NCBI GenBank assembly: GCA_038245905.1 | Contig: JBBRRY010000007.1 | Location: 63,398-127,397 of the forward strand | DNA: 64,000 bases | Reading direction: 5' to 3' | From: Thermoanaerobaculia bacterium | GTDB taxonomy: Bacteria; Acidobacteriota; Thermoanaerobaculia; UBA5066 | In this document: one piece after another, positions 1-64,000 of the stretch | How positions within the stretch are numbered: position 1 is the stretch's first letter | How the letters are laid out: each line of letters starts with the position of its first letter | The notes under the pieces: model-generated | The model's input: the letters and a program-made list of their open reading frames with translations, nothing else | Database searches by the model: none | What the model was told of the DNA's origin: nothing | Translations under genes and position numbers: made by a program

Positions 1-256
1 CGAAGACGTGGTGACGACCGGAAGGTCCACACGCGAGGTTCTCGGCATCCTGCATGCAGCGGGCGCCGTGCCCGTCGTGTGCGCGTCGATCGTCGACCGG
101 CGGGCGGCTGGAGCACTCCCGGAGGTGGACGGCGTGCCCTATCGCGCGCTCCTGGCTCTGGACGTGCCGGCGTTCGAGGCGACGGCGTGCCCGCGGTGCG
201 CGGCCGGCGATCCGATCGTCGCGCCGGGCTCGCGCCACCTGGCGGCGAAGATTTGA
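1..256 (+). CDS. pyrE: Orotate phosphoribosyltransferase, C-terminal part (5' truncated by window edge)
   Basis: Frame from nt 2 reads EDVVTTGRS (PRPP-binding loop), then IVDR and a C-terminal CPRC...PGSR tail typical of short PyrE; stop TGA 254-256. Confidence 0.85.
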   Translation, partial: EDVVTTGRSTREVLGILHAAGAVPVVCASIVDRRAAGALPEVDGVPYRALLALDVPAFEATACPRCAAGDPIVAPGSRHLAAKI

Positions 257-1134
257 CCGACGCCGACCTCGTCCGGGCGTTGAAGGAGCGCGCCGGCGCG
301 AACGACTCCCTCGTCTACGCGCACCGCGTGTATGCCGAAACGGCCGCACTCGCGCGTCGACATGGTCTCGTTGCGCCGCGTGCCGCCCTGGAGATCGGGC
401 CTGGCGTGAACCTCGGGTCGCTCTTCTGCTTCGCGGCGTCGGGTGTCCCTGCGCTCTGTGCAGCCGACGTCGTGCCGCTGCCCGAGGCGCCACCCCTCTT
501 CTACGAGACGCTCCACGACTACCTTCTCGCGACCGAAGGCTTCTCCTGGTGGAGGGCCTGGGCGGACCCCGCCTCGACGGTCGCGTCGTTCCCGTCGCTC
601 GAGGCGTTCCCTTCCGCCGCGGCGCTCCTCGGGCGGATCGACCACCGGAGCGGTGTCTCGTCCGAGGCGCTTCCCTTCGAAGACGAGGCTTTCGATCTCG
701 TCTACTCGGTTGCCGCCCTCGAGCACGTGCCCGATCCCGCTGGGACCGCGGCCGAGATGCGGCGCGTCCTGGCGCCAGGCGGCCTCGCGATCCACGAGAT
801 CGACCTCAAGCACCACGGCGCGGCCGACCCGCTGAAGTTTCTCGAGTGGGACGACGCCGAGTGGAAACGGCGCGCGACGCTCTACGGCGGCGACCTTTCT
901 CTCTCGCAGATCCTCGCCGGTTCGTTCGGCGGCGAGGTCTTCTGTAACCGGCTCCGCCGGGACGACTGGCTCGCTGTCTTCCAGGCGGCGGGCTTCTTCG
1001 TCGAGGTGGCCGAGCCAGTCGTCCTGCTGGAAGTGGAGGGCGTCCGGCCGGGCCGCTTCGCGGAGCCTTTCTGCGGACGGCCCGTCGACGAGCTGCGCGT
1101 CCTCTCGCTGCGCGTCGTCGCCCGCCGCGTATGA
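253..1134 (+). CDS. Class I SAM-dependent methyltransferase
   Basis: TTG start overlapping pyrE stop (TTGA); motif I LEIGPG and post-II motif FDLVYSVAALEHVPDP, RRVLAPGG. Confidence 0.8.
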   Translation: MTDADLVRALKERAGANDSLVYAHRVYAETAALARRHGLVAPRAALEIGPGVNLGSLFCFAASGVPALCAADVVPLPEAPPLFYETLHDYLLATEGFSWWRAWADPASTVASFPSLEAFPSAAALLGRIDHRSGVSSEALPFEDEAFDLVYSVAALEHVPDPAGTAAEMRRVLAPGGLAIHEIDLKHHGAADPLKFLEWDDAEWKRRATLYGGDLSLSQILAGSFGGEVFCNRLRRDDWLAVFQAAGFFVEVAEPVVLLEVEGVRPGRFAEPFCGRPVDELRVLSLRVVARRV

Positions 1135-1155
1135 GCGCCTCATAATCGGGTTTCC

Positions 1156-2307
1156 GTGAAGCTCCTGCGAACGCTTGCCGCAAACGTCCTCGTATCCGCC
1201 GCGCTCGCCGCGGGGTTCTTCCTCCTTCTCGAGGGAGGCTGCCGCGCTGCCCGCCGCGTGACGTCCGGCGTGTGGCCGGCGACGCGCGCCGAGGAGCGCG
1301 CGGCGTTCTCGCGCCACGTGCGGGGAGCCCTCGCGCGGCATCCGTACCTCGTGATCGCGGGCTTGCCGGGAGGAGGCCTCGACCTCCCCGGGATTTCGGT
1401 GCGGATGAACGCGCATGGGTATCGGGGGTCCGACGTGCCGACACCGAAGCCGGCAGGCCGGTACCGTGTCGTCTGCACCGGGGGATCGACGACACTCGAC
1501 GTGCGCGCTCGAGACGACGCTCACACCTGGCCGGCGCGGCTCGGGGCACGCCTCGCGGCGGAGGACGTGGATGTCGTGAATGCCGGAATCTCCGGCTGGA
1601 CGACGGTCGAGAGCCTGATCTCGCTCGCGATTCGCGACATCGACCTCGCACCGGACCTCGTAGTCGTGTACGCGGGCGTCAACGACGCGCAGCCGGCTGG
1701 TTTCTCGCCGTTCGCGCGGGACTACTCGCGCGGGCACGCCGAGATCCTCGCACGGACCGTCGGAGTCGAACCGCCTCCCTTCTCGATCTCCTCTCGTTCG
1801 TTCCTGATCCAGACGCTCGGCGACGCGCTTCGCGGCGGGCCTCGCCGCGAGGTGGTCCACGAGGCCGCGTGGAAGGGAACCGGGGCCCGCGCCTCCGACG
1901 TGCCGGACGAAGCGGTCGCGGTATTCGAGAGAAATCTGCGCACAACGATCGCGATCGCGCGTTCCGGGGGTGCGCGAACGCTGCTGGTCGCGCAGTCGGT
2001 GCGGCTTCGGCGCGGCTTCGAGGCAGCCGACCGGGAGTACTACGAGTCGTGGACGCCGGGCCTTACGTTCGCGGGCGCGGAGCGTGCGCTGGCGCGTTAC
2101 AACACGGTGAGTCGCGGCCTCGCGGACGGGGACGGCGTGTTCTTCCTCGATCCGTTCGCTTCGGGAGCGTTCGTCGACGCGGATTTCGCCGACCCGGTCC
2201 ACTTCTCGGAAGCCGGAGGGGACCGGTTCGCCGGCGTGCTCGCGGCGTTCCTCGCGAAACCGGGCGGGCTTCTGGCCGGGGCACGTAAGGTACGAACCGG
2301 CCGCTGA
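1156..2307 (+). CDS. Membrane-anchored SGNH/GDSL hydrolase family protein
   Basis: N-terminal hydrophobic helix; blocks GGSTT, NAGISG, YAGVND, DPVH. Confidence 0.8.
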   Translation: MKLLRTLAANVLVSAALAAGFFLLLEGGCRAARRVTSGVWPATRAEERAAFSRHVRGALARHPYLVIAGLPGGGLDLPGISVRMNAHGYRGSDVPTPKPAGRYRVVCTGGSTTLDVRARDDAHTWPARLGARLAAEDVDVVNAGISGWTTVESLISLAIRDIDLAPDLVVVYAGVNDAQPAGFSPFARDYSRGHAEILARTVGVEPPPFSISSRSFLIQTLGDALRGGPRREVVHEAAWKGTGARASDVPDEAVAVFERNLRTTIAIARSGGARTLLVAQSVRLRRGFEAADREYYESWTPGLTFAGAERALARYNTVSRGLADGDGVFFLDPFASGAFVDADFADPVHFSEAGGDRFAGVLAAFLAKPGGLLAGARKVRTGR

Positions 2308-2349
2308 GGGCGACGCTCCCGGTAGAATCCGCGCCGGGAGTACCCGCCC

Positions 2350-4275
2350 ATGAGCCCCTCGCCCCGTCCCACGCTCCTCCTCGACAAGGTGAACTGGCCG
2401 CGCGACCTGCGCACGCTGACGCCGGAGCAGCTGCCGCTCCTGGCGGACGAGCTCCGCACGTTCGTCATCGACACAGTCGCCAAGACGGGTGGGCACTTCG
2501 CGTCGGGCCTCGGAGCGGTGGAATTGACGATCGCGCTCCACTACGTGTTCGACACGCCCAAAGACCTTCTCGTCTGGGACGTGGGCCACCAGACGTATCC
2601 GCACAAGGTCCTCACCGGCCGGCGCGACCGGCTCAAGACGATTCGTCAGGCGGGAGGGCTTTCGGGTTTCACGAACCGTGCGGAATCAGAGTACGACGTG
2701 TTTGGCGCCGCGCACGCCTCGACGGCGATCTCCGCGGCCCTCGGAATGGCAATCGCCCGGGATCTCCGGGGAGAGAAGAACGAAGTCGTCGCGATCGTGG
2801 GCGACGGCGGTCTCACGGGCGGCGTGGCGATGGAGGGTCTGAACCAGGCCGGTTACCTCAAGAGCAAGCTTCTCGTGATCCTGAACGACAACGACATGTC
2901 GATCTCGCCGAACGTCGGCGCCATGTCGGGTTACCTCCTCCGGATCGCGCGCGGGCAGATTTACCAGCGCGTGCGCGAGGACGTCGCGCACATCCTCAAG
3001 AAGCTCCCGGCGGGCCAGAAGCTCGCGGGCCTGGCCGAGGCGCTGGAAGACGGCATCAAGAAGGTGCTCGTCCCCGGCACGCTCTTCGAGGAGCTGGGCT
3101 TTCGCTACATCGGCCCGATCGACGGACACAACCTGCCCGTTCTCCTCCGGACGCTCCGGGAGACGAGGCAGATGGAGGGGCCCGTCCTCCTCCACGTCCG
3201 CACGACGAAGGGAAAAGGCTACCAGTGGGCCGAGGAGGATCCCGTCTACTGGCACGGCCCCGCTCCCTTCCAGGTGGACACGGGCGAGATCGCGAAGAAG
3301 TCGGCGCCCCCGAGCTATACGGCCGTCTTCGCGGACGCGCTCTCGGAGATCGCCGCCAAGGACCCGCGCGTCGTCGCCGTCACGGCCGCGATGTCGGAGG
3401 GGACGGGGGTCGACCGTTTCGCGAAGAAATTCCCGGAGCGGGCCTTCGACGTGGGAATCTGCGAGCAGCACGGCGTCCTGTTCGCCGCGGGCCTCGCGAC
3501 GCAGGGCTTCCGGCCCGTCTGCGCGATCTACTCGACGTTCCTCCAACGGGCGTACGACCAGATCATGCACGACGTCTGCCTCATGGATCTGCCGGTCGTC
3601 TTCGCGCTGGACCGCGCGGGCGTCGTGGGCGCGGACGGCCCGACCCACCACGGCGTCTTCGACCTGACGTATCTTCGCGTCTTCCCGAACATGCAGGTCT
3701 GCGCGCCGAAGGACGAGAACGAGCTCCGGCACCTCGTCGCGACGGCTCTCGCATCCGACCATCCGACGGCTATCCGATATCCGCGCGGCGCGGGGTACGG
3801 CGTGGCGATGGACCCGGAGCTCAAGCTGCTGCCCGTGGGGAAGGGCGAAGTGCTGCGCGTCGGAAAAGACGGCGTCGTGTTCGCCATCGGCGATCCCGTC
3901 CTGCCCGCGCTGAAGGCCGCCGAACGCCTCGCGAAGGAAGGCGGTCCGTCGCTCACCGTCGTGAACGCGCGTTGGGTCAAGCCTTTCGACAAGGAGCTGC
4001 TCGCGCAATTCGTGAAGTCGGGGACGAAGGTCCTGACGGCCGAGGAGAACCAGCTGGCGGGCGGCTTCGGCTCGGCGGTCGTCGAGGCGCTCGAGGAGCT
4101 CGGCGTCGTCGCCGACGTGAAGAGGATCGGCATTCCAGACAGGTTCATCGCGCACGCGACACAGACCGAGCAGCGCCACGACCTCGGCCTCGACGAGGAC
4201 GGCCTCGTCGCGTCCTTCCGGGAGCATCTCGCCTCGAAGGGAGCCCTCGTCCCTCTCGCGGCGCGGTCCGCCTAG
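2350..4275 (+). CDS. dxs: 1-deoxy-D-xylulose-5-phosphate synthase
   Basis: GGHFASGLG, WDVGHQTYPHK, GDGGLTGG...LNDN TPP motif, YSTFLQRAYDQ, DGPTHHG, IRYPRG. Confidence 0.98.
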   Translation: MSPSPRPTLLLDKVNWPRDLRTLTPEQLPLLADELRTFVIDTVAKTGGHFASGLGAVELTIALHYVFDTPKDLLVWDVGHQTYPHKVLTGRRDRLKTIRQAGGLSGFTNRAESEYDVFGAAHASTAISAALGMAIARDLRGEKNEVVAIVGDGGLTGGVAMEGLNQAGYLKSKLLVILNDNDMSISPNVGAMSGYLLRIARGQIYQRVREDVAHILKKLPAGQKLAGLAEALEDGIKKVLVPGTLFEELGFRYIGPIDGHNLPVLLRTLRETRQMEGPVLLHVRTTKGKGYQWAEEDPVYWHGPAPFQVDTGEIAKKSAPPSYTAVFADALSEIAAKDPRVVAVTAAMSEGTGVDRFAKKFPERAFDVGICEQHGVLFAAGLATQGFRPVCAIYSTFLQRAYDQIMHDVCLMDLPVVFALDRAGVVGADGPTHHGVFDLTYLRVFPNMQVCAPKDENELRHLVATALASDHPTAIRYPRGAGYGVAMDPELKLLPVGKGEVLRVGKDGVVFAIGDPVLPALKAAERLAKEGGPSLTVVNARWVKPFDKELLAQFVKSGTKVLTAEENQLAGGFGSAVVEALEELGVVADVKRIGIPDRFIAHATQTEQRHDLGLDEDGLVASFREHLASKGALVPLAARSA

Positions 4276-4553
4276 CCTTCGACCTGACCTCCGGTCTAGC
4301 TACTTCGTGAGCGGTGGGCCGAAGCTAGCTGCGGGGGTTGAGCTGATCGGAGGCGGCGTTTTGGCTCGACCGCATACCTCCCTCGGGGTAGTACCGGTGC
4401 ATCTCGAAAGGAATCGTCGGAGAGAGTCACTACCTTGTGAAGGGATGCACAAGCTGTCCGGAGAGCCCGAGTAACGCTGAAAACGATGCCTTTGAGCGTA
4501 GTTTGCCTTCCGCCATCAGCTTGTGCCGTCCTAAACAATTTTGGAGGTATTCT

Positions 4554-6999
4554 ATGAGAGGATCTGCTAGTTGCTGGGTTGATCATTCTTCTTGGGCTCA
4601 CGCAGGCGGCAGCCGGTGAGCAAATACTTCACATCCGTAAGCCTCTAGCAACGACCTATACGAAGGTGACCGCAAGCCAGCTTAAGGCGCTTACCGCGCA
4701 CGGCATCCGGGTGCTGGAGGATTATGGTCCCTTCCTGATCGCGTCCGCGCCCGACAATGTCGGCTTGACGGCCGTCAATTCCGAGACAGGCTTGAGTGCG
4801 GCCGTCGACCCGGACGCCTTCGTCCTCGACCTCGGCGGCGTCATCCTTGATACTCGTGATCCCGGCAAGATCCTGCAGTCTCTGCCCAGCGATCTGGCAT
4901 TTACCGATTACAGCGGTCCGACGGGCCTATACGCCGTTCAGTTTCACAGCCCTGCTCGGCCCGAGTGGCTGAACGCGCTCAAGGCCGCAGGTGTACGGGT
5001 CATCCAATACGTCTATCGGAACAGCTACATCGTCGCCGCGCCAGCCGGCATCGAGAAGCTGCGCGGCGCGCTTGGCCCAGAAGTTCGCTTCGCGGGTGTG
5101 GTTCAGCCATTTTTCAAACTCGCGCCGGCGCTTCGAGACGCGACCGTGCTTGCGGGCACTGCTCGGCAGGCAGTATCTGTCTTGTTAGACTCCGCTCAGG
5201 ATCTAAAAAGCACGATTGCCGCGCTGCAGTCCATCGACTCCGAGTTGAAGACCTACCCTAAAGCGATGGACGAGATGATCGTCACCTTGGCTGCCGCCCC
5301 GGCCGACTGGAAAGAGATCGCTTCCTTTTCCACGACGCGCTGGATCGAACCGATTTATGAAGCCCATGTTTCGGACGAAAGAGCGAGCCAGGTGAGCGCC
5401 GGGCACTATTCGGCGTGGGATGCGACGGGGCCCGGTCAATACAAGTCGTGGCTCACGAACCTTGGCCTCTCGTTTTCGAACGAGATTGTCGACATCGTGG
5501 ATACGGGTCTTCAGAATTCCTTGGAAGACCAGAGTGGTTGCCTAACGGGAGCTTCGATTCCGGGTGGACATCAAGATCTCAATAACTCTAGCTTCATGAG
5601 CCGCCTCGCATATGCCTGCGCCTATAACGGGCTCACGACGACGAACGACGGCTTCTATCATGGCACCTTCATCGCCGGGCTGATCGCAGGAGATCCGACG
5701 CAGACCGGCGGAACTGGGAGCGCAGATTCGAGCGGGTATTACTGGGGCATGGGCGTCGCGCCGGGCGTGAGGATCGGTGTCTCCCGGGTAATGACGAACA
5801 ATGGAACGCTCCCCCCTCTTTCATCGATGCCCGGGATCCTCGACTCGATTGGGCAACGGACCGTCGACTATCACGCCTACTTTCAGAACAATAGCTGGAA
5901 TTTCTCGGATACGACGTACTCGCTTACGTCCAGGGAGATGGATCGCCTGGTGCGTGACGCGACCGGGAATTTTTCAAGCTATCTCAACGCCCTTACGATC
6001 GCGGCCGCCGCAGGCAATCGAAACCCCAACGATGACCGTAAGGTCTGGGCGCCGGGCACCGCAAAGAACGTCATCACAGTGGGCGCGACGGGCCTGCCCA
6101 GAAGCGGCCTGCCGGGGGCCTGCAACACATCAGTCGTGATCTCTGACATCCCGTCCATCAGCAGGATGGGGCTCGCATACGATCTCAACCGGTTCAAGCC
6201 AGACATCATGGCGCCGGGTCGAAGCATCACGTCGGCGCGCACATTTGATGCCACCGCTCCCAACCAGGGCGCTAGCGACTGCGCGACCTACACCGGGTTG
6301 ACACCCTATCAGGCGGCCCTCCCGTCGCAGGGCGGGCCCTATGGAGCCGGTCACGGCACCAGCTTCTCGACGGCTCTCGTTACGGGTGCCGCGGTCCTCG
6401 CTAAAGCGAAGATCGGTGGAACGCCATCGCCGGCGATGATCAAGGCGACTTTGATCGGGGCGGCGTCATCCATGCAGGGCGGATACGACTACGTCTTGGA
6501 TTCAACAGTGGGGTGGGAACCGTCCTCAGTGCAAGGGTGGGGTCGGTTGGACCTGGCGAAACTCCTGGAGGACAGCACGCCAAAGGTCTACAAGGACTCG
6601 GTGTCTCTTCGATTCACCCAAGCAGGGGCCTACCAGAACTTCTCCTTCACAGTTGCAGATCCAACAAAACCCATAATCGCAGTGCTTGTTTTCACCGACG
6701 CTGCTGCGAACGCGGGACAAAGCTTCACGTCCGTCAACGAGGTCGACATGTATCTTCTTCAGGCCGGCGCCGTGTATTGCGACGGTCAATACGGCACGCC
6801 CTATTCGTACCGAAGTTCCTCATGCTGGCTCCCTGACTTCTATAACAACGTCAAGCGCGCGTTCATTGCCCCGAACAGCTTCTCAGGCGCATTCACAATC
6901 CAAATGGTCGCGAGCTCGGTCAACCAGGTGGCAGTACCGGGGTTGGACAGCGGTAATCCCAACCAGGATTGGGCGCTGTTCATTTACAATGCTTACTGA
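4554..6999 (+). CDS. Secreted S8 (subtilisin-like) serine peptidase with prodomain; 5' end appears frameshifted
   Basis: Triad VDIVDTG, HGTFIAG, GTSFS; oxyanion AAAGN; KPDIMAPG. SD GGAGG at 4543-4547 and ATG 4554 are one base out of frame with the main ORF, which is open from 4558 (TTG 4579). Confidence 0.85.
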
Positions 7000-7894
7000 T
7001 CGACTCCTTCGCGCGGCCTGTCGAGTTTCAGCGGCGCTGCTGGCTTGCCTGGCGACGGGTTCTCAAGGCGCCGAAATCGTGCTGCCCGCTCTCGCCGCTC
7101 ATGTGGAAGGAGCGAACGGGTCGGTCTGGGCGAGTGAGGTTCGCGTGACGAACTTCTCTTCGGTCCCCAGAACCATCCGGATCGTCGACTGGATCGGAGC
7201 GCCAGGATGGATTCCGAGCACGTATTCTCTTCCGCCGGGAGCCACGACGTCGATCTCGGCGTGGTCCATTTATGCGGGCAGCCGCGCGAACGAAGGTTCT
7301 CTCAGGTCTCCGAACCCCTTCGGGGCAGCCGTCGCGGACGTGGAGGACGGTTTGTTCGTCCAGACCGCCATCCTTACGGGTAGCCCACGCGGGGAGTTTG
7401 GAACAGCGGGCGACTTCGCCCGCTGCTCAGAATGGACTGGTGGATGGCTCTATCCCGTCGGCGGCATTTTTCTCCCGGACGGGACGGAGTTAAACACGGA
7501 CGGATGCAATGAAGGCGCAGGACCCGTCATCGACAACGCTTCCACCTTTTTCCCAGCTGGTACTCAGATCCTCCTCTCTTGGCTCCACACGGACTCGAAG
7601 CGGCGCGTGAACCTCTCGTTCGTCAACCCGGACGCGGTGGCGGCGGACGTCACGATATCCGTGTATCCCGCCGACGGCGCGTCTCCGCTCATCGCCCACG
7701 TAACGGTGCCCGCGCGCACGGTCTCTCAAATCAACGATATCTTCTCGACGTACTTCAGCAGCGTTCGCGCGCGGAATGAAGCGCTGAAGGCCGTCGCTGC
7801 TCGCGCCACGATCGTGGCGACGACTCGGCTCTACCCTCTCGCGTACGTCATCAGTAACCAGAACAATACCGTCTCGCTCTCGCTTCCGCGCTGA
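6989..7894 (+). CDS. Secreted hypothetical protein with LPAxAHxxGANGSxWxSEVRVxN-type beta modules
   Basis: ATG 6989 overlaps the protease 3' end; signal peptide MLTDRLLRAACRVSAALLACLATGSQG; second module RRVNLSFVNP...VTVPART...AYVISN. Confidence 0.7.
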   Translation: MLTDRLLRAACRVSAALLACLATGSQGAEIVLPALAAHVEGANGSVWASEVRVTNFSSVPRTIRIVDWIGAPGWIPSTYSLPPGATTSISAWSIYAGSRANEGSLRSPNPFGAAVADVEDGLFVQTAILTGSPRGEFGTAGDFARCSEWTGGWLYPVGGIFLPDGTELNTDGCNEGAGPVIDNASTFFPAGTQILLSWLHTDSKRRVNLSFVNPDAVAADVTISVYPADGASPLIAHVTVPARTVSQINDIFSTYFSSVRARNEALKAVAARATIVATTRLYPLAYVISNQNNTVSLSLPR

Positions 7895-7938
7895 GTGTGC
7901 ACGCCCCTAGGAGCCCGGCTGGTCCCCCAGACGGACTC

Positions 7939-8847
7939 CTAGTTGTTTCGCCGGTCGAGACCCCGGTCGTCCCACGACGCGGGATCCTCGAGCGGTTCGA
8001 GGTGGGTCAGAACACTGCTGCCGGGAAGGGCTTCGGCCACGCCGCGCTCGATTTCTTCGCAGACGTCGTGGCCGCGTTTGACGGGCCAGGCACCCGGCAC
8101 GAGGACGTGCATCTGGATGAATCGGCGCGGGCCGGCGGCGCGCGTTCGAAGGCCGTGGATGACGACGCCGCGGGCGTGAAAGCGCTCGAGCAGGCCCGCG
8201 AGGGCGGCCTGATCGTCGTCCGCGATCGCCCGGTCGAGGAGGCCGTGACTCGTTTGCTGAAGCAGGCGGACGCCCGTCCAGACGATGTTCGCGGCGACCA
8301 GGAGGGCGACGATGGGATCGAGGACCAGCCAGCCCGTCGCCCTCACGAGGAGGACGCCCACGAGTACGCCGGCGGACGTCCAGACGTCCGTCAACAGGTG
8401 TTGGGCGTCGGCGGCGAGAGTGATGGAGCGCAGGCGCTTCCCGGCCCGTAGGAGGGCGACCGCGACGCCGCCGTTGATCGCGGATGCGAGCACCGAGATC
8501 CCGAGACCCAGCCCCACGTTCTCGATCGGCTGGAGGTTCCGGAGGCGGTCGATGGCCGCGACCGCGATCGCGGCTGCCGCGGCGAGAATCATCATTCCCT
8601 CGAATCCGCTCGAGAGATATTCGGCCTTCGTATGGCCGAACTCATACGTAGCGTCGGCGGGCTTGCTCGCGCGCCAAAGGGCCCAGAGGGCGACGAGCGC
8701 CGCGAGAAGATTCACGCCGGACTCGGCCGCATCGGACAGGAGGCCGACGGAGCCGGTGAGCTTCCACGCGTAGACCTTCAGACCGATCGTCGAGACCGCG
8801 GCCGCGATCGAGATTCCTGCATAGAACGTCGCGGGACGATCCGCCAT
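7939..8847 (-). CDS. Cation diffusion facilitator (FieF-like) metal transporter
   Basis: GSVGLLSDAAES, FGHTKAEY, ADAQHLLTDVWTS, LDPIVAL, C-terminal THLEP. Confidence 0.92.
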   Translation of the reverse strand: MADRPATFYAGISIAAAVSTIGLKVYAWKLTGSVGLLSDAAESGVNLLAALVALWALWRASKPADATYEFGHTKAEYLSSGFEGMMILAAAAAIAVAAIDRLRNLQPIENVGLGLGISVLASAINGGVAVALLRAGKRLRSITLAADAQHLLTDVWTSAGVLVGVLLVRATGWLVLDPIVALLVAANIVWTGVRLLQQTSHGLLDRAIADDDQAALAGLLERFHARGVVIHGLRTRAAGPRRFIQMHVLVPGAWPVKRGHDVCEEIERGVAEALPGSSVLTHLEPLEDPASWDDRGLDRRNN

Positions 8848-8920
8848 CGTCGGGAGGTTGAGATGCGGTGCGCACCTCGTCAAGCGGGAGGATGCATCAG
8901 CGTCCTGCTAGGCTCGGGGC

Positions 8921-9985
8921 ATGCGGGCACTCGTCTGCGACGGGCCGGGGCGGGTGGCCCTCCGTGAGGTCGCGACCCCGGAGCCGGGGCCGGGCGAGGT
9001 CCTCGTGCGCGTGGCCGTCGCGCTCACGTGCGCGACCGATTTCAAGATTCTGAAGCGGGGCCATCCGAAGATCCCGTTCCCTCTCACGCTCGGCCACGAG
9101 TTCGCGGGCCGGATCGAAAGAGCGGGCGCGGGGACGCCCTTCGACGTGGGGGATCGCGTGACGTCGGCGGTGTCGGGCCCGTGCGGAGACTGCGAGACCT
9201 GCCGTGCCGGCCGGCAGAACCTCTGCGCGTCGGCTTTCGACCAGCCGCTCTTCGGGGCCTTCGCGGACTTCATTCTCGTCCCGAAGCGCATCGTGAGGAA
9301 CGGGCTGAGGCGGATTTCTGAAGGACTCTCAGACGAAGCGGCTGCCCTCCTCGATCCGCTGGCGAGTGTCGTGCACGCGATCGGCCGGGTGGAGAGGTCC
9401 ATGGGCGGCGACGTTCTGATCGTTGGCACCGGCCCGATCGCGGCGATGCTGTTTTTTCTCTTGAGCGGGAAAAAGAAGGAGACGGAGAGGACGGGCGCGG
9501 AACGCCGGATTGTCGTCGCGGGACGGCGGGAGGAGAGACTCGTTTTCTTTGAAAGGAACAGAGCGGAGATTGTGCGCATCGCCGACCCTTTGCGCGAGCC
9601 GGCCGCCGGAGCCTCCGGTCTCCTCTTCACCTTCAAAGAAAATCCCCGGTCTTTCTCTCTCGTCATCGACACGACCGGCGCTGCCGGCGTGATCGAAGCG
9701 CTGCCCGGACTCGCCGCGGACGGCGGGACAGTGCTCCTCTTCGCCGGGCTGCCCGCCGGGGCTCGTGTCTCCCTCGACGCGCACGCGATCCACTACCGCG
9801 AGGTGTCGATCGTCGGCTCGTTCCACTACACGCCGCAGGAAGTTGATGAAGCCCTCACGCTCCTTTCGAAGGGAGCGGTCCCGGCCTCGGAGGTCGTCTC
9901 AGCGGCTCGCCCTCTCGCCGACTGGCGGGTCGCGTTCGATCTCGTGAAGGGCGGCGCCACGATGAAGGTTGGTCTCGTCCCGTGA
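8921..9985 (+). CDS. Zn-dependent alcohol/sugar dehydrogenase (MDR family)
   Basis: CATD, LGHEFAG, structural Zn CGDCETC-x7-C, Rossmann GTGPIA. Confidence 0.88.
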   Translation: MRALVCDGPGRVALREVATPEPGPGEVLVRVAVALTCATDFKILKRGHPKIPFPLTLGHEFAGRIERAGAGTPFDVGDRVTSAVSGPCGDCETCRAGRQNLCASAFDQPLFGAFADFILVPKRIVRNGLRRISEGLSDEAAALLDPLASVVHAIGRVERSMGGDVLIVGTGPIAAMLFFLLSGKKKETERTGAERRIVVAGRREERLVFFERNRAEIVRIADPLREPAAGASGLLFTFKENPRSFSLVIDTTGAAGVIEALPGLAADGGTVLLFAGLPAGARVSLDAHAIHYREVSIVGSFHYTPQEVDEALTLLSKGAVPASEVVSAARPLADWRVAFDLVKGGATMKVGLVP

Positions 9986-10998
9986 AGGCGGTTCTCGTGC
10001 GGTCCCTCGACGACATCGCAATCGTGGAGATGGAGGCGCCCCGGCCGGGCCCCGGAGAGATCGTCGTCGCGATGAAGGTCGTGGGCATCTGCGGCAGCGA
10101 TACGACTCCGTGGTACGTGGCGACGAAGGCCCCGGTCGTCCTCGGACACGAACCGTCGGGCGTCGTCGCGGAGACGGGGGCGGGCGTCACGTCGTTTCAC
10201 ACGGGAGATCGCGTCGTCGTCCACCATCACGCCGCGTGCGGCATCTGCCGTTACTGCCGCGCGGGCGAGGACGTCATGTGCGCGGAGTGGAAGAGGACGC
10301 GGCTTCACCCGGGCGGTCTCGCCGAGCGCGTTCGGGTCGAGGCGGCCGCGGTCGCCACGGACACGCTGCGTTTCCAGGACAGCCTTTCCTTCGAGGACGG
10401 CGCTCTCGTCGAGCCGCTCGCTTGCGCCGTGAAAGCGGTGCGCCGCGCACGCGTCGGCGCGGGGGACGCGGTCCTCGTGATCGGGCTCGGGGCGAATGGC
10501 ATCATGCTCGGCCTCGCCGCACGGGACGCGGGCGCGGCGTCTCTCGTCGGGTGCGACCCGGATGCTCAAAGGAGGGCTCACGCTCTTCGGCTGGGCTTCG
10601 ATCAGGTGCTGGCGCCCGAAGAGGACCTCTCTGGGAAAATGAAGAGCTGCGATGGTGCGGGCGCGGACGTCGTCTTCGTGCTGCCGACGGGCGAGGACGC
10701 GGTTCATTCGGCGCTCGCTTCGGCGGGGCCCGCCGGCCGCGTCGTCTTCTACTCGCCCGTGCAGCCTGGCAAGACGTGGATGATCGAAGCGCATCGGCCT
10801 TATCTAAAGGACCTTTCGCTGCACTTCTCCTATTCCTGCGGCGCGGCCGACATGCGAGAGGCGCTTGCGCTCCTGGCGCGCGGCGCGGTCCGGTCCGCCG
10901 ACCTCGTGACGCATCGCGTGCCTTTCGAGAGGGCCGCCGAGGCCTTCGCGCTCGCGCGCCGGGGAGGCGACGTCCTCAAGGTCGTCGTGACGTTCTGA
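9982..10998 (+). CDS. Zn-dependent alcohol/sugar dehydrogenase (MDR family)
   Basis: GICGSD, LGHEPSG, CGICRYC-x7-C, EPLAC, GLGANG; GTGA overlap with upstream gene. Confidence 0.9.
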   Translation: MKAVLVRSLDDIAIVEMEAPRPGPGEIVVAMKVVGICGSDTTPWYVATKAPVVLGHEPSGVVAETGAGVTSFHTGDRVVVHHHAACGICRYCRAGEDVMCAEWKRTRLHPGGLAERVRVEAAAVATDTLRFQDSLSFEDGALVEPLACAVKAVRRARVGAGDAVLVIGLGANGIMLGLAARDAGAASLVGCDPDAQRRAHALRLGFDQVLAPEEDLSGKMKSCDGAGADVVFVLPTGEDAVHSALASAGPAGRVVFYSPVQPGKTWMIEAHRPYLKDLSLHFSYSCGAADMREALALLARGAVRSADLVTHRVPFERAAEAFALARRGGDVLKVVVTF

Positions 10999-11744
10999 AG
11001 AAACGTCTGGACGTCGTTCTCGTGGAGCGCGGGCTCGCCGAGTCGCGAACGCGGGCCGAAGCGCTCATCCTCGCGGGCCGAGTCTCTGTCGCGGGGCGAG
11101 AGCGGGTCAAACCGGGCACGCCGGTCGCGGAGGATGCCGAAATCCAGGTGGGGGAGCCCGAACATCCGTGGGTTTCGCGTGGGGGCGTGAAGCTGGACTT
11201 CGGACTCACACATTTCGGAATCGAGGCGAAGGGGCGGGTGTGTCTCGACGTCGGCGCCTCGACGGGCGGATTCACGGACGTGCTTCTCGCCCGAGGCGCG
11301 TCGCGGGTTTACGCCCTCGATGTTGGCTACGGCCAGCTCCACGCCCGGCTCCGGAGCGATCCGCGCGTCGTGGTGCGCGAGAGGTTGAATGCGCGGTTCC
11401 TGTCGCGCCGCGACGTACCGGAAGAGCCGTCGCTTCTCGTGGCGGACGTGTCGTTCATCTCGCTCACCCTGATTCTTCCGTCGGTCGTGCCGCTTCTCGC
11501 GGAAGGAGCCGACGCTCTATTCCTCGTGAAGCCGCAGTTCGAAGCGGAGCGGCGCGAGGTGGGACGCGGGGGAATCGTGCGCGACGAGGGTGTGCGCGCG
11601 CGCGCGGCGGCCCGCGTGAGTGCGGCAGCCGCGTCGCTCGGCCTTGCGAGCCGCGGGGTGATTCCCTCTCCGATCACGGGGGCGGAGGGAAACGTGGAGC
11701 TCCTCGCCGCGTTCCGCCGGAATCCCGCTACACTTCGGGGGTGA
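10995..11744 (+). CDS. tlyA: TlyA family rRNA (cytidine-2'-O)-methyltransferase
   Basis: S4 domain KKRLDVVLVERGLAESR; VSRGGVKL, LDVGASTGGFTD, DVSFISL, VKPQFE, SPITGAEGNVE; probable CTG start overlapping upstream TGA. Confidence 0.93.
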   Translation: MKKRLDVVLVERGLAESRTRAEALILAGRVSVAGRERVKPGTPVAEDAEIQVGEPEHPWVSRGGVKLDFGLTHFGIEAKGRVCLDVGASTGGFTDVLLARGASRVYALDVGYGQLHARLRSDPRVVVRERLNARFLSRRDVPEEPSLLVADVSFISLTLILPSVVPLLAEGADALFLVKPQFEAERREVGRGGIVRDEGVRARAAARVSAAAASLGLASRGVIPSPITGAEGNVELLAAFRRNPATLRG

Positions 11745-12649
11745 AAGCCGCGAAGCCCGGGGGCCGCCGTGTCCGGCGCGTGGGTCTCGTGACCCGCCAC
11801 CGGAGCACCGCCGCGATCGCCCTCGCGCGCAAGCTCGAGCGCCTCCTCGTGCGGCGGGGAATCACGGTCCTCCACGATCTCGAATCGTCGCGCGCCCGCG
11901 GCGTTTCCGGCGGGGCTCCGCGCGCGCAGATTGCGCGGCTCGTCGATCTCGTCGTGACCCTCGGAGGCGACGGAACGCTTCTCTCGGTGGCCCGCCATCC
12001 GGCCCCCGGCGTTGCGGTGCTTGGGATCGACATCGGCAGACTGGGGTTTCTTACGACCTGCCGGCCGGACGAGGCGGGCCCGGTGCTCGAGGCTGCGCTC
12101 GCGGGGACGGCGCACGTGGAGAAACGCCGTCTGCTGTCGGTCCGTGTGACGGAGGGCGCGCGCGCCCCGCGCGCCTCGCGCCTCTACCGGATCGTGAACG
12201 ACGCTGTCCTCTCCAAGTCGGCGCTCGCGCGCATCGCCACGATCCGCGTCGACGTGAATGACCGTCTCGTGTCGCGGTACCGGGGAGACGGGCTGATCGT
12301 GTCCACGCCGACGGGTTCCACCGCCTATAACCTCTCGGCGGGTGGCCCCATCCTCGAGCCCACGCTGGCGGCGCTCGTCCTCACGCCGATCTGTCCGCAC
12401 ACGCTGACGCTGAGGCCTCTCGTGCTTCCCGATTCGGTCCGGCTCGATCTTTCGGTGGAGGACGATCCGGCGGACGTGTTCCTGACCCTGGACGGACAGG
12501 AAGGGTTTCCAGTGAGCTCCACGACGCGCATCTCGATCGCGCGCTCCTCCGAGACCGTGTCGTTGGTGCGGGCTTCGGAGGCCTCGTTCTTCGAGGTTCT
12601 CGCCGGAAAGCTCTCGTTCGGCGGTGAGCGGGATAGCGCGGCGCGGTAA
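11741..12649 (+). CDS. nadK: NAD(+) kinase
   Basis: LGGDGTLL, GRLGFL, VNDAV, GDGLIVSTPTGSTAYNLSAGGP, TPICPH. Confidence 0.95.
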   Translation: MKAAKPGGRRVRRVGLVTRHRSTAAIALARKLERLLVRRGITVLHDLESSRARGVSGGAPRAQIARLVDLVVTLGGDGTLLSVARHPAPGVAVLGIDIGRLGFLTTCRPDEAGPVLEAALAGTAHVEKRRLLSVRVTEGARAPRASRLYRIVNDAVLSKSALARIATIRVDVNDRLVSRYRGDGLIVSTPTGSTAYNLSAGGPILEPTLAALVLTPICPHTLTLRPLVLPDSVRLDLSVEDDPADVFLTLDGQEGFPVSSTTRISIARSSETVSLVRASEASFFEVLAGKLSFGGERDSAAR

Positions 12650-12656
12650 CGGAGAG

Positions 12657-15600
12657 ATGCACCGCCTTCCGCAGCTCTCCCTCACTCAGGTCCGGCTCTT
12701 CCGTCTCTTCACGCTTCTTCTCGTCTTCTCCCTCCTCGTCCTTTACGGCGTCTTCCGCTCGACGCGCTTCCAGGAGCTTCTACGCCGGAGAACGGAGAGG
12801 TTCCTGACCGCGAAGATCGGGAGAACCGTCACGCTCGGCGGCTTCGACCTCGTGCTCCTCCCGTTTTCCGTGCTCGTCCGCGAGGTTTCCGTGGCCAACG
12901 ACCCGCGCGGCCTCGCGGGCGCCATGTTTTCGGCGTCCGAGATCGAGGTGCGCGGCCTGCCGACGCTTTCGAAGAGCCGCATCGACCTTCGGAAGCTCCG
13001 CGTGGTTTCGCCGCGCGTGGTCATCGAGGCTTTTCCGGACGGCACCACGAACCTGACGGGGCCCCTCAAGGCCGTCGCGGGAGACGCCGGCGGGGGCCTG
13101 GACATCAGGCTTCAGGAAGCGATCGTCCAGAGGGCCTCGCTCCGGTTCCGGGACTGGGAAGCCGAAATCGATGCCCACCTCCAGGACGCCGCGGTTACCG
13201 CCACGTCCGGGCGCAGCCGGACGGTGACGTACCTCGCTCTCGCGTGCCGCAAGGGCCGCTTCAAGCTGGAGAACAACGAAACTCTGGAATTCGCCCTCGG
13301 CGCGGAGGTGACGCTCGCGCCGGGGCGCGTCCACCTGACGGGACTCAGGCTTCGCGGCGAGCGTCTGAAGGTCGAGGCCTCCGGAGGAATCGACGACCTC
13401 CGGAAGCCGGTGTTCGCTCTCGTCGCACGGGCCGAGACGACCGGGGAATCGCTGTCGAGAGTCTTCGGCCTCGGCCTTCCGCTGTCGGGCCGCGTCCGCA
13501 TGCACGGCACGATGCGGTTCGGCGAGCCGGGCGGATTCCGTATTTTCGGTGCGTTCGATCTGCCCGCCGCCGCGTTCGGGCCCTTTCCGATGAACGGCGA
13601 GGGTCTGCTTCGCGTCGATTCGAAGGGGATTCTCGTGAACGTGACGCGCGCAAACTATGCGGGCGGAACGCTGGAGGCCCTGATTCAGCTGGAGCGGATC
13701 AACAATCCTCCGCTTCCCGTGCGCATCGCCCTGCGCGGCCGCGGGATGGACTTCGAGCAGTTCTTCGCCGATCTCGGACTCAAAGGTACGGGACTCGTCG
13801 GAAGGGCGGACCTCGACACGTCCCTCACGTTCGGGCGGGGAGGGATCGAGCACGCGGACGGCATCGGACGAATCCGTGTCACGGCCGACGACGGCAGGCA
13901 TTCGGCGGTACGCGGACGCTTCGCATTGCCGGTTTCCGGTGGCGGCCCTCTCAGGATTCGAGACGGACAGCTTCTCTTTTCCGGTGTCCCGTTCTCGACG
14001 GCCGGGGGTGCACGGATCCGCCTCGACGGCGGCCTCCGGCTCGGGACGTGGGAGCCCGATCTTCAGCTCGACATCGCGGCGGACGATCTCGCCGAGGTCG
14101 AGCGTCTCGCGGACAACTTCTATCCCGCGATCCAGAACGAGCCTCTGACGCCTCCGTTGAAGCTGGGAGGAGCCGGCCGCTTCGTTGCGCATCTGACCCG
14201 CAGCTTCAGCGATCCGCGGGTCGAGGGCCGCCTCACGGCCTCCCAGTTCGTGCTGCGCGGCGTGCGGTTCGGGACGACGTCGGTGGAGTTTCTCGTGGAC
14301 CACAACGTGGCCACGTTCTCCCCGTTCACGGCGAAAGACGGCGACGCCGGGCTCTCACTCACGGGAAAGATCGGCTGGGGCGGGCCCCTCAAGGGAGCGT
14401 ATCGCCTGGACGGCCTCACGGCGGATTTTTCGCGGTGGCCAATCGAGCGCGTGATGGCGTTCCTCGACCTCGACGTTCCGATCACCGGCGCGGTCACGGG
14501 GCGGCTGCCGCTCGATGGGGTGACTCCCGCCGTGTCCGGGCGAGTCCCGCTCGTCCTGACGGACGCGAGCGTCTGGGGACAGAAGCTCGACCGTCTCGAA
14601 GGCGTCGTCGCCTTCGAAAAGGACCGGATCGTGATCGAAGACGCCACGACGCGACTGGCGGCCGGGACGGCGAAAGGGAGCGGATTCTTCCGCTACGCCG
14701 ACCGCGCGTACGCCCTCGATCTCGACGGGAAGGCCTTGCCGGTCGACCGTCTCGACGCGGCGACGGGGCTTGCGCTGACGGGCTCACTCTCGGGGCACAT
14801 CAAGGGCTCAGGAACCGTCGACAAGCCGAACCTCGACGTGGCGGTGCGTATTGCCGATGCGGCGTGGAGCGGCAGTCCGCTTGGGCGCGCCGGGACCGAA
14901 GTCGAATTGAGTGCCAAAGGCGATCATGGCGCCTTTACGTTCTTCGTCCGTGCGCCGGAGGCGGCCGAAATCACACTGGCGCCCGACGGGGCGGAAGGCC
15001 GCTGGCGGGCCCGGCTCGACGTCGCGTCGCTGGCTCCCTTCGCCTCGCTGATCGGCGCTCCCGAGGACGCGGGGCTCGACGGGCGGCTCGTTGCCGAGGC
15101 GTCGCTGACAGCGGGCAAGGATCTCGCGACGTGGCGGGGCGAAGGCGCGGTGTCGATCGCGCGGGTCACGGCGTATGGGCGAACCCTCGACCTCCGGGGA
15201 GCCGCGCCGCTGCGCGTCACGGACGGAAAGCTGTTCCTCGAGCGGCTCACGCTCGCCGAAGCGCTTCGTCCGGAGCTCCCCGCGGGCACGGCGACGGCCT
15301 TCACAATCGCAGGAAGCGGCGGCCTCACGTCTCCCTACGCGCTCGACCTGTCGGTGAGCGGCTCTTTCGACGCGACCCTCCTCAGACCCGCCCTCTCCGG
15401 AATGAATGCGGCCGGGCGCGTCAGCGTCGACCTGAAGATCGGCGGCACGTCCGCGGCGCCCGCATTGACGGGGCGCGCCGCGCTGGATGGGGTCGACCTG
15501 TCGAATCCGGGCGGCATTGCGTTCGAAGCGATCACGGGAACGCTTCTATTTTCGGAGGGCCGGGTCACGTTCGGGGATCTCACTCTTCGCTACAGCGGCG

Positions 15601-16628
15601 GCACGGTGGACGTGGGCGGATTCGTGGCGCTCTCGGGCCTCCGGCCCACGTCTTTCAGGCTGAGCGCGCACGTCGGGCACGTTCGCTATTCGCCGTTCGA
15701 CGGCTTTCGAGGGACGTTCTCGGGAGATCTCGTCTTTCTCGGAGAAACGACCCTGCGCGCCGTTCGAGGCGACCTCGTCTTCGACAGGGCGCTCTACAAC
15801 CGGGACTTCTCTCTGGACATCGCATCGCTTCTCGCGCGCAAGCGAGATGCATCCACGAGCCCGACGTCGTTCGACGCCGTGGCCCTCGACATCCGGCTCG
15901 AGGCGCCGCCGTCCTCGATCGAGGTACGCGCCAACGTGGCCCGCCTCAGGCTCTCGGGTGAGCTCTTCCTCAGGGGCACGGTCGGCCGTCCCCTTTTGTT
16001 CGGAGAGGTCACCGCGGAGGAGGGCGGCCGCCTCACGCTGCAGGGGCAGCGTTACGAGCTCGTTTACGGCAAGATTCTCTTCTCAAATCCGCTCCGAATC
16101 GAGCCGTTCTTCGACATCGAGGCGCGGGGCACGATCAGTCGTTATCAGGTCACGTTCGGCCTGACGGGGACGCCCTCGCGTCTCGCGCCCCGGTTCTCGT
16201 CGGACCCCCAGCTTTCGGAGGCGCAAATTGTCTCTCTCATGGCCACAGGCGACATTCCGCAGAGCGCGGGAGTGGCCGTCGGACCGGCCCCCAGCTCGTC
16301 CGACGAGTCGGTCTCCAAGGCCGCGCGCGAGCTCCTCGCGAGTCTCGCGACGGAAGCCGTCACGAGCCGGACGAAGAACTTCTTCCGGCTGGACCGGTTC
16401 CAGATCGATCCGACGATCACGGGCACGTCGTTCGACGCGCCTCGCGTCACGGTGGGCAAGAGTCTCGGCAACAATTTCACAGCCACCGTCTCCTTCGTTC
16501 TGTCGAGCAACCAGCAGCAGATCATCACGCTCGACTATCAGCTGTCTCCCGCCGCCGTCATCCAGGCCAAGCTCGACGAGACCGGCGTCTACTCTCTCGA
16601 ACTCCGGATCCGGCAGCGGTTGCGATGA
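12657..16628 (+). CDS. tamB: Translocation/assembly module TamB (AsmA-like) protein
   Basis: N-terminal TM anchor, long beta-rich repeats, C-terminal DUF490-like region (LTGTPSRLAPRFSSDPQLSEAQIVSL); directly upstream of an Omp85 gene. Confidence 0.8.
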   Translation: MHRLPQLSLTQVRLFRLFTLLLVFSLLVLYGVFRSTRFQELLRRRTERFLTAKIGRTVTLGGFDLVLLPFSVLVREVSVANDPRGLAGAMFSASEIEVRGLPTLSKSRIDLRKLRVVSPRVVIEAFPDGTTNLTGPLKAVAGDAGGGLDIRLQEAIVQRASLRFRDWEAEIDAHLQDAAVTATSGRSRTVTYLALACRKGRFKLENNETLEFALGAEVTLAPGRVHLTGLRLRGERLKVEASGGIDDLRKPVFALVARAETTGESLSRVFGLGLPLSGRVRMHGTMRFGEPGGFRIFGAFDLPAAAFGPFPMNGEGLLRVDSKGILVNVTRANYAGGTLEALIQLERINNPPLPVRIALRGRGMDFEQFFADLGLKGTGLVGRADLDTSLTFGRGGIEHADGIGRIRVTADDGRHSAVRGRFALPVSGGGPLRIRDGQLLFSGVPFSTAGGARIRLDGGLRLGTWEPDLQLDIAADDLAEVERLADNFYPAIQNEPLTPPLKLGGAGRFVAHLTRSFSDPRVEGRLTASQFVLRGVRFGTTSVEFLVDHNVATFSPFTAKDGDAGLSLTGKIGWGGPLKGAYRLDGLTADFSRWPIERVMAFLDLDVPITGAVTGRLPLDGVTPAVSGRVPLVLTDASVWGQKLDRLEGVVAFEKDRIVIEDATTRLAAGTAKGSGFFRYADRAYALDLDGKALPVDRLDAATGLALTGSLSGHIKGSGTVDKPNLDVAVRIADAAWSGSPLGRAGTEVELSAKGDHGAFTFFVRAPEAAEITLAPDGAEGRWRARLDVASLAPFASLIGAPEDAGLDGRLVAEASLTAGKDLATWRGEGAVSIARVTAYGRTLDLRGAAPLRVTDGKLFLERLTLAEALRPELPAGTATAFTIAGSGGLTSPYALDLSVSGSFDATLLRPALSGMNAAGRVSVDLKIGGTSAAPALTGRAALDGVDLSNPGGIAFEAITGTLLFSEGRVTFGDLTLRYSGGTVDVGGFVALSGLRPTSFRLSAHVGHVRYSPFDGFRGTFSGDLVFLGETTLRAVRGDLVFDRALYNRDFSLDIASLLARKRDASTSPTSFDAVALDIRLEAPPSSIEVRANVARLRLSGELFLRGTVGRPLLFGEVTAEEGGRLTLQGQRYELVYGKILFSNPLRIEPFFDIEARGTISRYQVTFGLTGTPSRLAPRFSSDPQLSEAQIVSLMATGDIPQSAGVAVGPAPSSSDESVSKAARELLASLATEAVTSRTKNFFRLDRFQIDPTITGTSFDAPRVTVGKSLGNNFTATVSFVLSSNQQQIITLDYQLSPAAVIQAKLDETGVYSLELRIRQRLR

Positions 16629-19423
16629 GAATCCTCCCTGCCGCCCTCTTTACCGCCGGCGCGGTGTTGTTCGCGGCGCCCGCGCCGGCGGCGACGTTCT
16701 ACGGGACCGGGATCGCGTCCCTGTCGTTCCGCGGCGACGCGTCTTTGGACACGCACCGGCTCGAGGCGCTCACCGTGCTCAAGCCGGGACGCACCCTCAC
16801 GGACGAGGCCGTGAGGACGAGCCTCCGCAACCTTTTCGCGACGCGGCTTTTCTCCGACCTCGCCGTCGAGGCATCCCCTTCCCCGGCCGGCGCGATCGTC
16901 GTCGTCGTTTTCGCGGCGGCACCCCGGATCGAGCGTCTCGAGATCTCGCCGGGTGTACCGGCCTCCGGCCGCGTTCTCGACGCCGTGGGGCTCGGGGCGG
17001 GTGATCCCTGGCAGAACGACCTCAAACCCCGTTACGAAGATGCGATCCGACGCGTTCTCCGCGACCAGGGATACTTCGATCCGAAGGTCGCGATGGTCGT
17101 CGAGGCAGGGGTCGACGAGACGAGCGTGCGCGTCCGCCTCGATGTGCGGAAGGGCCCGCGCGCGACGGCCGGCCCCCCCCGGTTTTCGTCCGCGCTCACG
17201 CCTCTCGACGAGACGGTCCTTCTCGCAAAGGCGAAGTCGAAGTCCGGGAAGCCGTATCGCGGCGCCGCGGCACGGGAAGACGCCGAGCGCTACGCGGCGG
17301 CCTACCGGCACCTCGGATATTCGCGGGCGGAGGTTCGGCTCGAGGACGAGCGCTACGACGCCGCGTCGACGACGGTCACGCCTTATTACGCGCTCTTTGT
17401 CGGACCGCGGGTCGTCCTCCGGGTCACCGGAGAGAGCGAGAGCGTGGTGCGGAGGCACCCCGATTCGCCGTGGTCGCGCGGAGAGCCTTCCGACGAGGAC
17501 TCGCTTCAGGTTCTGAAGGACGGGCTCCGCCGCACGTATCAGGAAAGTGGCTATGCGCGTGCGAAGGTGGACGTCACGTTCGAGACGACGGCGCACGAAG
17601 AGGTCGTGGCGTTCGCAATCGAAAAAGGGGAACGCTGGACGATCGCCCGGGTGACGGTGGTCGGCGTTCCCAGCCTTCCGAAGAGCGCCGTGTTGGCCGT
17701 GCTTCAGACGCGTGCCCGCGGCCTCCTCGAGAGCGGCCGCTACGTGGACGGAGAGGCCGCCGCGGACCGGGACGCCCTGGAGTCGTTCTACCGTGCGAAC
17801 GGATTCCGCAAGGCCCGCGTCCTGCCGCCCGAGGTAATCGAGGGTGCGTCGCGGGACACTCTGGTCGTCACGTTCCGCGTCGAGGAGGGAATCCGTACGA
17901 TCGTGGGCACGCGGACCGTGGTCGGCGTGAAGAGCGTGCCGGAGGACGTCCTCCTTCCCCGGCTCGCCGTCCGCGCGGGACTTCCGTACTCCGAGTCGAA
18001 CGTGAGCGACGACGCGGCGCTCCTGCAGTCGCTGTACGTGGACCTCGGATACGTGGACGCGAAGGTGGAAGCCACGGCGCGTTTCCAGGACCCCGTGCCG
18101 CCTGAGGGAGAACGGGCCGAGGTGCTCTACACGGTGACGGAAGGGAAGCCCGTCGTCTTCGGCAAGACGATCCTGCGCGGGAATCGGCGCACGCAGCCCT
18201 TCATCGTCGAAGACCGCCTCGCGAATAAGGAGGGCTCGCCGTTCTCGCTCACGAAGCTCCTCGAGACGCAGCAGAGCCTCGCGCGCCTCGGAATCTTCCA
18301 GAAGATCGAGCTCTCGACGCTCCCGACGGATCCCGAGACGCTGTCGCGGGCGGTCCTCGTCACCGTTTCCGAGGCGCGGCCGTGGAGCCTCACGTATGGG
18401 GTCGGTGCCGAGTACGCACCGCAGGCGCCCAGCACCCAGCTTTCCGCACGCCTTTCCCTCGGTGTCTCCTACAACAACCTCTTCGGACGCGCCCTCGAAG
18501 TGAGCGGGGAAGGACGCGTCTCGAACCGGGATCCGCGCATCATCCTGTCGGCGCGCGATCGCTCGCTCTTCGGCGGGAAGATTCCGATCTCCCTGGCCGC
18601 CTACCAGACGAACGATTACTTCTCGGACATCCAGGTCAGGAGGACGGGCGGCTTCCTCCAGGCGGAATATCGGCCTTCGGCCTCGCTCCGGACGGGCCTT
18701 CGCTATCAGTACGAGCTCGTCAGTCCCAGCTCCGATCCCGGGCTCGGAGCGGATCAAAGGCTCAATCAGCCGAGCCGCATCAGCTCGTTTGCCGGAGGCG
18801 TGACCTGGGACCGCCGCAACGACCCCTTGAACCCGAGCGCGGGCACGTTTCTCGCCGCCGACGTCAAGTACGCGTTTCCATTTCTCGCGGCCGATGCGGA
18901 CTTCGTGAAGGTTCTTCTTCAGGCTGCCCTGTATCGTCCCTACGGCGCGACGCGCCTTGTCTTCTCGGTCCGCGGCGGCGTGATCCGGAACACACAGGCG
19001 TGTACCGTCGTGCCATACGACCCCGCTCTCTGCACCCCCAACCTGATCGTCCCCGTGCCGGAACGCCTGTTCGCGGGTGGCTCGTCCACGCACCGCGCCT
19101 TCGCGCGCGACAATCTCGGCATCAAGGGCGAGACGCTGAACGCGGACGGAGTGGGAGTGGGCGGCACGGTGCAGCTCATCGCGAACGCCGAATGGCGCAT
19201 TCCCGTCGCGAGCAGCTTCGAGGTGGCGCTCTTCTTCGACATCGGGAACGTATGGGCCGATCCGAAGAGTGTGGACCTCGGGCTGCTCCGGTCCGGCGCC
19301 GGGGTCGGCCTCCACTATCAAACCCCTGTCGGCCCGATCCGGCTCGAGTACGGCCTGAAGCTGGACCGCTTGCCAGGCGAGGATGCGGGCGCCTTCGCGT
19401 TTTCGGTCGGATATCCCTTCTGA
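16625..19423 (+). CDS. Omp85-family outer membrane protein (TamA/BamA-like) with POTRA repeats
   Basis: Signal peptide, POTRA repeats (LFATRLFSD, YRANGF, YVDLGY), barrel motifs ERLFAGGSSTHRAF, FFDIGNVW, TPVGPIRLEYG, terminal F. Confidence 0.9.
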   Translation: MRILPAALFTAGAVLFAAPAPAATFYGTGIASLSFRGDASLDTHRLEALTVLKPGRTLTDEAVRTSLRNLFATRLFSDLAVEASPSPAGAIVVVVFAAAPRIERLEISPGVPASGRVLDAVGLGAGDPWQNDLKPRYEDAIRRVLRDQGYFDPKVAMVVEAGVDETSVRVRLDVRKGPRATAGPPRFSSALTPLDETVLLAKAKSKSGKPYRGAAAREDAERYAAAYRHLGYSRAEVRLEDERYDAASTTVTPYYALFVGPRVVLRVTGESESVVRRHPDSPWSRGEPSDEDSLQVLKDGLRRTYQESGYARAKVDVTFETTAHEEVVAFAIEKGERWTIARVTVVGVPSLPKSAVLAVLQTRARGLLESGRYVDGEAAADRDALESFYRANGFRKARVLPPEVIEGASRDTLVVTFRVEEGIRTIVGTRTVVGVKSVPEDVLLPRLAVRAGLPYSESNVSDDAALLQSLYVDLGYVDAKVEATARFQDPVPPEGERAEVLYTVTEGKPVVFGKTILRGNRRTQPFIVEDRLANKEGSPFSLTKLLETQQSLARLGIFQKIELSTLPTDPETLSRAVLVTVSEARPWSLTYGVGAEYAPQAPSTQLSARLSLGVSYNNLFGRALEVSGEGRVSNRDPRIILSARDRSLFGGKIPISLAAYQTNDYFSDIQVRRTGGFLQAEYRPSASLRTGLRYQYELVSPSSDPGLGADQRLNQPSRISSFAGGVTWDRRNDPLNPSAGTFLAADVKYAFPFLAADADFVKVLLQAALYRPYGATRLVFSVRGGVIRNTQACTVVPYDPALCTPNLIVPVPERLFAGGSSTHRAFARDNLGIKGETLNADGVGVGGTVQLIANAEWRIPVASSFEVALFFDIGNVWADPKSVDLGLLRSGAGVGLHYQTPVGPIRLEYGLKLDRLPGEDAGAFAFSVGYPF

Positions 19424-19484
19424 GAGCGGCTGGCCGCGGCTTCGGAGGCGCTGGCCGCGGCCCCTGGCGGGCTTACAATGGTTC

Positions 19485-20861
19485 ATGCCCCGCTTCACCG
19501 TGCTCGAGACGTCCGCTCTGTTCTCGAACCGGATCAAGTACGACTACCTGTTCGAGATGGAGATGTGGCTGAAGGGCCTCGAGCGCTTCTTCCAGATCGA
19601 TTGCCTGCCTCTTTCTGCATTCGAACGGTCGCATGCTTCCCTCAAGAATTACGTCGAAGAGGTGGGAGCCGTGCGCGCCGGGCTGGCACACATGGCGATG
19701 CTCGCCACGCAGCTCCTCGGGGAAGGCAAGGAAGATCTCGCGTCATTTCTGCTCTATCTCGACAGCCAGGTCACACGGCCGGGCAGCGGCGAGACGCCGG
19801 CCAGGCGGCGCGGAGGGAATGCCGAGACGGAACTTGCCCTCGTCGTCGAAAAGCTCGACGATTTCGCGAAGATTCTCGACGAGCTTTCGCGGGCTTCCTT
19901 CGTCCCGCTCCAGACGTATCTCTCCTTGGGGCGGATCGTGGTGGGCACGCTTCGGCAGGACCTCAACCTCGGCGTCCTGTTTCGCGAGAACCTGCGCCCC
20001 GTGCTCGACAAGGAGTCGAAGCAGTCGCTCGGCCGCGTGCTCGGAAGCCTGCCAGAGCCCGCACACCGCGGTGCCCTCGCCGCCTTGTTCGTCGCGCTCT
20101 TCAAGGGCCTGCGCTACGCTGAGCAGGCGCGGACGGCGGCCGAGTCGCCCGCGACGCGCAAGCGCGCGCTCTTGATCTTCAGTCTCCTCAAGGGCGAGAG
20201 CGATTCAATCGCCTCCTTCATCTCGAAGCGGCTCGCGCCGCGATTCTCCGAAGGCTCCGTTCAGGCCGAGAGGCTGCGCCGCATCGTGACCGCGCTCGAC
20301 GCCGAGGTCCGGAAAGTCATGGACGTCGAGCTCGTGGACGTCGTCCTCATGAAGGATCCCGCTCTCGTCCTCACCCGTCTCGAGGACGCCGCCGCGCTCC
20401 TCAGGGATCTTCATCAGCAAAGCGTGATTTCGCTCGCGGAGACCTTCTCGTCAGGGCTCGACGAACGCACGCTTTTCCCCGAGTACCGCACGCGGCTCGA
20501 TCAAAGCCTCGTTCTCAGGGACGAGCTGGCGAAGCTCGTGAAGGCGACCCACGAATTCGTCAAGTTGCCTGACAAGAAGGCGCTCCGAAGCCTGGTGGTC
20601 GAGCTCGAGTCCTTCCGGCGCAGCGGCATGCGCCATCTCATGTTCAAGGACTGGTCGCTCTTCGAGCGCTTTCTCGCCGGGTTCTCCCGCGAAAGGCCCC
20701 CGCGCTCGTTCCTGCCGGCCGCTCACCAGTTCGAGGGATTCCTGAAGACGCTCGTGAAAGAGATCGGCAAGAGATCGGTCCTCGCGAATCATCCCTTCAA
20801 GGGCTTCCGCCTCGAGGGCGGAGCACCGGCCGCTGGCCCGGGCGCGTCCCGCTACAATTGA
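19485..20861 (+). CDS. Hypothetical protein, predicted all-alpha and cytoplasmic
   Basis: 458-aa ORF with host-like codon usage; TACAAT -10 box 5 nt before ATG; no motif recognised. Confidence 0.7.
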
Positions 20862-20908
20862 GTCAGCGGGCGCGTCGCGCCGCGCTCGATCGCGAAAGGA
20901 CCAGCAAC

Positions 20909-22111
20909 GTGGGATTCGTCTCCGTCACCGAGGCCGCAGCCGCGTACAAGGAAGGCCGCTTCGTCATCATCGTCGACGACGAGGACCGCGAGAACGAAGG
21001 CGACCTTTGCCTCGCCGCCGAGCACGTCACCTCTGCCGGAATCAACTTCATGGCGCGCGAGGGACGCGGGCTCGTCTGCGTCTCGCTCACGGAGGAGCGC
21101 TGCGATGAGCTGGACCTCCACCCGATGGTCGAGCAGAACACGTCTAACTACGGAACGGCTTTCACGGTCTCCGTCGAGGCCCGCGGCAAGACGACGACGG
21201 GAATCTCGGCGGCAGACCGGGCGGCGACGGTGAGAACCCTCGTCGACCCGAAGACGAGGCCGCAAGATCTCCTGCGTCCCGGTCATACGTTTCCCCTGCG
21301 CGCCCGCAAGGGCGGCGTCTTGAAGCGGGCGGGGCAGACCGAGGCCTCGGTCGACCTCGCGCGCATCGCGGGCCTCGCGCCGGCCGCCGTCATCTGCGAG
21401 ATCATGAACGAGGACGGCACGATGGCTCGCGTGCCCGACCTTCTCACGTTCGCGGGAAAGCACGACATCCCGATCGTCTCGGTGGCCGACATCATTCGCC
21501 ACCGAATGCGTACCGAACGCCTCGTGCACCGGATCGCCTCCCCGATGCTGCCGACCGCCCACGGCATGTTCCGCGTCGTCGCGTATCGGTCCGAGGTCAC
21601 GCACGAGGAGCATGTGGCCCTCGTCGCGGGCACATGGACGGAGGACGAGCCCGTCCTCGTGCGCGTGCACTCGTCCTGCCTCACGGGAGACGTCTTCGGC
21701 TCGGAGCGTTGCGACTGCGGCGCGCAGCTCCACCGCGCGATGGATCTCGTCGGGAAGGAAGGCAAGGGTGTCGTCCTTTATCTGCTCCAGGAGGGCCGAG
21801 GGATCGGTCTCGTGAACAAGCTGCGCGCCTACGAGCTGCAGGAGCAGGGTCTCGACACGGTGGCCGCGAACGAGAAGCTCGGCTTTGCGCCGGACGTACG
21901 GGACTATGGCATCGGCTGCCAGATCCTGCGGGATCTCGGCGTGCGGAAGATCCGCCTCCTCACGAACAACCCGTCGAAGTACGTCGCCATCGACGGGTAC
22001 GGCCTCGAGATCGTCGAACGCGTCCCGCTCGAGATCCCGCCCACGGACGGCACGCGCGACTATCTGGCCACGAAGAAGGCCAAGATGGGGCACCTGCTGA
22101 AGCTCGTCTGA
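20909..22111 (+). CDS. ribBA: Bifunctional 3,4-dihydroxy-2-butanone-4-phosphate synthase / GTP cyclohydrolase II
   Basis: [65 protein letters not shown]; SD AAAGGA before GTG. Confidence 0.97.
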
Positions 22112-22273
22112 GCTCGTTCCACCGTTCGCGCGGGCGGATTGGCGTTTCCAGACGGTCGATTGGCGCGGAGTGGCCAGACTACGCCCTTGAACCGTTGGGA
22201 AAGCGCTCCTACATTGGTCGCCATCGCGCCAGTCACCAATCAGAAACGTGAACGTCATCGAAAGGACGAACCA

Positions 22274-23233
22274 ATGCGCCACAGCCGCTTGTTCCTTGAC
22301 GCCTTCCTCCTCGGGGCGCTCGCCGCGCCACTCGCCGCTCGGGCCCAGCTTCCCGACCTCGTCGTGACGTCGTTCACGGTCACGCCGAGGAGCGTCGCGC
22401 CCGGCGGATCCATCGAGATCGTCTCGGAGATCCGCAACGCCGGCACGGCGCCGGTGCCCGCCCGCGGACCGGCGGCGGCCTCGACGGCCGTCGAGATCCG
22501 CCTCATGAGGGCCGAGACCGACGCCGGCGGCGACCTTCTTGGCGGCTGGGGACCGATTCGCGCCATTCCGGTCGGGGTGAGCGAGCGGTACACGAACCAC
22601 GGGACCATCCCCGCGGGGAAGGCGCCCGGACACTACTTCGCCTGCGCGACCGTCGACGCCGGGCACATCGTTCCCGAGAGCAACGAGTCGAACAACCGCG
22701 TCTGCCTGCCGTTGACGGTGACGGGCGGCGGCCCCGTCCCGGCGATCCCGGGCGGGGATGCCGGTACCATCAGACCCGCCGGGCCCTCGGTCGTCCCGGC
22801 CGGTACGGTCCGCCTCCCGGACCTCGTCGTCACCGGTGTCTCGGTCGGTGCGGTCAGCGGCCTCAGCCGTGCCGCGCAGGTCACGGTGAGAAACATCGGC
22901 GCGGCTCCCGCCACGAACTTCCGTATGGACGCGTACCAGCTCCAGCCGAAGCGCTGGCAGCTCCTCTTCACGGTATGCGCGCAGACGACTCGCGGTGGCT
23001 CGGCGTCGTGCGGAGCCGTCTGGGAGACGGGGAGCCTCGCAGCCGGCGCGACCCGTACGTACCCGGGATGGGTGACGTTCCCGTTGGATCACAAACCCGG
23101 GACCACCGAGAAGGTGGAGTTCATGGCGGACGGCTGCTTCCCGGCGCTCGAGCCGGCGCTCCCCGCCGCGTGCCGCGTCGCCGAATCGAACGAGGCGAAC
23201 AACACAGCGGGCGCGGCCATGGGCGTGCCCTGA
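22274..23233 (+). CDS. Secreted protein with two CARDB (Ig-like) domains
   Basis: Signal peptide ending ARA-Q; two repeats LPDLVVT...N.G...ESNE.NN. Confidence 0.75.
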   Translation: MRHSRLFLDAFLLGALAAPLAARAQLPDLVVTSFTVTPRSVAPGGSIEIVSEIRNAGTAPVPARGPAAASTAVEIRLMRAETDAGGDLLGGWGPIRAIPVGVSERYTNHGTIPAGKAPGHYFACATVDAGHIVPESNESNNRVCLPLTVTGGGPVPAIPGGDAGTIRPAGPSVVPAGTVRLPDLVVTGVSVGAVSGLSRAAQVTVRNIGAAPATNFRMDAYQLQPKRWQLLFTVCAQTTRGGSASCGAVWETGSLAAGATRTYPGWVTFPLDHKPGTTEKVEFMADGCFPALEPALPAACRVAESNEANNTAGAAMGVP

Positions 23234-23260
23234 ACGCGTGGACGAGGGACCGGAGACCGG

Positions 23261-23277
23261 GGGATTTCTTAGAAGGT
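23261..23277 (-). repeat. Representative copy of the dispersed motif ACCTTCNAAGAAATCCC (about 12 copies/variants in window)
   Basis: Reverse complement ACCTTCTAAGAAATCCC; near-identical copies at 9629-9646(+), 23854-23870(+), 29314-29330(+), 35540-35556(-). Confidence 0.7.
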
Positions 23278-23300
23278 AATTGGGCGGGTGCCCGCGGTCG

Positions 23301-23996
23301 TCAGTCGCGGTAGCGCTTGGCCAGCTGGTCCGGCGCCTCGCCCCTCTTGACCCTTCTCAGAATCTCCCAGTTCTTCAGAACAGTTTTCATGACGCCCCTT
23401 TCGAGGTAGCGCCGCGGCGAGGTCTCGACCGGGAGGGGAAGGAGCGCGATGCGCCCTTCGGCGCGGAGTCGCCGCGCAAGGTCCCAGTCCTCGAGAAGCG
23501 GCCACGGGCGGTGGCCGCCGAGGCACTCGTAGACGTCGCGCCGAACGAAAGGGGCCTGGTCGCCATAGGGCATGCGCGTGAACCGGTTGCGGAGGTTCGC
23601 CCAGCCCGCGACCCACGACATCCGCCAGCCCCCGCCGGAGAAACCGAGCCGGAATGCGCCGCCGGCGGCGCCGGCGGCAATCGCCGTGCGAACCGCCGAG
23701 TCCCAGCCAGGCGGGAGGACCGTGTCCGAATGCAGGAAAAGAAGAACGGAAGATTCTTCGAAGGGTAAGAGGGCGGCCGCCTCGCCGAGGCGCTGGCCGC
23801 GCGTTACCGGTGACAGGTGAAGACGAGCGCCTGCCTGCACGAAGGCCTCTTTCACATTCGAAGAAATCCCCAAATCCCCTGCCACGACCAGCGAAACGGG
23901 TGACTCGGCGCCCGTGACCCTTTCGAAGAAGATCTTCGACGGGGCGGCTTCGGCGACCCCTACAGGCACGATGACGCCGATCGAGAGGGAGCCCAA
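23301..23996 (-). CDS. Family 2 glycosyltransferase (TIGR04283-like)
   Basis: LLFLHSDT, GGAFRLGF, PYGDQAPFVRR, GG...PLLED, TSPRRY; N-terminal half divergent. Confidence 0.8.
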   Translation of the reverse strand: MGSLSIGVIVPVGVAEAAPSKIFFERVTGAESPVSLVVAGDLGISSNVKEAFVQAGARLHLSPVTRGQRLGEAAALLPFEESSVLLFLHSDTVLPPGWDSAVRTAIAAGAAGGAFRLGFSGGGWRMSWVAGWANLRNRFTRMPYGDQAPFVRRDVYECLGGHRPWPLLEDWDLARRLRAEGRIALLPLPVETSPRRYLERGVMKTVLKNWEILRRVKRGEAPDQLAKRYRD

Positions 23997-24013
23997 GAAT
24001 CTATGATGTCACG

Positions 24014-24646
24014 GTGGCGTACGGTTTCGTCCTGGTCGGCGGTCGGTCTTTGCGTATGGGCCGCGACAAGACCTGCCTCCCGTACAGAGGAAGACCGATG
24101 GCGCTTCACCAGGCTGAAAAGCTCACCGTCGTCTGCGGGAGGGTCGCCCTCGTCGGGAAGGATCCGGCGGCGTTCGCCGGCGCGTCCGTTCCGTACGTAA
24201 TCGACGGGTCCTCCGAGCCCGCGGCCGCGTTTGGCGTCGCCGCGGCGCTCGCCTTCTCGCCCGAGGAGACGAATCTCATCCTGGCGGCGGACGTGCCGCG
24301 CTGCCCCGAGGCTTTTCTGGCGGCCCTCCTCGAGGTGGCCGAGGCGATCCACGCGCCTGCCGTCGTCCCGGTCTCGGGTGGGCGGCCGCAGCCCTTGTGC
24401 GCGGTTTGGCGGCGCTCCGCGCTCGCGCTCCTCCGCACGCGGCTCGACGCGGGTGATTATTCTCTCGTGGCGACCCTTCACGCGCTCCACGCCGTGCTCA
24501 TCCCCGAAGAGGCGACGGCCGCAATGCCGGGCGGCGCCCCCCCGAATTTTTTCAACGTCAACACTCCGGAGGAATATGAAGCGCTCGAACGTGAAAACAG
24601 GCCGGACGACCGCGCCAGCGCGGCGCCTCAGCCATCTCGACGCTGA
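24014..24646 (+). CDS. mobA: Molybdenum cofactor guanylyltransferase
   Basis: LVGGRSLRMGRDK, LAADVP, QPLCAVW, FFNVNTPEE; first gene of Moco cluster. Confidence 0.88.
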   Translation: MAYGFVLVGGRSLRMGRDKTCLPYRGRPMALHQAEKLTVVCGRVALVGKDPAAFAGASVPYVIDGSSEPAAAFGVAAALAFSPEETNLILAADVPRCPEAFLAALLEVAEAIHAPAVVPVSGGRPQPLCAVWRRSALALLRTRLDAGDYSLVATLHALHAVLIPEEATAAMPGGAPPNFFNVNTPEEYEALERENRPDDRASAAPQPSRR

Positions 24647-25103
24647 GGGCCGGGCCCGCATGGTGGACGTCTCCGGGAAGCGGGCCACGCTTCGTACGGC
24701 GCGAGCCCGCGCCATCGTCGTGCTGGGAAGGGTCGCCTTTGGCACTCTCGACGCCGCGACGAACCGGAAAGGCGACGCGCTGGCCGTGGCGCGGCTCGCC
24801 GGGATCCAGGCGGCGAAGCGGACGGCCGAGTGGATTCCGCTCTGCCATCCGCTGACGTTCGACTCGGTGGCCGTTCACCTCACGCCGCGTGTCGCCCGGC
24901 TGGCCGTCGAAATCACGGCGGAGGTCAAGGGGACGGGAAAGACCGGGTACGAAATGGAGGCTCTCGTTGCCGCCACGGCGGCGGCGCTCGCCCTGTATGA
25001 CATGTGCAAGGCGGCGGACAAGGGCATCGAGATCCGGGAGATCACGCTTCTCGAAAAAACCGGTGGCAAGAGCGGGAGCTGGCGCCGGAACAAGGCCCGT
25101 TGA
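24576..25103 (+). CDS. moaC: Cyclic pyranopterin monophosphate synthase
   Basis: LSHLD...RMVDVSGK, KGDALAVARLAGIQAAKRT, IPLCHP, TGYEMEAL, YDMCKA, KTGGKSG; exact start (24576 or 24591) uncertain. Confidence 0.95.
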   Translation: MKRSNVKTGRTTAPARRLSHLDAEGRARMVDVSGKRATLRTARARAIVVLGRVAFGTLDAATNRKGDALAVARLAGIQAAKRTAEWIPLCHPLTFDSVAVHLTPRVARLAVEITAEVKGTGKTGYEMEALVAATAAALALYDMCKAADKGIEIREITLLEKTGGKSGSWRRNKAR

Positions 25104-25129
25104 GCTAGACTCGATCGCAAGGAAACGGT

Positions 25130-26143
25130 ATGGGACAGGCACTCATCGACGGGCACGGACGCCGGATCACCTACGTGCGGATTTCGGTGACGGACCGCTG
25201 CAATCTCCGCTGCATCTACTGCATGCCCGAGGACCAGAAGTTCCGCCCGATGCCCCACCTCCTGTCGCGCGAAGAGATCCGGCGCTCCGCGCGCCTCCTC
25301 GCTGATTTTGGGGTCGAGAAGATCCGCATCACGGGCGGAGAGCCGACGACGCGTCCGGACCTCGTCGGGATCGTGAGCGACCTTGCCGCGATCGGCTTTC
25401 CGGGCGGCATCGCGCTCTCGACGAACGGCGTCCTCTTTCCCAGGATGGCGCACGACCTCCTCGCCGCGGGTCTCACGAAGGTCAACGTCTCTCTGGACGC
25501 CGCGGAAGCCGAGCACTTTCGGAAGATGACCCGGCGAGACCACTTCCAGCCGGTGCTCGACTCGATCGCTCTCGCGCTTTCACTTCCGTTTGACTCCGTG
25601 AAGATCAACGCCGTCGTCATCCGTGGACTCAACGACGACCAGATCCTTCCGCTCGCGGCGATGACGAAAGACAAAAAGCTCGGCGTGCGGTTCATCGAGT
25701 TCATGCCGTTCGGCGACAACGACTGGAAGGACTCCGACTGGGTGGGCTGGGCGGAGGTCTGGGATCGCCTGGTCGCCGCCGGCTACGAGCTGACTCCGAT
25801 CGAGAAGACTCTCGTGGCGGGACCCGCCGACGAGTATTCCGTCACGTCGCCCGCCGGTGTACACACGGGAACGCTCGGTTTCATCACGCCGGTCTCGGAT
25901 CGGTTTTGCGATACGTGCAACCGCATGCGGCTCACGCAGGACGGTTTCCTCAAAGGCTGCCTCTTCGGCCACGCGGACGTCGACCTTTTGAAGCCAATGC
26001 GCGCCGGAGCGTCCGACGAGGACCTGCGCGCCCTCGTGGCGCGCGCGGCGGCGATCAAGGAAGAGCGGCATCCCATGTTCGTCGGGATGAACAAGTCGAC
26101 CCTGCCGCTGCATGCGCGCAACATGAGCGAGATCGGCGGCTGA
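25130..26143 (+). CDS. moaA: GTP 3',8-cyclase (radical SAM)
   Basis: RISVTDRCNLRCIYCMP, TGGEP, RFIEFMP, FCDTCNRMR..CLF, C-terminal MSEIGG. Confidence 0.97.
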   Translation: MGQALIDGHGRRITYVRISVTDRCNLRCIYCMPEDQKFRPMPHLLSREEIRRSARLLADFGVEKIRITGGEPTTRPDLVGIVSDLAAIGFPGGIALSTNGVLFPRMAHDLLAAGLTKVNVSLDAAEAEHFRKMTRRDHFQPVLDSIALALSLPFDSVKINAVVIRGLNDDQILPLAAMTKDKKLGVRFIEFMPFGDNDWKDSDWVGWAEVWDRLVAAGYELTPIEKTLVAGPADEYSVTSPAGVHTGTLGFITPVSDRFCDTCNRMRLTQDGFLKGCLFGHADVDLLKPMRAGASDEDLRALVARAAAIKEERHPMFVGMNKSTLPLHARNMSEIGG

Positions 26144-26149
26144 TTTCCG

Positions 26150-26662
26150 GTGCGCGTCGCGATCCTGACGATCTCGGATCGCTCGTATCATGGCGAGCGC
26201 GCCGACAAGGGAGGACCGGCCGTCGCGGACGCCGTGTCCCGGCTCCTGGCCGGCGCCGTCGTCGTGGAACAGACGATTCTCCCCGACGAACGTGACGACA
26301 TCGCCTGGAACCTCAAACGGCTCGCGGACACGGGGGCGGCAGATCTCGTCCTCACGACGGGGGGGACGGGACTCTCCCCGCGAGACGTCACGCCGCAGGC
26401 GACTCTCGACGTTCTCGACTACCAGGTACCGGGCCTGGCGGAAATCATGCGGGAGACGACGCGTACATCCGTCCCCACCGCAATTCTGTCGCGCCAGGTC
26501 GCGGCCGTGTGCGGTCGCACCCTCATCGTGAACCTCCCGGGCTCGCCCCGTGGCGCCGTGGAGTGTCTCGAGGCGGTGGCCTCCGTCCTCGGCCACGCAG
26601 TCGCCACTCTTCGCGGTGAGTCGGGCGACGATCATCCCGGTCTACGCGGGGAGCGCCGTTGA
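26150..26662 (+). CDS. mog: Molybdopterin adenylyltransferase (Mog/MoaB family)
   Basis: LTISDR, DKGGP, TTGGTGLSPRDVTPQAT, AILSR, NLPGSP. Confidence 0.92.
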   Translation: MRVAILTISDRSYHGERADKGGPAVADAVSRLLAGAVVVEQTILPDERDDIAWNLKRLADTGAADLVLTTGGTGLSPRDVTPQATLDVLDYQVPGLAEIMRETTRTSVPTAILSRQVAAVCGRTLIVNLPGSPRGAVECLEAVASVLGHAVATLRGESGDDHPGLRGERR

Positions 26663-26681
26663 ACCCTACAATCCGTCTCGC

Positions 26682-27575
26682 GTGAACCGGCGGCTCTTTC
26701 TCGCTGTTCTTGTCGGGCTCTCCGCGCCGTTTCGGGCAGCGGCAGCGGCACGCACGCGCCGGATCCTGCGGCTGAAGAACGGCACGGTCGAAGAGGTTCC
26801 GCTCGAGGACTACGTGGCGGCCGTCCTGCCGCCGGAGATCGGCCGGGCGCCCGCGGCGGCGCTCGAGGCGCAGGCGGTCGCGGCGCGCTCGTACGCGCTC
26901 GCGCGCGCCGAGCGCCATCTGGAGGACGGAGCGGACTTGTGCGACGGGACCCATTGCCAGGTCTTTCGCGGACTCGCCGCGGCCACTCAGGATTCGCGGC
27001 GCGCGGCGGCCGCCACCAAAGGCCTCGTTCTCACGCAGAATGGCAGGGTCATCGCGGCCCCGTTCCATGCGGTCTGCGGCGGACGAACGACACGTCCCCG
27101 CGACGTCTGGGACGACGAGGAGATTCCCGAGCTCGCCTCGGTCGAGGACGACGCGTGTCTCGGGGTGCCTGGCTCCACCTGGTCTTTCACGATTCCTCGA
27201 GCCGCTCTCCCGTCGCTTACGAGCTCGCTCGGTTTCCCGGAGGCACGCCTTCTGGAAGTGTACGGTCACGACGCGAGCGGGCGCGTGTCGATGGTGCGCT
27301 TCGTGGCGCCCGGCGGCCAATCGCACGTGGCGCGCGGCTTCGAATTTCGCAAGGCCGCCTCGGAGATCTGGGGATGGGCCTCGGTGCGCTCGACGGATTT
27401 CACGGTCGAGGAAACGAGGCCCGCCTACGTGCTGTCCGGACGAGGTACGGGGCACGGCGCCGGGATGTGCCAGGCCGGGGCGATCGTACGGGCGAGAAGG
27501 GGTGAGAGCCGGGACGCGATACTCGGCCTTTACTATCGAGGCGCTGTCGTGACCCTCGTCGGCCCCCGTGAGTAG
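26682..27575 (+). CDS. SpoIID/LytB domain lytic transglycosylase-like protein
   Basis: Signal NRRLFL; LEDYVAAVLPPE, ALEAQAVAARSYA, DLCDGTHCQV, GHGAGMCQ, ILGLYY. Confidence 0.9.
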   Translation: MNRRLFLAVLVGLSAPFRAAAAARTRRILRLKNGTVEEVPLEDYVAAVLPPEIGRAPAAALEAQAVAARSYALARAERHLEDGADLCDGTHCQVFRGLAAATQDSRRAAAATKGLVLTQNGRVIAAPFHAVCGGRTTRPRDVWDDEEIPELASVEDDACLGVPGSTWSFTIPRAALPSLTSSLGFPEARLLEVYGHDASGRVSMVRFVAPGGQSHVARGFEFRKAASEIWGWASVRSTDFTVEETRPAYVLSGRGTGHGAGMCQAGAIVRARRGESRDAILGLYYRGAVVTLVGPRE

Positions 27576-27618
27576 AGGTTCCACCCCTGCAGCGGTGGCT
27601 GCCGCTAGACTCCGGCGG

Positions 27619-29403
27619 GTGAGCGTTTCCCCTACGGCCGCCGGCCTCGACGTGCTTCTGTCGGAGGGCGGGAGGACGGCAGAGGTTCTTCGCGGGAAGA
27701 AGCTCGGCCTCCTCGCGAATGCGGCCTCGGCGACCGCCGGCTTTGATTCCGCCGCCCGCGCGCTTCTCTGCGCGGGATACGACGTGCGCGTTCTCTTCGG
27801 CCCCGAGCACGGGTTCTGGGGGGCGGCCCAGGACATGGAGGCCGTCGCGTCCGGAGAGCCTTCGCGCATTCCGGTCGTGTCTCTCTACGGCTCCACGCTC
27901 GAGGATCTCTCCCCGAGGCCCGAGCACCTCGCCGGTCTCGAAGCCGTCGTCTCGGACCTGCCCGACGTCGGCAGCCGCTATTACACCTTCGTCTGGACGA
28001 CGGCGTTGATGATGAAGGCCTGTGCGGCGCGCGGAATCCCCGTCTTCGTCCTCGACCGGCCGAACCCGCTCGGCGGGGAGATCGTCGAGGGGAACCTGCC
28101 CGAGGAAGAGCTCCTTTCCTTCGTCGGCCTCTACCCGGTGCCGGCTCGCCATGGGATGACACCGGGGGAGGTCGCGTGGTTCGTGAATGCCGAGTACGGG
28201 CTGGGTTGCGACCTCACGGTCGTGCCGATGAAACGCGACGGGCGGGCCGCGTCGCGGACGGAGCTCGCGGACACGGGTGCCTGGGTGCTGCCCTCCCCGA
28301 ACATGCCGACGCCGGAAACCGCGGCGGTCTATCCCGGAGGCTGCCTCGTCGAGGGGACGAATCTCTCCGAAGGCCGGGGCACGACGCGGCCCTTCGAACT
28401 CCTCGGCGCGCCATGGCTCGACGCCGACGAGGCGGCCGACGCCGGGAACGGCCTCAGCTTGCCCGGCGTCAACTTTCGCCCTCACGTTTTCAGGCCCACG
28501 TTTCAGAAGCACGCGGGGAAAACCTGCGGCGGCGTGCAGGTACACGTAACGGAGAGAGCGACGTTCCGTCCGTACGAGACGTATCTCCGGCTCCTGAAGG
28601 CGCTCCGCGACCTGGACCCGGAACGCTTCCGCTGGCGGACGGAGAAATACGAGTACCGCGACGACGTTCCGGCGATCGACCTCCTTGCGGGCACGGCGAC
28701 GTACCGCAAGCTCGTGGACGAGGGCGCGAGTCTGGACTCCTGGATCGCGTCGTTCCGCGAAGACCAGAAGCACTTCGAAGCGCGACGCGGCCCTCACCTG
28801 CTCTATCCCACTCGAAGAAATTCTCCTTCGGTTCTTCTCGTCACGGGTGCGCACGAGTCGGGCAAGACGACGGTCGCGGTGCAGCTCATCGAGGCGCTCG
28901 CGAAGGAAGGCCTGAGAGTCGGATCGCTCAAGCACACGGACCACGAATACGAGACGGACATGGAGGGCAAGGACTCGCAGCGCCACAAGGCGGCGGGCGC
29001 GGAGCCGTCGGTGCTGGTGGCGGGACGGCGCAGTGCGGTGCACAGAGGACCGCGAGAGATTCTTGCTTCGGACCCGATCGCGGGCGCGGCCGGAGCAAAC
29101 GCCCGGCCTGCTCTATCCGTTTTCTTAGAAGGGGAATATGGCCTTGGAGAGTGCGACGTCGTCCTGGTCGAAGGGTTCCGGAGCGAGCCATATCCGAAGA
29201 TCGAGGTGTGCCGCGCGGCCACGGGCCGCGCGCCTCTCTGCGAAAACGACCCGAACGTCCTCGCCGTCGTCACGGACCGGTCCACGCAGCACGCCTCATC
29301 CGTTCCCCGATTCACCTTCAAAGAAATCCCTTCCCTCGTTCTCTTTCTAAAGAAGTCCCCCGTCTTCTCTTCTCTCTTTTCTTCTCTCTTCGGAGCACCA
29401 TGA
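27619..29403 (+). CDS. Fusion of DUF1343/NamZ exo-beta-N-acetylmuramidase and MobB (molybdopterin-guanine dinucleotide biosynthesis P-loop protein)
   Basis: NamZ motifs LFGPEHG, SLYG, DVGSRYYTF, LDRPNP, RHGMT, PSPNMPT, EGTNLSEGRGTTRPFE ending HLLY; then MobB motifs GAHESGKTT, LKHTDH, GKDS.RH, LVEGFR, PKIEV in the same frame. Confidence 0.88.
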   Translation: MSVSPTAAGLDVLLSEGGRTAEVLRGKKLGLLANAASATAGFDSAARALLCAGYDVRVLFGPEHGFWGAAQDMEAVASGEPSRIPVVSLYGSTLEDLSPRPEHLAGLEAVVSDLPDVGSRYYTFVWTTALMMKACAARGIPVFVLDRPNPLGGEIVEGNLPEEELLSFVGLYPVPARHGMTPGEVAWFVNAEYGLGCDLTVVPMKRDGRAASRTELADTGAWVLPSPNMPTPETAAVYPGGCLVEGTNLSEGRGTTRPFELLGAPWLDADEAADAGNGLSLPGVNFRPHVFRPTFQKHAGKTCGGVQVHVTERATFRPYETYLRLLKALRDLDPERFRWRTEKYEYRDDVPAIDLLAGTATYRKLVDEGASLDSWIASFREDQKHFEARRGPHLLYPTRRNSPSVLLVTGAHESGKTTVAVQLIEALAKEGLRVGSLKHTDHEYETDMEGKDSQRHKAAGAEPSVLVAGRRSAVHRGPREILASDPIAGAAGANARPALSVFLEGEYGLGECDVVLVEGFRSEPYPKIEVCRAATGRAPLCENDPNVLAVVTDRSTQHASSVPRFTFKEIPSLVLFLKKSPVFSSLFSSLFGAP

Positions 29404-30353
29404 AAGCCATCCTCGTTCCGAAACCCGGAGGACCCGAAGCGCTCGTGTGGGGGGATGCGCCCGATCCGGTGCCGGGTCCCGGCGAGGTCGTCGTCCGCGT
29501 GCGCGCGACGGCGGTGAACCGCGCCGACCTTCTGCAGTCGCAGGGGAAGTATCCGCCGCCCCCCGGCGCCTCCGAAATCCTCGGACTCGAGGCGGCGGGC
29601 GAAGTCGAGGGCTCCGGCAATCGCGTCTTCTTCCTCCTCGCCGGTGGTGGCTACGCCCAGAGGGTGGCCGTTCCGCGTTCCATGCTCATGCCGATTCCGG
29701 GCGCCCTCTCGTTCGCGGACGCGGCCGCGATCCCCGAGGCCTGGTTCACCGCATACCTGAACCTGTTTCAGGAGGGCGGCCTGAAGGCGGGAGAGCGCGT
29801 GCTCGTACACGCGGCCGGGTCGGGGGTCGGGACGGCCGCAATTCAGCTCGCGAAGCGGGCGGGAGCCTCCGTCGTCGCGACGGCGCGCAGCGCGACGAAA
29901 TGCCGGGCGCTGGCGGCGCTCGGCGCGGATCTCGCGGTGGACACGTCGCGCGAGGAGTTCCTGAGCCGCATCGAGCAGACCTTCGGAAAGGAATCGATCG
30001 ACCTCGTCCTTGACCCCGTAGGCGGCGCCCTCTTCGCACCGAACCTCAAGTGCCTCCGCCGAGGAGGTCGCATCGTCCTCATCGCGAGCATGGCAGGCCC
30101 GTCCGCCGAGATCGACCTCCGGATGGTTCTTGCCAAGCGTCTCCGGATCATCGGGTCGACGCTGCGAAGCCGGCCGCTCGAGGAGAAGGTGGCCCTGACG
30201 GAGGCCTTCGTGAAGGACGTCCTGCCCGGCTTCTCGGACGGATCGCTCGTTCCGGTCGTGGACCGGACGTTTCCGCTTGCCGAGGCCGCGGACGCCCACC
30301 GCCGCATGGCCGCAAACGAGAACGTCGGGAAGATCGTGCTGGTCGCGGACTGA
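29400..30353 (+). CDS. NAD(P)H-quinone oxidoreductase (PIG3/zeta-crystallin type)
   Basis: VNRADLLQ..GKYPPPPGASEILGLE, AAAIPEAWFTA, HAAGSGVG, IIGSTLRSR, GKIVL. Confidence 0.92.
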   Translation: MKAILVPKPGGPEALVWGDAPDPVPGPGEVVVRVRATAVNRADLLQSQGKYPPPPGASEILGLEAAGEVEGSGNRVFFLLAGGGYAQRVAVPRSMLMPIPGALSFADAAAIPEAWFTAYLNLFQEGGLKAGERVLVHAAGSGVGTAAIQLAKRAGASVVATARSATKCRALAALGADLAVDTSREEFLSRIEQTFGKESIDLVLDPVGGALFAPNLKCLRRGGRIVLIASMAGPSAEIDLRMVLAKRLRIIGSTLRSRPLEEKVALTEAFVKDVLPGFSDGSLVPVVDRTFPLAEAADAHRRMAANENVGKIVLVAD

Positions 30354-30357
30354 CCGC

Positions 30358-31017
30358 GTGGCGTCCATCCCGTTCCCTCCGCGCGCGGTGGTCTTCGATC
30401 TCGACGGCACGCTCGTGGACGCCTACGCGGCGATCCACGAGTCGCTCGGCGTCGTTCTCGCGGCGTTCGGCCGGCCGCCCGTCACGCGCGACGAGACGCG
30501 CCGGATGGTGGGCCACGGCCTCGAGGTCCTCATCGCGGATGCCGTGGGCAGCGAGAACGTCGCCGAGGGCGTGCGCCTGTTCCGCGAGCGCTACGAGAGA
30601 GTCGGGCTCGAGTCGACGCGCCTCCTCCCGGGCGCCGAGAGCGTCACGCGGATCCTCTTCGAGAGCGGGATCCTTCTCGCGATCGCGTCCAACAAGCCCG
30701 CGCGCTTCACGCGGCCCCTCCTCGAGGGGCTCGGCATCGCGGGGCGCTTCGACTTCGTCGCGGGACCGGACGACGGCTTTCCGCCCAAGCCCGCGCCGCA
30801 CATGGTCTTCATGGCGCTCAGCACGATGGGAGTCCCGGGAAAGGACGCGGTCTTCGTCGGGGACATGCCCGTGGACGTCGCGACGGCCCGCGCGGCCGAA
30901 CTTCCGATCATCGCACTTCCGACGGGCAGTGCGACACGAAATGAGCTCGAAGCGTGTTCTCCGGACGCGATCGTCGAAAATCTCGAAGCGCTGTTGCCGC
31001 TGCTACTGGCCTCGTAG
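30358..31017 (+). CDS. HAD-superfamily phosphatase (Gph-like)
   Basis: FDLDGTLVD, ASNK, KPAP, FVGDMPVD. Confidence 0.9.
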   Translation: MASIPFPPRAVVFDLDGTLVDAYAAIHESLGVVLAAFGRPPVTRDETRRMVGHGLEVLIADAVGSENVAEGVRLFRERYERVGLESTRLLPGAESVTRILFESGILLAIASNKPARFTRPLLEGLGIAGRFDFVAGPDDGFPPKPAPHMVFMALSTMGVPGKDAVFVGDMPVDVATARAAELPIIALPTGSATRNELEACSPDAIVENLEALLPLLLAS

Positions 31018-31028
31018 AATCCGGGGCT

Positions 31029-32156
31029 ATGACGCACTTCGACTCGACCGCCGGCTCTCCCGGTCAGATCCGCTTCTTCAACCCCGGCCCCGTGTGGGTA
31101 CGGCCGCAGGTGATGCAGGCGCTGACCGGTCCCATGCTCTCTCATCGCTCACAGGCATTCATGGACCTCTACGGGCGCATCCAGGCGAAGCTCCCGAAGG
31201 TCTTCCGGACGGCTCGCATGGCCCACACCCTTGCGACCTCCGCGACCGGCGTCTGGGAGTCGGCGCTGGTTTCCTGCGTCGAGGGCCCGGTCCTCTCGCT
31301 CGGCAACGGCGCGTTCTCCGAGAAGTGGGGCGAGATGGCCCAGCGGCTCGGCCTCGAGACCGACATCCTCAAGGCCGAGTGGGGCAAGCCGATCTCTCCC
31401 GACGACGTGAAGAAGAAGCTCGCGAACAAAAAGTACGTTGCCGTCACGGTCGTTCACAGCGAGACGTCGACGGGCGTCCTGAACGACCTCGCGGGGATCG
31501 CAAGAGTCGTCCGCGAGAACTCCGACGCCCTCGTCTTCGCCGATGCCGTGACCTCGGTCGCCGGAACGAAGGTCGAGACGGACGAATGGGGTCTCGACGT
31601 CGTGCTCACGGGCTCGCAGAAGGCGTTCGCGCTTCCGCCGGGCCTCGCGCTCTTCGCGATGTCCGAGCGCACGCTCGCCGCCGCCAAGAAGAAGAAATTC
31701 CGCGGTCTCTACCTCGACCTCGTCGACATCGACGCCTTTGCCCAGAAGAAGCAGACACCCACGACGCCCTGCCTGCCGCTGCTCTACGCGCTCGACGTCC
31801 AGCTCGACCACATCCTCGCGGAGGGGATCGAGAACCGTTGGGCACGGCATGCCGCCATGCGCAAGACGGTCGAGGACTGGTCGGAGAAGCACGGGTTCCG
31901 CGTCTTTGCCGAGGCCGGTGCGCACTCGCCCACGGTCTCGTCCCTCATTCCTCCGGAAGGCGTCAACGCCGAGGAGCTGAACAAGTCGCTCAAGGCCATG
32001 AAGTGGACGACGGGCTCCGGCTACGGAAAGCTCAAGGCCACGAACGTGCGGATCGGCCATATGGGTGACGTCGACGTTGCCTCCGTGGAGAACTACCTCA
32101 AGGCCCACGAGGAGGCCATCGCCGCGATGGGAAAGAAGGCCGGGAGCGCCGCGTGA
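31029..32156 (+). CDS. Class V PLP aminotransferase (serine-pyruvate/alanine-glyoxylate family)
   Basis: PGPV, HRS, HSETSTG, DAVTS, GSQKAFALPPG, TPTTP, RIGHMG. Confidence 0.92.
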   Translation: MTHFDSTAGSPGQIRFFNPGPVWVRPQVMQALTGPMLSHRSQAFMDLYGRIQAKLPKVFRTARMAHTLATSATGVWESALVSCVEGPVLSLGNGAFSEKWGEMAQRLGLETDILKAEWGKPISPDDVKKKLANKKYVAVTVVHSETSTGVLNDLAGIARVVRENSDALVFADAVTSVAGTKVETDEWGLDVVLTGSQKAFALPPGLALFAMSERTLAAAKKKKFRGLYLDLVDIDAFAQKKQTPTTPCLPLLYALDVQLDHILAEGIENRWARHAAMRKTVEDWSEKHGFRVFAEAGAHSPTVSSLIPPEGVNAEELNKSLKAMKWTTGSGYGKLKATNVRIGHMGDVDVASVENYLKAHEEAIAAMGKKAGSAA

Positions 32157-33733
32157 CGGCGGATCGCGTCCTCATCGCCGAACCGCTCTCCGAGACCGGA
32201 CTCGCCGTGCTCGCGAAAGCGGGCCTCGCGGCGGACGTACGGACCGACCTGTCCCGCGAGGCTCTTCTCCAGGCGATCGGCGACTACGACGCCCTCGTCG
32301 TGAGATCCGCGACCCAGGTGGACCGCGAGCTCCTCACCGCCGGGAAGAAGCTCCGGGTCGTCGGGCGCGCGGGCGTCGGCCTCGACAACGTGGACGTCAA
32401 GGCCGCCACCGAACGCGGGGTTCTCATCGTCAACGCTCCGTCCGGGAACGTCGTCTCCGCGGCGGAGCATGCAATCGCGATCCTGCTCGCGTTCCTGCGC
32501 AAGATCCCCGAGGCACAGACTTCGCTGAAGGCCGGGGAATGGAAGCGTACGAAGTTCGTGGGAACGGAGCTTCAGGGAAAGACCGTGGGGCTGGTCGGCC
32601 TCGGCCAGGTCGGCGCGCGCGTGGCCGCACGTCTGCGCCCGTGGCGGGTCACGCTCCTCGCGTTCGACCCGTTCGTGACGCCCGAGCGCGCGGCGGAGCT
32701 GGGCGTGGCACCCGTCTCGCTGGACGAGCTGCTTGCGAAGTCCGACATCGTCTCGCTGCACGCGCCGGGCGGTGCGGAGACGAAGCACCTCATCGGCGCC
32801 CCCCAGCTCGCGGCGATGAAGAGGGGCGCGATCCTCGTGAATTGTGCGCGCGGTCCGCTCGTGGACGAGGCGGCGCTCATCGCCGCGCTCGACTCGGGCC
32901 ACCTGACCGGCGCGGCGCTCGACGTCTTCGCCGTGGAGCCGCCCAAGGACTTCACCCTCATGAAGCACCCGAAGGTACTCTGCACGCCCCATCTCGGAGC
33001 GTCCACGGTCGAAGCACAGGACCGCGTGGCGGTCGAGACCGTCGAGATGCTGGCCGAAGCCCTCAAGGGCTCGCCGTTCATCGCCGCGGTCAACCTGCCG
33101 TTTCCGTCGGGTGGCGATCCGCACGCGGCGCTGCCGTGGATGCGGCTCGCGGAGCAGGTCGGACTGTTCGTCGGGCAGGCGATGCCCGTGGCGCCGAAGC
33201 AGCTCACGGTCACCCTCGCCGGCGTGCCCGAAGGCATGCGGAAGGCCTGCGTCGTGTCTGCCGTGAAAGGCGTGGTCGCGTCGTTCGCGGAGGGAGTCAA
33301 CATCGTCAACGCCTCATCCCTCGCGAAGCTGAACGGAATTTCGGTTTCGGACTCGGTGCGCGAGGATGCGGGCGGATACTCGAGTCTCGTCACGGTGACG
33401 GCCGGAGACCACAGCGCGTCGGGGACTCTCTTCGGCGAGAGGCTCGGACGGATCGTGGCCGTCAACGGGCTCTCCCTGGAGTTCTCTCCGGAGGGGACGC
33501 TTCTCGTCATCGCGAACCGGGACGTGCCGGGAGTCGTCGGCCGGATCGGGACCCTGCTCGGGTCGCGCGGCGTCAACATCTCGGATCTCGCGTTGTCGCG
33601 CGGGAAGGACGGACGGGCGGCGGCGGTCGTGCGGATCGACCGGCCGGACGGCGGCACGATCGGGCCGGATCTCGTCAAGGCCGTCTCGACGCTCGAAGGG
33701 ATCGACGCGGCGCGCCTCGTGACACTCGGGTGA
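32153..33733 (+). CDS. serA: D-3-phosphoglycerate dehydrogenase (long form with ACT domain)
   Basis: VRSAT, RAGVGLDNVD, AAEH, GLGQVG, NCARG, TPHLGASTVEAQ, C-terminal NRDVPGVVG ACT. Confidence 0.95.
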   Translation: MTADRVLIAEPLSETGLAVLAKAGLAADVRTDLSREALLQAIGDYDALVVRSATQVDRELLTAGKKLRVVGRAGVGLDNVDVKAATERGVLIVNAPSGNVVSAAEHAIAILLAFLRKIPEAQTSLKAGEWKRTKFVGTELQGKTVGLVGLGQVGARVAARLRPWRVTLLAFDPFVTPERAAELGVAPVSLDELLAKSDIVSLHAPGGAETKHLIGAPQLAAMKRGAILVNCARGPLVDEAALIAALDSGHLTGAALDVFAVEPPKDFTLMKHPKVLCTPHLGASTVEAQDRVAVETVEMLAEALKGSPFIAAVNLPFPSGGDPHAALPWMRLAEQVGLFVGQAMPVAPKQLTVTLAGVPEGMRKACVVSAVKGVVASFAEGVNIVNASSLAKLNGISVSDSVREDAGGYSSLVTVTAGDHSASGTLFGERLGRIVAVNGLSLEFSPEGTLLVIANRDVPGVVGRIGTLLGSRGVNISDLALSRGKDGRAAAVVRIDRPDGGTIGPDLVKAVSTLEGIDAARLVTLG

Positions 33734-33737
33734 GCGC

Positions 33738-34859
33738 GTGAGCTCGGCGCCGCGCGTGCGCGCGAGGCGTCGCGTCGGCGTCGTCTTCGGCGGCCCGTCC
33801 CGCGAGCACGGCGTTTCGTTCGTGTCGGCGGCGTGTCTCCTCGAGAATCTTCCGAAGGACTCCTACGAGGCGATTCCGCTGTTCGTGGGGAAGAACGGCG
33901 TCTGGCACGGCCCGACCGATTCGAAGAACGAGCTCGCGCGCCAGCTCTCACGGCCGCCGAAGGATCTGCTCCTCGACGGCGTGAAGCCGGGTTCGAGGCC
34001 GGCCGGCACCGCGGAAATCGTCGACTCTTTCTTCACGGCGTGGCACGCGGCCAGCGCCGACGTGCTCTTCCCGATCGTGCACGGGACCTTCGGCGAGGAC
34101 GGGGTGCTCCAGGGCCTTCTCGAATCGCTCGGCATCCCGTACGTGGGTTTCGGAGTCGCCGCCTCAGCCGTGGGCATGGACAAGATTTTCATGAAGGCAG
34201 CCTTCGGCGCGGCGAGCCTCCCGCAGGTCGATTACGTTGCCTTCTCTCGCGCCGAGTGGAAGGCACCGGGAGAACGCGCGTCGCTCGTGGAGCGCGCGAG
34301 ACGCCTTGGCTTTCCACTCTTCGTGAAACCGGCGTGCGCCGGATCCTCGGTGGGCGTTTCGAAGGTGAAGTCGGAAGCGGGCTTCGCGCCGGCGGTCGAG
34401 GAGGCGTTTCTCGTGGACGGGCGCGTTCTCGCCGAGCGGGGCGTGGATGCCCGCGAGATCGAATGCTCCGTCCTCGAGGGCGAGCCGGGCGGTCTCACGG
34501 AAGCCTCGCTGCCTGGCGAGATCGTGCCCGGCCACGAGTTCTACGATTACGAGGACAAGTACATCGGGACCGGCTCGCGCTCCATCATCCCGAGCGACTT
34601 GCCCGAGTCCTTCAAGGACGACGTGCGACGGCTCGCCGTGCGCGCGTTCGACGTCCTCGGCGGCGCCGGCTTTGCGCGTGTGGACTTCTTCCTCGAGCGC
34701 GGCACGCATCGTCTCCTGGTGAACGAGATCAACTCCCTGCCGGGCTTCACGCCCATCTCGATGTTCCCGAAGATGTGGGAAGCGACGGGCCTGCCGCTGC
34801 CGAAGCTCCTCGACCGGCTCGTCCGCAGCGCATTTCAGCGGCCTCTCCGCGGGCGCTGA
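33738..34859 (+). CDS. ddl: D-alanine--D-alanine ligase
   Basis: FGGPSREHGVS, HGTFGEDG, MDK, FVKP..GSSVGVSKV, FYDYEDKY, RVDFF, NEINSLPGFT. Confidence 0.96.
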   Translation: MSSAPRVRARRRVGVVFGGPSREHGVSFVSAACLLENLPKDSYEAIPLFVGKNGVWHGPTDSKNELARQLSRPPKDLLLDGVKPGSRPAGTAEIVDSFFTAWHAASADVLFPIVHGTFGEDGVLQGLLESLGIPYVGFGVAASAVGMDKIFMKAAFGAASLPQVDYVAFSRAEWKAPGERASLVERARRLGFPLFVKPACAGSSVGVSKVKSEAGFAPAVEEAFLVDGRVLAERGVDAREIECSVLEGEPGGLTEASLPGEIVPGHEFYDYEDKYIGTGSRSIIPSDLPESFKDDVRRLAVRAFDVLGGAGFARVDFFLERGTHRLLVNEINSLPGFTPISMFPKMWEATGLPLPKLLDRLVRSAFQRPLRGR

Positions 34860-34860
34860 C

Positions 34861-35583
34861 TCAGCGGGCGACGAGAATACCGGCGAGGCCCATCTCGCCG
34901 AGCGAGTCGCGGGCCGATTCGGCTTCCACGCGCGATGCATAGGGACCGAACTTCACGCGCTTGATGCCTCCGGCGTCCTCGACCCACGGTGTCGGGTAAC
35001 GGATGGCGAGGCGGTCGCGAAGCCGCACCGCGTTTTCCTGAGAGGCGAACGCGCCAGCCTGCACGGCCCAGCCCGCGGCCGGTGCGTCCGGCTCGGGCCG
35101 GGCGGCCGTATTCGCGGGCGTCGGGGCCGGCGGTTCGTCGCTCTTCGCCCGGATGCGGGAGTTGTCGCCGAACGTGACGACGCGAAGGGTCACGGGCACG
35201 ACGCCGTCTCCGACCGACCCGATCTCCTGGGCGGCCGCCTTCGAGAGATCCACGATTCGGCCCGCCACGAAGGGCCCGCGGTCGTTGATCTTCACGCGAA
35301 CGGTCCTCCCGTTCTTCTCGTTCAGGACGTCCACGATCGTCCCGAGCGGCAGCGTGCGGTGCGCGGCGGAGATCTTCTCGGGCCGGAACGTCTCGCCCGA
35401 AGCCGTCGGCAGCCCGTCGAATTCCTTCCCGTACCAGGATGCCAGTCCTCTTTCGCCTCCCCGGGAATCGGCGGCGGTCTTCGCGGGGGGACGAGAAGAA
35501 CAGGCTGCTAGGAAGAAGAGAATCAGGAGAGGAGAAAAGAGGATTTCTTTGAAAGGGAATAGGGCGCGGCGCGGAGTCTTCAG
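34861..35583 (-). CDS. rlpA: Septal ring lytic transglycosylase RlpA lipoprotein with SPOR domain
   Basis: Lipobox LAAC; GLASWYG, TASGE, AAHRTLP, INDRGPF, IVDLS; SPOR VQAGAF; probable CTG start overlapping purB stop. Confidence 0.9.
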   Translation of the reverse strand: MKTPRRALFPFKEILFSPLLILFFLAACSSRPPAKTAADSRGGERGLASWYGKEFDGLPTASGETFRPEKISAAHRTLPLGTIVDVLNEKNGRTVRVKINDRGPFVAGRIVDLSKAAAQEIGSVGDGVVPVTLRVVTFGDNSRIRAKSDEPPAPTPANTAARPEPDAPAAGWAVQAGAFASQENAVRLRDRLAIRYPTPWVEDAGGIKRVKFGPYASRVEAESARDSLGEMGLAGILVAR

Positions 35584-37034
35584 ACCCGGACCTCTTCGCG
35601 CTTTTCGCCGCCCGCGGCCTCGGGATCGGACGCGAGGATGGGCTCGATCTCCATGTCGAGGAACTCGTCGACCTGCTCCGGCGCGCGGCCGATGAAGCGC
35701 GCGGGCTCGGAGGCGGCAATCACCTCGGCGGGCGTTAGCCCGAAAGCCGGGTCGGCCGCGATGCGGAAAAGAAGGTCGTTCTCCCCGCCGTCCTGCTTCA
35801 TGCGGTCGCCCGCCGCCTGCGCGAGGACGCGCATCCTCTCGTGGAGCGCCTGGCGGTCTCCGCCCTTCTTGGCCGCCGCCATGAGGATGTTCTCGGTGGC
35901 GAGGAAGGGCAGCTCCACGTCGAGCCGGCGCCGGACGACGGTAGGATGGACGACGAGCCCGTCCGTCACGGCGTCCCAGAGGAGCAGGATCGAATCGGCC
36001 GACAGGAACGATTCGGCGAGGGCGAGGCGCCGATTCGCGGAGTCGTCGAGCGTTCGTTCGAACCACTGGGTTGCATGCGTCCAGTTGCCGTTGGCGGAGA
36101 TGGAGAGCAGCCAGCGTGCGAGGGCGTTCATCCTCTCGCACTTCATCGGGTTACGCTTGTAGGGCATCGCGGACGAGCCGACCTGCTTCTTGCCGAACGG
36201 CTCCTCGACTTCCTTCATGTGCTGAAGGAGGCGGACGTCGTTCGCAAACTTCGAGGCCGACGCCGCGAGGCCCGCGAGGGCGGAGAGGACGAGGGCATCC
36301 TGTTTGCGCGTGTAGGTCTGGCCGGAGATGAGGAAACGGTCGGCGAAGCCCGCCTTCTGGGCGATGAGCCGGTCGAGGCGCTCGGCCTTGTCGGCGTCGC
36401 CGTCGAAGAGCGCCACGAACGAAGCCTGTGTCCCCGTTGCTCCCTTGCAGCCGAGGAAGCGCAGCTCGTCGGCCCGGCGGACCAGCTCGCGGTGATCGAG
36501 GGCGAGGTCCTGAAGCCAGAGGCACGCGCGCTTGCCCACTGTGGTGGGTTGCGCGGCCTGAAAGTGCGTGAAGCCGAGGCAGGGGAGGTCGCGGTAGGCA
36601 CGCGCGAACCGTGAGAGCCGGCCGATGACCCGCACGGTACGCTTCGCGAGAAGGCGGAGCGCCTCACGGAGGAGGAGAAGGTCGGCGTTGTCCCCGACGA
36701 AGGCCGATGTGGCCCCCAGGTGCAGGACTCCTTTGGCCGCGGGCGCGACGTCGCCGAGGGCGTGAAGATGGGCCATGACGTCGTGCTTCGTCTCGCGCTC
36801 GTACCGGTCGGCCGCCGCCAGCTCCGCGTCGGTGGGCACGAGGTGGGCCCGAAGAGCCTCGAGCGAGGCCTCCGGAATGGGGAGTCCGAGCTCCCGCTGG
36901 GCTTCCGCGAGCCAGAGCCAGAGCTTTCGCCACGTCGTGAACTTCGACCGCGCCGAGAAGAGCGCGGACATCTCGGCCGAGGCGTAGCGGCTCGTAAGGG
37001 GGTTTTCGTAGGAGTCGATGGGAGAGTTGCTCAC
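35580..37034 (-). CDS. purB: Adenylosuccinate lyase
   Basis: PLTSRYAS, HDVMAH, HLGATS, GFTHFQAAQ, GSSAMPYKRNP, WFERTLDDSA. Confidence 0.97.
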   Translation of the reverse strand: MSNSPIDSYENPLTSRYASAEMSALFSARSKFTTWRKLWLWLAEAQRELGLPIPEASLEALRAHLVPTDAELAAADRYERETKHDVMAHLHALGDVAPAAKGVLHLGATSAFVGDNADLLLLREALRLLAKRTVRVIGRLSRFARAYRDLPCLGFTHFQAAQPTTVGKRACLWLQDLALDHRELVRRADELRFLGCKGATGTQASFVALFDGDADKAERLDRLIAQKAGFADRFLISGQTYTRKQDALVLSALAGLAASASKFANDVRLLQHMKEVEEPFGKKQVGSSAMPYKRNPMKCERMNALARWLLSISANGNWTHATQWFERTLDDSANRRLALAESFLSADSILLLWDAVTDGLVVHPTVVRRRLDVELPFLATENILMAAAKKGGDRQALHERMRVLAQAAGDRMKQDGGENDLLFRIAADPAFGLTPAEVIAASEPARFIGRAPEQVDEFLDMEIEPILASDPEAAGGEKREEVRV

Positions 37035-37038
37035 GGAG

Positions 37039-37203
37039 TCACTCCTCGATCTCGTCGTCGGTGGGCAGACGGAATTCCTTGGTCTCGTCGTTGCCGCAGA
37101 CGTTGCAAAACGCGCTCTTGATTCCCTTCTTCTCGTCGTACTCGAAGAAGTAGCAAGGCGTGTCGCAGTTCAGGCATACGAGGAATTCGACTTCTTCGCT
37201 CAT
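37039..37203 (-). CDS. Small acidic zinc-ribbon protein (54 aa; absent from ORF track)
   Basis: Manual translation MSEEVEFLVCLNCDTPCYFFEYDEKKGIKSAFCNVCGNDETKEFRLPTDDEIEE*; two CxxC pairs; ends 4 nt before purB start. Confidence 0.8.
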   Translation of the reverse strand: MSEEVEFLVCLNCDTPCYFFEYDEKKGIKSAFCNVCGNDETKEFRLPTDDEIEE

Positions 37204-37270
37204 CGGAGATCCCGTGAGCGTTCAGGTTAGCATCCCGGAGGCGGCCCAAGCCGCAACTTCGAGGCCCACG

Positions 37271-38554
37271 ATGACACTCTCCGTCGACTCCGAGATCGGC
37301 CGCCTGCGGGCGGTTCTCGTCCACGAGCCCGGTCGCGAGATCGACCGGATGGTGCCGTCGATGATGCAGGACTTGCTCTTCGACGACATCCTGTTCGGGG
37401 CGCGAGCGCGCGAGGAGCACCGCCGTTTCCGGCAGGTGCTTAGGTTCGTCGCGGACGAGGTTCTCGACGTCCAGGATCTCCTCGAGGAGGTTCTCCGGGA
37501 TCCTGCCGCGCGGAACGAAGTGCTCACGGAGCTCGCCACGCTCCTGGCGTGGTCTCCGGCGGTCCTTTTCGCGTTGAACGAGCTCCCCCCGGCCCGGCTG
37601 GCGGCGGGTCTCGTGGAGGGAATCGAGCGCCCGGACCCCACGATCACCGGCTCCCTCGATTCCCTCTACCTGCTTCCCCCTCTTCCAAACTGGTTTTTTC
37701 AGCGCGATCCGGCCACGGTCGTGGGCCGCCGCGTGGTGAGGGGCTCCATGGCGACGCGTGCGAGATGGCGCGAGCCCCTTCTCTCGGGCGCCGTGTTCGC
37801 TCGCCATCCCCGGTTCGCGGGGTCGGAGCCGCGTTTCTGGTTTCAGGAGTTCGCGGCGGGCGAAGGCCGCGACCTCGCGTGGGCGCGCATGCGTCCGACG
37901 CTCGAGGGCGGCGACGTCCTTGTGCTCTCCCCCGAGGTGCTCGTCATCGGCTACTCGGAGCGCACGGAAAAAACCACGATCGAGCGTCTCGCCGAAGCGC
38001 TTCGTCGCGAGCGATCGGCCGTGCGCAAGATCCTCGTCGTCGCCATTCCGCCGCAGCGCGCGACGATGCACCTCGACACGGTCTTCACGCGGATCTCTTC
38101 GGGCGAATGCCTCTGCTACGGCCCGATGATCCTGTCTGGTGGCGCCGAAGAGGCGGACGTCTACGAGGCCGACCTCACGTTGCGTGAGATCACGTGGACC
38201 ACGAAGGACGACCTCTTGTCGGCGCTCCGCGCGCTCGGAATCGATCTTGCGCCGATTCTCTGCGGAGGCCTGGATCCAATCGACCAGCAGCGCGAACAGT
38301 GGACCGACGGCGCGAACGCGTTCGCTCTCGCCCCGGGCGTCATTCTTTGTTACGACCGCAACGAGCGCACGGCGGAAACGCTCGCCCGTCACGGATACAC
38401 GGTCGTGGCCGACGACGATCTCCTGCTGGGACGAGAGACCCTCGACCTCCGGAAGCCTGGCAAGCACGCGATCCTTCTTTCGGCGCCCGAGCTGTCGCGC
38501 GCCCGGGGCGGTCCCCGGTGCATGACGATGCCGCTCGTGCGCGATCCGGTATAG
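37271..38554 (+). CDS. arcA: Arginine deiminase
   Basis: SEIGRLRAVLVHEPG, LLFDD, PLPNWFFQRD, LEGGD, MHLDTVFT, REQWTDGAN, ELSRARGGPRCMTMP; alternative GTG start at 37214. Confidence 0.93.
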   Translation: MTLSVDSEIGRLRAVLVHEPGREIDRMVPSMMQDLLFDDILFGARAREEHRRFRQVLRFVADEVLDVQDLLEEVLRDPAARNEVLTELATLLAWSPAVLFALNELPPARLAAGLVEGIERPDPTITGSLDSLYLLPPLPNWFFQRDPATVVGRRVVRGSMATRARWREPLLSGAVFARHPRFAGSEPRFWFQEFAAGEGRDLAWARMRPTLEGGDVLVLSPEVLVIGYSERTEKTTIERLAEALRRERSAVRKILVVAIPPQRATMHLDTVFTRISSGECLCYGPMILSGGAEEADVYEADLTLREITWTTKDDLLSALRALGIDLAPILCGGLDPIDQQREQWTDGANAFALAPGVILCYDRNERTAETLARHGYTVVADDDLLLGRETLDLRKPGKHAILLSAPELSRARGGPRCMTMPLVRDPV

Positions 38555-38565
38555 AAAGGGTGTTC

Positions 38566-39489
38566 ATGTTTCAGAAAGACCTGATCTCGATCCACGATCT
38601 GGCCGCTCTCGACATCGCGGCTCTCTTCACGCTGGCCGCGAGCATGAAGGCTCGCCCGAAGGACTTCCGGACGGCCCTCTCCGGGAAGATCCTCGCCATG
38701 ATCTTCGAGAAGTCCTCCACGAGGACGCGCGTCTCGTTCGAGGCGGGGATGACGCAGCTCGGCGGTGCCGCCCAGTTCCTGTCGGCACGCGACATCCAGA
38801 TCGGGCGCGGCGAGCCGATCGCGGACACGGCGCGCGTCCTGTCGCGATACGTGGACGGCATCATGGCGCGCACCTTCGCGCACGACACGGTCGTCCAGCT
38901 CGCCCGCCACGCGACGATCCCGATCATCAACGGCCTGACGGACCTTCTCCATCCCTGTCAGGCGTTGACGGACTACTTCACGATGAGCGAGAAATTCGGC
39001 GCGCTTTCGGGTCTCCGGCTCGCGTACGTCGGCGACGGCAACAACATGGCGCACTCGCTGATGTTCGGAGGGCCGAAGTGCGGAGTCCACGTGGCCGTCG
39101 CGACGCCGCCGGGCTACGAGCCGGATGCGTCCGTCACGGCGCGCGCGCGCGCGGACGCCGCGGCGGCGGGAACGACGCTCCTCGTGACGCATTCCCGGGA
39201 AGAGGCGGTCGCCGGTGCCCACGTCGTTTACACCGACGTGTGGGCGTCGATGGGCCAGGAGTCCGAGCAACAGAAGCGCGTGCGCGACTTCGCGGGCTGG
39301 ACCGTCACGGACGAGCTCCTTGCCCTCGCGAATCCCGACGCCGTCTTCATGCACTGCCTCCCGGCGCACCGCGGCGAGGAAGTGGCCGCCAGCGTCTGCG
39401 ACGGGCCCCGTTCCGTCATTTTCGACGAGGCAGAGAACCGCCTCCACGTCCAGAAGGCGATTCTCGCCACTCTGATGGGCCGCTCCTGA
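38566..39489 (+). CDS. argF: Ornithine carbamoyltransferase
   Basis: FEKSSTRTR, HPCQ, GDGNN, TDVWASMG, HCLP, AENRLH. Confidence 0.96.
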   Translation: MFQKDLISIHDLAALDIAALFTLAASMKARPKDFRTALSGKILAMIFEKSSTRTRVSFEAGMTQLGGAAQFLSARDIQIGRGEPIADTARVLSRYVDGIMARTFAHDTVVQLARHATIPIINGLTDLLHPCQALTDYFTMSEKFGALSGLRLAYVGDGNNMAHSLMFGGPKCGVHVAVATPPGYEPDASVTARARADAAAAGTTLLVTHSREEAVAGAHVVYTDVWASMGQESEQQKRVRDFAGWTVTDELLALANPDAVFMHCLPAHRGEEVAASVCDGPRSVIFDEAENRLHVQKAILATLMGRS

Positions 39490-40526
39490 CGCGCCGTCTC
39501 GTTTCCGCTGCTGCCTGCTGCGCCCTCGCGATGGGGGGCGCGTGCCGCAAGACCGGCCCGGCCGCCCCGGCGCACGCCGCGTTGCCGGACGACCGAGGCG
39601 TCGTCACGCTCGAGCGAGTCGCGGCGCACGCCGATGCGACCCCGAAAGCGCCGCCGCTCCTCATGCTGCCGCGCGGGACGGAGCTCAAGGTGCTCGAGTC
39701 TCGGGGCGATGTGGTCCGCGTCGTGGCGGACCGGCGGGATCTCTGGATTCCGGCCGGAAGTTTCGAGCGGAGGGCGGATCGCGAGGCGCGCGAGAAGCGC
39801 GGCGTCGCGATCGCTGGGTTCGTGGCGCATCCGGCGCGGGCGGTCGAGTCCTGTCCGATCTTCCTGGCTCCCGACTACGGCGCCGCCCGATGGGGCACGC
39901 TCGAGGATGGCGACGACGTGGATGTCGTGCTCTCGGATCACGATTTCTTCGGCGTCCGCCTCGCAGGGAAGATGCTCGCCTTCGTCCCCACGCGCTCCGT
40001 GCGCCTTCTCCCGTCTTCGGTTTCGGTGGTTCCGGCCCAGGCCGCCGGGCGTGGGGTCGTGCCCGAAATCCAGTCGCTCGGGGTCCCGGACCGGGATCTG
40101 CGCCCGACGCCGGGGGGACGCATCCCGGTTTCGACTGCCGTCGCGGGCGCCGTGCCTGCTCCCGTCACGACCCCGGCTGCGGTCGCGCCGGCGCCAATCC
40201 TCCCGCAGGACCCGCTGGTGTCGCTCCCCGATGGATCCGAGCTGCCGGTGCTCGTCTCGCGCGTGGACGCCCGTTACCCGGACGCGGCCCGACGGATGAA
40301 CCTGACCGGCGAAGTCATGCTCAGGATCGTCGTGGAGGGGAGCGGCTACGTGGGCCGCATCGACGTGCTCACGGCCGGACCCGCGGGCATGACGGAGGCC
40401 GCGGTGGACGCGGTCCGGCGCTGGAAGTACCGCCCCGCGCGAGTCCACGGGCAACCCGTAGCGGTCTGGAAGGTCGTGAGGATCCGTTTCGCCCGCACGG
40501 TCGAGCGCGAGCCCCCTCCGGACTGA
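39486..40526 (+). CDS. Putative lipoprotein with SH3-like domains, Pro/Ala linker and TonB C-terminal domain
   Basis: Signal ending GGAC; LPRGTELKVLE...VRV...WIP; TonB_C YPDAARR...GEVMLRIVV...AAVDAVRRWKYRPA; probable CTG start overlapping argF stop. Confidence 0.78.
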   Translation: MTRRLVSAAACCALAMGGACRKTGPAAPAHAALPDDRGVVTLERVAAHADATPKAPPLLMLPRGTELKVLESRGDVVRVVADRRDLWIPAGSFERRADREAREKRGVAIAGFVAHPARAVESCPIFLAPDYGAARWGTLEDGDDVDVVLSDHDFFGVRLAGKMLAFVPTRSVRLLPSSVSVVPAQAAGRGVVPEIQSLGVPDRDLRPTPGGRIPVSTAVAGAVPAPVTTPAAVAPAPILPQDPLVSLPDGSELPVLVSRVDARYPDAARRMNLTGEVMLRIVVEGSGYVGRIDVLTAGPAGMTEAAVDAVRRWKYRPARVHGQPVAVWKVVRIRFARTVEREPPPD

Positions 40527-40579
40527 ACCGGCCCAGGGGAAGGCCGATCCGCCTTGACCCTATAAACTCCTTCTCGCCA

Positions 40580-42223
40580 ATGTTCGAGATCGTTTACGAG
40601 GTCGAGGGGCAGACCCGGCGTTTCCTCTTGTCCGGCGGAGACGTGTCGATCGGGCGCTCGAGCGAGAACGGGATCGTCCTGAATGACTTTTCCGTCTCGC
40701 GGAGGCACGCGGTCCTGTCCGAGCGCGGCGGTGTCTGGACGATCGAGGATCTCAAGTCGACGAACGGCCTGAAGGTCAACGGCGAGTTCGCGCCGAAGTC
40801 GCCGCTTCAGGCGAACGACGTCCTCTCGGTTGGGGCCTTCACCCTCCACGTGCGCGAGCAACCGACGACCAAAAGCATCGGCGTGAAGGCGATCAGCGAC
40901 TCGAGCTCCACGTTCGTCCGCTCGATCGCGGATTTCAACCGGGACTACAACCTCGAGGCCACGAGCACGGGCCCGGGCATGGGAGTCTCCGACCTCGCAG
41001 GAACGCTGTCCGGCAGGCGTCCCGCGCCCGAGAAAGCGCGCGAGAAGATTTTCGAGATCCTCGTCCAGGTAGCCCGCACTCTCATCGAGGCGCCGGACGT
41101 GGACCAGATCCTCTCGAAGGTCGTAGACCTCCTTTTCGACTTCCTACCCGCGGAGCGCGCCGTCGTCGTGCTGCGAGAGGACTCGGGACGGCTCGTCGCG
41201 ACGCTCGCGCGCCAGAGAGGACGCGTCGGCACGGAGGCCGCCGAGACGTTCTCGCACACGATTGTCGAGACCGTCGTGCGCGAGCGCGTGGCGGTCCTGA
41301 CCTCGGACGCTCTCACCGACGACCGTTTCGAAGCGGGCCAGTCGATCCGCATTCAGCAGATCCGGTCGGCGATGTGCGTTCCCCTCTGGAACCGTGAACA
41401 CGTCATCGGCGCGCTCCACGTCGACACGCCCCTGAAGACGGGCACGTTCACGGCCGACGACCTCGATCTCCTGACTGCGCTCGGAAACTTCGCGGCCGTC
41501 GCGATCGAGCGCGCGCGCCTGCAGGGACGCATCGCGAAGGAAGAACGGATTCGGGAGCGACTCGCCCGCTATCACTCGCCCGGCGTCGTCGAGGAGATCG
41601 TCTCCGAGGGCCCGGCCGGCGTCGAGAAGGTCCGGACCCGGGATGTGACGGTGTTCTTCGCCGACATTATCGGGTTCACGACGGCCGCGGAGGCGATGGC
41701 GCCCGAAGACCTTTCGATCTTCCTCGAAACCGTCTTCACGTTCGCCGCGGATGCGATCTTCGAGCAAGGGGGCACGCTCGACAAGTTCATCGGGGACGCC
41801 GTCATGGCGTTTTTCGGGGCGCCGATTCCGCAGCCCGATCACCCCCGCCGCGCGGTGGCGGCGGCGGCAAAGCTCATCGAGAGCCTGAAGGCATGGAACG
41901 TGGGACGCGTGGGGCGCGGCGAGCCGGAGGTGGCCGTACGGGTGGGCGTCAACTCGGGGAACGCCGTGGTCGGCGACATCGGGTCCGACCGCCGCGTGGA
42001 CTACACCGTCCTCGGAAATACGGTGAACGTCGCGGCGCGGCTCGAAAGCTCTGTCGCCGGGCCGAACGAGATCGTGGTGGGCGAGGAGACCGCGCGCCTC
42101 GCGGGCGATGCGTTCGTCTTCGAACCGCTCGGAGAACAGCGGCTGAAGGGCCTCACGAAGGGTCTGAGGGCCTTCCGGGTCGTCCTCGGCGAGACCGGCG
42201 CGCCGATTCGTCCCCCAAAGTGA
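40580..42223 (+). CDS. FHA-GAF-class III adenylate cyclase
   Basis: FHA IGRS...VSRRHA...DLKSTNG; GAF IRSAMCVPL; cyclase FADIIGFT, DKFIGDAVMA, YTVLGNTVNVAARLE. Confidence 0.92.
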   Translation: MFEIVYEVEGQTRRFLLSGGDVSIGRSSENGIVLNDFSVSRRHAVLSERGGVWTIEDLKSTNGLKVNGEFAPKSPLQANDVLSVGAFTLHVREQPTTKSIGVKAISDSSSTFVRSIADFNRDYNLEATSTGPGMGVSDLAGTLSGRRPAPEKAREKIFEILVQVARTLIEAPDVDQILSKVVDLLFDFLPAERAVVVLREDSGRLVATLARQRGRVGTEAAETFSHTIVETVVRERVAVLTSDALTDDRFEAGQSIRIQQIRSAMCVPLWNREHVIGALHVDTPLKTGTFTADDLDLLTALGNFAAVAIERARLQGRIAKEERIRERLARYHSPGVVEEIVSEGPAGVEKVRTRDVTVFFADIIGFTTAAEAMAPEDLSIFLETVFTFAADAIFEQGGTLDKFIGDAVMAFFGAPIPQPDHPRRAVAAAAKLIESLKAWNVGRVGRGEPEVAVRVGVNSGNAVVGDIGSDRRVDYTVLGNTVNVAARLESSVAGPNEIVVGEETARLAGDAFVFEPLGEQRLKGLTKGLRAFRVVLGETGAPIRPPK

Positions 42224-42819
42224 CGGGAGCCGCGGAAGCCACGAACGCCAGGGACGCGCTCTTCGGGCTGACGTTCGTGACGTCGAACGTGGGCAAGGCG
42301 CGCGAGGCCGGGGCGCTTCTGGGTTGCGCGGTGACGGCGCGAGCGCTCGACATCCCCGAGATCCAGTCGCTCGACTTCGCCGAGGTAGCCCGGGCGAAGG
42401 CCGTCGTCGCGGCGCGTGCGCTTGGCGTCGCCGTCCTCGTCGAGGACTCGGGTCTCGTCGTCGCGGGCTGGGGAGGCTTTCCCGGCCCGTTCACGAAGTG
42501 GATCACGATGGGCGCCCTCGGCCAGGAGGGCCTCGCGAAGATGCTCGACGGGTTTTCCGACCGCAGCGCCGAAGCCATCTCGGCCCTCGCGGTCGCGCGA
42601 CCGGGGCAGGCGGATCGAGACGTCGTCGTCGCGATCGGACGCGTCGGGGGAACGATCGCCCTTCACCCGCGCGGAGAGAACGGCTTCGGCTGGGACGTGC
42701 TCTTCATTCCTGAAGGCGCGACCAGGACGTGGGCCGAGATGAGCGACGACGAGAAGATGCGCGACTCGCACCGGGCGCGGGCTTTAGCGTCGCTCAGAAG
42801 CCTCCTGCGCGTCCCTTGA
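42220..42819 (+). CDS. rdgB: Non-canonical purine NTP pyrophosphatase (RdgB/HAM1)
   Basis: TSNVGKARE, EDSGL, FPGP, GFGWD, SHRARA. Confidence 0.9.
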   Translation: MTGAAEATNARDALFGLTFVTSNVGKAREAGALLGCAVTARALDIPEIQSLDFAEVARAKAVVAARALGVAVLVEDSGLVVAGWGGFPGPFTKWITMGALGQEGLAKMLDGFSDRSAEAISALAVARPGQADRDVVVAIGRVGGTIALHPRGENGFGWDVLFIPEGATRTWAEMSDDEKMRDSHRARALASLRSLLRVP

Positions 42820-43408
42820 GCTCCTTCGCGAGCTCGTCGACCTTCTTCAGGAGATCCTCTTTCGTTCCTTCCGTTCGGATCACGATGTCCGCGACTTCTT
42901 CGCGCGCGGCGTCGGAGAACTGAGCCGACATTCGTTTCACGAACTCGTTCGGATCCGTCTCGCCGCTTCTTCGGATCGCGCGCTTGAGGCGCATGTCCGC
43001 GGGCGCGGACACGGTCACGAGGACGTCGAAGCGCCGGCGGCCGCCGGTCTCGACGAGGAGGGTCGCTTCGATGACGCCGAGCGCTTCGCCTTTCGCCTCG
43101 AGGCCCTGGAACCAACGGGCCTGCTCGCCCTGGACGAGCGGATGGATGAGGGCGTTGAGGCGCGAGAGCGAAGGAGGATCGTGAAAAACGTGCGCGGAGA
43201 GCTTCGGCCGGTCGACCGAACCGTCCGCCGCGAGGAACTCGGGCCCGAAAGCCCCGGCGACCGCGCGGGCGCCCGCGCTCCCTTCCCGATACAGATCGCG
43301 CACGATGAGGTCCGCGTCGAGGACCGGGATCCCGCTCTCACGCAGGCGCTCGGCCACCGTGCTCTTGCCCGAGGCCAGACCGCCCGTGAGTCCGACCTTG
43401 AGGATCAT
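42794..43408 (-). CDS. coaE: Dephospho-CoA kinase
   Basis: VGLTGGLASGKSTV, DAD, DRPKL, LNALIHP, LLVE. Confidence 0.94.
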   Translation of the reverse strand: MILKVGLTGGLASGKSTVAERLRESGIPVLDADLIVRDLYREGSAGARAVAGAFGPEFLAADGSVDRPKLSAHVFHDPPSLSRLNALIHPLVQGEQARWFQGLEAKGEALGVIEATLLVETGGRRRFDVLVTVSAPADMRLKRAIRRSGETDPNEFVKRMSAQFSDAAREEVADIVIRTEGTKEDLLKKVDELAKELKGRAGGF

Positions 43409-44322
43409 CCCCGCCGGGCCCTGCAGAGCTCGAGTGTGTTCATCAAGAGCATCGCAATCGTCAGCGGGCCCACGCCGCCCGGGACGGGCGTATACCGCGA
43501 CGCGCGCGGAAACGCCGTTGCCGGGTCGCAGTCGCCGACGAGCGTCGAACCCTTCTTTTCGAACGACGCGAGGCGCGTCGCGTCGCCCGGGAAGAATCTC
43601 TCGACGTCGGCGCGGGACGTCACGCGGTTGATGCCGACGTCCACGAGGACGGCCCCCTCCTTCACGAAGTCCCCGGTGACGAAGCCCGGCCGTCCGATGG
43701 CGGCGACGAGGAGGTCGGCTTCGCGGCATAGGCCGGGAAGGTCCCGGGTCTTCGAATGCGCGATCGTCACGGTGGCGTCCCTCCGGAGGAGAAGGAGCGC
43801 CATGGGCTTCCCGACGATGTCGCTGCGGCCGACGACGACGGCCCGTGTCCCGCGGAGAGGCACGCCCTCGCGTTCCAGGAGCTCGAGAATCCCGGCGGGT
43901 GTGCAGGGCATCGGCGCGGGCTTCCCCTGCAGGAGCCGGCCTGCGTTCACGGGGTGGAACCCGTCGGCGTCCTTTGCTGGGTCGATGGCCTCCAGGACTC
44001 GCGCCGCGTCGATGTGAGCGGGGAGCGGAAGCTGGACGAGGATCGCGTCGACCGCCTCATCGCGATTCAGCTCGTCGACCGTGGCCAGGAGCGCCGACTC
44101 GGAAAGGTCGGCAGGGAAGCGCAGCGTTCTTTCCGTGATTCCGGCTTCGCGGGCGGCGGCTCCCTTGGCGGCGACGTATACGGCGCTCGCCGGGTTTTCC
44201 CCTACGAGGACGACCGCGAGGCCGGGTATGAGGCAGCGGGAGGCGAGAGACCTCACGCCGGAGGCCACCTCCAATCGGATCGCCTTCGAGACAGCCGTGC
44301 CATCCAGGATGCGCGGGGGCAT
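43405..44322 (-). CDS. folD: Methylenetetrahydrofolate dehydrogenase/cyclohydrolase
   Basis: YVAAK, LVQLPLP, KDADGFHP, PCTPAG, GRSDIVGKP, DVGINR, TPVPGGVGPLT. Confidence 0.97.
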   Translation of the reverse strand: MPPRILDGTAVSKAIRLEVASGVRSLASRCLIPGLAVVLVGENPASAVYVAAKGAAAREAGITERTLRFPADLSESALLATVDELNRDEAVDAILVQLPLPAHIDAARVLEAIDPAKDADGFHPVNAGRLLQGKPAPMPCTPAGILELLEREGVPLRGTRAVVVGRSDIVGKPMALLLLRRDATVTIAHSKTRDLPGLCREADLLVAAIGRPGFVTGDFVKEGAVLVDVGINRVTSRADVERFFPGDATRLASFEKKGSTLVGDCDPATAFPRASRYTPVPGGVGPLTIAMLLMNTLELCRARRG

Positions 44323-44398
44323 GCCCGTATTGTGACCGAGCCCTCTTAACGTTCTAGGAAATCGTGCTCTTCGGGCGGAGGAACCACAGGACCTTCGC

Positions 44399-44427
44399 TT
44401 GACAGGGAGAGGGAGGGGAGGTATTTT
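44399..44427 (+). promoter_or_regulatory. Sigma70 promoter for the rplM operon
   Basis: TTGACA (44399-44404), 17-nt spacer, TATTTT (44422-44427). Confidence 0.65.
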
Positions 44428-44591
44428 TCACAGCCCTGCGGGTGGATGGTTCGCCGAAGCCCGCTTTTCGTGTGCCGTCGGGGCCTTGGTCTTTCGATGC
44501 TCCCTGAAATCGCATCGTGGGACCGACCCCGGATTCTTCCAGCCGGGGTTACCGCACCCCTCAACCGCCCCGATCGGAGACCGCTGTTCCC

Positions 44592-45026
44592 GTGAGCACC
44601 CGCACGCCGCTTCCCAAGATCTCCGACAACTCCCGGCGCTGGATCATCGTCAACGCCGACGGAAAGGTCCTCGGCCGACTCGCGACGCTCGTCGCGCGGC
44701 ACCTGACGGGCAAGACGAAGGCCATCTACACGCCGTTCCTCGACACCGGCGACTTCGTCGTCGTGGTGAACGCCGAGAAGATCGCCTTCACAGGCGCCAA
44801 GCTCGGACAGAAGCTCTACCGCCGCCACACCGGTTTTCCCGGAGGTTTGAAGACCATCGAAGCCGGGAAGCTCAGAGACACGCATCCGGAGAGGGTCATC
44901 GAGGCGGCCGTGCGCGGCATGCTGCCGAAGACGAAACTGGGCCGGAAGATGTTCAAGAAGCTGAAGGTTTACGCCGGTCCCGATCACCCGCATTCCGCCC
45001 AGTCGCCGGCCGCGGTCGCGGTCTGA
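44592..45026 (+). CDS. rplM: 50S ribosomal protein L13
   Basis: [47 protein letters not shown]. Confidence 0.97.
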
Positions 45027-45058
45027 ATTCGCGAAACTCAAGAGGAGCAACGCACCCC

Positions 45059-45451
45059 GTGACGAATCTCCAGTTCCAGGCCGTCGGACGCCGAAAAGAA
45101 TCGGTGGCCCGCGTGTACCTTCGCCCCGGCAAGGGGACCGTGCTGGTCAACGATCGTACCTTTGAAGATTTCTTCCCGAACGACGTGCTCAAGATGGTCA
45201 TCCGCCAACCCTTGCAGCTCACCGAGACGGTCGACAAGTTCGACGTCGTCGCCCTCGTCGAGGGCGGCGGGAGCGCGGGCCAGGCCGGTGCCATCCGCCA
45301 CGGAATCGCCCGCGCTCTCTGTCTGTTCAACCTCGAGCTGCGCGGCGCGCTCAAGAAAGCCGGTCTCCTCACGCGCGACTCGCGCATGAAGGAACGCAAG
45401 AAGTACGGACAGCGCGGCGCCCGCGCCCGGTTCCAGTTCTCGAAGAGGTAA
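45059..45451 (+). CDS. rpsI: 30S ribosomal protein S9
   Basis: [39 protein letters not shown]. Confidence 0.98.
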
Positions 45452-45461
45452 TGGGGGACAG

Positions 45462-46265
45462 ATGAGTCAGATCACGATGAAGGAGCTGCTCGAGGCGGGC
45501 GTTCACTTCGGCCACCAGACGAAGCGCTGGAATCCGAAGATGAAGAAGTACATCTTCGGCAAGCGCAACGGCATCTACATCATCGACCTCCAGAAGACCC
45601 TCAAGTGCTTCCGCGAGGCCGCGGCGTTCATCACGGACGCCGCCTCTCAGGGGAAGAACATCCTCTTCGTCGGGACGAAACGCCAGGCTCAAGACGCCAT
45701 CTACGAAGAGGCGAACCGCTGCGGCATGTTTTACGTGAACAACCGCTGGCTCGGCGGCACGCTCACGAACTTCGTGACGATCCGGAAGTCGATCTCGCGG
45801 CTCAAGGAGATCGAGGTGATGCTCACCGACGGCTCGGACGCGATCCTCACCAAGAAAGAGCGCATCCATCTGGACCGCGAAAAGGCGAAGCTCGCGAAGA
45901 ACCTGATCGGCATCAAGGAAATGGAAGAGCTTCCCGACGTCCTCTTCGTGATCGACCCCAAGAAGGAGGCGATCGCGGTCCAGGAGGCCAAGAAGCTCGG
46001 GATCCCGGTTGTCGCGATCGTCGACACGAACTGCGATCCCGACGACATCACGCACGTGATTCCGGGCAACGATGACGCGATCCGCGCCATCAAGCTCTTT
46101 ACCGGCAAGATGTCCGACGCCGTTCTCGAGGGCCTGCACGCCCAGGAGGAGCGGTTTGTCGGCAAGGTCGACCATTCGGACGACGAGCCGATGCCCACGA
46201 ACTTCCAGGTCACCGACGCAAGCGCCGCCAAGCCGGAGACGGCTGTCCTTCCGGTCCCGGTCTGA
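45462..46265 (+). CDS. rpsB: 30S ribosomal protein S2
   Basis: [44 protein letters not shown]. Confidence 0.98.
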
Positions 46266-46285
46266 TCGTTTCCCGAGAAATGACG

Positions 46286-46322
46286 GCCGGCGGGGGACAC
46301 AGGTCTCCCGCCGGCTTTTTTT
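46286..46322 (+). terminator. Intrinsic terminator/attenuator between rpsB and tsf
   Basis: Stem GCCGGCGGGGGAC / GTCTCCCGCCGGC with 4-nt loop, followed by T7. Confidence 0.8.
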
Positions 46323-46339
46323 GACGTAAGGGGTTCTTC

Positions 46340-47257
46340 ATGGCGATTTCCGCAGTGATGGTCAAAATGCTCCGCGACAAGACGGGCGCCGGAATGCTCG
46401 ACTGCAAGGGCGCGCTCGAGGAGACGAACGGCGACATCGACGAGGCCGAAAAGGTCCTTCGCAAGAAAGGACTCGCGGCTGCCGCGAAGAAGGCGGGCCG
46501 AGTTGCCGCGGAGGGCCTGATCGGCTACAAGGTCGAGGCGGGCAAGGCGGCGCTCGTCGAGCTGAACTGCGAGACCGATTTCGTCGGCCGCACGGAGCCG
46601 TTCAACAAGGCGCGGCACAGTCTCGCCGAGCTCGTCCTCCACACGGACGCTCTCGGAGACTCGCTGGAGGGCGACGTCGAGAAGGTGAAGGCGCTTCCAG
46701 CGCCGAAGCATTTTCCCTATGTGGCGGGCACGGTAGCGGAATCCCTGCAGGTGTTCACGGCCGAAACCGGAGAGAACACTCAACTCCGCCGTTACGCGCG
46801 CCTCGTCGCCGGCACCGGCTCGTCGTTCACGCTCTACGCGCACCCGGGCGACAAGACGGTCGTCGTCATCGAGACGAAGGGAATGCCCGAAGACCTCTCG
46901 AAGGACCTCGCGATGCATGTCGCGGCGCTGGCCCCCCAGTTCGCGAACCGGGACGGCGTCTCGGCCAAGGCGCTCGCCGACGAGCGCGAGATCGCGCGCG
47001 CGAAGGCCGTTGCGGCGGGGAAGCCGGAAGCCGTCGCCGAGAAGATGGTGGAAGGGATGATCGGAAAATGGTTCGGCGAGGTCGTCCTCCTCGATCAGGC
47101 GTTCGCCAAGGACGACAGCAAGAAGGTGTCCCAGGTCATCGCGGAGCGCGCGGGCGCGGACGCGTCGGTCGTCCGTTTCGTGCGCTTCAAGGTGGGTGAG
47201 GGCATCGAGAAGAAGAGTGGGGACTTCGCCGCCGAAGTCGCCGCGCTCATCAAGTAA
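46340..47257 (+). CDS. tsf: Elongation factor Ts
   Basis: [46 protein letters not shown]. Confidence 0.97.
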
Positions 47258-47261
47258 GAAC

Positions 47262-47984
47262 GTGGAAGCCCGCTACCGCCGGGTCCTGCTGAAGCTCTCC
47301 GGGGAGGCGCTCCTCGGCAGCCAGCCCTTCGGCATCGAGCCGGCGGTCGTCGCGCGCATGGCCGACGAAATCGCGGAAGTCGTGCGTCTCGGAGTGGAGG
47401 TGGCCGTCGTCATCGGCGGCGGAAACATCATCCGGGGGGTCTCCGCGGCGACGCAGGGCATCGACCGGGTCACGGGCGACAACATGGGGATGCTCGCGAC
47501 GGTGATCAACGCGCTTGCCCTGCAGGATGCCCTCGAGAAGCGGGAGGTCCACACGCGCGTCATGACGGCCTTCGAAGTGCGCGCGGTCGCCGAGCCGTTC
47601 ATCCGGCGGCGGGCGATTCGTCACCTCGAGAAGAAACGCTGCGTCATCTTCGCGGGGGGGACTGGAAACCCGTACTTCACGACGGACTCGGCGGCCGCGC
47701 TTCGCGCGAACGAAGTCCGTGCCGAGGTCATCCTGAAGGCGACCCGCGTGGACGGCATCTATACCGCCGATCCGAAGAAGGACCCCACGGCCGTCTTCGT
47801 GCCGCGCGTGAGCTATCAGGACGTTCTCGAAAAGCGGCTCGCGGTCATGGACGCCGCCGCCATCGCCCTCTGCCGGGACAACAAGATGCCCATCCGAGTC
47901 TTCAACCTTCTCGTGCCGGGTAACATTCGTCGCGTCGTTCTGGGCGAGGCGGTCGGAAGCATCGTCGAAACCGCGAAGGCCTGA
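47262..47984 (+). CDS. pyrH: UMP kinase
   Basis: [40 protein letters not shown]. Confidence 0.97.
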
Positions 47985-48017
47985 ACGGGCCGCCGAGAAA
48001 ACGAGGAGTCACGATCA

Positions 48018-48578
48018 ATGCCGCTGACCGAAATCAAGAAGGAAACCGAGCGCCGTATGCACGCGTCCCTGGACGCGCTCAAGACCGAGCTGAAGCACCT
48101 GCGAACGGGCCGCGCGTCCGTCGGGATCCTCGAGGGAATCCTCGTGGACTACTACGGTACGATGACGCCTCTCAACCAGGTCTGCAACCTCTCGACGCCG
48201 GACGCCACGCTCATTCTAGCCAGCCCCTGGGAGCCGTCGCTTTGCCCGATCATCGAGAAGGCGATCCGGACGAGCGATCTCGGCCTCAATCCCTCGTCGG
48301 ACGGAAAGGTCGTGCGCATTCCCGTCCCGCAGCCCACGGAAGAGCGCCGCAAGGAGATCGTCAAAAAGGCGCACGGCTTCGCCGAGCACGCGAAGGTCGA
48401 GATCCGCCATCACCGCCACGAGGGGAACGACGCCATCAAGAAGGAAGCGAAGGCCTCCGCGATCTCGGCGGACGACGAGAAGCGCGCCCTCGACGAGATC
48501 CAGAAGCTGACGGACAAGAGCGTCGCCGAAGTGGACAGCGTCCTGAAGACGAAGGAAGCGGAAGTTCTCGCGCGGTGA
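48018..48578 (+). CDS. frr: Ribosome recycling factor
   Basis: LRTGRAS, VDYYG, SDLGLNP, TEERRKE, IQKLTD. Confidence 0.97.
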   Translation: MPLTEIKKETERRMHASLDALKTELKHLRTGRASVGILEGILVDYYGTMTPLNQVCNLSTPDATLILASPWEPSLCPIIEKAIRTSDLGLNPSSDGKVVRIPVPQPTEERRKEIVKKAHGFAEHAKVEIRHHRHEGNDAIKKEAKASAISADDEKRALDEIQKLTDKSVAEVDSVLKTKEAEVLAR

Positions 48579-48603
48579 CGAAGGTCATCGTGAAGAAAAC
48601 GCC

Positions 48604-49305
48604 GTGAAGAAATCGCAGAGCGCTCCGGCGACCCTCGTCACGGCGCTGATACCGGCCGCCGGGTTCGGAGCCCGTTTTCACGAGGGCGGCCCGAAAGCGC
48701 TCGTCCTGCTCAGGGGAAAGCCGATGCTCCTGCACGCACTCGAGCGGCTGACGGCATCGGGGCGGCTCAAGTCGGCAGTGATCGCCGTTTCGCCGGGTCA
48801 CGAAGATGCATTTCGAAGGGCGCTGGCGGACGCTCCCGTGCCGTATACGCTCGTCGAGGGCGGAGTCACGCGGCGCGAGTCCGTGGCGCGGGCGTTCCTT
48901 GCGGTGAAGTTCGAGAGCGACGAGGAGCTCGTCCTCATCCATGACGCGGCGCGCCCGCTCGTCGATCCCGTCGAGGTCGCGGCGGTCGTGGATGCCGCCG
49001 CCAAAACCGGGGCGGCCGTCGCGGGTTATTCGGTCGTCGAAACGATCAAGCGGGTCCACGGCGGCGCCGTCGTCGAGACCGTCCCGCGCTCGGACCTCTT
49101 CGCGGCGACGACGCCCCAGGTTTTCCGCGCGGGCCTCCTCCGGCCCGCAGTGGCCAAAGAGGGCGGCCCGGAAACCACCGACGACGCCCAGCTCGTCGAG
49201 CGGACCGGCGTGTCGGTGACCGTCGTCCTGACGTCGCGCTGGAACATCAAAATCACCTATCCCGAAGACCTCGCGTGGGCGGAGGCCTTCCTCTCGCGTG
49301 GCTGA
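48604..49305 (+). CDS. ispD: 2-C-methyl-D-erythritol 4-phosphate cytidylyltransferase
   Basis: PAAGFGARF...PK, GG.TRRESV, LIHDAARP, TPQVF, TDDA, NIKITYPED. Confidence 0.95.
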   Translation: MKKSQSAPATLVTALIPAAGFGARFHEGGPKALVLLRGKPMLLHALERLTASGRLKSAVIAVSPGHEDAFRRALADAPVPYTLVEGGVTRRESVARAFLAVKFESDEELVLIHDAARPLVDPVEVAAVVDAAAKTGAAVAGYSVVETIKRVHGGAVVETVPRSDLFAATTPQVFRAGLLRPAVAKEGGPETTDDAQLVERTGVSVTVVLTSRWNIKITYPEDLAWAEAFLSRG

Positions 49306-49783
49306 CGTGCGGATCGGTCACGGCTTCGATGCGCACCCGCTCGTCGCCGGACGCCCCTGCGTCCTCGGTGGTGTGACGATTCCGTCCGATTCCGGGCCGT
49401 TCGGGCATTCCGACGGCGACGTCGTCCTTCACGCGCTCGCGGACGCGCTCCTCGGGGCAGCGGCGGCGGGCGACCTCGGCTCGGTGTTCGGCACGGACCG
49501 TCCGGAATGGCGGGACGCGCCCGGCGAAGCGCTCCTGCGCCACGTGCGGGAGCTGACCGACCACCCCGCCATCCAGAACGTGGACGTGACGATCCTGGCT
49601 CTGCGCCCGAAGGTCGCCGAATTCCGCGACGCGATGAGGGCGAACATCGCGGCGCTGCTCGGGACCGATCCCGCGCGTGTTTCGGTCAAGGCGTCCTCCG
49701 GCAACGGTCTCACCGATTTCGGCCGCGGGCAGGGCGTCTCGGCGACGGTGCTCGTCCTCGTCGCCGACGAAGCGGCTGAGTGA
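49298..49783 (+). CDS. ispF: 2-C-methyl-D-erythritol 2,4-cyclodiphosphate synthase
   Basis: RIGHGFDAH, LGGV, GHSDGDVVLHALADALLGA, NVDVTI, VSVKA. Confidence 0.93.
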   Translation: MADVRIGHGFDAHPLVAGRPCVLGGVTIPSDSGPFGHSDGDVVLHALADALLGAAAAGDLGSVFGTDRPEWRDAPGEALLRHVRELTDHPAIQNVDVTILALRPKVAEFRDAMRANIAALLGTDPARVSVKASSGNGLTDFGRGQGVSATVLVLVADEAAE

Positions 49784-50511
49784 TCGTCTCCGGCTTCCAT
49801 CCTGTCCGCGAAGTGCTCGAGCGGCGCCCACGTTCCGTCGAGGCGCTCCTCGTACAGCGCGGCCGCAAGGACGCGCGCGCCGGAGAGATCGAGGAGCTCG
49901 CCCGCCAGAAGGGGGTCCCGGTCCGCATCGTCGCGAAGGAAGAGCTCGATCACGTCGCGGGCCGCGCGCACAACGGGGTTGCGGCCCGCGTCGCCGAGCG
50001 CGAGTACGACGACGTCGAGGCCTGTCTCGCGGGGGAGAAGGGGAGCCGCTGCGTCCTTTTCCTCGACGAGGTCGCCGATCCAGGGAATCTCGGAGCAATA
50101 ATCCGCACGGCGGGCGCTGCGGGGGCCTCCGTGGTCCTGACCGAACGGCATTCGGCCGGGCTGAGCGATACCGTTTCGAAGACCTCGGCGGGAGCGCTCG
50201 AGCGTGTGAAGGTCGGCCGCGTCGTCAACGCCGCCCGATTTCTCGGCCAGGCGAAGGAGGCTGGGTTCTGGGTGTACGGAGCCGTGATGGAAGGCGAAAG
50301 TCTTTATGGTGTAGACATTTCCGGGGATGTCGTGCTCTGCCTCGGGTCCGAGGGAGACGGTCTCCGGCGCCTCACGAAGGAATCGTGTGACAGATTGATC
50401 TCGATCCCGATGAGGGACGGCACAGGCTCCCTCAACGTCGCCGTAGCCGCGGGCGTCCTGGCCTACGACTGGGTGAGGCGCCAACGCCACACCGGACCTG
50501 TCCCGGCATGA
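49780..50511 (+). CDS. rlmB: 23S rRNA (G2251-2'-O)-methyltransferase
   Basis: GFHPVRE, HNGV, DPGNLGAIIRTA, KTSAGA, GSEGDG, IPM, SLNVAVA. Confidence 0.92.
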   Translation: MIVSGFHPVREVLERRPRSVEALLVQRGRKDARAGEIEELARQKGVPVRIVAKEELDHVAGRAHNGVAARVAEREYDDVEACLAGEKGSRCVLFLDEVADPGNLGAIIRTAGAAGASVVLTERHSAGLSDTVSKTSAGALERVKVGRVVNAARFLGQAKEAGFWVYGAVMEGESLYGVDISGDVVLCLGSEGDGLRRLTKESCDRLISIPMRDGTGSLNVAVAAGVLAYDWVRRQRHTGPVPA

Positions 50512-50518
50512 AAATGGC

Positions 50519-50548
50519 TTGACGCGATGGGAAGCGGACTGATATAAA
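50519..50548 (+). promoter_or_regulatory. Sigma70 promoter for tRNA-secE-nusG operon
   Basis: TTGACG (50519-50524), 18-nt spacer, extended -10 TGaTATAAA (50540-50548). Confidence 0.55.
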
Positions 50549-50650
50549 CCGCGGTTCGCGCCTTTGCCGAGGTGCGCGAAGCCGTGCCACCGCTTCCCTT
50601 TAGCCTGTTCCGGGTCGCACGGTCGAGTTTTCTTCGGCGGAAACGCGAAT

Positions 50651-50726
50651 GCTGGCGTAGCTCAATGGGTAGAGCAGCCGATTTGTAATCGGCAGGTTGC
50701 GGGTTCGAGTCCCATCGCCAGCTCCA
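50651..50726 (+). tRNA. tRNA-Thr(TGT)
   Basis: Acceptor GCTGGCG/CGCCAGC, anticodon arm GCCGA-TT-TGT-AA-TCGGC, GGTTCGAGTCC, encoded CCA. Confidence 0.97.
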
Positions 50727-50773
50727 CGGTGAGCCTCCGGGGGCGGAGAACGGGATCAACGAAGGACGGGATC

Positions 50774-50861
50774 GGGCAGATGGCCGAGCGGTTAATGGCA
50801 GCAGACTGTAAATCTGCCGCACTCACGTGCTACGGGGGTTCAAATCCCTCTCTGCCCACCA
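50774..50861 (+). tRNA. tRNA-Tyr(GTA)
   Basis: GGGCAGA/TCTGCCC, GCAGA-CT-GTA-AA-TCTGC, long variable arm, GGTTCAAATCC, CCA. Confidence 0.97.
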
Positions 50862-50902
50862 TCTTTCGCGGCGCGAAAGATGTGGGACAGCGATTTTCGC
50901 CG

Positions 50903-50978
50903 GCCCACGTAGCTCAGTTGGTAGAGCACGTCCTTGGTAAGGACGGGGTCAGCAGTTCAAATCTGCTCGTGGGCTCCA
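50903..50978 (+). tRNA. tRNA-Thr(GGT)
   Basis: GCCCACG/CGTGGGC, CGTCC-TT-GGT-AA-GGACG, AGTTCAAATCT, CCA. Confidence 0.97.
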
Positions 50979-50996
50979 TTTGCTCCGATCTTTTTC

Positions 50997-51071
50997 GCGG
51001 GAGTAACTCAGGGGTAGAGTCACAGCCTTCCAAGCTGTTGGTCGCGGGTTCGAATCCCGTCTCCCGCTCCA
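50997..51071 (+). tRNA. tRNA-Gly(TCC)
   Basis: GCGGGAG/CTCCCGC, ACAGC-CT-TCC-AA-GCTGT, GGTTCGAATCC, CCA. Confidence 0.97.
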
Positions 51072-51095
51072 TGCGCAACAACGTGGCTTTCGCAC

Positions 51096-51173
51096 AGGGG
51101 TGTAGCTCCAACTGGCTAGAGCGGCGGTCTCCAAAACCGTAGGTTCGGGGTTCGAATCCCCGCACCCCTGCCA
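51096..51173 (+). tRNA. tRNA-Trp(CCA)
   Basis: AGGGGTG/CACCCCT, GCGGT-CT-CCA-AA-ACCGT, GGTTCGAATCC, CCA; precedes secE. Confidence 0.96.
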
Positions 51174-51224
51174 CGGCCGCACGAAGACGAAGAAACCGAA
51201 CGAACACAAGGACGAACGAAAGAC

Positions 51225-51437
51225 ATGAACCTGAGCGAGCGCTGGAACAACTTCCGCGGATTCCTTTCCGAGGTTCGGAAGGAATCGGGCAAGGTCTCGT
51301 GGCCCGGCCGTGAAGAGGTCGTGGGCACGACCACCGTCGTCATCGTTTATACCGCCCTCGTCGGCGCCTTCCTGTTTCTCGTGGACGCCGCCGTGACGCC
51401 TCTCGTGAACAAGCTCTTCTCGGCCTTCGGCAGCTGA
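51225..51437 (+). CDS. secE: Preprotein translocase subunit SecE
   Basis: FLSEVRKE..KVSWPGREE followed by one TM helix. Confidence 0.95.
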   Translation: MNLSERWNNFRGFLSEVRKESGKVSWPGREEVVGTTTVVIVYTALVGAFLFLVDAAVTPLVNKLFSAFGS

Positions 51438-51457
51438 ACGACAAAGGACGGACACTC

Positions 51458-52042
51458 GTGAGCACCACCGATTCGCAGGACCAGACGACCGCCGCCCCTC
51501 CCGTGGGCGCGCCGATGGACTGGTTCATCGTGCACACGTATTCGGGCTTCGAGGACCGCGTCGTTCTCGAATTGACGAACCGCATCAAGGCCCTCGGCAT
51601 GGAGACCCACTTCGGCGAGATCCGTGTGCCGAAGGAGACGGTCGTCGAGATGAAGGCCGGCAAGCGCCGCAATGTCGAGCGGAAGTTCTTCCCGGGCTAT
51701 GTCCTCGTCCAGATGGAGATGTCCGACGAGACCTGGCACCTCGTGCGCAACACGCCGAAGGTGACGGGGTTCGTGGGGGGCTCCTCCAAGGCGCCCGTGC
51801 CGCTCACGAAGGAAGAGGTCGACTCGATCCTCCACCACTCGGCCGAGTCGAAGGAGAAGCCGAAGCCGCGCTACGTTTACGAGCGGGGCGAGCAGGTCAA
51901 GATCACGGACGGCCCCTTCAAGGAATTCACGGGGCTCGTGGAAGACATCAACCTCGAGCGCTCCACTCTCCGCGTTCTCGTCACCATCTTCGGTCGGCCG
52001 ACGCCGGTCGAGCTCGAATTCGTCCAGGTTCAGAAGCTGTAA
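51458..52042 (+). CDS. nusG: Transcription termination/antitermination factor NusG
   Basis: [56 protein letters not shown]. Confidence 0.97.
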
Positions 52043-52051
52043 GGAACGACG

Positions 52052-52477
52052 ATGGCAAAGAAAGTTACCGGTTTCGTGAAGCTCCAGATCGAGGCGGGCA
52101 AGGCCACACCGGCCCCGCCCGTCGGCACCGCCCTCGGCCCGCAGGGCGTGAACATCATGGACTTCTGCAAGGCCTTCAACGCGAAGACGGCGAAGGACCT
52201 CGGGCTCATCATCCCCGTGGTCGTCACGGTCTACTCCGACCGTTCCTACTCCTTCATCACGAAGACGCCGCCGGCGGCCGTGCTCTTGAAGAAGGCGGCG
52301 AAGCTCGAGAAGGGCTCGGGTGTCCCGAACAAGACGAAGGTCGGGAAAGTCACCAAGAAGCAGGTCGAAGAAATCGCGAAGCTCAAGCTCGTCGACCTGA
52401 ACACCGTCGATCTCGCCGCCGCCGTCAAGACGGTGGAGGGAACGGCCCGATCCATGGGAATCGAGGTCGTCGGCTGA
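52052..52477 (+). CDS. rplK: 50S ribosomal protein L11
   Basis: [42 protein letters not shown]. Confidence 0.98.
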
Positions 52478-52610
52478 CGCCGCGACCCAGAGGCGGAAGC
52501 CTCCCGCACCGGGCCTCTCCCGGCGCGTGGTTCGACGGTGCCCGGGATGCCTCCCGGGGCTTCTCGCCGGCGGGCCCGAGGGACGTGACCGACTTCGGAG
52601 TACAAACATC

Positions 52611-53321
52611 ATGAGTGGCAAGAAATTCACCGCGGCCGCCGCGAAAGTCGACCAGGCGAAGACCTACGACGTGCCCCAGGCCGTCGCTCTCGTCAAGTCG
52701 GCGGCGTTCGCAAAGTTCAACGAAACGGTCGAGGTGGCGCTGCGCCTCGGCGTCGACCCGAAGCACGCGGACCAGATGGTGCGCGGCACGGTCGTGCTTC
52801 CGCACGGCCTCGGGAAGACGACCCGGGTCGCCGTCGTGGCTTCGGGCGAGAAGATCAAAGAGGCCGAGGCCGCGGGTGCGGACATCGTCGGCGGGGACGA
52901 CCTCGTCGCGAAGATCCAGGCCGGCATGCTCGACTTCGAGGCGCTCGTCGCGACGCCGGACATGATGAAGTCGCTCGGCCGTCTCGGTAAGCTGCTCGGG
53001 CCGCGGGGCCTGATGCCGAACCCGAAGGCCGGCACGGTCACCTTCGACGTCGGCAAGGCCGTCACGGAGCTCAAGGCCGGCAAGATCGAGTTCCGGGTCG
53101 ACAAGACCGCCATCATCCACGTGCCGGTCGGGAAGGTCTCGTTCGGCGAAAAGCAGCTCGTCGAGAACACCGAAGCGCTTCTCTCGGCGGTCCAGAAGGC
53201 CAAGCCCGCCACCGCCAAAGGGAAGTACATGCGCTCGGTCGTCCTCTCGTCGACGATGGGCCCCGGTGTCGCGGTGGATCCCGCGACGGCCGAGAAGCTC
53301 GTCGGGAAGGTGGCGTCATGA
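52611..53321 (+). CDS. rplA: 50S ribosomal protein L1
   Basis: [44 protein letters not shown]. Confidence 0.98.
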
Positions 53322-53878
53322 ACGCTACCGGCACTGTGAACGCAACCCGGACTCTGAAGAACGAAGAAGTCCAGGCGATGGAAACCACGGTCGCGAAGGC
53401 GGCGCACGCGTTTCTCATCGACTACAAGGGGCTCTCGGTTCCCGCCGTCACGGACCTTCGCCGGCAGATCAAGAACGCGAACTCGGACTACGTCGTCGTC
53501 AAGAACACGCTCGCGCTCCGCGCGATCGAAGGCAAGCCCCTCGGATCCCTGAAGGAGCACTTCACCGGGATGACGGGCATCGCCTACAGCACGAAGGACG
53601 TCGTCGCCCTCGCGAAGGTGCTTCACACCTTCGGCAAGACGAACCCGCACCTGAAGGTCAAGGCCGCCCTTCTCGACGGAAAACCCGTCGCCGCGAAGGA
53701 GCTCGAAACCCTGGCCAACCTGCCCTCGCGCATCGAGCTCGTGGGCAGGCTCCTCGGCCTGATGCAGTCGCCGATCCGGCGCCTCGTCACGGTCCTGTCC
53801 GCACCCCATCGCAACATCGCGGCGACGCTCGCGGCGATTTCGCTTCAGAAGTCCAAGTCCTCAGAACACGCGGCCTAA
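53318..53878 (+). CDS. rplJ: 50S ribosomal protein L10
   Basis: DYKGLSV, LRRQ, VVKNTL, LANLPSR; ATGA overlap with rplA (start could be GTG 53336). Confidence 0.95.
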
Positions 53879-53901
53879 GCCGAAGAATCAGGAGAAGAAT
53901 C

Positions 53902-54282
53902 ATGGCTCTCAACGTCGAAACGTTCGTCAAGGAAATCGAGTCGATGTCCGTCCTCGAGCTCAACGGCCTCGTGAAGGCTCTCGAGGAAAAGTTCGGTGTC
54001 TCCGCCGCCATGATGGCCGCCCCCGCGGCCGCCGCAGGCGCCGCCCCGGCCGCCGCCGCCGCCGAGGAGCAGACCGAGTTCACGGTCGTCCTCAAGGAAG
54101 CCGGCGCAAACAAGATCAACGTCATCAAGGCCGTCCGCGAGGTCAACAGCTCCCTCGGACTAAAGGAAGCGAAGGACCTCGTCGAGAACCTCGGAATGGT
54201 CAAGGAAGGCGTCTCCAAGGACGAGGCTGCCTCGATCAAGAAGAAGTTCGAGGACGCGGGAGCAAAGGTCGAGGTTAAGTAG
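53902..54282 (+). CDS. rplL: 50S ribosomal protein L7/L12
   Basis: [10 protein letters not shown], Ala hinge, [28 protein letters not shown]. Confidence 0.98.
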
Positions 54283-54296
54283 CCCGGAGGGGGGCC

Positions 54297-54345
54297 CGGG
54301 GGGAACCGAGGATCGGTTCCCCCCGCCTGCAATCTTTTCTCTCTT
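54297..54345 (+). terminator. GC-rich hairpin (possible attenuator) between rplL and rpoB
   Basis: CGGGGGGAACCGA-gga-TCGGTTCCCCCCG; T-rich tract displaced about 9 nt downstream. Confidence 0.5.
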
Positions 54346-54419
54346 CGTCCTTCGCCCACGCTCCCCTCGCGCGCCTCATTCCCCGGCCTGCGCGCGGCCC
54401 TGAGAGGACACAGCACCCC

Positions 54420-58694
<4,275 letters not shown>

Positions 58695-58709
58695 GGAGAA
58701 GAGGAATAC

Positions 58710-62933
<4,224 letters not shown>

Positions 62934-62954
62934 GACTCTCCCCATCGTGGTTTC

Positions 62955-62984
62955 AAGGGCCGGCGCAAGCCGGCCCTTTTCTTT
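62955..62984 (+). terminator. Intrinsic terminator after rpoC (may also serve the convergent vapC)
   Basis: AAGGGCCGGC-GCAA-GCCGGCCCTT followed by TTCTTT. Confidence 0.85.
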
Positions 62985-62988
62985 GTGC

Positions 62989-63417
62989 TTAGACCAGTGG
63001 CAGCGCCGCGATGCCGGCCTTCCGGAGTGCGCCGAGGAGGCGGCCGTCGGCGGTGACGAGAGGAGCGGCGAGCCGCCGCGCGAGCGTCGCGTAGACGGCG
63101 TCGTAGACCGAAAGGCCGTGGTCGAGCGCGAGGTCGAGAGCCTCACCCGCCAGGTCCGCCGACGCGACCGCTTGCAGGGGAAGCGCGCGCAGGATCCCGA
63201 AGGCATCGTGCGCAGTCCCGGCCGCCATCAGGCGTCGGTGGACTCGACTGCGGAAGACGTTCGCACACTCGATAAAGAAGAGCTCCGGTACAGCGAGGGC
63301 GTGTGCGCTCGTGCCCGCGAGAGTGAAGAGGCGCTCGGCCTCCGGCGACCCGTCTTCCTCGAGGAAGAGCTTGACGCCGACGCTCGCGTCGACGACGAAC
63401 GTCTGCGGGAGCGTCAT
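62989..63417 (-). CDS. vapC: PIN-domain (VapC family) toxin
   Basis: FVVDASVGVKLF..E, P.LF..E.AN, SVYDAVY.TLA, LVTADGRL; ATGA overlap with antitoxin. Confidence 0.9.
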   Translation of the reverse strand: MTLPQTFVVDASVGVKLFLEEDGSPEAERLFTLAGTSAHALAVPELFFIECANVFRSRVHRRLMAAGTAHDAFGILRALPLQAVASADLAGEALDLALDHGLSVYDAVYATLARRLAAPLVTADGRLLGALRKAGIAALPLV

Positions 63418-63671
63418 CGATGCTCGCGGGAAAGCCGCCCTTCGCGAAGGAGCGCGAGACCGGTGGGGCGGCGGCGCCCTCCGCCTGAAAGCCGGATCCT
63501 CCGGGCCTCCGAGAGAACCTGCTCCACGGTGAGCGTTGTCGTGACGTCTCGGGCCGTCGCGGAGAGCAGCCGAACGACCTGGGCGTTCAGCGAACGCCCC
63601 TCCGCGCGCGCAAGAGATCGAATCCGGGTGTAGACGTCGTCGGGTACGTCGCGGACGTGGATCGTCGCCAT
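63414..63671 (-). CDS. FitA/VapB-like ribbon-helix-helix antitoxin
   Basis: MATIHVRDVPDDVYTRIRSLARAEGRSLNAQVVRLL; C-terminal LALLREGR. Confidence 0.88.
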   Translation of the reverse strand: MATIHVRDVPDDVYTRIRSLARAEGRSLNAQVVRLLSATARDVTTTLTVEQVLSEARRIRLSGGGRRRPTGLALLREGRLSREHR

Positions 63672-63699
63672 GCTGGGATATTATCGCCATGAAAGCATA

Positions 63700-63720
63700 A
63701 TGCAAGCAATATACTTGCAT
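63700..63720. promoter_or_regulatory. Inverted repeat, probable antitoxin operator
   Basis: ATGCAAG-caatata-CTTGCAT in an AT-rich stretch about 30 nt upstream of the antitoxin ATG. Confidence 0.6.
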
Positions 63721-63763
63721 ACGGATGACGAGGGGCCGCGTCGATCTGTGATCCAAACCCCCA

Positions 63764-64000
63764 CTAGCAGGCTGTTGAAGAAGGGCCTGTTTTCTGGAGA
63801 CGAAGGCGAGAGAAGAGATTCTTAGAGGGAAGAGATTGCCGAGGGCGGCGGTTTCGACCCCTACTTTTCGTCTTGATCCGCCGCTTTCGGGCGAATCCGG
63901 GGCCCCGGACCTTCGGATCAGCCCGTGGCGGCCTGCAGTCGCGCGATGCGCAGAAGGTTGTAGGCGGTCATCACCGAGAGCATGTGGGCTGCCACGCGCC
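63764..64000 (-). mobile_element. End of an IS5-family-like insertion sequence (truncated by window edge)
   Basis: Minus strand ends ...TTCTTCAACAGCCTG followed by CTAG (63764-63767), resembling an IS5-type terminal repeat and target; transposase C-terminus lies upstream. Confidence 0.65.
63918..64000 (-). CDS. DDE transposase C-terminal fragment
   Basis: Manual translation RVAAHMLSVMTAYNLLRIARLQAATG*; AYNL.R is typical of IS5/IS1182-type C-termini. Confidence 0.65.
   Translation of the reverse strand, partial: RVAAHMLSVMTAYNLLRIARLQAATG

Follow-up and report, generated by a model that had tools for sequence, protein, structure and literature searches.

A strand-asymmetric repeat arm, mostly paired head to head, that behaves like a small selfish DNA element in one Thermoanaerobaculia genus

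The sediment bacterium studied here and its genus harbor many hundreds of copies of a ~50-base repeat, and this family behaves like a small selfish DNA element. The oriented motif that an earlier note reported in the window (the whole 64,000-nucleotide stretch of Thermoanaerobaculia DNA that was analysed) is the conserved core of this repeat, a strand-asymmetric arm of ~50 bp. The arms have a fixed internal order, mostly stand in head-to-head pairs, occupy all six reading frames, are restricted to the genus, and turn over as blocks. The best explanation, to which we give an even chance, is a new lineage-restricted family of small, non-autonomous REPIN/MITE-like repeats without a known transposase.

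Each arm runs from a head (CCCTCTTCACC) through the core TTC[A/G/T]AAG[A/C]A and AAT into a C/T-rich tail of 20-30 nt; this tail, described in the earlier note, is real, and all 13 core positions given there were found in the sequence with the strand and letters reported. The note missed the head-to-head pairing of the copies. Most arms form doublets with cores 35-440 bp apart, in which the left copy is purine-rich, the right copy is pyrimidine-rich, and the tails point outward. An inverted partner was present on the head side of 279-321 of 442 exact sites and on the tail side of 26-50. Of 130 exact-site neighbours in the order '-+', 89 were at most 400 bp apart, compared with 8 of 120 in the order '+-', and close pairs in loci from relatives, counted by eye, gave 19 and 2, respectively. 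The inner segments of different doublets were unrelated to one another and contained no conserved body, and in 19 of 25 doublets with both flanks coding in one frame, the inner part kept that frame. In the ADH-type and MobB genes, the inner segment aligned to native protein sequence. A classical MITE with its own body does not fit, as the DNA between the arms in most cases does not belong to the element. Copies have only ~25-45 nt in common, so nothing points to very recent bursts.

Paired arms of this kind could also form a hairpin in RNA or single-stranded DNA, with the inner part looped out, that is selected for a role in processing or stabilizing mRNA or in terminating transcription in both directions at gene junctions. 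A doublet is identical on both strands and would work whichever is transcribed, its arms paired in the predicted folds of 68 of 90 doublets (at least 15 bp; median, 26.5 bp) and in 7/7 example folds, and doublets do occur at operon gene junctions, including three junctions in the lysA-dapD-dapA-dapB-lysC cluster. However, the two arms showed no co-variation (2120 identities vs. 2107±32 in shuffles) and hence no compensatory change, which fits a reading of each arm as duplex DNA rather than as a hairpin. Furthermore, fold z-scores were modest (-0.2 to -3.4), inner parts were no more structured than random DNA (-0.393 vs. -0.369 kcal/mol per nt, p = 0.056), no Rfam family matched, and pairing alone leaves the strongly conserved core letters unexplained. 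A hairpin as the selected unit is thus quite improbable. A single arm has a self-complementarity of 3+3 bp only.

In the 3.80-Mb genome, TTCNAAGAA occurred 448 times, CTTCNAAGAAAT 91 times, and the exact 17-mer 7 times (both strands), and matrix matches numbered 837 at ≥14 bits and 592 at ≥18 bits. A further 88 cores were AAGCA variants with the same flanks as the main family, and the 40 top over-represented 10-mers listed under an order-5 Markov model were parts of the motif or of this variant. Arm density is ~0.2 per kb. In the window, the bare palindrome TTCNNNGAA was not enriched (26 matches vs. 18.05±4.3 expected; at least 26 in 7/100 shuffles), and the extended 17-mer was (5 matches with at most 3 mismatches vs. 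0.33 expected; 5 reached in 0/100 shuffles). The enrichment in coding sequence survived codon-preserving shuffles, of which 20 of each type were made on the predicted CDS of the genome: TTCNAAGAA was observed 343 times, compared with 73.8±9.0 (maximum, 93) when synonymous codons were shuffled with the protein kept and 44.8±4.8 after codon permutation, and CCTTCNAAGAAAT was observed 65 times, compared with 2.8±1.5 and 0.2±0.4, respectively. The gene calls were crude, being based on a self-trained codon score, and covered 93% of the genome.

The motif signal acts at the DNA level and not at the protein level, because arms are found in every one of the six frames, with a letter at the free core position that avoids stop codons. 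The earlier inference of a DNA-level signal is supported by this six-frame occupancy and by the protein-kept shuffles, and the claim that the signal shapes proteins is supported by VFFERN laid over a native helix of the ADH-type enzyme and by genus-specific insertions of 5-30 aa, variable in length, at the other arm of that gene. With respect to gene orientation, 180 sites ran with the gene and 169 against it, and no orientation bias was found in intergenic DNA either. Arms showed ~2-fold enrichment at distances of up to 50 nt from the start or stop of a gene, and 22% of the sites fell outside gene calls, although only ~7% of the genome lies there. Site density fell from 4.98 per 10 kb in the lowest codon-score quintile to 0.40 in the highest. 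This distribution (junction enrichment, outside-gene excess, and density at low codon scores) is as expected for tolerated insertions. The earlier observation that no full copy lies in the ribosomal and rpoBC genes held, as 45000-63000 contained only weak matrix matches (11-16 bits). Sites were clustered (variance 17.1 vs. mean 4.8 per 20 kb), neither evenly spread nor confined to one genome region.

The earlier note compared the motif with DNA uptake sequences and with nucleoid or partition-protein sites, and this part of its interpretation is weakened, since the analogy leaves the head-to-head pairing, the clustering, and the block-wise gain and loss unexplained; the behavior of the arms is closer to that of a short interspersed repeat family. 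A DNA uptake sequence kept frequent by biased uptake and recombination (molecular drive), as USS/DUS are, is distinctly unlikely. To our knowledge, obligatory head-to-head pairing with an order rule has no counterpart in uptake sequences. The strong clustering, the change by blocks and whole doublets rather than by point steps, and the density also count against it. The earlier note had suggested a check for competence genes; ComEC and DprA are present, but among the 14 control genomes the former was also matched in 10 and the latter in 11, so these unspecific matches decide nothing. What speaks for uptake is a lineage-specific, oriented, and over-represented motif consisting of a core plus flanking tracts, with copies overprinted on genes in both orientations, mainly in weakly constrained parts. 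PMC2817400 and PMC2346458 describe USS/DUS as lineage-specific oriented motifs on coding DNA in weakly constrained protein parts, and the former has them co-evolving with proteomes.

Table 1. Arms of the repeat family, and one possible arm-like patch, located in the window
Feature	Position	Core	Strand	Matrix score (bits)	Setting or basis
Possible degenerate arm-like patch TTTTTTCTCTTGAGCGGGAAAAAGAAGGAGACG	9449..9484		-	<11	In ADH-type gene; aligned as DNA and as protein with orthologues from genus and outgroups; weak
Doublet 1, left arm	9515..9565	9545-9553 TTCTTTGAA	-	20.3	In ADH-type gene 8921-9985; encodes VFFERN
Doublet 1, right arm	9620..9670	9632-9640 TTCAAAGAA	+	29.6	Encodes LLFTFKEN
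Doublet 2, left arm	23236..23286	23266-23274	-	27.3	Intergenic; 0 mismatches to 17-mer
Doublet 2, right arm	23342..23392	23354-23362, weakened to TTCTCAGAA	+	16.4	C-terminal part of gene 23301-23996
Doublet 3, left arm	23724..23774	23754-23762	-	24.5	Within gene 23301-23996
Doublet 3, right arm	23845..23895	23857-23865	+	28.5	
Extra right-oriented arm	23910..23960	23922-23930	+	22.7	
Single arm, CTC-variant core	28799..28849	28811-28819	+	22.5	
Weak arm, AAGCA-variant core	29040..29085	29059-29072 (TCCGAAGCAAGAAT on minus)	-		Variant family
Doublet 4, left arm	29092..29142	29122-29130	-	23.6	Inside MobB; encodes VFLEG
Doublet 4, right arm	29305..29400	29317-29325	+	29.9	0 mismatches to 17-mer
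Single arm, purine-rich tail	35500..35565	35545-35553	-	29.9	
Single degenerate arm	44340..44390	44352-44360 TTCTAGGAA	+	18.0	Intergenic
Arm copy in IS5-family element end	63789..63839	63819-63827 TTCTTAGAG	-		Contig-end and relative comparison

The arms of the window (Table 1) were in part read as similar odd peptides in the earlier note. VFFER and LFTFKEN at 9545/9632 and VFLEG and RFTFKEIP at 29122/29317 stand, whereas the core at 35545 lies outside genes by the crude gene calls, so its quoted peptide is probably not translated. By the same calls, the cores at 23266, 44352, and 63819 are also outside genes, and the placement within genes stated for most copies does not apply to these four.

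Within the ADH-type gene, doublet 1 has its left arm over the native helix without an indel relative to outgroup genera, which looks like overprinting rather than insertion in these alignments. The genus orthologues also have this arm, some of them shifted in register by 3 nt. The aligned orthologues include rows without the right core, which is missing in 3 of 12 (G000 included) with a gap of ~51 nt and in one more by substitution, and the inner part of the doublet is collinear in all orthologues compared. The weak patch at 9449..9484 overlays the helix after GxGxxG and adds a purine-rich, genus-specific insertion of 9-12 aa. Doublet 2 has its left arm just past the stop of 23301-23996, a minus-strand gene without a Pfam family, and its right arm is nearer the consensus in the orthologues of G008, G016, and G014. 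Related-strain contigs have 100 other letters in place of 23709-23811. Where G000 and G008 have the right arm of doublet 3, G016, G004, and G013 show an equally long but unrelated GC-rich sequence (differences at ~20 of 28 positions, no indel); the extra arm next to it is at the same column in 4/4 other species aligned there.

The CTC-variant arm marks the precise boundary between the NamZ and MobB domains, which a single ORF encodes without an intervening stop or start codon, and run X1 includes a minority contig that lacks 28700-28830. In related-strain contigs (X2, X3), 15 letters replace 29044-29103. At 149 residues, the MobB domain stretch exceeds its Pfam profile (133) by 16. The right arm of doublet 4 contains a second, degenerate core at 29345 (17.7 bits), and its long C/T-rich tail makes up the low-complexity C-terminal end of that ORF (RFTFKEIPSLVLFLKKSPVFSSLFSSLF). 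The single arm 27 nt past the stop of the adenylosuccinate-lyase gene lacks its partner in this genome; G008 has the inner segment, right arm, and tail at this locus, the arms abut in G013, and G000 and G004 have the left arm alone. The degenerate arm at 44352 lies 30 nt upstream of the folD start (minus strand).

As the earlier note had proposed for comparison, related genomes were searched, and the 13-mer was present in all 18 genus genomes (51-190 copies in each) and nearly absent from 12 genomes of other families (0-3). In the sister genus, G050 had 40 copies with true doublets and G034 had 2. For 66 of 111 strong sites found in relatives, the corresponding place in G000 could be identified; of these, 41 were present, 13 absent with a gap, and 6 absent or substituted, giving a positional conservation across species of 62%. 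At one gene junction, a whole doublet of 174 nt, which brings its own TAG and ATG, faces 1 nt in another species, and further blocks differed by 247 vs. 15, 121 vs. 13, 114 vs. 8, and 83 vs. 0 nt. Other changes between species were a 28-nt replacement without an indel, a 9-nt core indel, and a ~100-nt insertion. Three of the four strain joints in contigs with at least 44 letters on the shorter side were at or next to arms. No target-site duplication was seen at the one clean boundary that was readable. Cross-species identity at nine orthologous window sites was 0.76 for the core, 0.60 for the head, 0.63 for the tail, and 0.565 and 0.69 for the flanks; judged from these sequences, the consensus appears to be kept within genomes rather than by descent, which was counted for the repeat-family reading.

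The 62% positional conservation and the better-kept core also fit selection on function. The arms might accordingly be selected as binding sites for a host protein, such as a nucleoid organiser, a factor in recombination or repair, or a transposase that has been domesticated. This protein would sit on each asymmetric arm as duplex, with two copies meeting head to head across 50-300 bp. The strict geometry with flexible spacing, the lack of co-variation, the consensus maintained in all frames despite the burden on proteins, and the arm laid over native coding sequence without an indel agree with such sites. Insertion sequences carry host-factor sites, and one insertion sequence here has an arm copy near one end. 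This IS5-family element, whose end at 63765-64000 is common to 7 contig ends, occurs in a relative as a full copy of ~1.33 kb with DUF772 and DDE_Tnp_1 domains and the TIR CTAGCAGGCTGYTGAARAAG; its ends are other than the arms, and the single arm is a passenger. However, arms avoid well-adapted genes and pile up under weak constraint, are clustered, come and go as whole doublets between species and strains, and have heads and tails that are unconserved at orthologous sites, and a candidate protein was not found. Host binding sites are unlikely.

Inverted repeats around segments of 50-300 bp, some of them inside genes, and strain structural differences at arms could also indicate that arms mark segments inverted or excised by a site-specific recombinase (intragenic invertons). 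This is highly improbable, as no strand-change joint was found among the joints listed for contigs of four runs, where contigs hide rare forms, the breakpoints of strain differences do not fall on the two cores, and the inner part of the doublet in the ADH-type gene is collinear in all orthologues compared.

Under the preferred reading as a small repeat element, the family would persist by vertical descent in one Thermoanaerobaculia genus, with copies repeatedly gained, lost, and rewritten as blocks and surviving where their harm is small, namely at gene junctions, in intergenic DNA, and in protein loops and termini. An arm could fit any reading frame because its free core position can avoid stops. 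Spread would depend on a putative DNA enzyme that acts in trans and recognizes the sequence of each arm in double-stranded form; no such enzyme was found. The Pfam models Y1_Tnp (REP-associated tyrosine transposase) and RVT_1 (reverse transcriptase) had no match in the 96%-complete genome, and neither an insertion sequence with the arms as its ends nor an autonomous parent was found. Nine '-+' pairs 450-3500 bp apart contained no evident transposase, and six genes translated from four of these look ordinary by eye (Nudix-like, membrane protein, infA-rpsM-rpsK, BirA).

Several known systems resemble this family in part. HIP1 of cyanobacteria is likewise a short motif kept in coding DNA, but as an 8-bp perfect palindrome it has neither flanks nor pairing. 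Mycobacterial interspersed repetitive units (MIRUs) are short repeats at operon gene junctions that supply overlapping stop and start codons, a feature comparable to the TAG and ATG brought by the 174-nt doublet; unlike the arms, they are tandem and oriented with genes. MITEs (Correia/nemis) share inverted ends, a lack of coding capacity, presence/absence between relatives, and potential long transcript hairpins, whereas here there is no conserved body, no target duplication seen, and no parental insertion sequence whose ends match. REPINs, described in PMC3116915 and PMC3337134 as doublets of REP sequences with a RAYT transposase, are similar in their hundreds of short repeats per genome, lineage-specific sequence, long vertical persistence, and a transposase that is not inside the element. 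In contrast to REPINs, the arms are not hairpin-forming palindromes, lie inside genes in all six frames, enclose a variable spacer that is often native DNA, and occur in a genome without a Y1_Tnp (RAYT) match. Rickettsia palindromic elements, according to the review PMC10969869, are ~150 bp long, encode one conserved peptide in one frame, and are tolerated in unrelated protein genes as in-frame additions that change proteins. The arms share this tolerance, but they are ~50 bp long, are read in six frames, are paired around native sequence, and can overlay native residues without an indel.

The genome under study (Thermoanaerobaculia bacterium, GCA_038245905.1, here G000; 3,797,265 bases in 113 contigs, 67.8% G+C and 96.4% complete) contained a family of repeat arms of approximately 50 bp, each with a head, a core of the TTC-N-AAGAA type, AAT and a C/T-rich tail. 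The window corresponds to G000:C7:63398-127397, and all core positions listed in the earlier note were found in it, with the letters and strands as stated. The bare palindrome TTCNNNGAA was not enriched in the window (26 occurrences vs. 18.05±4.3 expected; 7 of 100 shuffles reached 26); the 17-mer was enriched there, with five matches at three or fewer mismatches, 0.33 expected and none of 100 shuffles reaching five. On both strands of G000, TTCNAAGAA occurred 448 times, CTTCNAAGAAAT 91 times, and the exact 17-mer seven times. The best 40 over-represented 10-mers (order-5 Markov expectation) were all pieces of the motif or of one variant. The earlier note had suggested a DNA-level signal strong enough to shape proteins, and this held against codon-preserving nulls. 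TTCNAAGAA was found 343 times in predicted coding sequences, compared with 73.8±9.0 under a synonymous shuffle that kept the protein (maximum of 93 over 20 shuffles) and 44.8±4.8 under codon permutation, and CCTTCNAAGAAAT was found 65 times in coding sequences, compared with 2.8±1.5 and 0.2±0.4, respectively. The excess over both shuffles indicates that codon choice and amino-acid sequences are both bent towards the motif. An assembly-end artefact was rejected because sites were not enriched within 200 nt of contig ends (9 vs. 10.0 expected).

Alignment of the exact sites showed that the arm is strand-asymmetric. Its head is pyrimidine-rich, with the consensus CCCTCTTCACC, and a C is located two bases 5' of the core in 85% of all sites and 97% of paired sites. 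The variable core base in G000 was A (27%), G (36%), T (33%), or C (4%), and the core was followed by A-A/T and then by a C/T-rich, G-poor tail that fades after approximately 30 nt. A core variant with AAGCA in place of AAGAA and identical flanks was present at 88 sites. The self-complementarity of the arm consensus was confined to TTC-N3-GAA, a palindrome of 3+3 bp. A position matrix detected 837 matches at ≥14 bits, 696 at ≥16 bits, and 592 at ≥18 bits, of which the low-threshold counts include false positives. An iterated matrix was dropped because it strayed towards simple C/T-rich sequence; reversed sequence was not a valid control for it, since the motif is nearly mirror-symmetric. The arms were estimated to represent about 1% of G000 (~840-930 arms of ~50 bp).

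Most arms did not occur alone. Neighbouring exact sites in the order reverse then forward were within 400 bp of each other in 89 of 130 cases, mostly at 50-200 bp, compared with 8 of 120 in the opposite order, 11 of 62 for two forward sites, and 16 of 82 for two reverse sites. An inverted partner was present 25-400 nt away on the head side of 279 (≥16 bits) to 321 (≥10 bits) of the 442 exact sites; on the tail side, the corresponding numbers were 26 to 50. The unit is therefore a head-to-head doublet, and in loci of other members of the genus 19 close pairs, counted by eye, followed the doublet order vs. two in the opposite order. The doublet consists of a purine-rich tail, reversed core, reversed head, inner segment, head, core, and pyrimidine-rich tail; because this layout is its own reverse complement, the doublet is the same from either strand. 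The arms detected in the window are listed in the table.

Repeat arms detected by matrix scan in the window (core positions)
Feature	Core position	Strand	Location
Doublet 1	9545/9632	-/+	Rossmann domain of ADH-type enzyme
Doublet 2	23266/23354	-/+	23266 arm intergenic
Doublet 3	23754/23857	-/+	
Doublet 4	29122/29317	-/+	in MobB
Single arm	23922		
Single arm	28811		
Single arm	35545		intergenic
Single arm	44352		intergenic
Single arm	63819		

The G+C content of the inner segments was ordinary (66.6%), and any excess of structure over random DNA was not clear (p = 0.056). An all-against-all comparison of the inner parts of 90 doublets yielded only six hit lines, from five doublets and three distinct pairs, and the inner parts are thus mutually unrelated. 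Among 25 doublets with both flanks in one frame, the inner part coded in the host frame in 19 (chance, ~1/6). A classical MITE with a body of its own was rejected because the inner parts are unrelated, of ordinary G+C content and mostly in the host frame. The inverted arms do match the terminal inverted repeats of MITEs, although their outer ends, the tails, are fuzzy, and the conserved internal sequence of a MITE is missing from the doublets.

An RNA-level hairpin function would be in line with the predicted pairing between arms, which extended over at least 15 bp of single strand in 68 of 90 doublets (median, 26.5 bp) and was observed in all seven folded doublets, with z-scores of -0.2 to -3.4. 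However, arms of one doublet shared 2120 identical positions vs. 2107±32 in 500 re-pairings, 179 of which reached the observed value. Belonging to one doublet thus does not make two arms more similar than arms drawn from separate doublets. There is no compensatory evolution between them, a hairpin under selection was dropped for this reason, and this function is considered quite unlikely. The absence of covariation suggests that each arm is recognised as duplex DNA by the agent that maintains the consensus. A selected protein-binding signal, comparable to the nucleoid or partition-protein sites to which the earlier note likened the motif, is a rather unlikely reading, although less so than the hairpin. 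In G000, the strand of the arm, judged from 12-mers, was not linked to local GC skew (p = 0.52) or regional gene strand (p = 0.18). In G055:C1, a 3.88-Mb contig of a relative in which dnaA is on another contig, the exact 12-mer was found in long same-strand runs, with 21 forward and 6 reverse copies at 0.24-1.26 Mb, 10 and 27 at 1.26-2.16 Mb, and 27 and 9 at 2.16-3.21 Mb.

Gene calls were crude, being based on a self-trained codon score that covered 93% of the genome; by these calls, 349 of the 448 exact cores were inside predicted genes and 99 outside, and the ADH-type and MobB cases were confirmed by homology. A total of 180 sites were oriented with the gene and 169 against it, evenly spread along genes, and intergenic sites in G000 had no preferred orientation. 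Promoters and intrinsic terminators have a fixed orientation and distance to gene starts or ends; the arms have neither, their orientation being unbiased both inside and between genes, and both functions were rejected. The arms occupied all six reading frames, giving different peptides, and the free core position avoided stops, with N = T almost absent in the frame that yields TAA. Within 50 nt of gene starts, arms were about twice as frequent as random points (13.9% vs. 8.4%), and the values within 50 nt of gene stops were 15.1% and 7.6%. Arm density dropped from 4.98 to 0.40 per 10 kb between the lowest and highest codon-score quintiles, a trend that is partly circular because the arms themselves lower the score. 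The ribosomal-protein and rpoB/rpoC region of the window was free of strong arms; a five-tRNA cluster (window 50651-51170) lies just upstream of this region, and no other Rfam family matched in the window at the gathering score. Arm clusters in G000 were densest in a lysine-biosynthesis operon and in further genes of an ordinary kind. The lysA-dapD-dapA-dapB-lysC (aspartate kinase) cluster (G000:C5:26561-29353) contained nine arms in 2.8 kb, with doublets at the lysA/dapD, dapA/dapB, and dapB/lysC junctions.

The earlier note also compared the motif with DNA uptake sequences, and the two share a lineage-specific, over-represented, oriented motif in both genic and intergenic DNA. DNA uptake sequences make competent cells take up the DNA that bears them preferentially, and their sites work one by one with a fairly even spread. 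In contrast, pairing is the rule here, and arm counts per 20 kb were over-dispersed (variance 17.1 vs. mean 4.8). ComEC and DprA are present in G000, but they are not specific, since most control genomes also contain them. An uptake function appears improbable, on a par with the hairpin.

The effect on proteins was visible in the ADH-type gene (window 8921-9985), whose product was aligned with 10 genus and 12 outgroup orthologues. The left arm, read as VFFERN, replaces native helix residues (e.g., LSLEGMG and AAHVAEG) with the length unchanged, the right arm, read as LFTFKEN, lies within a genus-only insertion of 5-30 residues, and 9-12 further residues come from a third, degenerate patch rich in purines. 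When G000 was aligned with 11 genus orthologues at the DNA level, the left arm was kept in all 12 rows, with its register shifted by one codon between species groups, and the right core was absent from three of 12 rows through a gap of ~51 nt and from one more through substitution. The arm at 28811 lies exactly between NamZ and MobB, in one frame and without a stop or start codon between them. NamZ (exo-beta-N-acetylmuramidase) and MobB thus form a single open frame of unrelated functions (window 27619-29403) with an eight-residue joint (TRRNSPS) encoded by the repeat arm, and this ORF encodes either a real fusion protein or a MobB with an unusual start. An ORF of 231 amino acids on the reverse strand (window 23301-23996), without a Pfam family, with a weak codon score and of uncertain reality as a gene, bears the four arms at 23354, 23754, 23857, and 23922.

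The family was restricted to one lineage, with a patchy edge. Each of the 18 other genus members searched contained 51-190 copies of the 13-mer CCTTCNAAGAAAT, and 12 genomes from two other families of the order contained 0-3 (two of these, G019 and G024, are unpublished); the reversed-pattern control was 0 in every genome. Of the two sister-genus genomes, G050 contained 40 copies of TTCNAAGAAAT, including true doublets, and G034 two copies, and three genomes of further genera in the same family contained 0, 0, and 2. An 18-mer with 17 fixed letters matched at least 118 stretches when one genome per bacterial and archaeal species was searched; among the 80 matches listed, most had Thermoanaerobaculia or Acidobacteriota titles, and the others were single hits in unrelated taxa, at chance level for 596 Gb. 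In a scan of viral contigs, almost every one of the 41 loci had just one hit, and these were judged to be chance. A description of the repeat was not found among the titles listed for papers on Thermoanaerobaculia and repeats, and the papers matching 13-mers of the motif were unrelated animal studies. In G050, three paralogous genes resembled Ser/Thr protein kinases by eye; two (L069 and L075) had both arms at equivalent positions flanking the segment that follows a conserved AIKVL strand, and the third (L074) had the left arm alone. These doublets may have been inherited via gene duplication or gained in parallel.

A total of 17.5 kb of the window was aligned with four relatives at 78-90% identity, which are kin and not independent samples. 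Each of the 10 arms of G000 in this alignment had a counterpart arm, at the same column or close to it, in one or more relatives. G000 and one relative (G008) had the right arm at 23857, and the other three (G016, G004, and G013) contained an unrelated GC-rich sequence of equal length; approximately 20 of 28 positions differed between the two versions, and the flanks agreed. A left arm was located 60 columns away in G016 and G004; G000 kept only the head at that position and lacked 9 nt of the core. Downstream (3') of the adenylosuccinate-lyase gene, G008 contained an inner part, right arm, and long tail (~100 nt), the two arms abutted in G013, and the left arm was alone in G000 and G004. Of 111 strong sites in the 8-kb loci of other genus members, 66 were located in G000 on the basis of both flanks, 16 were unplaceable, and 29 had no usable match. 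Among the 66, 41 were present in G000, 13 were absent with a gap, and six were absent or substituted, some of these six being alignment artefacts. In one relative (locus L110), a complete doublet of 174 nt between adjacent genes corresponded to a single base in G000; the insert started with the stop codon of the upstream gene and ended with the ATG of the downstream gene, and no target-site duplication was visible at this one clean whole-doublet boundary. Other length contrasts between a relative and G000 were 247 vs. 15, 121 vs. 13, 114 vs. 8, and 83 vs. 0 nt, and the 15-nt form looked like a coreless fusion of head and tail. Across species, identity at nine window sites was 0.76 for the core, 0.60 for the head, and 0.63 for the tail, and the outer and inner flanks were at 0.69 and 0.565, respectively. 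The consensus within each genome is therefore not simply inherited letter by letter.

Contigs from four sediment runs, one of which may be the source of G000, showed three structural differences located at arms or beside them (23708-23812, 29043-29104, and 28699-28831); another well-supported joint (28076-28330) was not close to any arm. Recombination brackets would be suggested by the inverted arrangement of the arms. Both orientations of an inverton segment would occur in a population; no strand change was observed among the joints listed for these contigs, which drop rare forms. This reading is highly improbable.

The search for machinery covered several candidates. Identical arm copies approximately 85 nt from seven contig ends of G000 were traced to an IS5-family insertion sequence. 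In a relative, its full copy was ~1.33 kb long, with DUF772, DDE_Tnp_1, and 21-nt ends CTAGCAGGCTGYTGAARAAG. The single arm of the element lies between the stop codon of the transposase and the right end. The element occurs at window 63765-64000 and at six other contig ends, with CTAG flanks at all seven ends seen, and breaks the G000 assembly in at least seven places. A MITE has a related autonomous insertion sequence with matching ends, whereas the ends of this element are different. It was detected in only three of 25 genus genomes, so it cannot explain the genus-wide family, and it is treated as a carrier of an arm and not as the source. A PIN-domain gene (VapC-like toxin, Pfam E = 1.3e-9; window 62989-63672) adjoins the insertion sequence, and a small ORF upstream could be its antitoxin. 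In G000, at 96.4% completeness, neither a Y1 (RAYT-type) transposase (PF01797), which matched in six of 14 control genomes, nor an RVT_1 reverse transcriptase was found, although a gene for the former may lie on unassembled DNA. Nine doublet-like reverse-forward pairs 450-3500 bp apart had no evident transposase inside, six genes translated from four such long pairs looked ordinary by eye, and no recombinase was present among 10 proteins scanned at the densest clusters.

A short interspersed repeat family is given about an even chance. This reading is based on the many hundreds of copies and the doublet unit, the lineage restriction with its patchy edge, the accumulation where constraint is weak, the block-wise gain, loss, and rewriting, including that of whole doublets with clean edges, and the maintenance of the consensus within genomes and not by descent. 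The evidence points to a family whose activity continues or ended only recently. In bacteria, short interspersed repeats usually lie outside genes, and a known transposase is associated with them. The population behaviour of the family is closest to that of REPINs, which likewise consist of two inverted short-repeat copies and a spacer. On the other hand, each REP is an imperfect hairpin palindrome, whereas the arms have only 3+3 bp of palindrome and are pyrimidine-rich on one strand; REPINs depend on a cognate single-copy RAYT (Y1 HUH transposase) and are extragenic, whereas here no such transposase was found, most exact cores lie in predicted genes, coding DNA is occupied in every frame, and the spacer is often native host sequence. 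Rickettsia palindromic elements also occupy genes in frame, but with a conserved peptide. The strict pairing rule is not fully explained by the REPIN, MITE, or uptake-sequence models.

The main difficulty for simple transposition is the native spacer, the arm laid over a helix without an indel, and the equal-length 28-nt replacement. On these grounds, single arms of the repeat family may be installed or refreshed by patch replacement near existing arms. Alternatively, the arms would not be inert ballast but the signal of a dedicated putative enzyme system that writes head-to-head brackets round native DNA for a transaction undescribed in bacteria, a speculative reading that is unlikely. Such brackets would enclose native stretches of 50-300 bp chromosome-wide, housekeeping genes included, and might mark segments for exchange, inversion, or repair, for example. 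Writing would proceed by templated patch replacement, as suggested by the 28-nt swap without length change, the one-codon register shift, and the whole doublets at junctions. The repeat-element, protein-binding, uptake, hairpin, and recombination-bracket readings are not fully exclusive; a selfish element might also be useful if a domesticated enzyme recognises it.

One repeat family is thus embedded in many ordinary enzymes in every frame and visibly alters their sequences; arms even sit where two genes join in one frame or supply stop and start codons. The family offers a clean natural setting in which to ask what load of DNA-level sequence proteins can bear, and its distribution over the whole genus and one of two sister-genus genomes provides a direct comparative handle on a new repeat-mobilising or repeat-binding enzyme. 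Furthermore, in this uncultured group, gene callers will be misled by the arms, through fused ORFs and low-complexity tails, as will phylogenies built on alignments.

A 16S rRNA gene was not found in G000. In five other genomes of the genus (L064-L068), the 16S 3' end was GGATCACCTCCTTT and the spacer started with CTAAGGGATC. Read together, the two resemble the arm (TCACC-TTCTAAG-AA-ATC) save for a gap of 3 nt and a GG where the arm has AA, and the likeness may be a coincidence. If it is not, transcribed arms would imitate the anti-Shine-Dalgarno end, and arms in reverse would look like strong ribosome-binding sites.
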